Assembly: GCA_964016885.1 (NCBI GenBank)
Contig: OZ024742.1
Location: 370,016,001 to 370,080,000 of the forward strand
DNA from: Eledone cirrhosa
Lineage: Eukaryota
Reading direction: 5' to 3'
Length of the DNA: 64,000 nucleotides
Notes under the pieces: model-generated
Told to the model about the DNA's origin: nothing
The model's database searches: none
What the model saw: the letters and a program-made list of their open reading frames with translations, nothing else
Program-made: the position numbers and the translations under genes
Part shown: piece after piece, positions 1 through 64,000 of the stretch
Position numbering within the stretch: the first letter of the stretch is position 1
Layout: each line of letters starts with the position of its first letter

Positions 1-91
1 TATTTATATTTTGAACTAAATATATTCTACAGTAGATCCTCAATTAATTCATCCCTATATACACATACACACATATATATATACACACATA

Positions 92-122
<31 letters not shown>

Positions 123-574
123 GTCTGTGTGTATAGGCTACCAATAGATTCTAACTATCTTCAAAATCTAATTACGATATTGAAAAAAAAAAATTTTTTT
201 AAATTAATATTTTCTTCAGTAAATCACAGAATAAGATAAAAATGCCTGAAAAAATAAGTCATAAAACCATAAAATCAGTAAATTTTAAGATATAACTTAG
301 ATACAGATAAACAATTTTTTTCCTTTATTTTTTTTTTGTTTTGTTTAAATGAAATTTATTGGATTAATAGATTGCACATAATTAGGAATACTGTTTATTA
401 TTATTATTACTGTATTATTATGCTCATGTTATGGCACAGAAATAGGCCTTGTTTTAAAATTCTTGCTCATTTGAAATAAATAAACATCCGTAGTTTAAAT
501 ATGACCAGAAAGGACCAAATAGCAATAATTATCAAATTATAATAATGACAATAATAATGATAAATGTAATAATT

Positions 575-1322
575 ATATATATATATATAGTGTAGCTGTA
601 CATATATAATTATGTATATATAATACAATATAACATGTTATATAAATATATATATATATATAGTGTAGCTATAAATATATAATTATGTATATATAATACA
701 ATATAACGTTATATAAATATATATATATATATAGCTATACATATATAATTATGTATATATAATACAATATAACATGTTATATAAATATATATATATAGTG
801 TAACTATACATATATAATTATGTATATATAATACAATATAACATATTATATAAATATATATATATAGTGTAGCTATAAATATATAATTATGTATATATAA
901 TACAATATAACATGTTATATAAATATATATATATATATATATAGCTATACATATATAATTATGTATATATAATACAATATAACATGTTATATAAATATAT
1001 ATATATAGTGTAGCTATACATATATTATTATGTATATATAATACAATATAACATGTTATATAAATATATATATAGTGTAGCTATACATATATTATTATGT
1101 ATATATAATACAATATAACATGTTATATAAATATATATATAGTGTAGCTATACATATATTATTATGTATATATAATACAATATAACATGTTATATAAATA
1201 TATATATAGTGTAGCTATACATATATTATTATGTATATATAATACAATATAACATGTTATATAAATATATATATAGTGTAGCTATACATATATTATTATG
1301 TATATATAATACAATGTTATAT
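575..1322. repeat. AT-rich minisatellite, unit of about 65-70 bp with a variable (TA)n tract
   Basis: About 11 tandem copies of GTGTAGCTATACATATA(T/A)TTATGTATATATAATACAATATAACATGTTATATAAA(TA)n. Confidence 0.9.
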
Positions 1323-2231
1323 ATTTTAAGCAGTGTAAACAAAAATAGAAACAAATGACAAAATAGAGTGAAAAGAAAAGGAAGACGAGATGTGGAGATG
1401 GACATTTTTGAAATTAAAGTAAAAATAAAAGATATCTGGAAGTTGGAGTATGAGGAGTAGGAGGAGGAGTAGGAGTGGTGGTAGGAGGAGGAGGAAGAGG
1501 AGTAGTGGTAGTAGGAGTAGAAGAGAAACAAAAATGGTTAAATTTTCAAAAATATCCGAAAACATTTTTTCTCAACTTTAGATGAGAATTGGAATGCTTA
1601 TTGATTAATTAGTTAATTAAGCAACTAATTACTTAAAACTTAATCAAAAATACCCCCCACCCCATTGTATTTAAAACTGAATTTCTCAGCAGCTTTACAG
1701 GTTTAGATAAATAATTGTTTCTAGTTTAGGGGGACACAAGGGGAGGTTGGGAAAGGGACACACGGGGAGGGGACACACGGGGGGGGGGGGGGGGGGGCAC
1801 AAGGAGAGGCGGAAGTTGGCTGGTATTTTACCGATTCCAGAAGTATGAATCGCAGAATTAACCATGGCAGGATCTGAACTCGGCCCGTAAAGAGCTAAAA
1901 GAGATATTGCAATGCATTTTGTCTGATGCTCTATCGATTCTGCAAATCCACCGCCCCTAGGGGTTTCAGTAAAAGGGAGAGGGAAGCAAAGAATACCCAC
2001 CAACTGGCCCCCACAAAGTATTTCAAGGAAGAGTAACCCCTCACCCAAGACATGTCAGACAGATAACCACCCTTCTTTAGAAATAAGGAATCATTTTAAG
2101 AAACAAAAACAAACAAATGAAAAAGGATTATTTTAAATAAAAATATTCGAAAACAGAAATAAAAGAGAAAGAACTGAGTTAATTACATTATAGAAGAGAT
2201 ATTTTAATTATTAAACAACATCCTAATTACT

Positions 2232-2390
2232 AAAACTGTTAAAGTCACTATACATTTAACATTTCATTGTGTCAACATTTTTACAGCCTGGTCACAATTC
2301 CTCTAACACTGTGACAGTGACCATGTCACAAAGAAACAAATGTTGACACCATGAAATAAATGATATATGTAAAGTGGATATAACAGTTTT
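2232..2390. mobile_element. Degenerate MITE-like foldback element
   Basis: Imperfect terminal inverted repeats of about 50 bp: AAAACTGTTA...CATTTCATTGTGTCAACATTT and AAATGTTGACACCATGAAAT...TAACAGTTTT. Confidence 0.55.
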
Positions 2391-2599
2391 GTGTGTGTGA
2401 TGTGTGTGGTGTGTGTGGTGTGTGTATGTATGTGTGTTTCAATGGTTAAACTAACTCATCTATAATGTAACTGCTTCAGTTTCAACCCACATCATCTCAA
2501 AATCAAGTCACTTGCAAAACAAGTACAACTTCGAAACATTTCTTTCTAACATGGAACAGTCCAACATCCCAAATGGATAGAATTGATTGAAATCAAGCC

Positions 2600-3082
2600 C
2601 AGCACTTGGCTGGTGCCTTATTTTACCAAAACCCACAGTAGGATTTGAACTCAGAATATAAAGAGTTAGAACAAATACTGCAAGGTATTTTATACGACCC
2701 TTTCATTCTACTGATTCACCATCCATAATAATAATTATTTCTACTTTAGGCAAAAGGCCAGCAATTTGAAGGGCAGGGGAAAGTCGACCCCAGAACATTA
2801 CTGGTACTTTATTTTATCAACCCCGTAAAGATGAAAGGCAAAGCTAACTTGATGGGATTTGAACTCAGAATATAAAGGGTCGTAAAATAATAATAATGAC
2901 ATGGCTCCTAATTTAGGTCAGCAATTTTTTTTAAGGGCGAGGGTGGTGATTGACTCCAGCTCTGGACAGGTATTTTATTTTAACTTTGGCAGGATTTGAA
3001 CTCAGAATGTAAAGGGCCGTAACTATATGCCACAAGGCATGTTGTCTGCTGCTCTAACAATTCTGCCAATCCACTACCATCC
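2600..3082 (-). mobile_element. Three stacked, degenerate tRNA-derived SINE copies (SINE-1 family)
   Basis: GGATTTGAACTCAGAA (B-box on the minus strand) occurs three times, with CTGGTACTTTATTTTATC..GATGAAAGGCAAAG body motifs shared with 3848-4023. Confidence 0.7.
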
Positions 3083-3533
3083 TTAATAATAATAATACTA
3101 ATAATGATTACGAAAAAATAATTATATACATCCCACAAATATTCAGAGAACCCATTTTGGCAATGGCAGCGGTGGTGGTGGTGGGAGGTGACCAGTCTTT
3201 AATGTTTCTGTAAACACCCCCCTCTCATACCTCCAACATGTCATTCTCTTATATATATATGTTTTTTTTATCCTTTTTCATTGTTTTTCTTTTATTGAAG
3301 GCAATTTTATTGATAAACTCTTCATGTTGATATTATTGTTGTAGTTGTGGCTGTTGTGTTTATAGTTGTTGTTGTTTGATCTTCTGGTAAGGTTTGAAAC
3401 CTTTATCAAGATATTGCAGACTAATAACTTTGCTGGCAACATGTCAAGAAGCAAGGAAACCATTTAGGGGAGATTTTTTTGGTTACCGATTCCAGTCGTA
3501 ATTTTTTTTTTTTTTTTTTTTTTTATTATTTCT

Positions 3534-3595
3534 TCAGTTGAAACTTGTGCAGTGATTATCTTTTACAAGGTAATCCATCCATTTATTGAGGGAAT
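3534..3595 (-). CDS. Candidate terminal coding exon of an unidentified host gene
   Basis: On the minus strand a ttattttccAG acceptor is followed by an open frame (x)DSLNKWMDYLVKDNHCTSFN-TGA in non-repetitive sequence. No homology recognised. Confidence 0.2.
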
Positions 3596-3647
3596 CTGGA
3601 AAATAAATATGAAAAATTAGAATATTTAAAAAAATTTTTTTTTTTTA

Positions 3648-3825
3648 TTGGCAGTATCGGTAGAGGGTCTGACACCATGCGTTGCAGCAACGAGTTACGG
3701 CCCTTTATGGTTTCAGTTCAAATCCCACCGAGGTTAACTTTTCCTTTAATCCTTATGGGGTCAATAAAATAAAGTACCAGTAATACACTGGAATAATTTG
3801 GCCTTGTGCCAAAAGTAGAAAAAAA
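3648..3825 (+). mobile_element. tRNA-derived SINE-1
   Basis: A-box-like TGGCAGTATCGG, B-box-like GTTCAAATCC, body GAGGTTAACTTTTCCTTTAATCC..AAAATAAAGTACCAG, 3' end GGCCTTGTGCCAAAAGTAGAAA. Confidence 0.85.
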
Positions 3826-3847
3826 CAAAATTAGAAGTAATAAATAA

Positions 3848-4023
3848 TTGTTTCTACTTTAGGCACAAGGCCAGCAATTACCCAGTACATTACTGGTACT
3901 TTATTTTATCGACCTCCGTAAGGATGAAAGGCAAAGTTAACCTCAGCGGGATTTGAACTGAAACCATAAAGGGACGTAACTATGCTAGAAAACATGGCGT
4001 CCAACCCTCTACCGATACTGCCA
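3848..4023 (-). mobile_element. tRNA-derived SINE-1, tail-to-tail with 3648-3825
   Basis: Reverse complement of the same A-box/B-box/body layout. Another degenerate copy follows at about 4035-4245. Confidence 0.85.
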
Positions 4024-5204
4024 AATAATAATAGTTTCTACATGTGGCACAAGGCCAGCAATTTAAAAGGGAGGGGAAAGTCAATTAAATCGACCCTAGT
4101 GTGTTACAGGTACTTTATTTTATAGATGCCAGAAGGATGAAAGGTAAAGTTGACTTCAGCAAGATTTGAACCCAGAATGTAATTGACCAAAAAAACAAAA
4201 TAAATCTGTCAACCATTTCTGTGTCAACCGAGCCAATAACAATTGTTTCTATTGTGACACAAGACCAGCAATTTTGAGAGTAGAAGTCAATACATTTCTC
4301 ATCCATTCACAACCCACCCCTACATAGCTTTAACCCTTTAGCATTTAAACTGGCCATATCCGTCCAGAATTCTCTCACCTCTTTCTGACCAAACCAGGTC
4401 TTGTTCTCAAAATATCAAAATCTCATAAATTCGATATGTGAGATAATTATGTGAGGCAAAGCCTTTATTGTGAAAATACAATAGTATATATAGAGTAATG
4501 TAAATGTTATGTGAGATATTATGTGAGGTAAAGCCTTTACTGTGAAAATACAATAGTATATATAGAGTAATGTAAATGTTATGTGAGATAATTATGTGAG
4601 GTAAAGCCTTTACTGTGACAATACAATAGTATATATAGAGTAATGTAAATGTTATGTGAGATAATTATGTGAGGTAAAGCCTTTACTGTGAAAATACAAT
4701 AGTATATATAGAGTAATGTAAATGCTATGTGAGATATTATGTGAGGTAAAGCCTTTACTGTGAAAATACAATAGTATATATAGAGTAATGTAAATGTTAT
4801 GTGAGATATTATGTGAGGTAAAGCCTTTACTGTGTAAATACAATAGTATATATAGAGTAATGTAAATGTTATGTGAGATATTATATGAGGTAAAGCCTTT
4901 ACTGTGAAAATACAATAGTATATATAGAGTAATGTAAATGTTATGTGGGATATTATGTGAGGTAAAGCCTTTACTGTGAAAATACAATAGTATATATAGA
5001 GTAATGTAAATGTTATGTGAGATATTATGTGAGGTAAAGCCTTTACTGTGTAAATACAATAGTATATATAGAGTAATGTAAATGTTATGCGGGATATTAT
5101 GTGAGGTAAAGCCTTTACTGTGAAAATACAATAGTATATATAGAGTAATGTAAATGTTATGTGAGATAATTATGTGAGGTAAAGCCATTACTGTGAAAAT
5201 ACAA

Positions 5205-6028
5205 TCTATATATATAAAACTGTGGTTGTCTGTCTGTCTATCGATTTTTGGCACACATCTCCTCTTAGAATCTCTCACGGAATTGCACCGAAATTGCTAT
5301 ACTTGTACATTGAGCCCTAGCGAAGACATCGGAAAAAAAAAAATTTCAAATTGACCCACCCTATGTGACGAAATCGAATATAATGTATCGATTTTTGAGC
5401 GTAAGTTATCAGTTATTTCCCTTTGTTCTGTTTACATTGAGCGTCTTACGTAAAAAATTACGCTGGCTTTAACAGTTGTCGAGCCAGCAAAATATTGACC
5501 TGCAAAATTCATCAGTTCGAACACTAAGCTTCCGTTTTGCTTCATTTCCATTTAAAAGCATTTTAAAACAATATTTTTACTTGAAAACAAGTCTATTTAA
5601 AGACTACGTAAAACAAGCAAATATTTCGTCGTTAGGCGTGCAGACAGACAGTCGTGCAGACAGACAGTCGTGCAGACAGACAGACAGTTGTGCCGAGAGG
5701 TGATATAGGCGTGCAGACAGACATAACTGATAATTTGGTTACGCTAATGTTTTTCTCTGCGTTGCAGTGTTTACATTTTCGATCTTTGTTAATAAATAAC
5801 CAGTGCAGTTTCTATCCCCAGCATCCTCTTTTGTTATAACATTCGGGTTATCGTTATGTTTTCTTAACTTCATAAGGCATATTGTTGGTTGAGGGAATAT
5901 TAATCAAAAACACCACATGCAAGTCTGCACAGTAGACACTACAGTTTTTAAGCCAAGAAAGAAACTTAACATTGTAACTTTAACACAGCTACTGAGCGAC
6001 CCCGAGCAACGCCGGGCTTTACTGCTAG
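5205..6028 (+). mobile_element. Non-autonomous Helitron (824 bp)
   Basis: Starts 5'-TC (TCTATATATATAAAAC) and ends CTAG-3'. Has a subterminal hairpin CCCGAGCAACGCCGGG (6001-6016). Inserted between A and T of the array unit (ACAA|TAGTAT) with no TSD. Contains internal (GACA)n tracts. Confidence 0.9.
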
Positions 6029-6629
6029 TAGTATATATAGAGTAATGTAAATATTATGTGAGGTAAAGCCTTTACTGTGAAAATACAATAGTATATATAG
6101 AGTAATGTAAATGTTATGCGAGATAATTATGTGAGGTAACGCCTTTACTGTGAAAATACAATGGTATATATAGAGTAATGTAAATGTTATGTGAGATATT
6201 ATGTGAGGTAAAGCCTTTACTGTGACAATACAATAGTATATATAGAGTAATGTAAATGTTATGTGAGATATTATGTGAGGTAAAGTCTTTACTGTGACAA
6301 TACAATAGTATATATAGAGTAATGTAAATGTTATGTGAGATATTATGTGAGGTAAAGCCTTTACTGTGACAATACAATAGTATATATAGAGTGATTTCTT
6401 TATTTGCCACCAGGGCACAAAAGGTAGGGACAGATACAAGGGGGGAAGTTTACATATAATTAACGAGTACAAAAATATAACAATGAAATAACAACAACAA
6501 ACGAAGTCCTCAATAGGGAGGGGGCATTAACATGGGTCGCACACACCCCGGAAAAAATGTGCAACCCTTCTCCTTAGGAGCACAAAGAGTAGGTGCTTCC
6601 CTCGTCTCCTCTTTTTCCTCTTCTTTCAC

Positions 6630-9600
6630 CTACAGGCTGATATAGAGAGAAGACCCATTCACTCTGGCCATTCTCCCTACTTTCACCCACCTTTCATAAA
6701 ACTTGCTGGGGTAGAGCACCTCTCTTTCCATTCTGATCCTTCTTTTAAAATGGTATTTGAAAAAGGGGACCAGTTGTTGGCCGGAGAGAAAGGTGTCTGA
6801 CCTCAGCCCTTTCAGCCTCGTCCACCATACAACTTCTTTAGCCATGGCTATCACACAGAGAAAAACCGCCTCTCCTTCGTTTTTGAAAGGGGGAGGCGGT
6901 TTGATCGTGACAATGGACTCGGTGGTCAACCGGATTGGTCCCACCCTCGACAGTAGTCGTTCCACATAGCCCCACAGGTCAGCAATGCCTGGGCAGTGTA
7001 CGAATGCGTGCGCAACGGTTTCGTCGTCATGCACGCATCTCGGACAGATCTTATTCAAAGGATCCCTACCCAGGCTCCCATGCCTGTGGAGCTTGTCTCG
7101 AACGGGTAGAGCCCCCTCGGTAGCACTGCCAAGCCAGGGACTTTTGGAAGTTGTCCATCGGTCCAGGGCCAAACGTCCTACCGAACAGACTGGCCAGTTC
7201 ATCTTCCTCCATGCCTAGAGCTTCTCCGAGAGCATCATCGCACCTGCTGCGTACCAACCCTCTATAGAATGTCGAGGTGGAGTCTCCACTGATTGCCGGG
7301 TCCGCTTTCCAGAGGGCCGTGAGCGCCTGGGCACATTCAATGTGCCAGTCGCCCACTTTTCTCGGTCTTTGCTTGACCCAGGATTGCAGCTCGGTGAGCG
7401 AGACGAGTCTGGGAAAGGCTCGCCTCACAAACGGGGCCCACACCGGTTGACCGGTGAGGAATACCTGGAGGTGCCGTAGCCTTAATGCATGTTTACGCAT
7501 CTGTAGCCACGGCATCCCCAGCCCTCCTTTCGAAGGGTGTTGACAGCAGATGGATCTCCTCACCAAAGGGGTCCGCTTGTTCCAAAGAAATTGGAACAGC
7601 GCGCACTCCATTTTGGCGAGTCTTTTCACTGGGCAAGGCACGACGGTCAAGCGGTAGTAGATGACGGATGCTATATAAGCATTCGCCACCTCCGCTCGAC
7701 CTTTCAGGGATAGTTTGCACTGGGCCCACTTCTGGGTGAGTGCAAACACCCTGGCCGTTACCTCATTCCAGTTTTTCTCCACCTGGAGGTCTGGTCCGAA
7801 CCAGACCCCAAGCAGCTTCACCGGGCCCTCCGTCCAGCGTCCGACGACGTCATTGGAGGGCATCGGTTTGCCTCTCCATGTTCCGAGTTGCAAACTGATG
7901 GACTTGTCCCGGTTAAGCTTGGCTCCTGTAAACCTTTCATATTCCTCCAGTAAGGTGCCGATCTCACCGATTTGCGAGGTTTTCGACACCATTACTGTCA
8001 CGTCATCGGCGTAGGCCGACGCCGCTTTCTGCAATCCCGGTTCCAAAGGGATGCCCTGCAACCGCTCCAACTTCCGCAGTAGTGGCTCAAGAGCCAGCAC
8101 ATACAGAAGGGAGGAGAGAGGGCATCCCTCTCGGATGGATCGCATGATTTGGAACGTCTCCGAGAGCTGGCCGTTCACCTTGACCCTTGAGCAGACGTTG
8201 CTGCTGTGCATCGCAGCAATCCAACCCCTGAAAACGGGTCCGAAGCCTGCCGCCGCGAGCACCGCATCCAGGTAACGATGGTCAACCCTATCGAAAGCTT
8301 TAGATTGATCCAAGTTGATCAGGGCCCCATCAAAGCCGGGTTCATTCCCTACCCTCTCTATGATGTATCCCATAAGGTGGAGATTGTGGTGAATGGACCT
8401 GGACGGGATTGCGCATGTCTGCGCTTCTCCCACAAGGTTTCCGACGACAAGCGCCAACCTCTTCGCTAACACCTTGGCCAAAATCTTTAACTCTGCATTT
8501 AGCAGAGTTATGGGCCTGAAGTTACTTATGTCATCCCCCTTGTTCTCGTCCTTCCTCACCAGCGTAACTACGCCCTTGGTCACAGAACTGGGAATTCTCC
8601 CGTTCTGCTGCCAGTTGCAGTAGACCGCTTCGAGGATATCAGAGAACAAGTCCGGCATCGCTACATATAGCTTGTATGGTAGACCATCGAGACCCGGGGA
8701 TTTGCGTTTTCCGCATTGGCTCAGCGCCGCCCCTATCTCAGCAGCTGAAATCGGCCTTTTGCAGGACTTCGCCTCTGCGTCCGAGACGCGCGGCAGACCG
8801 TCGAGGTATGGATTGAAATCCAGTCTCACCCAGCGCTCCGCCCCTCTCGAACAGTCGTGCAAAGTGCCGAACATCTGCCCAGGTTCAAGGATCACACGCC
8901 CATCCTGGCCCTTCAAAGACTGAATCGTGGACTTGTTCCCACTTTTTGCCCCTGTCACTCGGGCCCAGCTCACAGCTTTGGCTCCCTCATTACCCAGAGC
9001 ACGTACTTTACTCCTGACAACGCAGCCTTCATGCTTCACCTCAAAGAACTGGTCTAAGGCCATTCTTGATGTCAGCACGCCAGCTACATTGCCACTCCTA
9101 ATCGCCTCTTCTACTCTATCTACTAATTCCCTTTCCGTCTTGTTCCTATCCCTTGCTAATTCCTGACTAAAACCTATCGATTCTATTCTAATTGCTCTCT
9201 TAAGAGAGCTCCACCACCTGTTATTGACAATTGCCCCTGTCAAACTCTGCTTAACTAACGTGCTAATACGTTTACTGTAAGCTTTGCTTGTCAGTAAGGA
9301 CAAGTTCAGCTTCCAGTAACCGGGTCCCTGTCTATGGGTTCTATCAAGGTTGGCTATGCAGGTCACTAACTTGTGATCCGAATAGTCAACCATGAACATT
9401 TTTGGACAGCTAAATGTGTCCCTATCCTTCTCTCTAACTAGGACCCTATCTAGGTACGACCTAGATGTTCCGCTGCGATTGGTCCACGTCCATAGTGGTA
9501 CAGTCGGAAAATCTAGTCGATATCTATCGGCCAGGTCAAATCGGCCGATTAACCTTTGGAGGCTTTTACACCCCCCTCTATTGGCACATGCCCCTACATA

Positions 9601-10041
9601 GTCCCAACGTGCATCCAGGATACCATTCCACTCCCCCACTAAAAGCAAGGAACGGGACGTTCCCAGACGTTGGAAGTATTCCGGCCGCGCTGCCCAAAAA
9701 GGGGCGTACACAGCAATTAGTCTAAGGGCTCCACTTTCACTACTGCCGACGTCTAAAACCACCAGTCGACCCTCCGGGTCCAGGTGCACCTTCTGTATGG
9801 CGAGGCCCAGGTGTTTTCGCAGCAGAACGACAACTCCACCCCCACCCCCCGGTTGACAGAGAGATGCGAAGATCTCAAAGTCGTCGAAGAGGGGCGCCAG
9901 TTGGTGCTCGCTGCTGATCCTGGACTCGCAAATAGCCATTACATCCATTCTATGCGACCTGAGATCGTTTAAAAGTTTGCCTTGTTTCCAAGACAGTCCC
10001 AGGCCGCGCACATTCAGACACCCAACTCTTATATCAGCCAT
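6630..10041 (-). CDS. Tx1 ORF2: APE endonuclease, reverse transcriptase and C-terminal zinc motif, with one frameshift near 7115
   Basis: ORF 7066-10041 has LNVRGL, ICES, YAP, SYLDR, SDH, KSPGLDG, FRPITLLN, DQSKAFDRVDH, EGCPLS and YADD. The C-terminus continues in ORF 6630-7202 (CPRC..ETVAHAFVHC). Confidence 0.9.
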
Positions 10042-10062
10042 GTTGGTTAAAAGAGGAAGGAC

Positions 10063-11815
10063 CTACCTGTTCGGCTCCTGAGGAGCAGGTTGCACAATAT
10101 CCATGGGCGTATTGGAGGGGTTGTTTGGTGGGGTGTTGTTCTGTGGTGGGGTGGGGGTGTTTGGTGAGGTGTGGGTGTCTTGGGTGTGGGTGGGGAAACG
10201 TTTCAAGAGGACGCGGTTATAGGCTCGAGTACATGTTTTCCCCACGACCTGAGGAAAGTTCTCTCTTAGTTTTGCATAGGTGTCCATTGGGAGTCTTATC
10301 ATTTTTAAATGCGGTTTGTTGGCCGCGCTTGCAAAGAATTGCCCTTCAGTTACCACCGAAGGGTCTTTGTATATTGTTTTTACTAGTTCTTTGTTATTTG
10401 TGTTAATGTATGTATACTGTTTTATTTGTGTTGTGTTTGTTTGTTTGTTGTTCTTGTGTGTGCTTGCATTTTGTTGTATGTGTTATGTTTTGGGGTGGGG
10501 TGGTTTTTATTTGTTCTGTTTGTTTTGATTTTGTTGGTGGTTGTGTGTTTGTTTCGTTTATGTTCATGTGGTGTTTTCTTTTTTTTCTTTTTTCAGGTTG
10601 GAAGGGTTCCCCCTCTTCGTCACTAGGTGCCGTTTCAGCTGGATCCTCGTCCGTGCTGTCGGGTAGTGGTGTATTTTGGGGTTTTGTTGTGTTTGTGTGT
10701 GTTTTTGGAGTTGTTTTGGGTGGGACCGTGTCTTGTGTTATTTTTTCGTGTTGTTTTTGTTGTTGTTGTGGTGGTGGCAGTGGTGGTGGTGTGTGGGGTG
10801 TAGGCAAAAGAGCCTTTTTTTTATTTGTCAATTGAGGACAGGCAGCCCTTAGATGACCCCTGCTTGAACAGTAGTAACATATGGGCCTCCTACCCTCGGC
10901 TGAAATGTATATAAATGTTTCTCCATCGAGGGACACCCTCTGTGGTATTCTAGCTATTCGTTCTGGTCTCATTTGGACCAGAACCTTCACGCTCAAACTG
11001 CCGAAAATGTCTGTGGTGACTTCTCCTACTGAGAGGATTCCGTCCTCGTCTTCTAAAAATCCTGTTAGTACCCAGGAAATGCATGCATTTGGCCGGATTC
11101 TGGAGACTCTTATTTCTTGAGTTCTTTTCCCCAAATATGTGGGAAAAAATGTGTGTAGCTTGGAAACAATTGGCGACACAGAGTATTTCCTGGCCGTCAA
11201 TTGATCCTTCATTAGCACTGTTATATTCCCATAAAGTGGCCCTTTTTGTATGAACGATATATCACTCCACACATTTTTTAGGACCAGCTCAATTTCTTTT
11301 TGGGATAATTACGCTGGTTTCCTTGTTATGTTGGAAATTGTTCTGAAAGATATCGTTCTTAGTGTCGTGTCTCTTTTGATTTCTTGTGGGGAGGTGATTG
11401 TGAAGTCTCCTCCTTTTTTGAAAGTTACATACTGTTTTGCTTCCTTCATCTTTTCTCTCAGAGTTGTAATGTCCAGTTGCTTGCAGGTCTGTGTTTTTCG
11501 GACCGCCTGTGCAAAGGAGGCACCAGTAGTGGGTTCGCTTTGTTTGGTGTTATCGTTATTTTTTCCTTGATTGGTGTTGTGACTATTGCTGTTGTTGGTC
11601 GTGCTGTTATTGTCATTGTTATTTTTGTCTGCGTTTATGTTACTTTCTGGGTTTTCACCCATTTTTACAAATTTTTCTTTTAATTCCGTGTTCCATGTTT
11701 CTTTTGCAGAAGTGAGGAGGGAAGACTTAGAGCATTGTGCTTCTAGATTCTCTGTATCACCTTTCTTAGGGGGCGTGGCTTTCTCGTTAGGATGAGATGT
11801 GAAAATTCCGTCCAT
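10063..11815 (-). pseudogene. Tx1 ORF1, gag-like zinc-knuckle protein, disrupted
   Basis: CYYCSSRGHLRAAC is a CX2CX4HX4C knuckle, and there is an SFAQAV motif. In-frame TAA at 11309-11311 and a frameshift near 10400. Confidence 0.8.
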
Positions 11816-12269
11816 TTCTATCAGTTTGCCGTAATGAATTTTTAAATGTAAAATTCGCCCCAAAAAGGGGCGAAAATAAATAAACTCAAAGTCTGACGAC
11901 CCAGGCAAGGGGTTAACGTATAATACAGTACAAAAACAATAAATCAAAACTCACTTTTGAGTAAGTAAATCCAACTCGGTAGCCGAGCTTGTTAACACAC
12001 GTCAACACACGTCTCTCGTATACAAGATGTTATGTGAGATATTATGTGAGGTAAAGCCTTTACTGTGAAAATACAATAGTATATATAGAGTAATGTAAAT
12101 GTTATGAGTGATATTATGTAAGGTAAAGACTTTACTCTATATATACTATTGTATTTTCACAGTAATGTGAATGTTAAAGGGTTAAATCTATTTCCTTATT
12201 CTAATGTAAGTTTATGGTTGTTGTTGCTATTGTTGTACACAGGTATGACTGAATAGTTTAGTCACAAGT

Positions 12270-12465
12270 TTAGTTCTACAGTAAGACATCTTAGACAGAT
12301 GTATTACATGGTTTAGTTAAACAGTAAGACATCTTAGACAAATGTCTTAGTTTAGTTAGACAGTAAGACATCTTAGACAATTGTCTTAGTTTAGTTAGAC
12401 AGTAAGACATCTTAGACAATTGTCTTAGTTTAGTTAGACAGCAAGACATCTTAGACAATTGTGTT
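12270..12465. repeat. 40-bp minisatellite inside a decayed SINE-like sequence
   Basis: 4-5 copies of TTTAGTTAGACAGTAAGACATCTTAGACAATTGTCTTAG. Confidence 0.85.
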
Positions 12466-12564
12466 TTACCATAGCCTCAGGTTAACCCAGCCTTGTCAGT
12501 GAAAGTTGGTAGATGGAAGTTTTATGGAAATCCATCTCAAGTTATGAGGCTAATCAGGCCAGTG

Positions 12565-12793
12565 CTTAGATTGGTTTCCGTGGTGTTAAGCAGCTGAGAG
12601 TACAAGATTCTCCCTTGGACAGGGCACCAGTCCACCAGTTATTACTGGTACTCATTTTCAATTTAATTTACTGGAGAAAACATGAAATAAAATGTTTTGC
12701 TGAAGAACCCAACACACAACCCAGTCCAAGAATTGAACCCTCAACATTATAATTGCAAGTCCAACACCCTTACCACTAGGTCACACACCTCCA
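12565..12793 (-). mobile_element. Degenerate tRNA-derived CORE-type SINE
   Basis: Minus-strand head TGGAGGTGTGTGACCTAGTGGTAAGGGTGTTGGACTTGCAAT..GGGTTCAATTC is homologous to the head at 58571. Confidence 0.7.
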
Positions 12794-12890
12794 CCCAGGT
12801 GGTGGTACCTGCAGTAGTACCCTGGTGGATGGTCTGTACTTGTAATTCAATGGTGCAGTCTTGTACCACTGTGTTATGATGTTAACACTT

Positions 12891-15793
12891 GAAGATAACA
12901 CATGTGGAATACTCAGCCAGTAGACAGAGTAATTTAATAGTTAAGATAACATATACATGAGGAATACTCAGCCAGTAGACAGACTAATTTAATAGTTAAG
13001 ATAACACATACATGTGGAATACTCAGCCAGTAGACAGAGTAATTTAATAGTTAAGATAACATATACATGAGGAATACTCAGCCAGTAGACAGACTAATTT
13101 AATAGTTAAGATAACATATACATGAGGAATACTCAGCCAGTAGACAGACTAATTTAATAGTTAAGATAACACATACATGTGGAATACTCAGTCAGTAGAC
13201 AGAGTAATTTAATAGTTAAGATAACATATACATGAGGAATACTCAGCCAGTAGACAGACTAATTTAATAGTTAAGATAACACATACATGTGGAATACTCA
13301 GCCAGTAGACAGAGTAATTTAATAGTTAAGATAACATATACATGTGGAATACTCAGCCAGTAGACAGAGTAATTTAATAGTTAAGATAACACATACATGT
13401 GGAATACTCAGCCAGTAGACAGAGTAATTTAATAGTTAAGATAACATATACATGAGGAATACTCAGCCAGTAGACAGACTAATTTAATAGTTAAGATAAC
13501 ACATACATGTGGAATACTCAGCCAGTAGACAGAGTAATTTAATAGTTAAGATAACATATACATGTGGAATACTCAGCCAGTAGACAGAGTAATTTAATAG
13601 TTAAGATAACATATACATGTGGAATACTCAGCCAGTAGACAGAGTAATTTAATAGTTAAGATAACATATACATGTGGAATACTCAACCAGTAGACAGAGT
13701 AATTTAATAGTTAAGATAACATATACATGTGGAATACTCAACCAGTAGACAGAGTAATTTAATAGTTAAGATTACACATACATGTGGAATACTCAGCCAG
13801 TAGACAGAGTAATTTAATAGTTAAGATAACACATACATGTGGAATACTCAGCCAGTAGACAGAGTAATTTAATAATTAAGATAACATATACATGAGGAAT
13901 ACTCAGCCAGTAGACAGAGTAATTTAATAATTAAGATAACATATACATGAGGAATACTCAGCCAGTAGACAGACTAATTTAATAGTTAAGATAACATATA
14001 CATGTGGAATACTCAGCCAGTAGACAGAGTAATTTAATAGTTAAGATAACATATACATGTGGAATACTCAGCCAGTAGACAGAGTAATTTAATAATTAAG
14101 ATAACATATACATGAGGAATACTCAGCCAGTAGACAGAGTAATTTAATAGTTAAGATAACATATACATGAGGAATACTCAGCCAGTAGACAGACTAATTT
14201 AATAGTTAAGATAACACATACATGTGGAATACTCAGCCAGTAGACAGAGTAATTTAATAGTTAAGATAACATATACATGTGGAATACTCAGCCAGTAGAC
14301 AGAGTAATTTAATAGTTAAGATAACATATACATGAGGAATACTCAGCCAGTAGACAGACTAATTTAATAGTTAAGATAACACATACATGTGGAATACTCA
14401 GCCAGTAGACAGAGTAATTTAATAGTTAAGATAACATAAACATGTGGAATACTCAGCCAGTAGACAGAGTAATTTAATAGTTAAGATAACACATACATGT
14501 GGAATACTCAGCCAGTAGACAGAGTAATTTAATAGTTAAGATAACATATACATGAGGAATACTCAGCCAGTAGACAGACTAATTTAATAGTTAAGATAAC
14601 ACATACATGTGGAATACTCAGCCAGTAGACAGAGTAATTTAATAGTTAAGATAACATATACATGTGGAATACTCAGCCAGTAGACAGAGTAATTTAATAG
14701 TTAAGATAACATATACATGTGGAATACTCAGCCAGTAGACAGAGTAATTTAATAGTTAAGATAACATATACATGTGGAATACTCAGCCAGTAGACAGAGT
14801 AATTTAATAGTTAAGATAACATATACATGTGGAATACTCAACCAGTAGACAGAGTAATTTAATAGTTAAGATAACATATACATGTGGAATACTCAACCAG
14901 TAGACAGAGTAATTTAATAGTTAAGATTACACATACATGTGGAATACTCAGCCAGTAGACAGAGTAATTTAATAGTTAAGATAACATATACATGTGGAAT
15001 ACTCAGCCAGTAGACAGAGTAATTTAATAGTTAAGATAACATATACATGTGGAATACTCAGCCAGTAGACAGAGTAATTTAATAGTTAAGATAACATATA
15101 CATGTGGAATACTCAGCCAGTAGACAGAGTAATTTAATAGTTAAGATAACATATACATGTGGAATACTCAGCCAGTAGACAGAGTAATTTAATAGTTAAG
15201 ATAACATATACATGTGGAATACTCAGCCAGTAGACAGAGTAATTTAATAGTTAAGAAAACACATACATGTGGAATACTCAGCCAGTAGACAGAGTAATTT
15301 AATAGTTAAGAAAACACATACATGTGGAATACTCAGCCAGTAGACAGAGTAATTTAATAGTTAAGAAAACACATACATGTGGAATACTCAGCCAGTAGAC
15401 AGAGTAATTTAATAGTTAAGATAACATATACATGTGGAATACTCAGCCAGTAGACAGAGTAATTTAATAGTTAAGATAACATATACACGTGGAATACTCA
15501 GCCAGTAGACAGAGTAATTTAATAGTTAAGAAAACATATACATGTGGAATACTCAGCCAGTAGACAGAGTAATTTAATAGTTAAGATTACACATACATGT
15601 GGAATACTCAGCCAGTAGACAGAGTAATTTAATAGTTAAGATAACATATACATGTGGAATACTCAGCCAGTAGACAGAGTAATTTAATAGTTAAGATTAC
15701 ATATTCATGTGGAATACTCAGCCAGTAGACAGAGTAATTTAATAGTTAAGATAACATATTCATGTGGAATACTCAGCCAGTACACAGAGTAAT
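12891..15793. repeat. 55-bp satellite, about 53 highly similar copies
   Basis: Unit TTAAGATAACATATACATGTGGAATACTCAGCCAGTAGACAGAGTAATTTAATAG, with no spacers between units. Confidence 0.97.
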
Positions 15794-16152
15794 GGTTTGT
15801 ACAGATGATCAAACAGGGCACTCATACATTGTTGATAGCCCATTGTTGGTGTTGTTGATATTGTTGTAGTTGTTGAAGTGTATATGTTGATGTAGATGTT
15901 GGTGTTGTTGATATCTAGTTGTTGTTGTGTAGTTGATGTAGTTGTAGCAATCATTGATTTTTATAGTTGGAAGCCGTTCCTTCCATTAATCACGGAACAG
16001 TGGAATTGTGAAAGAAAGTAAATGAAGGGAAAAAGTGACAAGCTAAGAAGAATCCAATGTGGATTATAGACAGAGAGAGCAATATAGGAGCTTTAACTAC
16101 AGTTTGACAGTAATAGAAGAAACATTATTGATTTCATACTTAGCAGGCTTAC

Positions 16153-16323
16153 TAATGCTGCTAGCAGGGAAGATTGAGTGGTTGGGGCCACTGGTGTATT
16201 TCTAGAAGGCATTAAGTGGTGGAAGTAGGATGTGACATCAAGTGGAACTGAGAAACTGGCTGGTGGTGGTACACTTGGGCTTTCTTCAGTAACCAACAAG
16301 GGAACATTATGCGATGAGATAAC
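16153..16323 (-). CDS. Candidate internal host exon (Pro/Ser-rich, 57 codons, phase 0/0)
   Basis: On the minus strand, tttctaacAG|GTT ... TTA|GTAAG brackets an open 171-nt frame VISSHNVPLLVTEESPSVPPPASFSVPLDV...SSLLAAL. No homology recognised. Confidence 0.25.
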
Positions 16324-16529
16324 CTGTTAGAAATACTAACAGAATCTTCCTCAAATTACACCCTACCATCTTAGAAAAAAGACAAATTGGAAAATGTAGC
16401 CTTAGTTATATTGTGTCTAAAGAATTAAAAAAATGCGAAGTCAAGATGGTCATGGTTAGATTGCTTTTAATTGTAAGTCTTGCTGGATCAGGCCTGGTTG
16501 GGGGCTAAACAATATAATTTCTTTATAAT

Positions 16530-16735
16530 AATGGTTTCTGATTTAGGCACAAGGCCAACAATTTTGGGGTGGGGGAAATCAATTAAATCGACCCAAGTAC
16601 ATTACTGGTATTTTATTGACCCTGTAAGGATGAATGACAAATCTAACCTTGACGAGATTTGAACTCAGAACGTAAAGAGAGTAAACTATGCTGCAAAATA
16701 TGTTGTATGATGCTCTACTGGTTCTGTTAATCCAA
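16530..16735 (-). mobile_element. Degenerate SINE-1
   Basis: GGCACAAGGCCA..TTACTGGTA..GATTTGAACTCAGAA motifs. Confidence 0.7.
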
Positions 16736-17117
16736 ATAATAACAATTGTTGAGAGGATTCTTTAGTTATGGTAAATACATGACAACTCCCTAATGTTGGT
16801 GCTATGATAAGATACATACTGTAGAGCACAGGGACGTGTGCAGGGTGCCTGGCACATCTGAGAGGTGTGTAGCTCCACTAGAGTACTGACCCATCCGTGA
16901 CAACCCACCCAACCCTTGCTAGCAGAGAAAATGGACATTAAACAATGTTTTTAATTTAGTTACAATGTCAGCAATTTGGTGGTAGGGCTAAATCAAATTG
17001 ACTGATATTTTCTTTTATTGACCCTGGAAGGAAAGACAAGTTGACCATGGTGGGATTCACAACAAAAACTACAAGGCATTTGGCCCAATACTTCAGTGAT
17101 TCTGCCAAATTTATAAT

Positions 17118-17443
17118 AATTGTTTCTACTTTTGGCACAAGGCCAGCAATTATCCCAGTGTATTACTGGTACTTTATTTTATCGACCCCGTAAAGATGAA
17201 AGGCAAAGTTAACCTCGGCGAGATTTGAACTTAGACCATAAAGGGATGTAACTCTTCGCTGCAAAGCATGGGGTCCGACCCTCTACCGATACTGCCAATC
17301 CACTGCCCTAACATGGGGTCCGACCCTCTACCGATACTGCCAATCCACCGCCCTAACATGGGGTCCGACCCTCTACCGATACTGCTAATCCACCGCCCTA
17401 ACATGGGGTCCGACCCTCTACCGATACTGCTAATCCACCGCCA
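17118..17443 (-). mobile_element. SINE-1 with a quadruplicated 45-bp head segment (17267-17443)
   Basis: SINE-1 body followed by 4 copies of CATGGGGTCCGACCCTCTACCGATACTGC(C/T)AATCCACCGCCCTAA. Confidence 0.85.
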
Positions 17444-17599
17444 AATTTATAATAATGATGACATGGCCACAAAGTGACCCATTTTAACCAGCCCACCACA
17501 TTTCTGTACTAAAACAGCCCTTAAAGTGTTTATATCTAAACTAAAAACTTCCACCACAATTATATCAAAGAACATTGTTGTCCTCGTGCTTGCAATATA

Positions 17600-17880
17600 A
17601 GAGCTGTGACCTATTAATTTGGAGAAGCACGGGCTCTACCTGGAGTGACTCTCACAGCTCCGATACTATGGACATGTGATTAGAATGTCTCAGGAATGAA
17701 TCACTGGATAGACTTTCCGGGCAAAAACAACTGGCAGAATACCCAGGAGTAGACCCTCCGAGTAAGATGGTTGGATAATATCCATGAGCTTGGCTGGTCT
17801 CACTTGGGGATCCAGCTGGATCAATGGGAGATGGTTGCTCGTGACATGACCTGCTGGTAGGAGTGTTTGAAGACTCAAAG
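17600..17880 (+). mobile_element. Old RTE-like LINE 3' fragment
   Basis: Broken frame reading QLRYYGHVIRM..GRIPRSRP..RWLDNI..ARD..W, resembling RTE C-termini. Confidence 0.65.
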
Positions 17881-20263
17881 TATTCTTTCAAGCATTTACC
17901 TCTTTTCATACATAACCACCCCCAAATTATCCTTGGTTCTATGAAACAAAAATGTTTCTTTAAGGTGTTTATATTTATCTAAAATAAAAACTTTGTTCTA
18001 ATTCAATGTAAGAGCCTGTGTTAAGTTATGTTCCAAACACCATGAGTAGTTATAACTAAATCAGTCTAATGTACATTATAAATATAGTAATGAAATGTCT
18101 AGGACATTTCCCGATATGAAATTCTGTGGTTAGAGGAGGATTTGACTGCTATTTCTAGCAATTTGAGTGACCATGTAAGATGAAGTTTCTTTGCCTGTAT
18201 TCACAAGGTCTCACCTTTCTAATGGAGTGTATAACTGATAAAATAAACTCCAGCACATTGCTGGTATTCATGTACTGACATGAGAAAGTTAAGAGGTGAT
18301 TCAAGACCCCAGAGTAGATGTCGAAGTTGGTGAATATCAGCAAAATATTGACCTCAAATATAAGACTATCCTCCCATTTCAGTTTTATTATCACATTTGT
18401 TGACTTATGCACAAATATATTTTATAATTTTATAAGAATTATCACGTATAAACTGTTATATGTACCCTGGCTTTAATTACACTGTTTCTGGTTGAACAAT
18501 AGAAATATTGACATTTTTAAATAGAAATTGGATATTTTCTATTTTGTAAAAATTAATGAGAAACTTTAGAGAATAGAAATAAAATGAGATCAGTTCTGAT
18601 GTGTATATAATATTGTAAGATTAGCAGAGAAAAACTGACTAGGCAGGGAGGAGGATGAAATAAAGTTGACCCCAAAACTGTACAATAGAGTTTAATGGCT
18701 TCCTGTACTGTTTTATAATGAGAGGGAGATAGAAATGATTGGCGAGAGAAGGGGGGAGAAAGGGGAGAGAGAAAGGGGGGGGGGAGGGGAGAGAAAAAGA
18801 AGGAGACAAAGAGAGAGAGAGAAAGAAAGATTAATGTTATTAGTATTAGTGTAAATGTTAGAAATTGCTATAATTATGCAATTATTAACCAACTACTGAC
18901 AACTGCTTTTTCTCTCTCACACACATCTCTCTCTCTCTCCCTCAGCCCCCCACCCCCCATCTCTGTAACCCATTCCTGCAGTAAATATTTGTCACTTAGG
19001 TTACAATGAAATTCTAAATGACATTTCATTCAAAGACATCATTAACGCCATTTAAAGCTGTGGATTTCTTCTGCCAACAAAATCTATTGATTATCATACA
19101 CAGGCACTGAAGCCAATTAGAAGTTGTTGATCAACATGCTGGAAATGGCAGCAAAGTCTCCCTCAAATCATAATCTACCATCTTCTAAAAAATGACAAAT
19201 AGTGAATAATTAAGTCTGCTTCTTTGTGAAAGTACATTAGTTTGACATACCGATTTACATGGATATATGTAAAAGGTAAACAGAAATAAAACAAACAGCA
19301 CAGTATATGGAAGAAATATATTAGTTTAACACTTGAAATAGTTTAGTGTTTCGGACACTAGTCCTTCATCTGAAGATAGAATTAGAAATAGAAGATAAAT
19401 AGAAAGTAAAGAGTTATAAGAGGAAGAAATGAGGAAACAAACGGGGATATATATATATATCATCATCTTTAACATCTGCTTTCCCTGTTAGCAAGGGTTG
19501 GACGGGTCTATATAGACCAAGTGAGTACTGAAGCAGGGCTACTGACATCCCAGACAGGCCGAGGAGGTCTGTATCCCGCTTACATTTGGTCATTATCTAG
19601 TGTAGAGAAGTTGTGTCTTTATACACAGAAGGGTTCTCCTACATGTTTGGCAAACTTCGTCCTTCCTAACACCAGCCACTCTACAGAGTGTACTAGGTGC
19701 TTTTATTGAGTAGATCACCAGCACTAGAGAGGTTGTCATGTCCCTGACACAACTAATGGGTCTTCCCAACCCTTTGTTTTAAATATATATATATATATAA
19801 GAAAGTCAATGAAGTTTTCTTTACATATATTTATGCTTTGTGTATTGACCTGCTACACACGTTTCACAGACGATTGGCTCAAGGTCACCTATTGATCCAA
19901 CTCCAGTATTGATCTGCTCATCAGAATGGTGATTCAACATTATATAAATCCCGAGGTTAACTTTGCCTTTCATCCTTACAGTGTCGATAAAATAAAGTAC
20001 CAGTAATACACTGGGTTATGGTTGGCCTTGTGCCAAAAGTAGAAACAATTTATATATATATATATATATACACACATGCATATATATACACACATACATA
20101 CACACACACATACATACATATATATATATGTATATATATATGCATGTGTGTGTATATATATATATATATATATACACGTGTGTGTGTGTGTGTGTGCGTG
20201 TGTATAGAAAGCAGTTGCTCTAAGAGTACAGGAATGTTTGTATTTTAAATAGTAGTAGTAGAT

Positions 20264-20453
20264 ACATCATCATCACCATTTTACGTCTGCTTTTCTCTGC
20301 TTGCAAGGGTGGGACGGGTCCTATTCAGCACAGCATCTCCCCACTTGTCACGGTCCTTCATCTCCTCCGTCAGTTTCAGTGATCTGAGGCCAGCTCTCAC
20401 CACCTCCGCCTATATTTTTCCTGGTCTACCTCTACTGGCATTTCTTGGCACTT
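20264..20453 (-). mobile_element. RTE family C 3' fragment
   Basis: (CAT)n tail and CTGCTTGCAAGGGTGGGACGGGTC; homologous to 30011-30385. Confidence 0.8.
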
Positions 20454-20625
20454 CTATATATATATATATATGTATAATACATACATATTATATATATATA
20501 TATATATATAATACATACATATATATGTATATATATATATAATACATACATATATATGTATATATATATAATACATACATATATATGTATATATATATAA
20601 TACATACATATATATGTATATATAT

Positions 20626-21411
20626 ATCATCATCAACGTTTAACGTCCGTGTTCCACGCTTGCATGGGTTTGGACGGGGGTATTCCCACTTGAGGCAAGA
20701 GTGATTGTCTTGCTCGCATAGGACTGTCTGGCGGGTTTTCTACAGCTGGATGCCCTTCCTAACACCAACCACATTTACAGTGTGGGTCTGGGAGGTTTTT
20801 ACCGTGTTGCCTACACGGCCACATTACAGCGTGGACTGTCTGGCGGGTTTTCTACAGCTGGATGCCCTTCCTAACACCAACCACATTTACAGTGTGGGTC
20901 TGGGAGGTTTTTACCGTGTTGCCTACACGGCCACATTACAGCGTGGACTGTCTGGCGGGTTTTCTACAGCTGGATGCCCTTCCTAACACCAACCACATTT
21001 ACAGTGTGGGTCTGGGAGGTTTTTACCGTGTTGCCTACACGGCCACATTACAGCGTGGACTGTCTGGCGGGTTTTCTACAGTTGGATGCCCTTCCTAACA
21101 CCAACCACATTTACAGTGTGGGTCTGGGAGGTTTTTACCGTGTTGCCTACACGGCCACATTACAGCGTGGACTGTGTGTTTTTTTTGTCGTGACACCTAC
21201 ACGATCTCATTTGTTTCGGACTGGATGTTGTGGCACCAACATAATTTACATAGAAGAGGGGGCGGTGTGGATGGGGCGGGGGGGGGGGGGGGGATGTATT
21301 TTGTTAGAGGTGCCTACTGACTGTAGGTTTCGCTTTGTACTTAGGCAAGGCGGGTCTTCTGTATGACTGTGTAGCGCCAAAGATCTCAGTCCAGCGAAAT
21401 TGTCTTGGAGA
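20626..21411 (-). mobile_element. RTE family B 3' end with 4 copies of a 112-bp unit in the 3'UTR
   Basis: (CAT)n tail and CGTCCGTGTTCCACGCTTGCATGGG terminal motif; the 112-bp unit is repeated at about 20722-21173; ends in a diverged ORF tail. Confidence 0.9.
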
Positions 21412-21550
21412 TATGCATATGTATATGTATATATATATAATACATACATATATATGTATATATATATAATATGTATATATATATATGTATATATATATAT
21501 AATATGTATATATATATAATACATACATATTATATATATATATATATATT

Positions 21551-24500
21551 ATTGTTAATATTACTACTGTTTTTCTGCTGTATTATTGATAAATTTTCGA
21601 AGGTATTTTAGTTCCTATGACGTTATTATTGTTAATATTACTGCTGTTTTAACTTCGGATATTTACCATGCGGTATTCTAATTCTATCGTATCTCTCTCG
21701 GTTATTTACCATGCGACCCCCAGTGCCTACCTCACAATTTCCCTCCCACCCACCCCCACACACCACCATAGCCTATTCGACCAATCAAACCTCAGCATGC
21801 CATTTCCGCTGCTGCTGCTGCTACTACCTAACTAACTCTCTCCTCCTCTGTCGCAGCCCAACACTCCCTGCCATTACCCCACCACCACTGTTCTGCTAGC
21901 CCTCAATTTTCCCACCGTTATGGAAGGATGAGCTGAGAATAAATTTGAGCAACTCTGAATCAATAGATGAAATATGAATCTGCGAGCTACCAAGCACCCA
22001 CGTGAAGCGCCAACCCAGAGACCCTCCCCTACGAGTGTCGACAAATACCCAAAACTCCGAGTTGGTACCATCAATGTAGGCTCAATGAAAGGAAGAGCAG
22101 GAGAAATCGTAGAAATGCTAGAGCGAAAGGAAATTGACGTATGCTGTGTGCAAGAGACTAGATGGAGAGGAGAGTCTGCCAGAGTCCTCGTAGGAAAAAG
22201 TCGGTGCTACAAATTTTTCTGGGTGGGAAATGACGATGGGATGGGTGGTGTAGGTATACTACTAGCTGACAAGTGGGTAGATAAAGTAATCTCAGTGTAC
22301 AGGGTAAACGCAAGAATCATTAAACTCAGACTAGTCCTGAATAAAACAATTACCACAATAATATCAGCTTACGCACCCCAATCGGGGCTGCCAGACGAAC
22401 TTAAGGATAGGTTTTACGAGTCCCTAATACACACTACTGCTCTAACAGACGACAAGGACTTCCTAATCATCGCAGGAGATTTTAACGGACACGTAGGTAA
22501 ACACTGCGACGGCTTCAATAGAGTACATGGAGGCCATGGAGTTGGCACAAGGAATGAGGAAGGATTCAGACTTCTAGAATTCTGCGACGCCAATGACATG
22601 TCGATATGTAACACAAACTTTAAAAAACCCGACAACCACCTGATCACCTATAGATCAGGGGAGCACTCTAGTCAGTTAGATTTTATCCTCATCAGAGGAC
22701 GTGACAGATGGACGGTCGTAAACACAAAAGCCTTCCCTAGTGAGGAATGTACATCCCAACATAGCTTAGTTGTCAGCGACCTCACGGTCAGAACTAGACG
22801 AGCCCTGAAACAGAGGCCAACCTGGAGAAGAAAGATCCGGAAGCTGAAAGTCCCCTCAACCAGTAACAGATTTAAAGATATTTTACTCAACGCCTACGAC
22901 AGTAAAGAAGAACAGATAAAGACATTTAATGTAGAAGAGAACTGGGAGTTCCTAAAAAATAATTTACTAGAGGCGACGGACGAGGTCTGTGGCTGGAGTA
23001 AGACATCAAGCAGGAGGAGAGTGACTTGGTGGTGGAACAATAAGGTAGATGAAGCAGTCAAGGCCAAGAGACAGACATGGAAAGAATGGAAGAACGGGGG
23101 GAGCAGGGTACATTACATAGAGACCAAGAGGGAAGCTAGGCGACAAGTATACTTAGCTAGGAGGGAAGCAGAGGATAGAAAATTCAAGCATGTTTTACAA
23201 CGTGAGGACCAGAAACAGGAGGTATTCAAGATTGCGAGGCAGTGTGTCAGAGATAGTTGTGATGTCATTGGAGAGAAGTGTATCCGGAATGATAAAGGTG
23301 AGCTTGCCCTCACAAGTGCTGAGAAGAAAGATGCATGGAAGAGTCATTATGATAGATTACTAAATGAGGAGAATGCATGGGAAGAAGAGACCCTACCCCA
23401 AGTAGACCCTATAGAGGGACCAGCAGTACAAGTCAGCGGCAGCGTAGTAAGTAAGGCAATCAGAGATATGAAGATGGGGAAGGCAACCGGTCCATCGGGT
23501 ATAGCTGCCGAGATGCTGAAGGCATCTGGGTCTGTAGGTCACACTATAACCACATGTATCGTTAACCAGGTAATACTAGAAGGGGACATACCAAAAGATT
23601 GGTGCAGTAGCATCATTGTCAACTGCTACAAAGGTAAAGGCGATGCACTAGATAGAGAAAACTATAGAGGTATAAAGTTGATGGACCAGGTCATGAAAGT
23701 AACAGAAAGAGTTATAGCACAGCTGATTAGGGACCGGGTGAAAATAGACGAGATGCAATTTGGGTTTGTACCAGGAAGAGGCACCACTGATGCCCTCTTC
23801 CTTGTGAGGCAATTACAGGAAAAGTACCTAGCTAAAAGTAAGCCACTCTACTTGGCATTTGTCGACCTTGAGAAAGCCTTTGACAGAGTTCCACGCGCTG
23901 TAATCTGGTGGGCTCTTAGAAAACTAGGAGTAGATGAATGGCTTGTGAAAGCGGTACAAGCCATGTATAGGGGAGCAGTCAGCAAAGTTAGGATTAGCAA
24001 TGAGTATAGCGAGGAATTTAGCGTACAGGTTGGGGTCCACCAGGGCTCTGTTCTTAGCCCTCTCCTGTTCATCATAGTCCTGCAGCCAATAACGGAGGAG
24101 TTTAAGACCGGATGCCCATGGGAACTCCTGTATGCTGATGACCTCGCACTCATAGCTGAATCTATGGTAGAACTAGAGAATAAATTCCAAACCTGGAAGC
24201 AGGGACTAGAAAGAAAGGGTCTCAAAGTCAACATGACAAAGACTAAGGTCCTTGTAAGTAGACGAGAAAACAGAACCCAGATCCCCTCAGGGAAATGGCC
24301 TTGCTCAGTATGTAGGAAAGGTGTAGGTAGGAACTCCATTCTCTGCCCCAAATGCAAACAATGGGTACACAAGAGATGTAGCGGGATCTCAGGAAGCTTA
24401 ATTAAGAATGTAGGATTCACATGCAGCAGCTGTGCTGAGACAGCAAACAGCAAACAGCCACAGGAAACAAGTACCACCAATCTCTGGGAGGGCCCTGTAG

Positions 24501-25344
24501 AAACAGTTGACAGCTTCTGCTACCTAGGTGACCGAATTAGCAACGGAGGTGGGTGTTCAGAAAGTGCAATAACTAGGGTAAGAACGGGATGGAAGAAGTT
24601 TAGGGAACTACTACCACTGCTAGCTGCAAAAGGCCTCTCCCTCAGAATGAAAGGCAGACTGTATGATGCGTGTATCCGAACAGCGATGTTGCATGGTAGC
24701 GAGACCTGGGCGCTGAAGGTGGAAGACTTACGTAGATTAGAGAGAAACGAAGCCTGCATGCTCCGATGGATGTGTAACAATAATATACGTGAACGACAAA
24801 GCATAAATGAATTGAGAGAGAGACTGAGCATAAGAGGAATCAAATGCTGTGTGCAGGAGAGGCGGTTGCGCTGGTATGGACATGTGATGCGTATGAAGGA
24901 TGATAGCTGCATAAAAAGGTGCAGAGCACTAGAAGTTGATGGAAACCGGGGAGTGGGGAGACCCAAGATGACCTTGGATGAGGTGATAAAAGCCGACCTT
25001 ACCCAATTACACCTTTCAAAGACAATGACACACGACCGTGACTTCTGGCGTCACGCAGTAATACAGAGTACCCGACCTCCCATGGGTACAAGCTGAAGCA
25101 TATAGACAATATGCCCCCACACACCCCACTGCAAGGTGGTCGTGGAGGTGCCACGGAAAAAAGTACCCAGCACTCACTGTAAATGAGGTTGGTGTTAGGA
25201 AGGGCATCCAGCTGTAGAAACCAAGCCAAATCAGTTCCTGTATGAGCAAGGCATGGTCAGCCGACCAGACACTGCCCACAACAGGACAACCCGTCTAACC
25301 CATGCTAGCGTGGAAGAACGGACGTAAAACGGTGATGATGATGA
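21551..25344 (+). mobile_element. Full-length RTE-clade LINE, family A
   Basis: 5'UTR of about 420 bp, a single long ORF, short 3'UTR and (GAT)n tail; flanked by the microsatellite. Confidence 0.92.
21974..25096 (+). CDS. RTE-A polyprotein: APE endonuclease and RT with an inserted PHD-type finger (1040 aa, uninterrupted)
   Basis: TINVG, VQETRW, SAYAPQ, GDFNGH, QLDFI, NYRGIKL, FVDLEKAFDRV, GVHQGSVLSP, LLYADD, CSVC-CPKC-HKRC-CSSC, FCYLG, RLRWYGHV and GRPK. Confidence 0.95.
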   Translation: MNLRATKHPREAPTQRPSPTSVDKYPKLRVGTINVGSMKGRAGEIVEMLERKEIDVCCVQETRWRGESARVLVGKSRCYKFFWVGNDDGMGGVGILLADKWVDKVISVYRVNARIIKLRLVLNKTITTIISAYAPQSGLPDELKDRFYESLIHTTALTDDKDFLIIAGDFNGHVGKHCDGFNRVHGGHGVGTRNEEGFRLLEFCDANDMSICNTNFKKPDNHLITYRSGEHSSQLDFILIRGRDRWTVVNTKAFPSEECTSQHSLVVSDLTVRTRRALKQRPTWRRKIRKLKVPSTSNRFKDILLNAYDSKEEQIKTFNVEENWEFLKNNLLEATDEVCGWSKTSSRRRVTWWWNNKVDEAVKAKRQTWKEWKNGGSRVHYIETKREARRQVYLARREAEDRKFKHVLQREDQKQEVFKIARQCVRDSCDVIGEKCIRNDKGELALTSAEKKDAWKSHYDRLLNEENAWEEETLPQVDPIEGPAVQVSGSVVSKAIRDMKMGKATGPSGIAAEMLKASGSVGHTITTCIVNQVILEGDIPKDWCSSIIVNCYKGKGDALDRENYRGIKLMDQVMKVTERVIAQLIRDRVKIDEMQFGFVPGRGTTDALFLVRQLQEKYLAKSKPLYLAFVDLEKAFDRVPRAVIWWALRKLGVDEWLVKAVQAMYRGAVSKVRISNEYSEEFSVQVGVHQGSVLSPLLFIIVLQPITEEFKTGCPWELLYADDLALIAESMVELENKFQTWKQGLERKGLKVNMTKTKVLVSRRENRTQIPSGKWPCSVCRKGVGRNSILCPKCKQWVHKRCSGISGSLIKNVGFTCSSCAETANSKQPQETSTTNLWEGPVETVDSFCYLGDRISNGGGCSESAITRVRTGWKKFRELLPLLAAKGLSLRMKGRLYDACIRTAMLHGSETWALKVEDLRRLERNEACMLRWMCNNNIRERQSINELRERLSIRGIKCCVQERRLRWYGHVMRMKDDSCIKRCRALEVDGNRGVGRPKMTLDEVIKADLTQLHLSKTMTHDRDFWRHAVIQSTRPPMGTS

Positions 25345-25498
25345 TATAATACATACATATTATATATATATATATATATAATACATACATATTATATATA
25401 TAATACATACATATATATATATATAATACATACATATTATATATATGTATAATACATACATATTATATATATATAATACATACATATTATATATATAT

Positions 25499-25680
25499 AA
25501 TTGTTTCTTCTTTTGGCACAAGGCCAGCAATTATCCCAGTGTATTACTGGTACTTTATTTTATCGACCCCGTAAGGATGAAAGGCAAAGTTAACCTCGAC
25601 GGGATTTGAACTCAGACTGTAAAGGGACGTAACTATGCTGGAAAGCATGGCGTCCGACCCTCTACCGATACTGCCAATTC
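25499..25680 (-). mobile_element. SINE-1 inserted in the microsatellite
   Basis: Closely matches 3848-4023 and 17118-17300. Confidence 0.85.
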
Positions 25681-25711
25681 AACATACATATTATATATAT
25701 ATAATACATAC

Positions 25712-25746
<35 letters not shown>

Positions 25747-26252
25747 TTTACGTATCGAGAAAGAGAAAAAAAGGGGGGATAGGTGATACATATAGTTATT
25801 TGCCAAGTAGCGTATACCAAAGGTGCTCGATACTAGTGCCGGCAGTATTAAATATTCGAAGTGTTAATATTTAGTGGGCTAGAGAGTTAGCAGAGCGTAA
25901 GCACGTGGGAAAGTAAAAAATCGGAGAATAGACCGTTAAAACATGTTTATTTAAAACATCACGTACGTACGTTTCGTCCAGTTGGGCTTCTCAAGGGCAT
26001 AAATAATCACAAGTGTTCCTTATATTGCTTGGAAAGAGTTTTTGGGGTTAAATCCACATCAAGGTTCATTGCTCGCAAAAATATCTTGTTTTGATTTTGC
26101 AGCAGTTCAAGGGAGGTAACTCTGGCCGGTGTTAGGGCAGTCTTTCCCGGACAATTTTTTATTTATTTATTTATTTTTTTTTATTATTTTTTTTTTTGGC
26201 GCATCCGTTTGTCTGAGGCTGGGTCTGGTATGCAAGGATTGTTTCCTGGGTG

Positions 26253-29039
26253 TTATTTTGCAGCGCCTGCCCGCCGGGGTGTTAAGACTTGTTGCAGGGA
26301 GATCCAGTGTACTGTTTCACTCTTCATCCATCTGAAGAAGGATATTTTTAAGCGATGTGTACAACTTATCGCTGTTTCAGCTCTGCTGTTGATGAGCTCG
26401 TGGGGTGCAGTTATGATGTGGTAGAGCTCCATGAGGCAAAGATCACATTTCCTCTTGAAGTTGTACGGTGCAGCCCTGCCGTCAATCTCCCAGTGCGTGG
26501 AGAAGCTGATGTTTAAGTCTTTTAGTGATGTGATGTAGTCCGCGAGTGAAGTGGAGTGCCTTAGTTTTCTATTTGTGAAAGAGTGGAGATGTGTTCGAAA
26601 CCTAATTTTGAACGGGCCGGAGGTGGCCCCTATATAATGTTTAACGCTATTGTGGCTAGTAATAGTGCATCTATATATAACCCTATCAGTCAAGCCATAT
26701 CCTCTAAGGGGGCAACGTCCTCTGTCGCGGCAGTTGCAATTTCTGTCGCGGTTCCGTCTATTTCCCACGGTAAGGCTATCATTGTTGCTGCCTATGTTGT
26801 TACCTACACTACCGCAGCTGTCGTTAGCACAATTACAACCCACAGCACGCGGGGTGGTGCGATTGTTATTCCGCACGTCATGTTCTGCATGTTCCTCAGT
26901 CATTTTGCGGTTATTCTGGTTGCGTCTGCGGATGCCGTTGCCAACACTATTGGATGCTGCCAGGGAGTTGTTAAGGCCGATATAGTTATTGTCAGGTGTA
27001 GGTGCGTCTGTGTCGAGGTGCTGTGTCTTGGTGATCTTACTGTGGTTCGTTGTTCCTATGATGTCTGCTAGGTTAGGAGTAGTAGAGAAGGATATTTTTA
27101 TATTGTTCCTATTAAGAATTTTTCTATACCTATGGTTGGGCGGGAAGTTCTTCTCTAAGGCTTCGAAGAACATCTGGGGTATGTTGGAGGCCACACTCAG
27201 AGAGTAGGGGGGGGTGGAACCATAGGATGTTACGGTGGCGATTACGTATCCTTGTACTTTTGCTACGGGTGGTTCCATCTAAGTGACCGCTCTTATGTGT
27301 GTTAATGCGCAGTCGCCCGTTCGGTGCCCCTTTCACTTTATGCTCGGGTTCACTCTTCCTACCTCTTCCATGTTTATGTACACGAAGATGTTGGTTGGAA
27401 GGCGTTGGTAGTAGGCCGTCGCCTTTGTTGGTTTTGTAATAGGGGAATAGTTTGAGTAATCTACAGTGGTCCCCGTCGCCGGGGTCGTGATCTTTGGTGC
27501 GGTTATCTATTCTATTATATCTGACTTCAACGAGGTCGCCGCGTGATTGGTTATAGGTATGGCTTACTATAACGTTTGTTTTATGGGGGGGGGGGTTTCT
27601 AGAGCTAGCGTTAGGGATGTAGGAAATTCCTCGGTTAAAGCCGGCGCTTATCAGGGCCCTATTGTAGTAATCTGCCACTTGGTTGAAGATATCCTCATTG
27701 GCGGATAGTCTCGAGATTCTATGTGAGATACTATAGACTATGGAGTTGAGAGTCTGCTTAGGGTGGTTGGAGGTATAATTAATATAAGAGAGGCACTCTC
27801 CAGGCTTATGGTATGGCTTGTATAAGCCCGTACTCAACTCCAGGGTCACGTCCAGGAAGTTGACAACCCTGTGGTTGAGGTCCATAGTTACGGATAGGCC
27901 GTATGACTTAAAGAACCTGTGTATATGTTTGTTAAGGTTCTCTATCCTACGGGGGCTATGGTTCCTAACGGTAAACAGGGCGTCGTCCCTATATACACCT
28001 CCTTGTAGGGCTGGTATTTCTTCCCTAAGCTTATGTAGGAGGTATATCCCGACCAGGTCAGTTGCTTGCGCTGAGTCACTGGACCCCATCGTGACATCGA
28101 AGTTATCAGGACGGTTGGTTCTGGTCCAGTGGGAGCCTTCGAACTGGATAATGGTTCTACGTGCCGCTAGAATTATGTCTATTTCTTTTTTAGTGAGGCT
28201 AGTGTTAGATCTAGCTAAGATAAGTGCCTTATTTAAGAGTATGGGGGAGATAGAGGCGTAGTAACTATCTATATCAAACTGGATGAATTTCAGGGTGGCT
28301 TTATCCGGCAACTCGGTGAACCAATTTATGACCTGGTCGGTGTTGCCCCAGAGGCAGACCTTAGCCTTTCTATTAAGCTCCAGTAGTACTCTGTCGAGGA
28401 TCACTTTACTAATCTTACCTATATCTGATGTAGAGGGGCATATTAGTCTAATAGAGGGGCTTTCATTAAAGTCATATTTGTGATCCTTAAGAGAGAATTT
28501 AGGCGTCAGAGGGACGTACGGGTTAGTGTACTTTTCTATTTCTAAGCTGGTGACTATATCCTTCTCTACCCTATTTATGTCAGGGTACTAGAGGGTGTCT
28601 TTTTGTAGTCTTTGTGTAGTTCCTTATAGATGAATTTGTTATACTCACTCGCGTCCATCTTGTACAGCTGTTTGGTTTTGTCGGAGGTGACGAAGAGGTG
28701 CGGGTCATTCTTGATCTTAGTTATTAGTGTATCAAGGGACGTTAAGAATGGATTGCTGCATTGGTGTTTCTTTCTGAACTTAACGTTTTTGATCATTTTC
28801 AGCAGGTCCTCTTCAAAGGAGTCCAGTAAGGTGTTGTGCGCCATATCTAGTAAGGTGTTGTGCGGTGGGTTTCGGTATGTTTTGAATCCATACCTCTCTT
28901 TGGGTTCAGGAAGGTTACGGGTGTTCTTATCCAGGTGGTAGGCCTTCCATCTGACTCTCCGTATAAATGAATTAGTAGCGTCTATAAACAGTTTAAGGTA
29001 GGTTTTTCTGCTGGGTAAGGGGATACACTTGAGAGACAT
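26253..29039 (-). pseudogene. PLE polyprotein RT plus GIY-YIG with two frameshifts (about 28580 and about 27210)
   Basis: LKDHK..RLICP, FDIDSYY, FDVTMGS, YRDD, VNFLDVTL, YKPYHKP, SNHP, WF.PPYS, CNC...CPL, VIY..HYIG.T..FK.R..H and CDLC..E..N.R.E...C.H. Confidence 0.88.
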
Positions 29040-29326
29040 GGGTAACGGCTAGTTCTCCAACATAATGGCAAATAAGGTGAGATGCTCTACAAAAGGAGCA
29101 CGGTAATACAGTATTTACGTATCGAGAAAGAGGAAAAAAAAGGGGGGATAGGTGATACATATAGTTATTTGCCAAGTAGCGTATACCAAAGGTGCTCGAT
29201 ACTAGTGCCGGCAGTATTAAATATTCGAAGTGTTAATATTTAGTGGGCTAGAGAGTTAGCAGAGCGTAAGCACGTGGGAAAGTAAAAAATCGGAGAATAG
29301 ACCGTTAAAACATGTTTATTTAAAAC

Positions 29327-29369
29327 ATCACCTACGTACGTTTCGCCCAGTTGGGCTTCTCAAGGGCAT
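29327..29369 (-). ncRNA. Hammerhead-like motif with a non-canonical core in the 5' pLTR; second copy at 25958-26000
   Basis: Minus strand reads GCC-CTTGAGAA-GCCCA-AC-TGGGC-GAAACGTACGTA-GGT. Helix II is perfect and helix III is palindromic, but the core deviates from CUGANGA. Confidence 0.45.
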
Positions 29370-29579
29370 AAATAATCACAAGTGTTCCTTATATTGCTTG
29401 GAAAGAGTTTTTGGGGTTAAATCCACATCAAGGTTCATTGCTCGCAAAAATATCTTGTTTTGATTTTGCAGCAGGTCAAGGGAGGTAACTCTGGCCGGTG
29501 TTAGGGCAGTCTTTCCCGGACAATTTTTTATTTATTTATTTATTTTTTTTTATATACATACATATTATATATATGTATG

Positions 29580-29616
<37 letters not shown>

Positions 29617-29717
29617 TATTATATATATATATATATAATACATACATATTATATATATATATATATATAATACATACATCATATATATATATATCATACA
29701 TCATATATATATATATG

Positions 29718-29876
29718 TGGTAAATGAGGTTGGTGTTAGGAAGGGCATCCAGCTGTAGAAAACCCGCCAGACAGTCCTATGCGAGCAAGACAACCACTCT
29801 TTCCTGAAGTGGGAAAACTCCCGTCCAAACCCATGCAAGCGTGGAACATGGATGTTAAACGATGATGATGATGATA
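29718..29876 (+). mobile_element. RTE family B extreme 3' fragment
   Basis: GGTGTTAGGAAGGGCATCC..CCCATGCAAGCGTGGAAC..(GAT)n. Confidence 0.85.
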
Positions 29877-29952
29877 TATATATATATAATACATACATAT
29901 TATATATATATATATTATACATACATATTATATATATATATATTATACATAC

Positions 29953-29987
<35 letters not shown>

Positions 29988-30010
29988 CATACATATTATA
30001 TAATACATAT

Positions 30011-30385
30011 ATCATCATCATCATTTTACGTCCGCTTTTCCCTGCTTGCAAGGGTGGGACGGGTCTTATTTAGCACAGCATCTCTCCACTCGTCACGGTC
30101 CTTCGTCATCTCCGTGAGCTTCAATGATCTGAGGTCTTTTCTCACCACCTCCGCCCATGTTTTTCGTGGTCTACCTCTACCACGTCTTCCTTCAACTGGC
30201 ATTTCCTGGCACTTCTTCACCCATCGGTCATCCTCCATGCGCATCACATGTCCATACCACCTCAGTCTCCTCTCCCGTACACTACATTCTATCCCTCTCA
30301 GACACAGTTTCTCTCTCAACACATTTATCCTGGGTCGTTCACGCACATTTACACTGCACATCCAACGGAGCATGCTTGCCTCATT
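30011..30385 (-). mobile_element. RTE family C, 5'-truncated
   Basis: NEASMLRWMC..RLRWYGHVMRM..GRPRKTW..DRDEWR, with the ORF running almost to the (GAT)n tail. Confidence 0.9.
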
Positions 30386-32812
30386 ATAATAGAGTGGGAT
30401 TCGGCAAGGCATAGGTTACATACTCTATTATGAGGGTAACCTATGTATGTAACCTATGCCTTGCCGAATCCCACTCTATTATATTTGCTAAATGCCCTCT
30501 ACTAAATAGAAAGTCTGAAATATTTTCCTCTTGCCCCCACCGAATATTAAGCTCTTTCTTCTACTTTAAACCTGTTAGCTAGCACTTCCTTATTTCTCCA
30601 GTTGGGCTGTCTTGTGTAACTGTCTCTGACTGTGTGTAACTGTCTCCTATTGTTGGTCTTCTATGTATATGAGTCGGTGAGTGTATACGTATGCCTGCGG
30701 GAGGATATTGATCTGGATATTGCGGTGTACAGGTGAGTGGGTGTGTATGTTAATAAGCACCCCTGTTTGGCACAGTGGATGTAACCCATCCACGCTCGCC
30801 TACCCACCATTGGTGCATTGGCGGGTCTATCCCGACGTGTATCTTGTGGATCTGTACCTCTGTATGCGCATGAGTTGTGATGTAATGTATCTATGTAGAG
30901 CGTGTACTGTGATATAGGCTGCACTAATAGAAATTTAGCCTGTAACTGTGGGCGGACCTGTGCCATCCCGCCGTAAGCAGTAGATACGTGGCGCATGTAC
31001 GTGTTGCCCTCATATTCTGTGGTTTAAGATCTACAGGCTGACTTCTGGGAGCTCTTGCCCGGGGTTGTAGTCTTTCTAGCACGATCGGCCTTCCATATAT
31101 TGACGGTCGTTGTTATGATCCCGAAAGTAACGTTTTGGCCCCGATAGCCCTCCGTAGTTACTAACGGTCTGTGTACACTTGAATCGGGCAATGGCACGTG
31201 CGGACAAGATTGTCTCCGTAGGAATTCAACTTTATTTTACTACATCTCATCGTATGTATTTATCTTGAATGTATTATCTGTGGTGGTGGGTCTTGCCTAA
31301 TGTGGTATTTCGGTGTTTAATATCAGCTCTGACCCGGGTGCCCTACGCTGTGTGTGTGTGCGTGTGTGTCTGTGTATACATTTATATGTGTATGGGTGTA
31401 GGTGGTTGTATATGTCTGTATATATAAAAAAATATGTATATATATATGTATACCGTCTCTGCATATGCATGTGGTGTGTATATGTGCATATACGTGCTGC
31501 ACATATTGATGTGTACAATCTTGTGATGTCCCAATGCGGTGACTTCATGGCTATTGAAGCTATTTTTTATATATCTTTTGTCTTTTTATATATCTTTTGT
31601 ATGCGCTCCAACTGTGTCTGCTTGCTTTGGCTAACCCGCCTGCACCTCGCTTGCTAATGCACGTGAATTCTCCTACCTTCCTTCGATGCACCTCTGTTTG
31701 ACCATTGGACTCCTGCCCGGGTGTGAACCGGTTTGTGATTACCCCACCGCTCAACTGTGTGAATGCACACCCGTGACTTTCGAGTGAACTTTTGGGACTG
31801 CCCAACCTGGGACGCCTCCATTGCCTTGCAATGGTCAAGTGATACTGCTGACTGTGACACTTAGTGCCTTCGTGGGCCCCTGATATTTTCAAGAAATATA
31901 TTTTAAAAAAATGGTCAAGTGATACAGATAACTGTGACACTTGGTGCCTTCGTGGGCCCCTGATATATTCAAGAGATATATTCTAAAAAAATATATATCT
32001 TATCTCATTTCATTTCATTTCATTTCATTTATTTACTTATTTAATTTCATTTATTTATTTATTTATTTAATTTAATTTTATTTATTTATTTATTTATTTA
32101 TTTAATTACATTTAATTATATCTTATATTATATTATTTTACTTTAGTCTATTTTATTTTACTTTAGTTTACCTTATTTTATCTTATTTTATGATTATATT
32201 ATATTATGTTCTATTTTATATAATTTTAATTTTATATTATTTTATTTCATTCCTTACCCTGTATCACTATTATCTGTATATTTTATATTTTATATGTAAG
32301 TTTGTTACATATTTCTTTATATTTTCTTATATATATTATAAGTCTGTTTTTCACCTATTTTTTACCTACTCTTACCTAATCCTATCTATCTTATCTACTC
32401 TTGTCTGTTCTCTTATCCATGTGTATGCTTGTATGTAACTATATGTTGACAGCACCCCGCCCAACTGCGACTGATAGCACCCCTTATTTTTCATTGTTTA
32501 TTTTATTATTTTATTTTTATTTTTATTTTTATTCTTATTTTTACTTTCTTAATATCCTTTATCTTCTATTATTTTTCATTCTTCAATGTCTTGAATTTGT
32601 TATTGCTTGTATGGTATGTAATTAACCTTTATGCTCTGATGAGTCCCACGTATAGTGCGGATGAAACAATGTTAGCAAGTAAAGATATGCATATGCTATA
32701 GGCGTTCTTTGTTATTTATTATATCACGGCTCTGTCCTCAGACATCGAGCTAACCTTATACTGCCTGCTGGATAAGTGGAGTGTTATACACCCCTGATCC
32801 TCTCCCTAGTAT
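30386..32812 (+). mobile_element. 5'-truncated PLE of the same lineage as 25743-29551 but a different family, with 5' foldback and a 3' non-coding region of about 2.2 kb
   Basis: 30445-30582 encodes VCNLCLAESHSIIFAKCPLLNRKSEIFSSCPHR..*, matching the KCDLCLME..INSRAE..SCTHR C-terminus of the other PLE. There is a perfect 38-bp inverted repeat at the 5' junction and a hammerhead near the 3' end. Confidence 0.75.
32627..32684 (+). ncRNA. Type I hammerhead ribozyme motif
   Basis: CTTTATGCT-CTGATGA-GTCCCAC..GTGCGGAT-GAAAC-AAT-GTT-AGCAAGTAAAG, with a canonical core. Helix I is TGCT/AGCA plus CTTTA/TAAAG. Confidence 0.7.
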
Positions 32813-32858
32813 ACATATATATATATATGATACATACATATATATATATATATATATA

Positions 32859-32891
<33 letters not shown>

Positions 32892-32920
32892 ATACATACA
32901 TATATATATATATATATATA

Positions 32921-33042
<122 letters not shown>

Positions 33043-33043
33043 C

Positions 33044-33078
<35 letters not shown>

Positions 33079-33165
33079 ATACATATATATATATATATAT
33101 ATATATAATACATACATATATATATATATATATATAATACATATATATATATATATATATATATA

Positions 33166-33219
<54 letters not shown>

Positions 33220-33245
33220 CATATATATACATATATATATATATA

Positions 33246-33283
<38 letters not shown>

Positions 33284-33309
33284 CATACATATATATATAT
33301 ATATATATA

Positions 33310-33452
<143 letters not shown>

Positions 33453-33478
33453 GTATTATATATATATATATATATATA

Positions 33479-33787
<309 letters not shown>

Positions 33788-33815
33788 CATATATATATAT
33801 ATATATATATAAATA

Positions 33816-33846
<31 letters not shown>

Positions 33847-33850
33847 AATA

Positions 33851-33881
<31 letters not shown>

Positions 33882-33885
33882 AATA

Positions 33886-33923
<38 letters not shown>

Positions 33924-33995
33924 CATACATATATATATATAATACATACATATATATATATATAGATATATAATACATACATATATATATATATA

Positions 33996-34141
<146 letters not shown>

Positions 34142-34328
34142 ATACATACATATATATATATATATATATAATACATACATATATATATATATAATACATA
34201 CATATATATATATATATATATAATACATACATATATATATATATATAATACATACATATATATATATATATATATAATACATACATATATATATATATAT
34301 AATACATACATATATATATGTATATATA

Positions 34329-34481
<153 letters not shown>

Positions 34482-34531
34482 CATACATATATATATATAA
34501 TACATACATATATATATATATATATATAATA

Positions 34532-36918
34532 CGTAAACACAAAAGCCTTCCCTAGTGAGGAATGTACATCCCAACATAGCTTAGTTGTCAGCGACCTCAC
34601 GGTCAGAACTAGACGAGCCCTGAAACAGAGGCCAACCTGGAGAAGAAAGATCTGGAAGCTGAAAGTCCCCTCAACCAGTAACAGATTTAAAGATATTTTA
34701 CTCAACGCCTACGACAGTAAAGAAGAACAGATAGAGACATTTAACGTAGAAGAGAACTGGGAGTTCCTAAAAAATAACTTACTAGAGGCGACGGATGAGG
34801 TTTGTGGCTGGAGTAAGACCTCAAGCAGGAGGAGAGTGACTTGGTGGTGGAACAATAAGGTAGATGAAGCAGTCAAGGCCAAGAGACAGGCATGGAAAGA
34901 ATGGAAGAACGGGGGGAGCAGGGTACATTACATAGAGACCAAGAGGGAAGCTAGGCGACAAGTATACTTAGCTAGGAGGGAAGCAGAGGATAGAAAATTC
35001 AAGCATGTTTTACAACGTGAGGACCAGAAACAGGAGGTATTCAAGATTGCGAGGCAGTGTGTCAGAGATAGTTGTGATGTCATTGGAGAGAAGTGTATCC
35101 GGAATGATAAAGGTGAGCTTGCCCTCACAAGTGCTGAGAAGAAAGATGCATGGAAGAGTCATTATGATAGATTACTAAATGAGGAGAATGCATGGGAAGA
35201 AGAGACCCTACCCCACGTAGACCCTATAGAGGGACCAGCAGTACAAGTCAGCGGCAGCGTAGTAAGTAAGGCAATCAGAGATATGAAGATAGGGAAGGCA
35301 ACCGGTCCATCGGGTATAGCTGCCGAGATGCTGAAGGCATCTGGGTCTGTAGGTCACACTATAACCACACGTATCGTTAACCAGGTAATACTAGAGGGGG
35401 CCATACCAAAAGATTGGTGCAGTAGCATCATTGTCAACTGCTACAAAGGTAAAGGCGATGCACTAGATAGAGGAAACTATAGAGGTATAAAGTTGATGGA
35501 CCAGGTCATGAAAGTAACAGAAAGAGTTATAGCACAGCTGATTAGGGACCGGGTGAATATAGACGAGATGCAATTTGGGTTTGTACCAGGGAAAGGCACC
35601 ACTGATGCGCTCTTCCTTGTGAGGCAATTACAGGAAAAGTACCTAGCTAAAAGTAAGCCACTCTACTTGGCATTTGTCGACCTTGAGAAAGCCTTTGACA
35701 GAGTTCCACGTGCAGTAATCTGGTGGGCTCTTAGAAAACTAGGAGTAGATGAATGGCTTGTGAAAGCGGTACAAGCCATGTATAGGGGAGCAGTCAGCAA
35801 AGTTAGGATTGGCAATGAGTATAGCGAGGAATTTAGCGTACAGGTTGGGGTCCACCAGGGCTCTGTTCTTAGCCCTCTCCTGTTCATCATAGTCCTGCAG
35901 GCAATAACGGAGGAGTTTAAGACCGGATGCCCATGGGAACTCCTGTATGCTGATGACCTCGCACTCATAGCTGAATCTATGGTAGAACTAGAGAATAAAT
36001 TCCAAACCTGGAAGCAGGGACTAGAGAGAAAGGGCCTCAAAGTCAACATGACAAAGACTAAGGTCCTTATAAGTAGACGAGAAAACAGAACCCAGATCCC
36101 CTCAGGGAAATGGCCTTGCTCAGTATGTAGGAAAGGTGTAGGTAGGAACTCCATTCTTTGCCCCAAATGCAAACAATGGGTACACAAGAGATGTAGCGGG
36201 ATCTCAGGAAGCTTAATTAAGAATGTAGGATTCACATGCAGCAGCTGTGCTGAAACAGCAAGCAAACAGCCACAGGAAACAAGTACCACCAATCTCTGGG
36301 AGGGCCCTGTAGAAACAGTAGACAGCTTCTGCTACCTAGGTGACCGAATTAGCAACGGAGGTGGGTGCTCAGAAAGTACAATAACTAGGGTAAGAACGGG
36401 ATGGAAGAAGTTTAGGGAACTACTACCACTGCTAGCTGCAAAAGGCTTCTCCCTCAGAATGAAAGGCAGACTGTATGATGCGTGTATCCGAACAGCGATG
36501 TTGCATGGTAGTGAGACCTGGGCGCTGAAGGTGGAAGACTTACGTAGATTAGAGAGAAACGAAGCCTGCATGCTCCGATGGATGTGTAACAGTAATATAC
36601 GTGAACGACAAAGCATAAATGAATTGAGAGAGAGACTGAGCATAAGAGGAATCAAATGCTGCGTGCAGGAGAGGCGGTTACGCTGGTATGGACATGTGAT
36701 GCGTATGAAGGATGACAGCTGCATAAAAAGGTGCAGAGCACTAGAAGTTGATGGAAACCGCGGAGTGGGGAGACCCAAGATGACTTGGGATGAGGTGATA
36801 AAAGCCGACCTTACCCAACTACACCTCTCAAAGTCAATGACACACGACCGTGACTTCTGGCGTCACGCAGTAATACAGGGTACCCGACCTCCCATGGGTA
36901 CATGCTGAAGCATATAAA
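34532..36918 (+). mobile_element. RTE family A, 5'-truncated (lacks most of APE), 3'UTR replaced by a PLE
   Basis: Near-identical to 22717-25105. ORF 34836-36908 retains RT and PHD. Confidence 0.92.
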
Positions 36919-37849
36919 TAATAAAAAACAAATCCTCCATTCCCATTATGCCAAACCCATGACTTCCAAACATCTGATCCACCGAAACTCGGCCATTTCG
37001 GACCATACCAAAATCAACATACTAATTGCGGATTTGGTACGGGTGATGAGAAATGTGTCCCGCATGTGCAACCCTGAAGAACTAGAGAGACACATACAAC
37101 ACTTCATCCACCGTATGCAGTTCTCTGGCTATAATCAGAGAGATAGAATCAGAGTGTATAAAGGAGCCAGAACCAAATGGGAAAAAATGGTAAATAATGA
37201 CATAAATGGGACCTGCCCCTCGTATAGGAGCAAATTTTGGAATAGAATAGAAAGAACTAGGAACAAGGCCAATAGAATAAACTCATGGTATGATAGCAAT
37301 AAATACCAGAGTGTAATGTTCATCAATACAACCCCTAGAGGCGAACTAGCCTACAAATTTAGAAGGGCCCTAAATAAACATAATCTCAATATTAAGATAG
37401 TAGAAAGACCTGGTACCTCTGTAAAAACACTTATTAGCAAGACATACCCGTTCCAAAGACCCTCATGTATAGATAAGAAATGTATGACCTGTAAAATAAG
37501 CCCCCATATTAACTGTAAAACTAGAAATGTAGTGTATAGCATCAGATGTACTGAAGGACAATGTAGAAACAAAAATATAGTGTACATAGGTGAGACAGCT
37601 CGTAGTATAGGGGAACGAATAAATGAACACTGGCGAGACCTCCAAGATAATAAAGAATCATCTGTGCTCTACCAACATGCTAAGATAGAACACAGGGGTA
37701 GATTAGAGAGCATAGAAATAAAAATAGAATCCACGCACACAAAAGACGCAATGTTTAGGCAAATTACAGAGGCAGTAAGCATAAAAGAATTAAAACCAAA
37801 ATTAAATAGAAAATATGAGTGGAACAGCAACATCACAACTTACAATTAA
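36902..37849 (+). CDS. PLE RT-thumb, Zn-linker and GIY-YIG endonuclease fragment
   Basis: HSHYAKPM, ADLVRVMRN, RMQFSGY, CIDKKCMTC..C, VVYSIRC..C..YIGETARS..ER..H..H, E..LN. Homologous to 51276-52724. Confidence 0.88.
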   Translation: MLKHINNKKQILHSHYAKPMTSKHLIHRNSAISDHTKINILIADLVRVMRNVSRMCNPEELERHIQHFIHRMQFSGYNQRDRIRVYKGARTKWEKMVNNDINGTCPSYRSKFWNRIERTRNKANRINSWYDSNKYQSVMFINTTPRGELAYKFRRALNKHNLNIKIVERPGTSVKTLISKTYPFQRPSCIDKKCMTCKISPHINCKTRNVVYSIRCTEGQCRNKNIVYIGETARSIGERINEHWRDLQDNKESSVLYQHAKIEHRGRLESIEIKIESTHTKDAMFRQITEAVSIKELKPKLNRKYEWNSNITTYN

Positions 37850-38338
37850 GGACAAAATGAAAACACACACACACATAGAACAAACAACTTACAATTGAAA
37901 ACACACACAAAATGAAAACACACACAGGACAAAATGAAAACACACACACACATAGAACAAACAACCAACCAACAATAAATAAATAAACAAATAGAAAAAT
38001 GAACACAAACACACACAGACACCCGGATGTGGCACATGCGCAAACTGAGCACACAACACACACACAGAAACAAAATGGCGTAGGATAGAAGAAAGAAAAG
38101 GCACAGAAACGAAGAAAGGAATCCCCAGTCACTGAAGAGGTCACAGAGTGTGTGACGAAAGGACTATGACTATATATATAAACAACTATCTGGTTGTGGA
38201 ACCAACCAACCAACCAGAAATTTATAATTTATAGGTTTGTAGATTTGTAAATTTATAAATTTATAAATATATAATAAATTGAAGTGAAAGCAACTGGTGC
38301 GTGTGTTTCTTATTGGCAACATGACCCTCCCAAAGTAT

Positions 38339-38345
<7 letters not shown>
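36911..38345 (+). mobile_element. 5'-truncated PLE, second lineage, tentatively Naiad-like
   Basis: GIY-YIG ORF and a pLTR with a hammerhead. Ends in ATGACCCTCCCAAAGTATAACAAT, as at 53226. Confidence 0.85.
38127..38171 (+). ncRNA. Minimal type I hammerhead ribozyme motif
   Basis: AGTCA-CTGAAGA-G-GTCACA..TGTGAC-GAAA-GGAC-TA-TGACT, with helix I AGTCA/TGACT. Confidence 0.7.
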
Positions 38346-38404
<59 letters not shown>

Positions 38405-38591
38405 TATATATATATATATATATATGTATGTATTATATATATATATATATATATGTATGTATTATATATATATATATATGTATGTATTATATATATATAT
38501 ATATGTATGTATTATATATATATATATATATATGTATGTATTATATATATATATATATGTATGTATTATATATATATATATATGTATGTAT

Positions 38592-38624
<33 letters not shown>

Positions 38625-38648
38625 TATATATATATATATATATGTATG

Positions 38649-38754
<106 letters not shown>

Positions 38755-38779
38755 TATATATATATATATATGTATGTAT

Positions 38780-38843
<64 letters not shown>

Positions 38844-38930
38844 TATATATATATATGTATATATATGTATGTATTATATATATATATGTATATATATGTA
38901 TGTATTATATATGTATATATATGTATGTAT

Positions 38931-38961
<31 letters not shown>

Positions 38962-39112
38962 TATATATATATATGTATATATATGTATGTATTATATATA
39001 TATATGTATGTATTATATATATATGTATATATATGTATGTATTATATATGTATATATATGTATGTATTATATATATATATGTATGTATTATATATGTATG
39101 TATTATATATAT

Positions 39113-40122
39113 CACAAAATACTAGGGTATTACAGAGGGTTCTATAGAAATAGTGGACAGCTTCCGTTACCTGGGCGATAAAATCAGCAGTGGGGGAGGG
39201 TGTTCTGAAAGTACTGTAGCTAGAGTCAGAACTGGTTGGAAAAAGTTCAGAGAGCTTATACCACTATTAGCTGCTAAAGGGTTCTCCCTAAAAATGAAAG
39301 GCAGGTTGTACGATGCCTGCATACGAACAGCAATGTTGCATGGCAGTGAGACATGGGCATTGTGTGCAGAGGATATACGCAGACTAGAGAGGAACGAAGC
39401 TTGCATGCTCCGCTGGATGTGTAACAGTAATATACGTGAACGGCAAAGCATAAACGAACTAAGGAAAAAATTAGAGATAAGAGGGATCAGATGCTGTTTA
39501 CTCGAGAGAAGGCTACGTTGGTATGGACACGTGATGCGCATGAAAGTCGATAGCTGTATAACAAAGTGCAGGGCAATAAAGATAGACGATAGCCACGGAA
39601 TAGGCAGACCTAGAAAAACCTGGGACGAGCTGATAAACTCCGACCTCACACACTTACACCTCTCCAAGACAATGTCACTGGACCGAGACCTTTGGCGGTA
39701 CTCAGTAACAGAGAAGACCCGCCTTACCTAAATATATAGTAAAACCTACTCCAGCCAGTAGGCATCTCTAACAAAATACACCCCGTCCCACCACCCCCAC
39801 CCCATCCACACCACCCCGTCCTATGTAAAGTTATGTTGGTGCCGCGCCATCCAGGCCGAAACAAATGAGATCGTGTAGGTGTCACGACAAAAAAACACAC
39901 AGTCCACGCTGTAATGTGGCCGTGTAGGCAACACGGTAAAAACCTCCCAGACCCACACTGTAAATGTGGTTGGTGTTAGGAAGGGCATCCAACTGTAGAA
40001 AACCTGCCAGACAGTCCTATGCGAGCAAGACAATCACTCTTGCCTCAAGTGGGACTACCCCCGTCCAAACCCATGCAAGCGTGGAACACGGACGTTAAAC
40101 GTTGATGATGATGATGATGATG
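39113..40122 (+). mobile_element. RTE family B, 5'-truncated (about 1 kb)
   Basis: ORF 39153-39731 (DSFRYLGD...EKTRLT), 3'UTR and (GAT)n tail. Confidence 0.92.
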
Positions 40123-40170
40123 TATATATATATATGTATGTATTATATATATATGTATATATGTATGTAT

Positions 40171-40202
<32 letters not shown>

Positions 40203-40306
40203 TTATATATATATATATGTATGTATTATATATATATATATATATGTATGTATTATATATATATATATATATGTATGTATTATATATATATATATATGTA
40301 TGTATT

Positions 40307-41112
40307 ATCATCATCATCATCATCATCACCGTTTTACGTCCGTTCTTCCACGCTAGCATGGGTTAGACGGGTTGTCCTGTTGTGGGCAGTGTCTGGTCGG
40401 CTGACCATGCCTTGCTCATACTGGAACTGATCTGGCTTGATTTCTACAGCTGGATGCCCTTCCTAACCCCAACCTCATTTACAGTGAGTGCTGGGTGCTT
40501 TTTCGTGGCGCCTACACGTCCACTTTACAGTGTGGGCTGGGTGCTTTTTTGCCGTGGCACCTCCACGACCACCTTGCGGTGGGGGGGGGGGGGCATATTG
40601 TTTATATGCTTCAGCATGTACCCATGGGAGGTCGGGTACCCTGTATTACTGCGTGACGCCAGAAGTCACGGTCGTGTGTCATTGACTTTGAGAGGTGTAG
40701 TTGGGTAAGGTCGGCTTTTATCACCTCATCCCAAGTCATCTTGGGTCTCCCCACTCCGCGGTTTCCATCAACTTCTAGTGCTCTGCACCTTTTTATGCAG
40801 CTGTCATCCTTCATACGCATCACATGTCCATACCAGCGTAACCGCCTCTCCTGCACGCAGCATTTGATTCCTCTTATGCTCAGTCTCTCTCTCAATTCAT
40901 TTATGCTTTGTCGTTCACGTATATTACTGTTACACATCCATCGGAGCATGCAGGCTTCGTTTCTCTCTAATCTACGTAAGTCTTCCACCTTCAGCGCCCA
41001 GCTCTCACTACCATGCAACATCGCTGTTCGGATACACGCATCATACAGTCTGCCTTTCATTCTGAGGGAGAAGCCTTTTGCAGCTAGCAGTGGTAGTAGT
41101 TCCCTAAACTTC
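40307..41112 (-). mobile_element. RTE family A, 5'-truncated (about 0.8 kb), complete 3'UTR
   Basis: ORF 40611-41060 is nearly identical to the C-terminus of 34836-36908. (CAT)n tail. Confidence 0.92.
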
Positions 41113-41171
41113 TATATATATATATATATATAATACATACTTAGATATATATATATATATAATACATACAT

Positions 41172-43471
41172 ATCATCATCATCATCAACGTTTAACGTCC
41201 GTGTTCCACGCTTGCATGGGTTTGGACGGGGGTAGTCCCACTTGAGGCAAGAGTGATTGTCTTGCTCGCATAGGACTGTCTGGCAGGTTTTCTACAGTTG
41301 GATGCCCTTCCTAACACCAACCACATTTACAGTGTGGGTCTGGGAGGTTTTTACCGTGTTGCCTACACGGCCACATTACAGCGTGGACTGTGTGTTTTTT
41401 TGTCGTGACACCTACACGATCTCATTTGTTTCGGCCTCGATGGCGCGGCACCAACATAACTTTACATAGAACGGGGTGGTGTGGATCGGGTGGGGGTGGT
41501 GGTGGTGGGACGGGGTGTATTTTGTTAGAGATGCCTACTGGCTGGAGTAGGTTTTACTATATATTTAGGTAAGGCGGGTCTTCTCTGTTACTGAGTACCG
41601 CCAAAGGTCTCGGTCCAGTGACATTGTCTTGGAGAGGTGTAAGTGTGTGATGTCGGAGTTTATCAGCTCGTCCCAGGTTTTTCTAGGTCTGCCTATTCCG
41701 TGACTACCGTCTATCTTTATTGCCCTGCACTTTGTTATACAGCTATCGACTTTCATGCGCATCACGTGTCCATACCAACGTAGCCTTCTCTCGAGTAAAC
41801 AACATCTGATCCCTCTTATCTCTAATTTTTTCCTTAGTTCGTTTATGCTTTGCCGTTCACGTATATTACTGTTACACATCCAGCGGAGCATGCAAGCTTC
41901 GTTCCTCTCTAGTCTGCGTATATCCTCTGCACACAATGCCCAGGTCTCACGGCCATGCAGCATTGCTGTTCGTATGCAGGCATCGTACAACCTGCCTTTC
42001 ATTTTTGGTGAGAACCCTTTAGCAGCTAATAGTGGTATAAGCTCTCTGAACTTTTTCCAACCAGTTCTGACTCTAGCTACAGTACTTTCAGAGCACCCTC
42101 CCCCACTGCTGATTTTATCGCCCAGGTAACGGAAGCTGTCCACTATTTCTATAGAACCCTCTGCGCAATTGAAAGAGCTAGTAGTTTGTGGGCACTTGCT
42201 GCTACTTATTGCACCAGAGCACCGGCCACATGTAAAATCTATGTTCTTAGTTAGCTTACCTGTGATCCCACTACATCTTTTATGCACCCATACTTTGCAT
42301 TTAGGACATAAAATGGAGTTTCTACCTACGCCTTTCCTACACACCGAGCACGACCATTTCCCAGAAGGGACCGCCGCCTTGTTTTCTTTCCTACAAACTA
42401 GTACTTTGGTCTTAGCCAGGTTAATTTTAAGTCCTTTTGACTCTAGGCTGTGCTTCCATGTTTGGAATTTCTTCTCTAGCTCGGCCATTGATTCAGCTAT
42501 GAGTGTCAGGTCGTCTGCGTATAGGAGTTCCCATGGGCAGCCTGTCTTGAACTCCTCTGTTATAGCCTGAAGGGCAATAATAAATAGTAGTGGACTGAGA
42601 ACAGAGCCCTGATGGACGCCAACTTTTACGCTAAACTCTTCACTATATTCGTTGTTAATTCTAACCTTGCTGACTGTTTCTTTATACATGGCTTGTATAG
42701 CCCTCACAAGCCATTCGTCAACGCCTAGTTTTCTAAGAGCCCACCAGATAATGGAGCGGGGGACTCTGTCGAAGGCTTTCTCCAAGTCGACAAAAGCTAA
42801 GTAGAGGGGTTTACCTTTAGCTAGGTACTTCTCCTGTAGTTGTCGTACTATGAAAAGAGCGTCTGTGGTACTTTTGCCTGACACAAACCCGAACTGCATT
42901 TCATCTAGGTCAATTCTCTCTCTGATTAGTTGCGCTATTACTTTTTCCGTGACCTTCATGACCTGGTCGATTAATTTAATGCCTCTATAGTTACTCCTAT
43001 CTAGGGCGTCTCCTTTACCCTTATAACAGTTAACGATGATGCTGCTATGCCAGTCCTTCGGAACAACCCCATTCTGTACGACTTGGTTAACTATGCGGGT
43101 GACCATGGTGTGTGCCACCGTGCCAGATGCCTTCAGCATCTCAGCAACTATTTCCGAAGGCCCAGCCGCCTTACCAGTCTTCATATCCTTGATTGCCTTA
43201 CTTATTATACTCCCCTCGACTAACACTGCTGGTCCCTCTATTGGGTCGATATGGGGGAGACTGCCTTTCTCCCAATTATTCTCCTCATTTAGTAGCCTTT
43301 CATAGTGACACTTCCAAGCTACCTTCTTATCAGCGTCGGTGATGGCAAGTGTGCCATCGTCGTTTAGTACACACTTCTCCCCGACAATATCACGGTTTTC
43401 CTTGACGCATTGCCTAGCAATCCTGAACACCTCACGTTTTTGGTCATCGCGTTGTAGAACATGCTTGAACT
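41172..43471 (-). mobile_element. RTE family B, 5'-truncated, with an open RT plus PHD frame (41565-43430)
   Basis: FVDLEKAFD, LLYADD, CSVC-CPKC-HKRC-CGRC; (CAT)n tail. Confidence 0.93.
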
Positions 43472-43509
43472 ATATATATATAATACATACATATATATAT
43501 ATATATATA

Positions 43510-43540
<31 letters not shown>

Positions 43541-43770
43541 ATACATACATATATATATATATAATACATACATATATATATATATAATACATACATATAT
43601 ATATATATAATACATACATATATATATATATAATACATACATATATATATATATAATACATACATATATATATATATAATACATACATATATATATATAT
43701 AATACATACATATATATATATATAATACATACATATATATATATATAATACATACATATATATATATATA

Positions 43771-43840
<70 letters not shown>

Positions 43841-44275
43841 ATACATACATATATATATATATAATACATACATATATATATATATATAATACATATATAT
43901 ATATATATATATATATAATACATACATATATATATATATAATACATACAAATATATATATATATAATACATATATATATATATATATATAATACATACAT
44001 ATATATATAGATATATATATATATAATAATAATAAATACGTATATTTGACTGTTATAGCGTATAATTTTTACATATTCTGGTATTTAGGGTTTGGCTATG
44101 TGTATACGGGAGTTTTGCGTCCGCGTGAGTGTGCAGGTTCGTACGTATGGTGGGTGTGTGTATATGTGTACTTCTTGTTTTAGTTGACTTACGTCTCCGA
44201 ACATTCGTGTATTTATATGTAGGTATGCGTGTGCGCTTGTTATATACGTATTTATTTACTTATATACGTTTATAT

Positions 44276-47200
44276 AATGCTTGAACGTAAGGAGGTCGAT
44301 GTTTGTTGTATTCAAGAGACCAGGTGGAGGGGAGGGTCGGCTAGATTCATCGTGGGTAAAGAACGATGCTATAAGCTTTTCTGGGTGGGAAATGACAATG
44401 GGTTGGGTGGGGTAGGAATCATGGTAGCAGAAAAGTGGGCAGATAAGATAATAGACGTAAATAGAGTGAACGACAGAATAATTAAAATAAGACTTGTCCT
44501 CAATAAAACTACGGTGACAGTAATATCTGCGTACGCACCACAATCCGGACTGCCCCGCGCTATAAAAGACAAATTCTACGAGACACTGATGCTCACTACC
44601 TCCCAAATAACCGACAGTGACTATATAGTTATTGCAGGCGACCTAAATGGTCACGTTGGACAACATTGTGACGGCTATGACGGAATCCATGGAGGCTATG
44701 GGTTCGGTACTAGAAATGAGGAAGGCTCCAGAATCCTGGAATTCTGCGACGCAAATAACCTAACTATCTGTAACACTAACTTCAAAAAACGAGACAATCA
44801 CTTGATCACCTATAGATCGGGGGAACACACAAGCCAGGTAGATTATATCCTTACCAAAAGACGTGACAGAGTGTCTGTTGTTAACACTAAATCCCTCCCC
44901 CATGAAGAATTCACCTCCCAACATAGACTGATAATTAGCGACCTCATAGTCAGGACGAGACGTACTAGACAGCGGAAGAGGACTATCTTCAGGAGAAAAA
45001 TATGGAAGCTAAAGGACCCCATAGCCAGAAATAAATTTCAAAGCATATTACTTGACTCTTTCGACAGTAAGGAAGAGCAATTAGAGTCGTATAATATAGA
45101 GGAACAGTGGGAATTCCTGAGAGCAAACCTGCTGACGGCGGCAGACGAAGTCTGTGGCTGGAGCAGGCCTGTAGGTAGGAGGAGAGTAACATGGTGGTGG
45201 AACAGTAAGGTGGAGGAGTCAATTAAGGCCAAAAAGCAGGCTTGGAAAGCATGGCGGGATGGGGGAAGTAGAGAAGACTATCAGGTAGCCAGGAGGGAAG
45301 CTAGGAGACAAGTGTACTTCGCAAGAAGGGAAGCAGAGGAAAGAAAGTTCAAGCATGTTCTACAACGTGAGGACCAAAACCGTGAGATGTTCAGGATTGC
45401 CAGGCAATGTGTCAAGGAAAACCGTGATATTGTCGGGGAAAAGTGTGTGCTTAACGATGATGGCATACTTGCCATCACCGATGCTGATAAGAAGGTAGCT
45501 TGGAAGTGTCACTACGAAAGGCTTCTAAATGAGGAGAACAAATGGGAGAAAGACAGTCTCCCCCACATCGACCCAATAGAGGGACCAGCAGTGTTAGTCC
45601 AGGGTAGTACAATAAGCAAGGCAATCAAAGATATGAAGACGGGTAAGGCGGCTGGTCCTTCGGAAATAGTTGCTGAGATGCTGAAGGCATCTGGTTCGGT
45701 GGGACACACCATGGTCACCCGGATAGTTAACCAAGTCGTACAGAATGGGGTTGTTCCGAAGGACTGGCGTAGCAGCATCATCGTTAACTGCTATAAGGGA
45801 AAAGGAGATGCCCTAGATAGGAGTAACTATAGAGGCATTAAATTAATCGACCAGGTCATGAAGGTCACGGAAAAAGTAATAGCGCAACTAATCAGAGAGA
45901 GAATTGATCTAGATGAAATGCAGTTCGGATTTGTGTCAGGCAAAAGTACCACAGACGCTCTTTTCATTGTACGACAACTACAGGAGAAGTACCTAGCTAA
46001 AAGTAAACCCCTATACTTAGCTTTCGTCGACTTGGAGAAAGCCTTCGACAGAGTCCCCCGTTCCATTATTTGGTGGTCTCTTAGAAAACTAGGTGTTGAC
46101 GAATGGCTTGTGAGAGCTATACAAGCCATGTATAAAGAAACAGTCAGTAAGGTTAGAATTAACAACGAATATAGTGAAGAGTTTAGCGTAAAAGTTGGTG
46201 TCCATCAGGGCTCTGTTCTTAGCCCCCTACTATTTATTATTGCCCTTCAGGCTATAACAGAGGAGTTCAAGACCGGCTGCCCATGGGAACTCCTATACGC
46301 AGATGATCTAATGCTCATAGCTGAATCAATGACCGAACTAGAGAAGAAATTCCAAACATGGAAGCACGGCCTAGAATCAAAAGGCCTTAAAATTAACCTG
46401 GCTAAGACAAAAGTTCTAGTTTGTAGGAAAGAAAATATGGCGGCAGTCCCATCTGGGAAATGGCCATGCTCAGTGTGTAGGAAAGGCGTAGGTAGAAACT
46501 CCATTTTATGTCCCAAATGCAAAGTATGGGTGCATAAAAGATGTAGTGGGATCACAGGTAAGCTAACTAAGAACATAGATTTTACATGTGGCCGGTGCTC
46601 TGGTGCAATAAGTAGCAGCCCACAGAATACTAGCTCCTTCAACTGCGCAGAGGGTTCTATAGAAATAGTGGACAGCTTCCGTTACCTGGGTGACAAAATC
46701 AGCAGTGGGGGAGGGTGCTCTGAAAGTACAGTAGCTAGAGTCAGAACTGGATGGAAAAAGTTCAGAGAGCTTATACCACTATTAGCCGCTAGAGGGTTCT
46801 CCCTAAAAATGAAAGGCAGGTTATACGATGCCTGCATACGAACAGCAATGCTGCATGGCAGTGAGACCTGGGCATTGTGTGCAGAGGATATACGCAGACT
46901 AGAGAGGAACGAAGCTTGCATGCTCCGCTGGATGTGCAATAGTAATATACGTGAACGGCAAAGCATAAACGAACTAACGAAAAAATTAGAAATAAGAGGG
47001 ATCAGATGTTGTTTACTCGAGAGAAGGCTACGTTGGTACGGTCACGTGATGCGCATGAAAGACGACAGCTGTATAACAAAGTGCAGGGCAATAAAGATAG
47101 ACGGTAGCCACGGAGTAGGCAGACCCAGAAAAACATGGGACGAGCTGATAAATTCCGACCTCACACGCTTACACCTCTCCAAGACAATGTCACTGGACCG

Positions 47201-47746
47201 AGACCTTTGGCGGTACTCAGTAATAGAGAAGACCCGCCTTACCTAAATACAAAGTAAAAACCTACTACAGTCAGTAGGCATCTCTATCAAAACAGCCCCC
47301 CGTCCCACCACCTTCACCCCATCCACACCGCCCCTTTCAATGTACAGTTATGTTGGTCCCACAACATCCAGGCCGAAACAAATGAGATAGTGTAGGTGTC
47401 ACGACAAAAAAAAACACACAGTCCACGCTGTAAATGTGGCCGTGTAGGCAACACGGTAAAAACCTCCCAGCCCCACACTGTAAATGTGGTTGGTGTTAGG
47501 AAGGGCATCCAGCTGTAGAAAACCCGCCAGACAGTCCACGCTGTAATGTGGCCGTGTAGGCAACACGGTAAAAACCTCCCAGCCCCACACTGTAAATGTG
47601 GTTGGTGTTAGGAAGGGCATCCAACTGTAGAAAACCCGCCAGACAGTCCTATGCGAGCAAGACAACCACTCTTGCCTCAAGTGGGAAAACCCCCGTCCAA
47701 ACCCATGCAAGCGTGGAACACGGACGCTAAACCTGATGATGATGAT
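44276..47746 (+). mobile_element. RTE family B, nearly full length, truncated within the APE N-terminus
   Basis: Homology to the 60.8-kb copy begins at AATGCTTGAACGTAAGG. The 3'UTR has 2 copies of the 112-bp unit, followed by (GAT)n. Confidence 0.93.
44277..47246 (+). CDS. RTE-B polyprotein (APE lacking its first motif, RT, PHD); open 989-aa frame
   Basis: IQETRW, SAYAPQ, GDLNGH, YADD and C4HC3. The first 16 residues of the listed ORF come from unrelated flanking DNA. Confidence 0.9.
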   Translation: MLERKEVDVCCIQETRWRGGSARFIVGKERCYKLFWVGNDNGLGGVGIMVAEKWADKIIDVNRVNDRIIKIRLVLNKTTVTVISAYAPQSGLPRAIKDKFYETLMLTTSQITDSDYIVIAGDLNGHVGQHCDGYDGIHGGYGFGTRNEEGSRILEFCDANNLTICNTNFKKRDNHLITYRSGEHTSQVDYILTKRRDRVSVVNTKSLPHEEFTSQHRLIISDLIVRTRRTRQRKRTIFRRKIWKLKDPIARNKFQSILLDSFDSKEEQLESYNIEEQWEFLRANLLTAADEVCGWSRPVGRRRVTWWWNSKVEESIKAKKQAWKAWRDGGSREDYQVARREARRQVYFARREAEERKFKHVLQREDQNREMFRIARQCVKENRDIVGEKCVLNDDGILAITDADKKVAWKCHYERLLNEENKWEKDSLPHIDPIEGPAVLVQGSTISKAIKDMKTGKAAGPSEIVAEMLKASGSVGHTMVTRIVNQVVQNGVVPKDWRSSIIVNCYKGKGDALDRSNYRGIKLIDQVMKVTEKVIAQLIRERIDLDEMQFGFVSGKSTTDALFIVRQLQEKYLAKSKPLYLAFVDLEKAFDRVPRSIIWWSLRKLGVDEWLVRAIQAMYKETVSKVRINNEYSEEFSVKVGVHQGSVLSPLLFIIALQAITEEFKTGCPWELLYADDLMLIAESMTELEKKFQTWKHGLESKGLKINLAKTKVLVCRKENMAAVPSGKWPCSVCRKGVGRNSILCPKCKVWVHKRCSGITGKLTKNIDFTCGRCSGAISSSPQNTSSFNCAEGSIEIVDSFRYLGDKISSGGGCSESTVARVRTGWKKFRELIPLLAARGFSLKMKGRLYDACIRTAMLHGSETWALCAEDIRRLERNEACMLRWMCNSNIRERQSINELTKKLEIRGIRCCLLERRLRWYGHVMRMKDDSCITKCRAIKIDGSHGVGRPRKTWDELINSDLTRLHLSKTMSLDRDLWRYSVIEKTRLT

Positions 47747-48372
47747 AAGTATTTATTTATTTGTACACAAGCATACACACACACACATATTTATATGTGC
47801 GTGGTTTTGTATACCCATGGTAAAGTTTTGCGTATGCTTGTGTATGTACGTACCTGTTTGCGTGTATGTATTTATTTGTTTCTATTATTTCTGTATTGTA
47901 TTTATTTACTTTGTTCTTAACTCTGTAGCGGAGATTCATTTGGTCTCCTAGTTAGAATTTTAGTCTACGATTTCTGCTATACCATTTACGTGGTTTTGTC
48001 TTTGCGTGCTATTGTTCTCCACGCTCCACATATGACTTATTATCTTCGTTTTTTCGTTCATTGCCAGAGAACGTCTCTATGCACCACCTAAGAGAACATT
48101 AGTCTACGACCTCTTTTATACCATAAACGTGGTTTTGTCTTTGCGCGTAATTGTTTTTCACCACTCCTATTAATGACGTATTATTCGTTTTTTCCCGTTC
48201 TTTGCCAGCGAACGTTACCACGAACCAAAGTATCGTCTTCCTGTCTTCCTCCGGTTGCAACGTTTTTTGAAATATCCAGTTCTGCGTTTACAGATTGACT
48301 TTGTTAGTTTCAGAAGATCCTGTTAAGGGTGAAGGCAGCGATTCTTTGCTTAAACTTTAATCTGTTATTTTA

Positions 48373-48403
<31 letters not shown>

Positions 48404-48432
48404 ATACATACATATATATATATATATATATA

Positions 48433-48494
<62 letters not shown>

Positions 48495-49367
48495 ATACAT
48501 ACATATATATATATATATATAATACATACATATATATATATATATAATACATACATATATATATATATATATAATACATACATATATATATATATATACT
48601 TGGGGAGGGTCATATTTGTGTAATATTGCCAGAATTAATAACAGAACACACTCACTGTTTGGTTGGTTTTCGCTTCTCGCTGTCTTTTATATCTGCGATC
48701 TAATTTACTCGGTCCTCAATGTTGTCATTGACTGACCGACAGTCAAAAATGATACAGATACAATATAGACACAAACACATATATATAGTTTACATAATTT
48801 ACATAAATCTTTCGTTGCACATCTGCAACATCGTCAGTGGTGTTATATTTTTTCCTCCTGTTGTGTTGTATGTCTACGCCATTTTTTATTCAGTCTGTCT
48901 ATATATTTATTTATTTATTTGCTTGTTTGTTTATTTTATTTTGTCTTCTTTGCGCATGCGTTTGCGTGTGTGTATAGTGTTATGTGTGCTGTGTGACTAG
49001 TGTGCATAGTGTTGTGTCTGCTGGGTGACTAGTGTGTGTTTATGTGCTTGTTATTGTGCTTGTGTATGTATTTATTTATCTTATTTTATTTTATTTTATT
49101 TTATTTATTTACTTATTTATACTTCTCTTAGGTCAGTGTTGTTTGTTTAGGTGTTGTTGTTGTTCCACTCATTCTTTCTGTTTAGCTTTGGTCTTCTAAT
49201 TTCTATTTCACTGGCCTCTCTGATTTGCCTATCTGCTGGGTCATTCCTATGTTTAGATATTATTCTAATTTCTATTTGTCTATGTTACCGTCATGTTGTT
49301 GTCTAGCATGTTCGTATAGTACTGACCCGTTTTTTCGTCCTTTTAGTTCCCCACAATAACAGTTAAT

Positions 49368-52300
49368 ATGAAAAGAACAACATACACAAAAGTCAACGCA
49401 CTCTACAGGCAGAAACGCATTAACGGTAAGGAAATCCGAAATCTCATCACAGCAAACGAGAGAGATGAACTCATGAGCGTCATCCGACACGAAACGAAAT
49501 ACGCTCGAAACGAATGCTATAAGCATTTCAAGAAGAAATTAGAATGGATGAACAAGAAAAAACTACAAGAAAGGAAAATCGAATATTCTCAAAAATACCC
49601 AGATAACATCGACAATATCTGTATGACTGATGTAAAACTACCGGAAGAATTTACCAATGACCACACAGTAAATATCTATGGGAACACTTTAATCAATGAA
49701 CAAGAACAACAAATCCTACGGTTACCACCAAAATTTGCCATCTACAAAAAGATTAACCCTATGGAATGCAAAACGAAGCTGGAAAAGTGTTTCACAAAAA
49801 TACGTTGGAATGCAAAGGTAAACAACAACAACAACAACAACAATAATAACGGTAGTAGTAATATAAACAATAACTCTGGGTATAGAAATAACAGCCATAA
49901 CTATAACAATAGCAGGAGAGTGAGAAATAGTGATAATGGTAATAATACTAACGATAGACAGAACAACAACAACCACAATAATAATAATAATAGAAACGTT
50001 AACCACAGACACAGCAACAGTGACCACAGTAGTAATAACGGTAACAATACGAACAACAACAACAATAACCACAGTGGTAATAATGGAAATAGTACATGTA
50101 GCAACATTAATGATAGACACAACAAAAACAAGAAACATAATAAAAGTAACAACCACAATGGTAGAAATAACAGTAACAACAACAACAATAACGGTGAAGT
50201 AAACAACAAAACATCTAGCAATCATAACAATAATAATAAGGCTAATGATAAAAACAACAACAACCACCCTGATAACAATAATAGCAACACACACAACTAT
50301 GACGATAGATATAATGACAACCCCTTAGAGAAACTATTTTTCAACCCAGCTGACAAAACATATAAGATGGGTAATATCTATCCTACGAGGTTACCCTTTA
50401 ATAAAAGAGTTTGCATACCACAGCAAATAGATGACGAGACAGAGGCACAGTTCACCATAGCTAGAAATAAGATTAGACAAATAGTAGACAGGTATACTAA
50501 GAGACAGAGCAGACCAGAGGCCCAACAACTTGGGAGGAAACCTGTAGAAGGCTTGGTTAGCCTCAAGCAGCGCACAAGGGATGGTGAGGTAGTGTGTCTA
50601 CCCACAGATAAGTCTGGTAGGATGTCAATAGATAGCATGCCGAACTACATCGAGGCTATGCAACCCCACATCACCAACACGAGCAAAGTTGCACAACAAA
50701 CACACGATAGGAGAGAAAAAATCCTCAACGCTCACATGATGATGTGGACTGACATCCTAAAGCCAAGCAGACGCACTGCCAACAACTTCCAGGCGTCTAA
50801 CAATGGCATACCACCCTTGTATGGGCTCCGCAAAGACCACAAGACAGTCGACGACCCGACAACAGGACCACCAACAAGACCCGTATGCGGAGCTAATATA
50901 GCTAGCAACTACAGGATCTCCTACTTCCTCTCAATGGTTATACACCCCATAATCAAGATGTCCCCAGATGTATGTGAAAGTACAGAAGACCTCCTCAGCA
51001 GAATCAGTGAGTGCAACAAAAACAGGAGCCTATCCAACTGCATAATAGGCAGCATGGATGTGGTGTCACTGTACCCATCCATTAACATTGATTTTGCTGT
51101 GAAAAGATGTGTGGAGATGATCATTGAGAGTGAGGTGGAGTTCTGCGACGTCGACACAGACGAACTGGGCCTCCTACTTAGACTTACCTACGACACTGAC
51201 TACCTAGACAGCCATGACTTAGATGTTTCTGCCCTAGTAGACCTATAAGAGGTAGACCCCCCCACCATAACCTCAATGACAAAAAAGACTCCCATGGGAA
51301 GGTGGATTGGGTGGACCAAAGCTATACGGACCCCCCAAAACACTGATCAGGTAAGAAAAATGGTCACACATGCAATAGGGGCTAGTATCAAAACTACCCT
51401 AAAGGGCCACATATTTAAGTTCAATGAGAAAATCTACACCCAAAATGAGGGAGCAGCCATCGGCGTCAGCATAGCTGGTGATGTTGCCAACCTTTTCATG
51501 GTATGGTGGGAAAGGAGACTTAAAGATCTCCTTAATGAAAGCTCCATAGACCTCATCATGTACTCTCGTTATGTAGACGATATCAATATAGTTATAAGAA
51601 CACCCCCAGTAGAGAGCACTAACAAGTTTGATTTAGAACGTAGCACGATGGAAAGCATCCAGCAGATAGCTAATTCCATACACCAGGGTATAACTGTAAC
51701 TATCGACTTCCCTTCCAAACACCCTAACAATAGACTACCTGTATTAGACACAGAACTCTGGATTAACACTATAGACGAGAGAGCCCAAATTCTCCACTCA
51801 CACTATGCTAAACCCATGGCCTCCAAATACCTGATACTCAAAAACTCAGCAATGTCCAGTAGTGCTAAGTTTAATATTCTGATCGCAGATTTGGTACGAG
51901 TGATGAAGAATGTGTCCAGAATGTGCGACCCAACAGAAATGGAAAGACACATCCAACACTTCATCAACCGCATGCAGTTCTCTGGCTACAACCAAAGAGA
52001 CAGAGTCAGAGTATACGAAGGAGCCATGGAAAAGTATAAGACCCTCATAGAACTGGACATGAAAGGAATTTGCCCATTATACAGGAGCAAATCATGGAAT
52101 AGCTTAGATAGGGCTAGACATAAGATAGGGAAGGCCACATCATGGTACGACAACCAGATATATCAGAGTGTCATGTTTGTGGACGCCACCCCTGGAGGGA
52201 AATTAGCTAACCAGTGTAGAAAGGCCCTGAGAAAGACCCACTTAAAAATAAAGGTGGTAGAAAAGCCAGGAACCACCATAAAATCCCTGATCAGCAAAAC

Positions 52301-52724
52301 CTACCCTTTTAAGAAAACCCACTGTACCAATAGGAAATGTATCATATGTAAGGTGAACCCCCGGATAAACTGTAAAACTAGAAACGTAGTCTATAGCATA
52401 AGATGTACAGAGGGTACTTGCAGAAACATGACAACAACATACATAGGTGAGACAGCTCGTAGCATAGGTGAAAGGATAGACCAACACTGGGGGGAACTAA
52501 AAGGACGAAAAAACGGGTCAGTACTATACGAACATGCTAGACAACAACATGACGGTAACATAGACAACATAGAAATTAGAATAATATCTAAACATAGGAA
52601 TGACCCAGCAAATAGGCAAATCAGAGAGGCCAGTGAAATAGAAATTAGAAGACCAAAGCTAAACAGAAAGAATGAGTGGAACAACAACACCCAAACAAAC
52701 AACACTGACCTAAGAGAAGTATAA
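49368..52724 (+). pseudogene. PLE polyprotein with an Asn-rich insert, RT and GIY-YIG; one frameshift near 51220; N-terminus truncated
   Basis: LPPKFA, PTDKSG, YGLRKDHK..RPVC, SMDVVSLYPSI, CP.R...GRPP, GAAIGV..ANLFM.WW, RYVDD, LPVLD, CTNRKCIIC and YIGETARS. Confidence 0.9.
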
Positions 52725-52996
52725 ATAAGTAAATAAATAAAATAAAATAAAATAAGATAAATAAATACATACACAAGCACAATAACAACAAGCACATAAA
52801 CACACACTAGTCACCCAGCAGACACAACACTATACACACTAGTCACACAGCACACATAACACTATACACACACGCAAATGCATGCGCAAAGAAGACAAAA
52901 TAAAATAAACAAACAAGCAAATAAATAAATAAATATATAGACAGACTGAATAAAAAATGGCGTAGACATACAACACAACAGGAGGAAAAAATATAA

Positions 52997-53038
52997 CACC
53001 ACTGACGATGTTGCAGATGTGCAACGAAAGATTTATGT
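52997..53038 (+). ncRNA. Minimal hammerhead motif in the PLE pLTR; antisense copy at about 48801-48842
   Basis: CA-CTGACGA-T-GTTGCA-GATG-TGCAAC-GAAA-GATT-TA-TG. Same layout as 38127-38171, but helix I is weak. Confidence 0.6.
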
Positions 53039-53493
53039 AAATTATGTAAACTATATATATGTGTTTGTGTCTATATTGTATCTGTATCATTTTTGACCGT
53101 CGGTCAGTCAATGGCAACATTGAGGACCGAGTAAGTTAGATCGCAGATATAAAAGACAGTGAGAAGCGAAAACCAACCAAACAGTGAGTGTGTTCTGTTA
53201 TTAATTCTGGCAATATTACACAAATATGACCCTCCCCAAGTATAACAATATCTGTTTCGACACACGATTTCATATAAAAAAACCTCGCTATATATATATA
53301 TATAATACATACATATATATATATAGATATATAATACATACACACACACATATATATATATATAGATATATAATACATACACACACACATATATATATAT
53401 ATAGATATATAATACATACACACACACATATATATATATATAGATATATAATACATACACACACACACATATATATATAGATATATAATACAT

Positions 53494-53573
<80 letters not shown>

Positions 53574-53720
53574 ATACATACACATATATATATATATATA
53601 TAATACATACACATATATATATATATAATACATACACATATATATATATATATATATAATACATACACATATATATATATATAATACATACACACACATA
53701 TATATATAAATATAATACAT

Positions 53721-53760
<40 letters not shown>

Positions 53761-54751
53761 CATACATATATATATATATATATATTTCCAGGTACCTTAT
53801 GAATTTGACTTTCCGTATTTATTACTGTTGTGAAATATTGTGGCTTTTTTTGGTTGTAACTTCTGTTTTTTAGCCTAAGAAAATATATATATATGCCTAC
53901 GTATATAATTACATGCATATACTTATTTATTTTCTTTTATTAATTGAGTTCTTTACACAAGGAATTAATATTGGTTTTGAAATAACTAATTAACCCGCAT
54001 GTGTTTTATATTTTACTCCTAATTCGGCCGGAGAATTATATTCCCATTTGCCCTTTAAGGCATAACTTTCTGTATTTACTGCGGTTATGAGAAGCGGTTC
54101 TTATTCGGGTACAACTTCTGATTTAGCCTAAGAAAATATCTATATGCGTGTGCAATTTATACAAGCATATATTTATTTTTTTATTTTCAATTGAGTTCTT
54201 AACACGTTGGATTGATAATGTTTTCAAAAAAACTAATTAACCCGCGTGTATATTATTTTTTTTCCTCATTTCGTGGATCGTGGGTTGTCTCCCCTTCCCG
54301 CTTCGTGTTGCTATGATACTTCCTCAGCCCAAAACTGCTGGAATTTCAAATTTGGCGGTCATTCGAGGCGAGAGAGAGTAACTTTACGGACACGATTTTT
54401 GACAGCGGTAAGAAATTATTTTCTTATATCAAAGTTTAACGGGCTTCCACTGATGATTTATAAGTGCCCACCTAAATATATTCTTACATGAATATATATT
54501 AGGCTTCTACATAAACTGGAAACATTCTCCCAACTTGTATAAAACTTATAATGAAACAATTGTTTGGAAAGAGATATACTTTAACTTTAATTATATCTCA
54601 TAAAATAATACAACTGGTTTTTCCACATTATACATATTGTTCGCACCCCAAACACTAAAATTGGGTTTATATTTAAATATAACCTAATGTTTGTTGAGTG
54701 AGATGGTTACCAGTCAGAGTTTAGTTTTAAACTATCTCTGTTATTGTATTA

Positions 54752-54790
<39 letters not shown>

Positions 54791-55088
54791 CATATATATA
54801 TATATATAATACATATATATATATATATATATATAATACATATATATATAATACATATATATAATACATATATATATAATACATATATATATATATATAT
54901 ATAATACATATATATATATATATATATATAATACATATATATATATATATATATAATACATATATATATATATATATATATAATACATATATATATATAT
55001 ATATATATAATACATATATATATATATATATATATAATACATATATATATATATATATATATAATACATATATATATATATATATATA

Positions 55089-55150
<62 letters not shown>

Positions 55151-55162
55151 CATACATATATA

Positions 55163-55444
<282 letters not shown>

Positions 55445-55459
55445 ATATATATATATATA

Positions 55460-55497
<38 letters not shown>

Positions 55498-55533
55498 CAT
55501 ACATATATATATAATACATACATATATATATAT

Positions 55534-56069
55534 ATCATCATCATCAACGTATAACGTCCGTGTTCCACGCTTGCATGGGTTTGGACGGGGGTTTTCCCAC
55601 TTGAGGCAAGAGTGATTATCTTGCTCGCATAGGACTGTCTGGCAGGTTTTCTACAGTTGGATGCCCTTCCTAACACCAACCACATTTACAGTGTGGGGTT
55701 GGGAGGTTTTTACCGTGTTGCCTACACGGCCACATTACACCGTGGACTGTCTGGCGGGTTTTCTACAGCTGGATGCCCTTCCTAACACCAACCACATTTA
55801 CAGTGTGGGGCTGGGAGGTTTTTACCGTGCTGCCTACACGGCCACATTTACAGCGTGGACTGTGTGTTTTTTTGACGTGACACCTACACGATCTCATTTG
55901 TTTCGGCCTGGATGTTGTGGCACCAACATAACTTTACATTGAAAGGGGCGGTGTGGATGGGGTGGGGTTGGTGGGACGGGGGTGTATTTTGTTAGAGATG
56001 CCTACTGACTGTAGTAGGTTTTACTTTGTATTTAGGTAAGGCGGGTCTTCTCTATTACTGAGTACCGCC
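55534..56069 (-). mobile_element. RTE family B 3' end (2 copies of the 112-bp unit)
   Basis: (CAT)n tail, 3'UTR and last codons YSVIEKTRLT. Confidence 0.9.
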
Positions 56070-56120
56070 GAAATAAATGAGGTTGTGTAGGTGTCACGAC
56101 AAAAAAACACACAGTCCACG

Positions 56121-56411
56121 GGGGGGGGGGGGCATATTGTCTATATGCTTCAGCTTGTACCCATGGGAGGTCGGGTACTCTGTATTACTGCGTGACGCCA
56201 GAGACCACGGTCGTGTGTCATCGCCTTTGAGAGGTGTAATTGGGTAAGGTCAGCTTTTATCACCTCATCCCAGGTCATCTTGGGTCTCCCCACTCCGCGG
56301 TTTACATTGACTTCTAGTGCTCTGCACCTTTTTATGCAGCTGTCATCCTTCATACGCATCACATGTCCATACCAACGCAACCGCCTCTCCTGCACACAGC
56401 ATTTGATTCCT
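56121..56411 (-). mobile_element. RTE family A C-terminal fragment lacking most of its 3'UTR
   Basis: QERRLRWYGHV...QSTRPPMGTS*. Confidence 0.88.
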
Positions 56412-56512
56412 ATATATATATTATATATATATATTATATTATATATATATATTATATATATATATTATATTATATATATATATTATATATATATTATATA
56501 TATATATTATAT

Positions 56513-58504
56513 ATCATCATCATCATCATCATCATCATCGTTTAACGTCCGTGTTCCACGCTTGCATGGGTTTGGACGGGGGTTTTCCCACTTGAGGCAA
56601 GAGTGATTGTCTTGCTCGCATAGGACTGTCTGGCAGGTTTTCTACAGTTGGATGCCCTTCCTAACACCAACCACATTTACAGTGTGGGTCTGGGAGGTTT
56701 TTACCGTGTTGCCTACACGGCCACATTACAGCGTGGACTGTGTGTTTTTTTGTCGTGACACCTACACGATCTCATTTGTTTCGGCCTGGATGGTGTGGCA
56801 CCAACATAACTTTACATAGAGGGGGCGGTGTGGATGGGGTGGGGGTGGTGGGACGGGGGTGTATTTTGTTAGAGATGCCTACTGACTGTAGTAGGTTTTA
56901 CTTTGTATTTAGGTAAGGCGGGTCTTCTCTATTACTGAGTACCGCCAAAGGTCTCGGTCCAGTGACATTGTCTTGGTGAGGTGTAAGTGTGTGAGGTCGG
57001 AGTTTATCAGCTCGTCCCAGGTTTTTCTGGGTCTGCCTATTCCGTGGCTACCGTCTATCTTTATTGCCCTGCACTTTGTTATACAGCTATCGTCCTTCAT
57101 GCGCATCACGTGACCATACCAACGTAGCCTTCTCTCTAGTAAACAACATCTGATCCCTCTTATTTCTAATTTTTTCCTTAGTTCGTTTATGCTTTGTCGT
57201 TCACGTATATTACTATTACACATCCAGCGGAGCATGCAAGCTTCGTTTCTCTCTAGTCTGCGTATATCCTCTGCACACAATGCCCAGGTCTCACTGCCAT
57301 GCAACATTGCTGTTCGTATGCAGGCATCGTACAACCTGCCTTTCATTTTTAGGGAGAACCCTTCAGCGGCTAATAGTGGTATAAGCTCTCTGAACTTTTT
57401 CCACCCAGTTCTGACTCTAGCTACTGTACTTTCAGAGCACCCTCCCCCACTGCTGATTTTGTCACCCAGGTAACGGAAGCTGTCCACTATTTCTATAGAA
57501 CCCTCTGCGCAGTTGAAAGAGCTAGTATTTTGTGGGCACTTGCTGCTACATATTGCCCCAGAACACCGGCCACATGTAAAATCTATGTTCTTAGTTAGCT
57601 TACCTGTGATCCCACTACATCTTTTATGAACCCAAACTTTGCATTTGGGACACAAAATGGAATTTCTACCTACGCCTTTCCTACACTCTGCGCATGGCCA
57701 CTTCCCGGAGGGGACCGCCGCCTTATTTTCTTTCTTACAAACTAGAACTTTAGTCTTAGCCAGGTTAATTTTAAGGCCTTTTGATTCTAGCCCATGCTTC
57801 CAAGTTTGGAATTTCTTCTCTAGCTCGGCCATTGATTCAGCTATGAGCGTTAGATCATCTGCGTATAGGAGTTCCCATGGGCAGCCGGTCTTGAACTCCA
57901 CTGTTATAGCCTGGAGGGCAATAATAAATAGCAGGGGGCTAAGAACAGAGCCCTGATGAACACCAGCTTTTACACTAAACTCTTCACTATATTCGTTGTT
58001 AATTCTGACCTTGCTGACTGTTTCTTTATACATGGCTTGTATAGCTCTCACAAGCCATTCGTCAACACCTAGTTTTCTAAGAGCCCACCAGATAATGGAA
58101 CGGGGGACTCTGTCGAACGCTTTCTCCAAGTCGACAAAAGCTAAGTATAGGGGTTTACTTTTAGCTAGGTACTTCTCCTGTAGTTGTCGTACAATGAAAA
58201 GAGCGTCTGTGGTACTTTTTTCTGACACAAACCCGAACTGCATTTCATCTAGATCAATTCGCTCTCTGATTAGTTGCGCTATTACTTTTTCCGTGACCTT
58301 CATGACCTGGTCGATTAATTTAATGCCTCTATAGTTACTCCTATCTAGGGCGTCTCCTTTACCCTTATAACAGTTAACTATAATGCTGCTACGCCAGTCC
58401 TTTGGAACAACCCCATTCTGTATGACTTAGTTGACTATCCGGGTGACCATGGTGTGTCCCACCGTACCAGATGCCTTCAGCATCTAGGCAACTATTTCCG
58501 AAGG
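56513..58504 (-). mobile_element. RTE family B, 5'-truncated (about 2 kb)
   Basis: ORF 56909-58303 with RT and PHD; (CAT)n tail. Confidence 0.93.
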
Positions 58505-58529
58505 TATTTTATATACATACATACATACA

Positions 58530-58565
<36 letters not shown>

Positions 58566-58570
58566 TATAA

Positions 58571-58886
58571 TGGAGGCGCATGGCTTAGTGGTTAGAGCAT
58601 TGGCCTTGCAATCGAAAGGTTGTGAGTTCAATTCTCAGACCGGGTGATGTGTTGTTTCCTTGAGCAAGAGACTTTATTTCACATTGCTCCAGTTTACTCA
58701 GCTGTAGAAATGAGATGATAGGGACTAGGGTCCCTATCATTCCACTGCAAAGTTGTCGTGGAGGTGCCATGGCAAAAGAGCACCCAGCACTCACTGTAAA
58801 TGAGGTTGGTGTTAGGAAGGGCATCCAGCTGTAGAAATCATGCCAGAATCAGTTCCTGTCCCACCCTTGCAAGCAGGGAAAAGCGG
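58571..58886 (+). mobile_element. tRNA/CORE-type SINE with an RTE-derived tail (SINE-2)
   Basis: A-box TGGCTTAGTGG, B-box GTTCAATTCT, CORE-like CCTTGAGCAAG..TTTACTCAGCTGTAGAAATGAG, then RTE 3'UTR sequence. Confidence 0.85.
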
Positions 58887-59225
58887 TAATACAGGGTACC
58901 CGACCTCCCATGGGTACATGCTGAAGCATATAAACAATATGCCCCCCCCCCACCGCAAGGTGGTCGTGGAGGTGCCACGGCAAAAAAGCACCCAGCCCAC
59001 ACTGTAAAGTGGACGTGTAGGCGCCACGAAAAAGCACCCAGCACTCACTGTAAATGAGGTTGGTGTTAGGAAGGGCATCCAGCTGTAGAAATCAAGCCAG
59101 ATCAGTTCCTGTATGAGCAAGGCATGGTCAGCCGACCAGACACTGCCCACAACAGGACAACCCGTCTAACCCATGCTAGCGTGGAAGAACGGACGTAAAA
59201 CGGTGATGATGATGATGATGATGAT
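58887..59225 (+). mobile_element. RTE family A 3' end
   Basis: TAATACAGGGTACCCGACC..TGA, complete 3'UTR and (GAT)n. Confidence 0.9.
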
Positions 59226-59270
59226 ATATATCATACATATTATATATATATATATATATATATATCATAC

Positions 59271-59301
<31 letters not shown>

Positions 59302-59412
59302 CATACATATTATATATATATATATATATATATATCATACATATTATATATATATATATATATATATACATATTATATATATATATATATATATATATCA
59401 TACATATTATAC

Positions 59413-59539
59413 ATAGGAACGAGTAGGACCCCGACAGCTGAGCTCAAGCCGTTTCGACGGCTAATTCTGGACTGAATTAGTCCAGAATTAGCCATCGAAA
59501 CGGCTTGAGCTCAGCTGTCGGGGTTCTACTCATTCCTAT
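59413..59539. repeat. 61-bp-arm foldback hairpin (5-nt loop, 3 mismatches)
   Basis: 59413-59473 is the reverse complement of 59479-59539. Confidence 0.95.
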
Positions 59540-59710
59540 TACCCACTCTACTACCCTAAGTATTGAGTACTTTGGTGCGTTATGGTCCATCTGGTTCCTT
59601 ACCACATTTCCTTCGTTATATATATATATATGTATTATATATATATATATATGTATTATATATATATATATATATAATACATACATATTATATATCTATA
59701 TAATACATAC

Positions 59711-59750
<40 letters not shown>

Positions 59751-59792
59751 GTATGTATTATATAGATATATATATATATAATACATACATAT

Positions 59793-60126
59793 ATCGTCAT
59801 CATTTTACGTCCGCTTTTCCCTGCTTGCAAGGGTGGGACAGGAACTGATTCTGGCTTGATTTCTACAGCTGGATGCCCTTCCTAACACCAACCTCATTTA
59901 CAGTGAGTGCTGGGTGCTTTTTTGCCGTGGCACCTCCACGACCACTTTGCAGTGGAATGATAGAGACCCCAGTCCCTATCATCTCATTTCTACAGCTGAG
60001 TAAACTGGAGCACTGTGAAATAAAGTGTCTTGCTCAAGGAAACAACACATCACCCGGTCTGAGAATTGAACTCACAACCTTTTGATTGCAAGGCCAATGC
60101 TCTAACCACTAAGCCATGTGCCTCCA
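59793..60126 (-). mobile_element. SINE-2, complete copy
   Basis: Reverse complement of 58571-58886, extended to GGACGTAAAATGATGACGAT. Confidence 0.88.
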
Positions 60127-60189
60127 TATATATAAATATTTAACCCCTGCTCCCTCCTATCCCCCCCCCCCCTCTCTATCTATATATAT

Positions 60190-63100
60190 AAGATAAACCC
60201 TACAAGTACGAAAAATCACATCCGCCAAATTCCTATTCCGCACTGGCTGCTTTCATGGTATAATGTAACGTACAACTATTTCTCCATTCTCCTCTCCATT
60301 TTAATTCCTTAGTCCATCGTCATTCTCTATCATTTTTTTCCCCGAATCCAATCTTTGCCTTTCTACTCGATACTCTGTTGTATTTTCCAAAACAAATCTT
60401 GTATTTTTGTTAATGCTTGTTAAATTATGCCCAAAATACGGGGATCTTATTTAAACCTTACCTTCTCGCTAACAACCCAACATCCCTCCCGCCCGTCCCC
60501 ACGCACCACCATTATTACGTGGACCAATCATAAGTCAGAGGCCTATACTATCGCTTACCTGGTTGCCTTTCGATATGACGGATGGATGGACTACGGAATT
60601 CTGGAGAGTTGAAGAGAGAAAAATCTGGACACTCCAAATGCCAAAGATAAAGACAAATTCACCTCGTGGACGAGAATGCAAGCACTCCTCTTCTTTGTTT
60701 CAGCCGCGGATGGCTAACATAACCCCCACCCCCCACCCCCCACCGCTCCCACCCTCCAAACGCAATCCAAAACTTCAGAGTTGGTACCATGAATGTAGGC
60801 ACTTAAAGGGTCGCTCTAACGAGGTTGTAGAAATGCTTGAACGTAAGGAGGTCGATGTTTATTGTATTCAAGAGACCAGGTAGAGGGGTGGGTCTGCTAG
60901 ATTCATCGTGGGTAAAGAACGATGCTATAAGCTTTTCTGTGTGAGAAATGACAATGGGCTGGGTGGAGTAGGAATCATGGTAGCAGAAAAGTGGGCAGAT
61001 AAGATAATAGACGTAAATAGAGTGAACGACAGAATAATTAAAATAAGACTTGTCCTCAATAGAACTACGGTGACAGTAATATCTGCGTACGCACCCCAAT
61101 CCGGACTGCCCGGCACTATAAAAGACAGATTCTATGAGACACTGATGCTCACTACCTCCCAAATAACCGACAGTGACTATATAATTATTGTAGGCGACCT
61201 AAATGGTCACGTTGGACAACATTGTGACGGCTATGATGGAATCCATGGAGGCTATGGGTTTGGTACTAGAAATGAGGAAGGCTCCAGAATCCTGGAATTC
61301 TGTGACGCAAATAACCTAACTATCTGAAACACTAACTTCAAAAAACGTGACAATCACCTGATCACCTATAGATCGGGGGAACACACAAGCCAGGTCGATT
61401 ATATCCTTACCAGAAGACGTGACAGAGTGTCTGTTGTAAACACTAAATCCCTCCCCTACGAAGAATGAACCTCCCAACATAGACTGATAATTAGCGACCT
61501 AATAGTCAGGACGAGACGTACTAGACAGCAGAAGAGGACTATCCTCAGGAGAAAAATATGAAAGCTAAAGGACCCCACAGCCAGAAATAAATTTAAAAGC
61601 ATATTACTTGATGCTTTCGACAGTAAGGAAGAGCAATTAGAGTCGTACAATATAGAGGAACAGTGGGAATTCCTGAAAGCAAACCTGCTGATGGCGGCAG
61701 ACGAAGTCTGTGGCTGGAGCAGGCCTGTAGGCAGGAGGAGAGTAACATGGTGGTGGAACAGTAAGGTGGAGGAGTCAATTAAGGCCAAAAAGCAGGCTTG
61801 GAAAGTATGGCAGGATGGGGGAAGTAGAGAAGACTATCAAGTGGCCAGGAGGGAAGCTAGGAGACAAGTGTACTTCGCAAGAAGGGAAGCAGAGGAAAGA
61901 AAGTTCAAGCATGTTCTACAACGCGAGGACCAAAAACGTGAGGTGTTCAGGATTGCTAGGCAATGTGTCAAGGAAAACCGTGATATTGTCGGGGAGAAGT
62001 GTGTACTTAATGATGATGGCGTACTTCCCATCACTGACAAGAAGGTAGCTTGGAAGTGTCACTACGAAAGGCTACTAAATGAGGAGAATAAATGGGAGAA
62101 AGACAGTCTCCCCCACATCGACCCAATAGAGAGACCAGCAGTGTTAGTCGAAGGTAGTATAATAAGTAAGGCAATCAAAGATATGAAGACGGGTAAGGCG
62201 GCTGGGCCTTCGGAAATAGTTGCTGAGATGCTGAAAGCCTCTGGAACGGTGGGACACACCATGGTCACCCGGATAGTAAACCAAGTCATACAGAATGGGG
62301 TTGTTCCGAAGGACTGGCATAGCAGCATCATCATTAACTGTTACAAGGGTAAAGGAGATGCCCTAGATAGGAGTAACTATAGAGGCATTAAATTAATCGA
62401 CCAGGTCATGAAGGTCACGGAAAAAGTAATAGCGCAACTAATCAGAGAGAGAATTGATCTAGATGAAATGCAGTTCGGGTTTGTGTCAGGCAAAAGTACC
62501 ACATACGCTCTTTTCATTGTACGACAACTACAAGAGAAGTACCTAGCTAAAAGTAAACCCCTATACTTTGCTTTTGTCGACTTGGAGAAAGCGTTCGACA
62601 GAGTCCCCCGTTCCATTATCTGGTGGGCTCTTAGAAAACTAGGTGTTGACGAATGGCTTGTGAGAGCTATACAAGCCATGTATAAAGAAACAGTCAGCAA
62701 GGTCAGAATTAACAACGAATATAGTGAAGAGTTTAGCGTAAAAGTTGGTGTTCATCAGGGCTCTGTTCTTAGCCCCCTACTATTTATTATTGCCCTTCAG
62801 GCTATAACAGTGGAGTTCAAAACCGGCTGCCCATGGGAACTCCTATACGCAGACGATCTAACGCTCATAGCTGAATCAATGGCCGAGCTAGAGTGCATAA
62901 AAGATGTAGTGCGATCACAGGTAAGCTAACTAAGAACATAGATTTTACATGTGGCCGGTGCTCTGGTGCAATAAGTAGCAGCAAGTGCCCACAAAATACT
63001 AGCTCTTTCAATTGCGCAGAGGGTTCTATAGAAATAGTGGACAGCTTCCGTTACCTGGGTGACAAAATCAGCAGTGGGGGAGGATGCTCTGAAAGTACAG

Positions 63101-64000
63101 TAGCTAGAGTCAGAACTGGATGGAAAAAGTTCAGAGAGCTTATACCACTACTAGCCGCTAAAGGGTTCTCCCTAAAAATGAAAGGCAGGTTGTATGATGC
63201 CTGCATACGAACAGTAATGTTGCATGGCAGTGAGACCTGGGCATTGTGTGCAGAGGATATACGCAGACTAGAGAGGAACGAAGCTTGCATGCTCCGCTGG
63301 ATGTGTAATAGTAATATACGCGAACGGCAAAGTATAAACGAACTAAGGGAAAAATTAGAAATAAGAGCGATCAGATGTTTAGTCGAGAGAAGGCTACGTT
63401 GGTATGGTCACGTGATGCGCATAAAAGACGACAGCTGTATAAAAAAGTGCAGGGCAATAAAGATAGACGGTAGCCACGGAGTAGGCAGACCCAGAAAAAC
63501 CTGGCACGACCTGATAAATTCCGACCTCACACACTTACACCTCTCCAAGACAATGTCACTGGACCGAGATCTTTGGCGGTACTCAGTAATAGAGAAGACC
63601 CGCCTTACCTAAATACAAAGTAAAACCTACTACAGTCAGTAGGCATCTCTAACAAAATACACCCCCGTCCCACCACCCCCACCCCATCCACACCGCCCCT
63701 TTCAATGTAAAGTTATGTTGGTGCCACAACATCCAGGCCGAAACAAATGAGATCGTGTAGGTGTCACGACAAAAAAACACACAGTCCACGCTGTAATGTG
63801 ACCGTGTAGGCAACACGGTAAAAACCTTCCAGACCCACACTGTAAATGTGGTTGGTGTTAGGAAGGGCATCCAGCTGTAGAAAACCCACCAGACAGTCCT
63901 ATGCGAACAAGACAACCACTCTTGCCTCAAATGGGAAAACTCCCGTCCAAACCCATGCAAGCGTGGAAGATGGACGTTAAACGATGATGATGATGATGAT
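60190..64000 (+). mobile_element. Full-length but decayed RTE family B (ORF remnant about 60638-63612)
   Basis: 5'UTR (left boundary uncertain), APE motif I present, several stops and frameshifts, a deletion of about 190 bp at 62893, 3'UTR and (GAT)n tail at the window end. Confidence 0.9.

What the first reader, a model, noticed from the sequence alone, without database searches (positions are those of the whole stretch)
20040..64000. A 44-kb retroelement 'landing pad' built on one compound (TA)n-AATACATAC microsatellite
Seen: more than 25 insertions from unrelated groups (RTE A/B/C with APE nuclease, two PLE lineages with GIY-YIG nuclease, SINEs and unclassified inserts). Most have (TA)n-AATACATAC on one or both sides and sit side by side, rarely inside one another. 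The first 20 kb has only old fragments of these families. Established: some PLEs and RTEs favour simple repeats. Inference: the array is a shared, self-renewing target that regrows after each insertion and acts as a safe haven. Because copies occur in both orientations, it could also act as a piRNA-cluster-like trap.
Basis: partly seen in the sequence, partly recalled or inferred. Interest (0 to 1): 0.75.

Follow-up and report, generated by a model that had tools for sequence, protein, structure and literature searches.

The report
Retroelement pile-up in barcoded TA repeat
Twenty-six pieces of about 13 kinds of jumping gene sit side by side in one TA-rich repeat; three of these kinds also form such pile-ups elsewhere in this genome, each around its own spacer, so the spacer is likely only a local barcode and the block a large but common by-product of a shared preference for TA.

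Summary
The block is real: 20,256-63,999 holds 26 insert pieces of about 13 families, separated by 19 TA tracts; 16 tracts carry AATACATAC, against 0 of 78 random tracts. Coverage by these families is 83% versus 11% at random. The motif is not the shared target. Elsewhere in the genome, RTE-A/B and two PLE families sit in plain (TA)n (101 of 120 ends; background about 8%), and 0 of 120 touch the motif. At most 14 of 11,357 or more RTE-B tails do, 3 of them here. Other pile-ups carry other private spacers. The spacer is therefore a locus barcode, likely spread by slippage, because measurable target duplications are short. Copies lie 0 to 9% from their nearest relatives, which points to repeated insertion over time. 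One 4.2-kb segment is inverted. Load is about 12 times what TA content predicts, so feedback or tolerance is plausible but unproven. The piRNA-trap idea is untested; mixed orientation follows from a palindromic target. The closest precedent is the plant SaTar arrays. This scan has already noted TA pile-ups elsewhere in this genome.

The parts
20256..63999 (.). Whole array: 26 insert pieces and 19 TA compound tracts (6,010 bp) with the private spacer AATACATAC; outer flanks hold only about 8 bp (left) and about 36 bp (right, beyond the window) of seed
20256..20454 (-). RTE-C fragment; most diverged RTE copy (about 9% from nearest relatives); left edge
20628..21427 (-). RTE-B 3' part with a 112-bp unit repeated 4 times
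21550..25347 (+). RTE-A full length; open 1041-aa ORF (APE, RT, PHD finger); (GAT)n tail
25500..25683 (-). SINE-like repeat 1 (tail AAACAAT; strand read from the tail)
25744..29553 (-). PLE1, Hydra-like (RWK, DKT, CxCX5C, GIY-YIG without CCHH), 441-bp pseudo-LTRs, ORF in three frames
29717..29874 (+). RTE-B 3' tip
29997..30384 (-). RTE-C 3' part
30385..32814 (+). PLE4: 3' end of a second Hydra-like PLE with a short inverted 5' piece and a hammerhead-like core; fused to RTE-C
32815..34528 (.). Longest tract (1,714 bp, 36 strict spacers)
34529..36928 (+). RTE-A2, 5'-truncated, very young (0.1% from other copies), 3' UTR missing at the PLE3 junction
36929..41112 (.). Inverted segment: PLE3, two tracts with all 32 spacers reversed, RTE-B2 and RTE-A3; bounded by 517-bp inverted RTE-A copies (2 mismatches)
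36929..38342 (+). PLE3 3' part, Neptune-like (CX4CxxC linker, cysteines inside GIY-YIG, hammerhead-like core)
39113..40122 (+). RTE-B2 3' part
40307..41112 (-). RTE-A3 3' part; likely the displaced 3' end of RTE-A2
41174..43470 (-). RTE-B3, 5'-truncated, young
44026..48376 (.). Unclassified TA-flanked repeat U47, interrupted by RTE-B4
44277..47746 (+). RTE-B4 nested in U47 (APE, RT, PHD in an open frame)
48599..53288 (+). PLE2, Neptune-like, with an inverted 5' copy (48,599-49,355) and one in-frame stop
53786..54754 (.). Unclassified repeat U53 (TA-flanked at one other locus)
55337..55442 (+). 3' tip of a fourth LINE ('RTE-D', TAGA tail; clade inferred, not tested)
55536..56410 (-). RTE-B5 fused to a tail-less RTE-A4
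56516..58504 (-). RTE-B6, 5'-truncated
58570..59223 (+). tRNA-headed SINE2 (3'-truncated) fused to a young RTE-A 3' end
59416..59616 (.). U59: fixed-length, hairpin-bearing, TA-flanked short repeat (MITE-like, unclassified)
59795..60127 (-). tRNA-headed SINE2 with an RTE-C-type tail
60139..63999 (+). RTE-B7, near full length with 5' UTR, stops and an internal deletion; right edge

Best explanation
The block is a pile-up of 26 insert pieces, mostly retroelements, and the four families sampled sit in alternating (TA)n across this genome; its AATACATAC spacer marks this locus and was likely multiplied from one short seed by repeat slippage, while each insertion likely split a tract and left TA on both sides for the next. 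Steps. (1) Shown: RTE-A/B (APE nuclease) and Hydra- and Neptune-like PLEs (GIY-YIG motifs) have TA flanks across the genome. (2) Inferred: they insert by target-primed reverse transcription; for RTEs the (GAT)n tail would pair with AT at the nick (61 of 82 tails run into AT). (3) Shown: tracts in one pad share a private spacer, neighbouring tracts resemble each other more than distant ones, and other pads carry other spacers. (4) Inferred: because measurable target duplications are mostly 6 bp or less, the tracts regrow mainly by host slippage or unequal exchange, not by the duplication itself. (5) Shown: copies lie 0 to about 9% from their nearest relatives; inferred: they arrived one by one over a long time. 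(6) Shown: one internal segment is inverted.
For: TA flanks: 22 of 30 RTE-B and 22 of 30 RTE-A within 40 nt of the tail; 28 of 30 PLE1 within 40 nt, 29 of 30 PLE3 within 80 nt; background 8.1% for a 40-nt window. Motif flanks: 0 of 120; 3 + 11 of at least 11,357 RTE-B tails. Private spacer: 90 of the genome's 982 copies of the 25-mer lie in this 43.7 kb. Other pads: GTATATG at C1:48-88 kb, CTTA at C1:1.24 and 1.83 Mb, a 22-nt spacer at C1:3.06 Mb, CATACATATTG 35 kb downstream. Adjacent tracts share more variants than distant ones (Jaccard 0.29 vs 0.21, permutation p=0.005; 0.026 to random tracts). Target duplications of 6 bp or less in 25 of 29 copies with little or no tract. Age spread. Two 44-kb windows in C1:0-9.6 Mb hold as many young RTE-A/B ends (6) as this block. 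Known PLE preference for (TA)n: PMC8557442.
Against: TA content alone predicts 0.5 young RTE-A/B ends here against 6 seen, and two pure arrays of similar spacer (13 kb on C2, 7 kb on C14) hold no library insert; so something beyond TA length matters (age, feedback or tolerance). No empty allele or spanning read was obtained, so regrowth is not shown. The duplication lengths rest on imperfect 5' boundary calls. The RTE and PLE3 flank samples are the first 30 hits of each family, all within the first 5 Mb of C1, whereas the background is 40 evenly placed 10-kb stretches. The older-outside gradient seen here (rho 0.59, p=0.011) does not hold across six other pads (rho 0.17, p=0.37).
Confidence: 0.72

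Rival explanations
1. A pre-existing array of about 6 kb was simply cut up by TA-seeking elements; there is no regrowth and no feedback.
For: Insert-free arrays of similar spacer exist, 7 and 13 kb long. Short duplications add little target. 5' and 3' tract lengths are symmetric (33 vs 32 of 80 copies, p=0.26).
Against: Both outer flanks keep only about 8 and 36 bp of repeat while 19 inner tracts are 60-1,714 bp. Spacer variants are local to neighbouring tracts. Load is about 12 times the expectation from TA content.
Confidence: 0.15
2. The (TA)n-AATACATAC motif is itself a shared, recognised target.
For: 19 of 26 pieces have it within 80 nt; RTE-B tails carry it about 6-8 times above a poorly sampled random background.
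Against: That enrichment does not exceed the roughly 9-fold for plain TA; 0 of 120 sampled ends; the mirror motif is about as common; arrays of the motif on C2 and C14 are empty.
Confidence: 0.02
3. The block is kept by the host as a dual-strand piRNA source or trap.
For: Dense, multi-family, both strands (12 +, 11 -), young copies present, close to large satellite arrays and about 9 Mb from the contig end.
Against: Mixed orientation is the null for a palindromic target, and part of it comes from an inversion. Similar pads are frequent, so the anatomy does not single this one out.
Confidence: 0.07
4. The block is a misassembly or mostly local duplication joined through (TA)n tracts.
For: Assemblers can join reads through TA tracts (general knowledge); RTE-B2 and B3 are close (10 differences in 587 bp) and RTE-A2/A3 nearly identical.
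Against: No N in the window. Misjoins would mix spacers, yet 16 of 19 tracts carry one rare spacer. Most copies differ from each other by 3-6% and have distinct truncation points; A2 is as close to copies elsewhere (0.1%) as to A3.
Confidence: 0.04

Closest known systems
SaTar arrays of guayule, rice, sorghum and citrus (PMC5907723; abstract, passages and section 19 read)
   Same: Unrelated families stacked side by side and linked by microsatellites, often (TA)n; fusions where the spacer was deleted; TA expansion after insertion reported there for maize TAFTA elements.
   Different: SaTars are small non-autonomous Mutator-like DNA transposons and never nested; here the cargo is mostly retroelements of two enzyme classes, the array is 43.7 kb, one piece is nested, and each array carries a private spacer.
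Hydra-, Neptune- and Naiad-clade PLEs with (TA)n targets (PMC8557442; passages and section 11 read)
   Same: PLE1 and PLE4 show Hydra motifs, PLE2 and PLE3 Neptune-type motifs; pseudo-LTRs, inverted 5' copies and TA flanks.
   Different: The passages read describe single families, not mixed arrays with LINEs; no tree was built here.
RTE-clade LINEs and their SINEs, whose tail repeat matches the target (PMC6007223, abstract and passages; PMC2887409, abstract only)
   Same: One ORF with APE and RT, short-repeat tail, first target base matching the tail, SINE sharing the LINE 3' end.
   Different: A PHD finger inside the ORF; a strong preference for alternating TA; duplications here look shorter than the 7-15 bp cited for RTEs.
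Tandem TEs by repeated insertion at a preferred site in Drosophila (PMC5932611; abstract only)
   Same: Site preference makes adjacent insertions during periods of activity.
   Different: That abstract concerns tandem dimers and arrays; here 13 families share a spacer that itself expands.
TE hotspots in Octopus vulgaris (PMC13282606; parts 1-2 of 3 read)
   Same: 288 dense 100-kb windows, with recently active RTE, PLE and SINE families in that genome.
   Different: No mechanism or microsatellite link is given in the parts read; that this genome is an octopod is a recalled resemblance and an earlier AI note, not tested.

Membership tests
RTE-clade LINE (RTE-A, RTE-B) | Single ORF with APE endonuclease and RT | tested here: met
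   1041-aa and 1007-aa frames with Exo_endo_phos and RVT_1
RTE-clade LINE (RTE-A, RTE-B) | Short-repeat 3' tail and 5' truncation | tested here: met
   (GAT)n tails and variable 5' ends
RTE-clade LINE (RTE-A, RTE-B) | Target duplication of 7-15 bp (PMC6007223) | tested here: inconclusive
   25 of 29 are 6 bp or less, but some 5' ends were mis-called
RTE-clade LINE (RTE-A, RTE-B) | RT groups with the RTE clade in a tree | not tested
   no reference set was used; the clade name rests on anatomy
Hydra-clade PLE (PLE1) | RWK and DKT motifs, CxCX5C linker, C-terminal GIY-YIG without CCHH | tested here: met
   against section 11 of PMC8557442; Pfam gave no hit
Hydra-clade PLE (PLE1) | Insertion into (TA)n | tested here: met
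   28 of 30 ends; the other two run on into element sequence
Hydra-clade PLE (PLE1) | Canonical hammerhead ribozyme | tested here: inconclusive
   no core by my pattern in PLE1 and no Rfam hammerhead hit; a core-like match lies in PLE4
Neptune-clade PLE (PLE2, PLE3) | CX2-5CxxC linker and CCHH in a C-terminal GIY-YIG | tested here: met
   linker and two cysteines inside GIY-YIG; histidines read
Neptune-clade PLE (PLE2, PLE3) | Placement in Neptune rather than Nematis by RT tree | not tested
   no tree built
SaTar-type modular array | Unrelated elements linked by microsatellites, not nested | tested here: inconclusive
   largely so: 19 linking tracts and 4 fusions, but 1 of 26 pieces is nested
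SaTar-type modular array | Cargo is non-autonomous Mutator-like elements with terminal inverted repeats | tested here: not met
   23 of 26 pieces are LINE, PLE or SINE; it works like a SaTar array but is not one
Dual-strand piRNA cluster | Junction-unique piRNAs with 1U/10A ping-pong | not testable with these tools
   needs small-RNA libraries
Dual-strand piRNA cluster | High density of TE pieces on both strands | tested here: met
   83% coverage, 12 + and 11 -; not diagnostic, since the target is palindromic

The most novel reading that the evidence does not exclude
This genome carries tens to hundreds of self-feeding TA pads in which each insertion raises the chance of the next beyond what TA length gives, because split, re-expanding TA tracts form break-prone hairpins that several unrelated nucleases exploit. 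Each pad's private spacer is a lineage barcode that records its whole history, and the largest pads become multi-family piRNA sources.
Probability: 0.15. Interest if true: 0.6.

Novelty: new variant of a known kind. Interest (0 to 1): 0.33.

Why it matters
It explains a visible layer of this genome's structure without any special locus: about 4% of the sampled DNA is TA runs, four abundant families share them, and pile-ups follow. The private spacers make a standing question testable, namely whether insertion hotspots come from feedback or from tolerance, because every pad can be traced to its seed and compared across individuals. It also cautions against reading dense two-strand TE blocks as piRNA clusters from anatomy alone.

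Tried and rejected
Reads: four runs of contigs were laid on the left junction and three runs of contigs plus one RAD run on the right. No record spanned either junction and repeats swamped the signal, so there is no verdict on assembly or polymorphism. No RNA holder listed. A DNA search with the RTE-B 3' end returned nothing, presumably because very common words are skipped; exact patterns were used instead. Rejected: repeats generated at the 5' junction (33 vs 32 of 80). Rejected as general: inside-out growth (true here; not in six other pads). Rejected as proof of long duplications: the 24-46-bp matches across inserts, because both flanks are tandem repeats. Rejected: A2/A3 identity as evidence of duplication by itself, since the subfamily is that young; the inversion rests on spacer orientation instead. 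L083, an RTE-B among 29-bp repeats, looked like amplified target but reads as a pre-existing minisatellite. Rfam gave only sub-threshold hits (TA hairpins, two tRNA-like SINE heads). Pfam and PDB sequence searches did not detect GIY-YIG. Nine literature searches listed no paper whose title or abstract start describes retroelement arrays with private TA spacers in an animal; subscription papers, Repbase notes and supplements were not seen.

Full report
Setting. The window lies at G000:C3:370,016,001-370,080,000 in a 3.0-Gb assembly; C3 is 378.9 Mb long. The window has no N. The genome looks like an octopod's by recalled resemblance and by an earlier AI note; I did not test this and nothing below depends on it.

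Observation. Self-comparison and reading of junctions give 26 insert pieces between 20,256 and 63,999: 3 families with RTE anatomy and the tip of a fourth LINE, 4 PLE families, 2 SINEs and 3 unclassified repeats. Twelve lie on +, 11 on -, 3 are unoriented. Nineteen TA tracts of 60-1,714 bp (6,010 bp) separate them; 16 of 19 contain AATACATAC, against 0 of 78 tracts in 40 evenly placed 10-kb stretches. The families cover 83% of the block and on average 11% (maximum 55%) of those stretches. Nine exact young ends are seen against 0.68 expected, though the block was picked for density. One piece is nested (RTE-B4 in U47) and four junctions lack a tract. The motif stops at both ends: none in 80 kb upstream or from 65,001 onward downstream, one copy in the right flank. 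The first 20 kb has only SINE1 fragments of these families.

Identity of the parts. RTE-A1 has an open 1041-aa ORF and RTE-B4 lies in an open 1007-codon frame, both with APE, RT and a PHD finger. PLE1 has RWK, DKT and CxCX5C and no CCHH, as listed for Hydra in PMC8557442 section 11. The insert at 30,385-32,814 is the 3' end of a second such family. PLE2 and PLE3 have a CX4CxxC linker and cysteines inside the GIY-YIG, as in Neptune. PLE1 and PLE2 show no significant BLASTP match in the frames compared. GIY-YIG is called from motifs only; Pfam gave no hit. No trees were built.

The target is (TA)n, not the motif. Exact 3' ends number 11,357 for RTE-B, 10,124 for RTE-A, 832 for PLE1 and 24,484 for PLE3. 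Among the first 30 hits of each, four or more TA units follow in 22, 22 and 28 within 40 nt and in 29 within 80 nt (PLE3 often has a further 60-nt end; 15 within 40 nt). The background for a 40-nt window is 8.1%. None of the 120 touches AATACATAC. Across the genome, 3 RTE-B tails are followed by the motif in one orientation and 11 in the other, 3 of the 11 in this block: at most 0.12%, against a thinly sampled background of 0.015%, so no more than the TA effect. The 25-mer motif has 982 matches and its mirror 808; 90 of the 982 are here.

The spacer is a local barcode. A second pad 35 kb downstream uses CATACATATTG. Stretches that I chose on C1 because young ends cluster there show pads with GTATATG (about 40 kb, 11 RTE pieces), CTTA (two pads, with RTE and PLE) and a 22-nt spacer. 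In C1:0-9.6 Mb, 2 windows of 43.7 kb hold 6 exact RTE-A/B ends, as many as this block, and 6 hold 5 or more, against 0.15 and 0.94 under uniform placement. That region is 2.5 times denser than the genome, so tens to a few hundred such pads genome-wide is an extrapolation. Of ten other regions fetched for carrying the same spacer, two are 7- and 13-kb arrays with no library insert and several have a few inserts.

How it grew. Neighbouring tracts share more spacer variants than distant ones (0.29 vs 0.21, p=0.005), as expected if an insertion splits a tract. Target duplications are 6 bp or less in 25 of 29 copies with little or no tract, among 80 uncensored of 82 RTE ends examined, though some 5' ends were mis-called. 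61 of 82 tails run directly into AT, in line with the tail-target pairing model of PMC6007223 (abstract and passages). Fifteen RTE pieces lie 0-9% from their nearest fetched relatives; the youngest cluster in the middle (rho 0.59, p=0.011), but this gradient is absent when six other pads are pooled (29 pieces, rho 0.17, p=0.37). The outer flanks keep only about 8 and 36 bp of repeat, which favours growth from a short seed; this is inference. TA content predicts 0.5 young RTE-A/B ends against 6 seen. The excess could be feedback, age or tolerance, and I cannot separate them.

An inversion. All 32 spacers in the tracts at 38,343-40,306 are reversed. RTE-A3 has opposite spacer orientations on its two sides, and its tail flank continues the flank of RTE-A2's 5' end. 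So 36,929-41,112 is inverted between 517-bp inverted RTE-A copies with 2 mismatches, and A2 and A3 are probably one insertion. TA repeats are known fragile, cruciform-forming sites (search listing only); a role here is conjecture.

Assembly and piRNA. Two read layings found no record spanning either outer junction and give no verdict. Internal evidence argues against misjoining: one rare spacer throughout, distinct truncation points and copies mostly 3-6% apart. The piRNA idea could not be tested. Two-strand content is the null for a palindromic target.

Comparison. SaTar arrays (PMC5907723; abstract, passages and section 19) are the same architecture built by Mutator-like DNA elements, and that paper cites TA expansion after insertion in maize. 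This block works like them but fails membership on cargo. PLE preference for (TA)n is published. Octopus vulgaris TE hotspots are mapped without a mechanism in the two parts I read. I also saw passages of PMC9115989 and the abstracts of PMC2887409 and PMC5932611. Nine searches listed no paper on animal retroelement arrays with private TA spacers; supplements, Repbase and subscription papers were not seen. This scan has already noted TA and other microsatellite pile-ups elsewhere in this genome; these are unchecked AI notes and not support.

Verdict. Observation confirmed, interpretation partly supported. A large, mixed example of a common pile-up in this genome: new variant of a known kind, interest 0.33.

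Noticed in passing
window 6,600-11,950 (-): Two-ORF APE-RT element (zinc-knuckle ORF, open 998-aa ORF2; Tx1/L1-like by recalled anatomy) outside the block; relatives at 75-98% lie 14 and 102 kb downstream of the window.
   Followed up: partly
L014-L020 and L013:1-6700 (upstream of the window): At least 76 kb of uniform satellite (unit about 75 bp in the part read) ends about 3.2 kb before the window; further satellites at 574-1,315 (67 bp), 4,435-6,392 (72 bp) and 12,900-15,793 (55 bp).
   Followed up: no
window 21,971-25,096 and 44,223-47,246: Both RTE ORFs carry a PHD finger after the RT domain (Pfam E about 5e-6); a possible chromatin-reading part that could bear on clustering.
   Followed up: no
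L004-L005 (98.9-110.4 kb in window coordinates): Second pad with the private spacer CATACATATTG and young RTE-B and RTE-C copies.
   Followed up: partly
L153-L154 (C2:35.555-35.568 Mb) and L160-L161 (C14:1.992-1.999 Mb): 13-kb and 7-kb arrays of a similar spacer without library inserts; natural controls for the feedback test.
   Followed up: partly
window 58,570-58,886 and 59,795-60,127: tRNA-headed SINE whose body shares part of the RTE-A 3' UTR and whose tail matches RTE-C; likely moved by RTE-C.
   Followed up: partly
window 20,721-21,175, 47,418-47,649 and 55,632-55,863: A 112-bp unit in the RTE-B 3' UTR occurs in 1, 2 or 4 tandem copies in different insertions.
   Followed up: no
L188-L189 (C1:8.50-8.52 Mb): Four 50-bp RTE-B tips with near-identical flanks, apparently duplicated with a satellite unit rather than inserted separately.
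   Followed up: no
L221-L250: PLE3 ends come in two forms, with or without a further 60-nt stretch, often as inverted pairs 0.1-2 kb apart, matching the tail described for PLE insertions.
   Followed up: no
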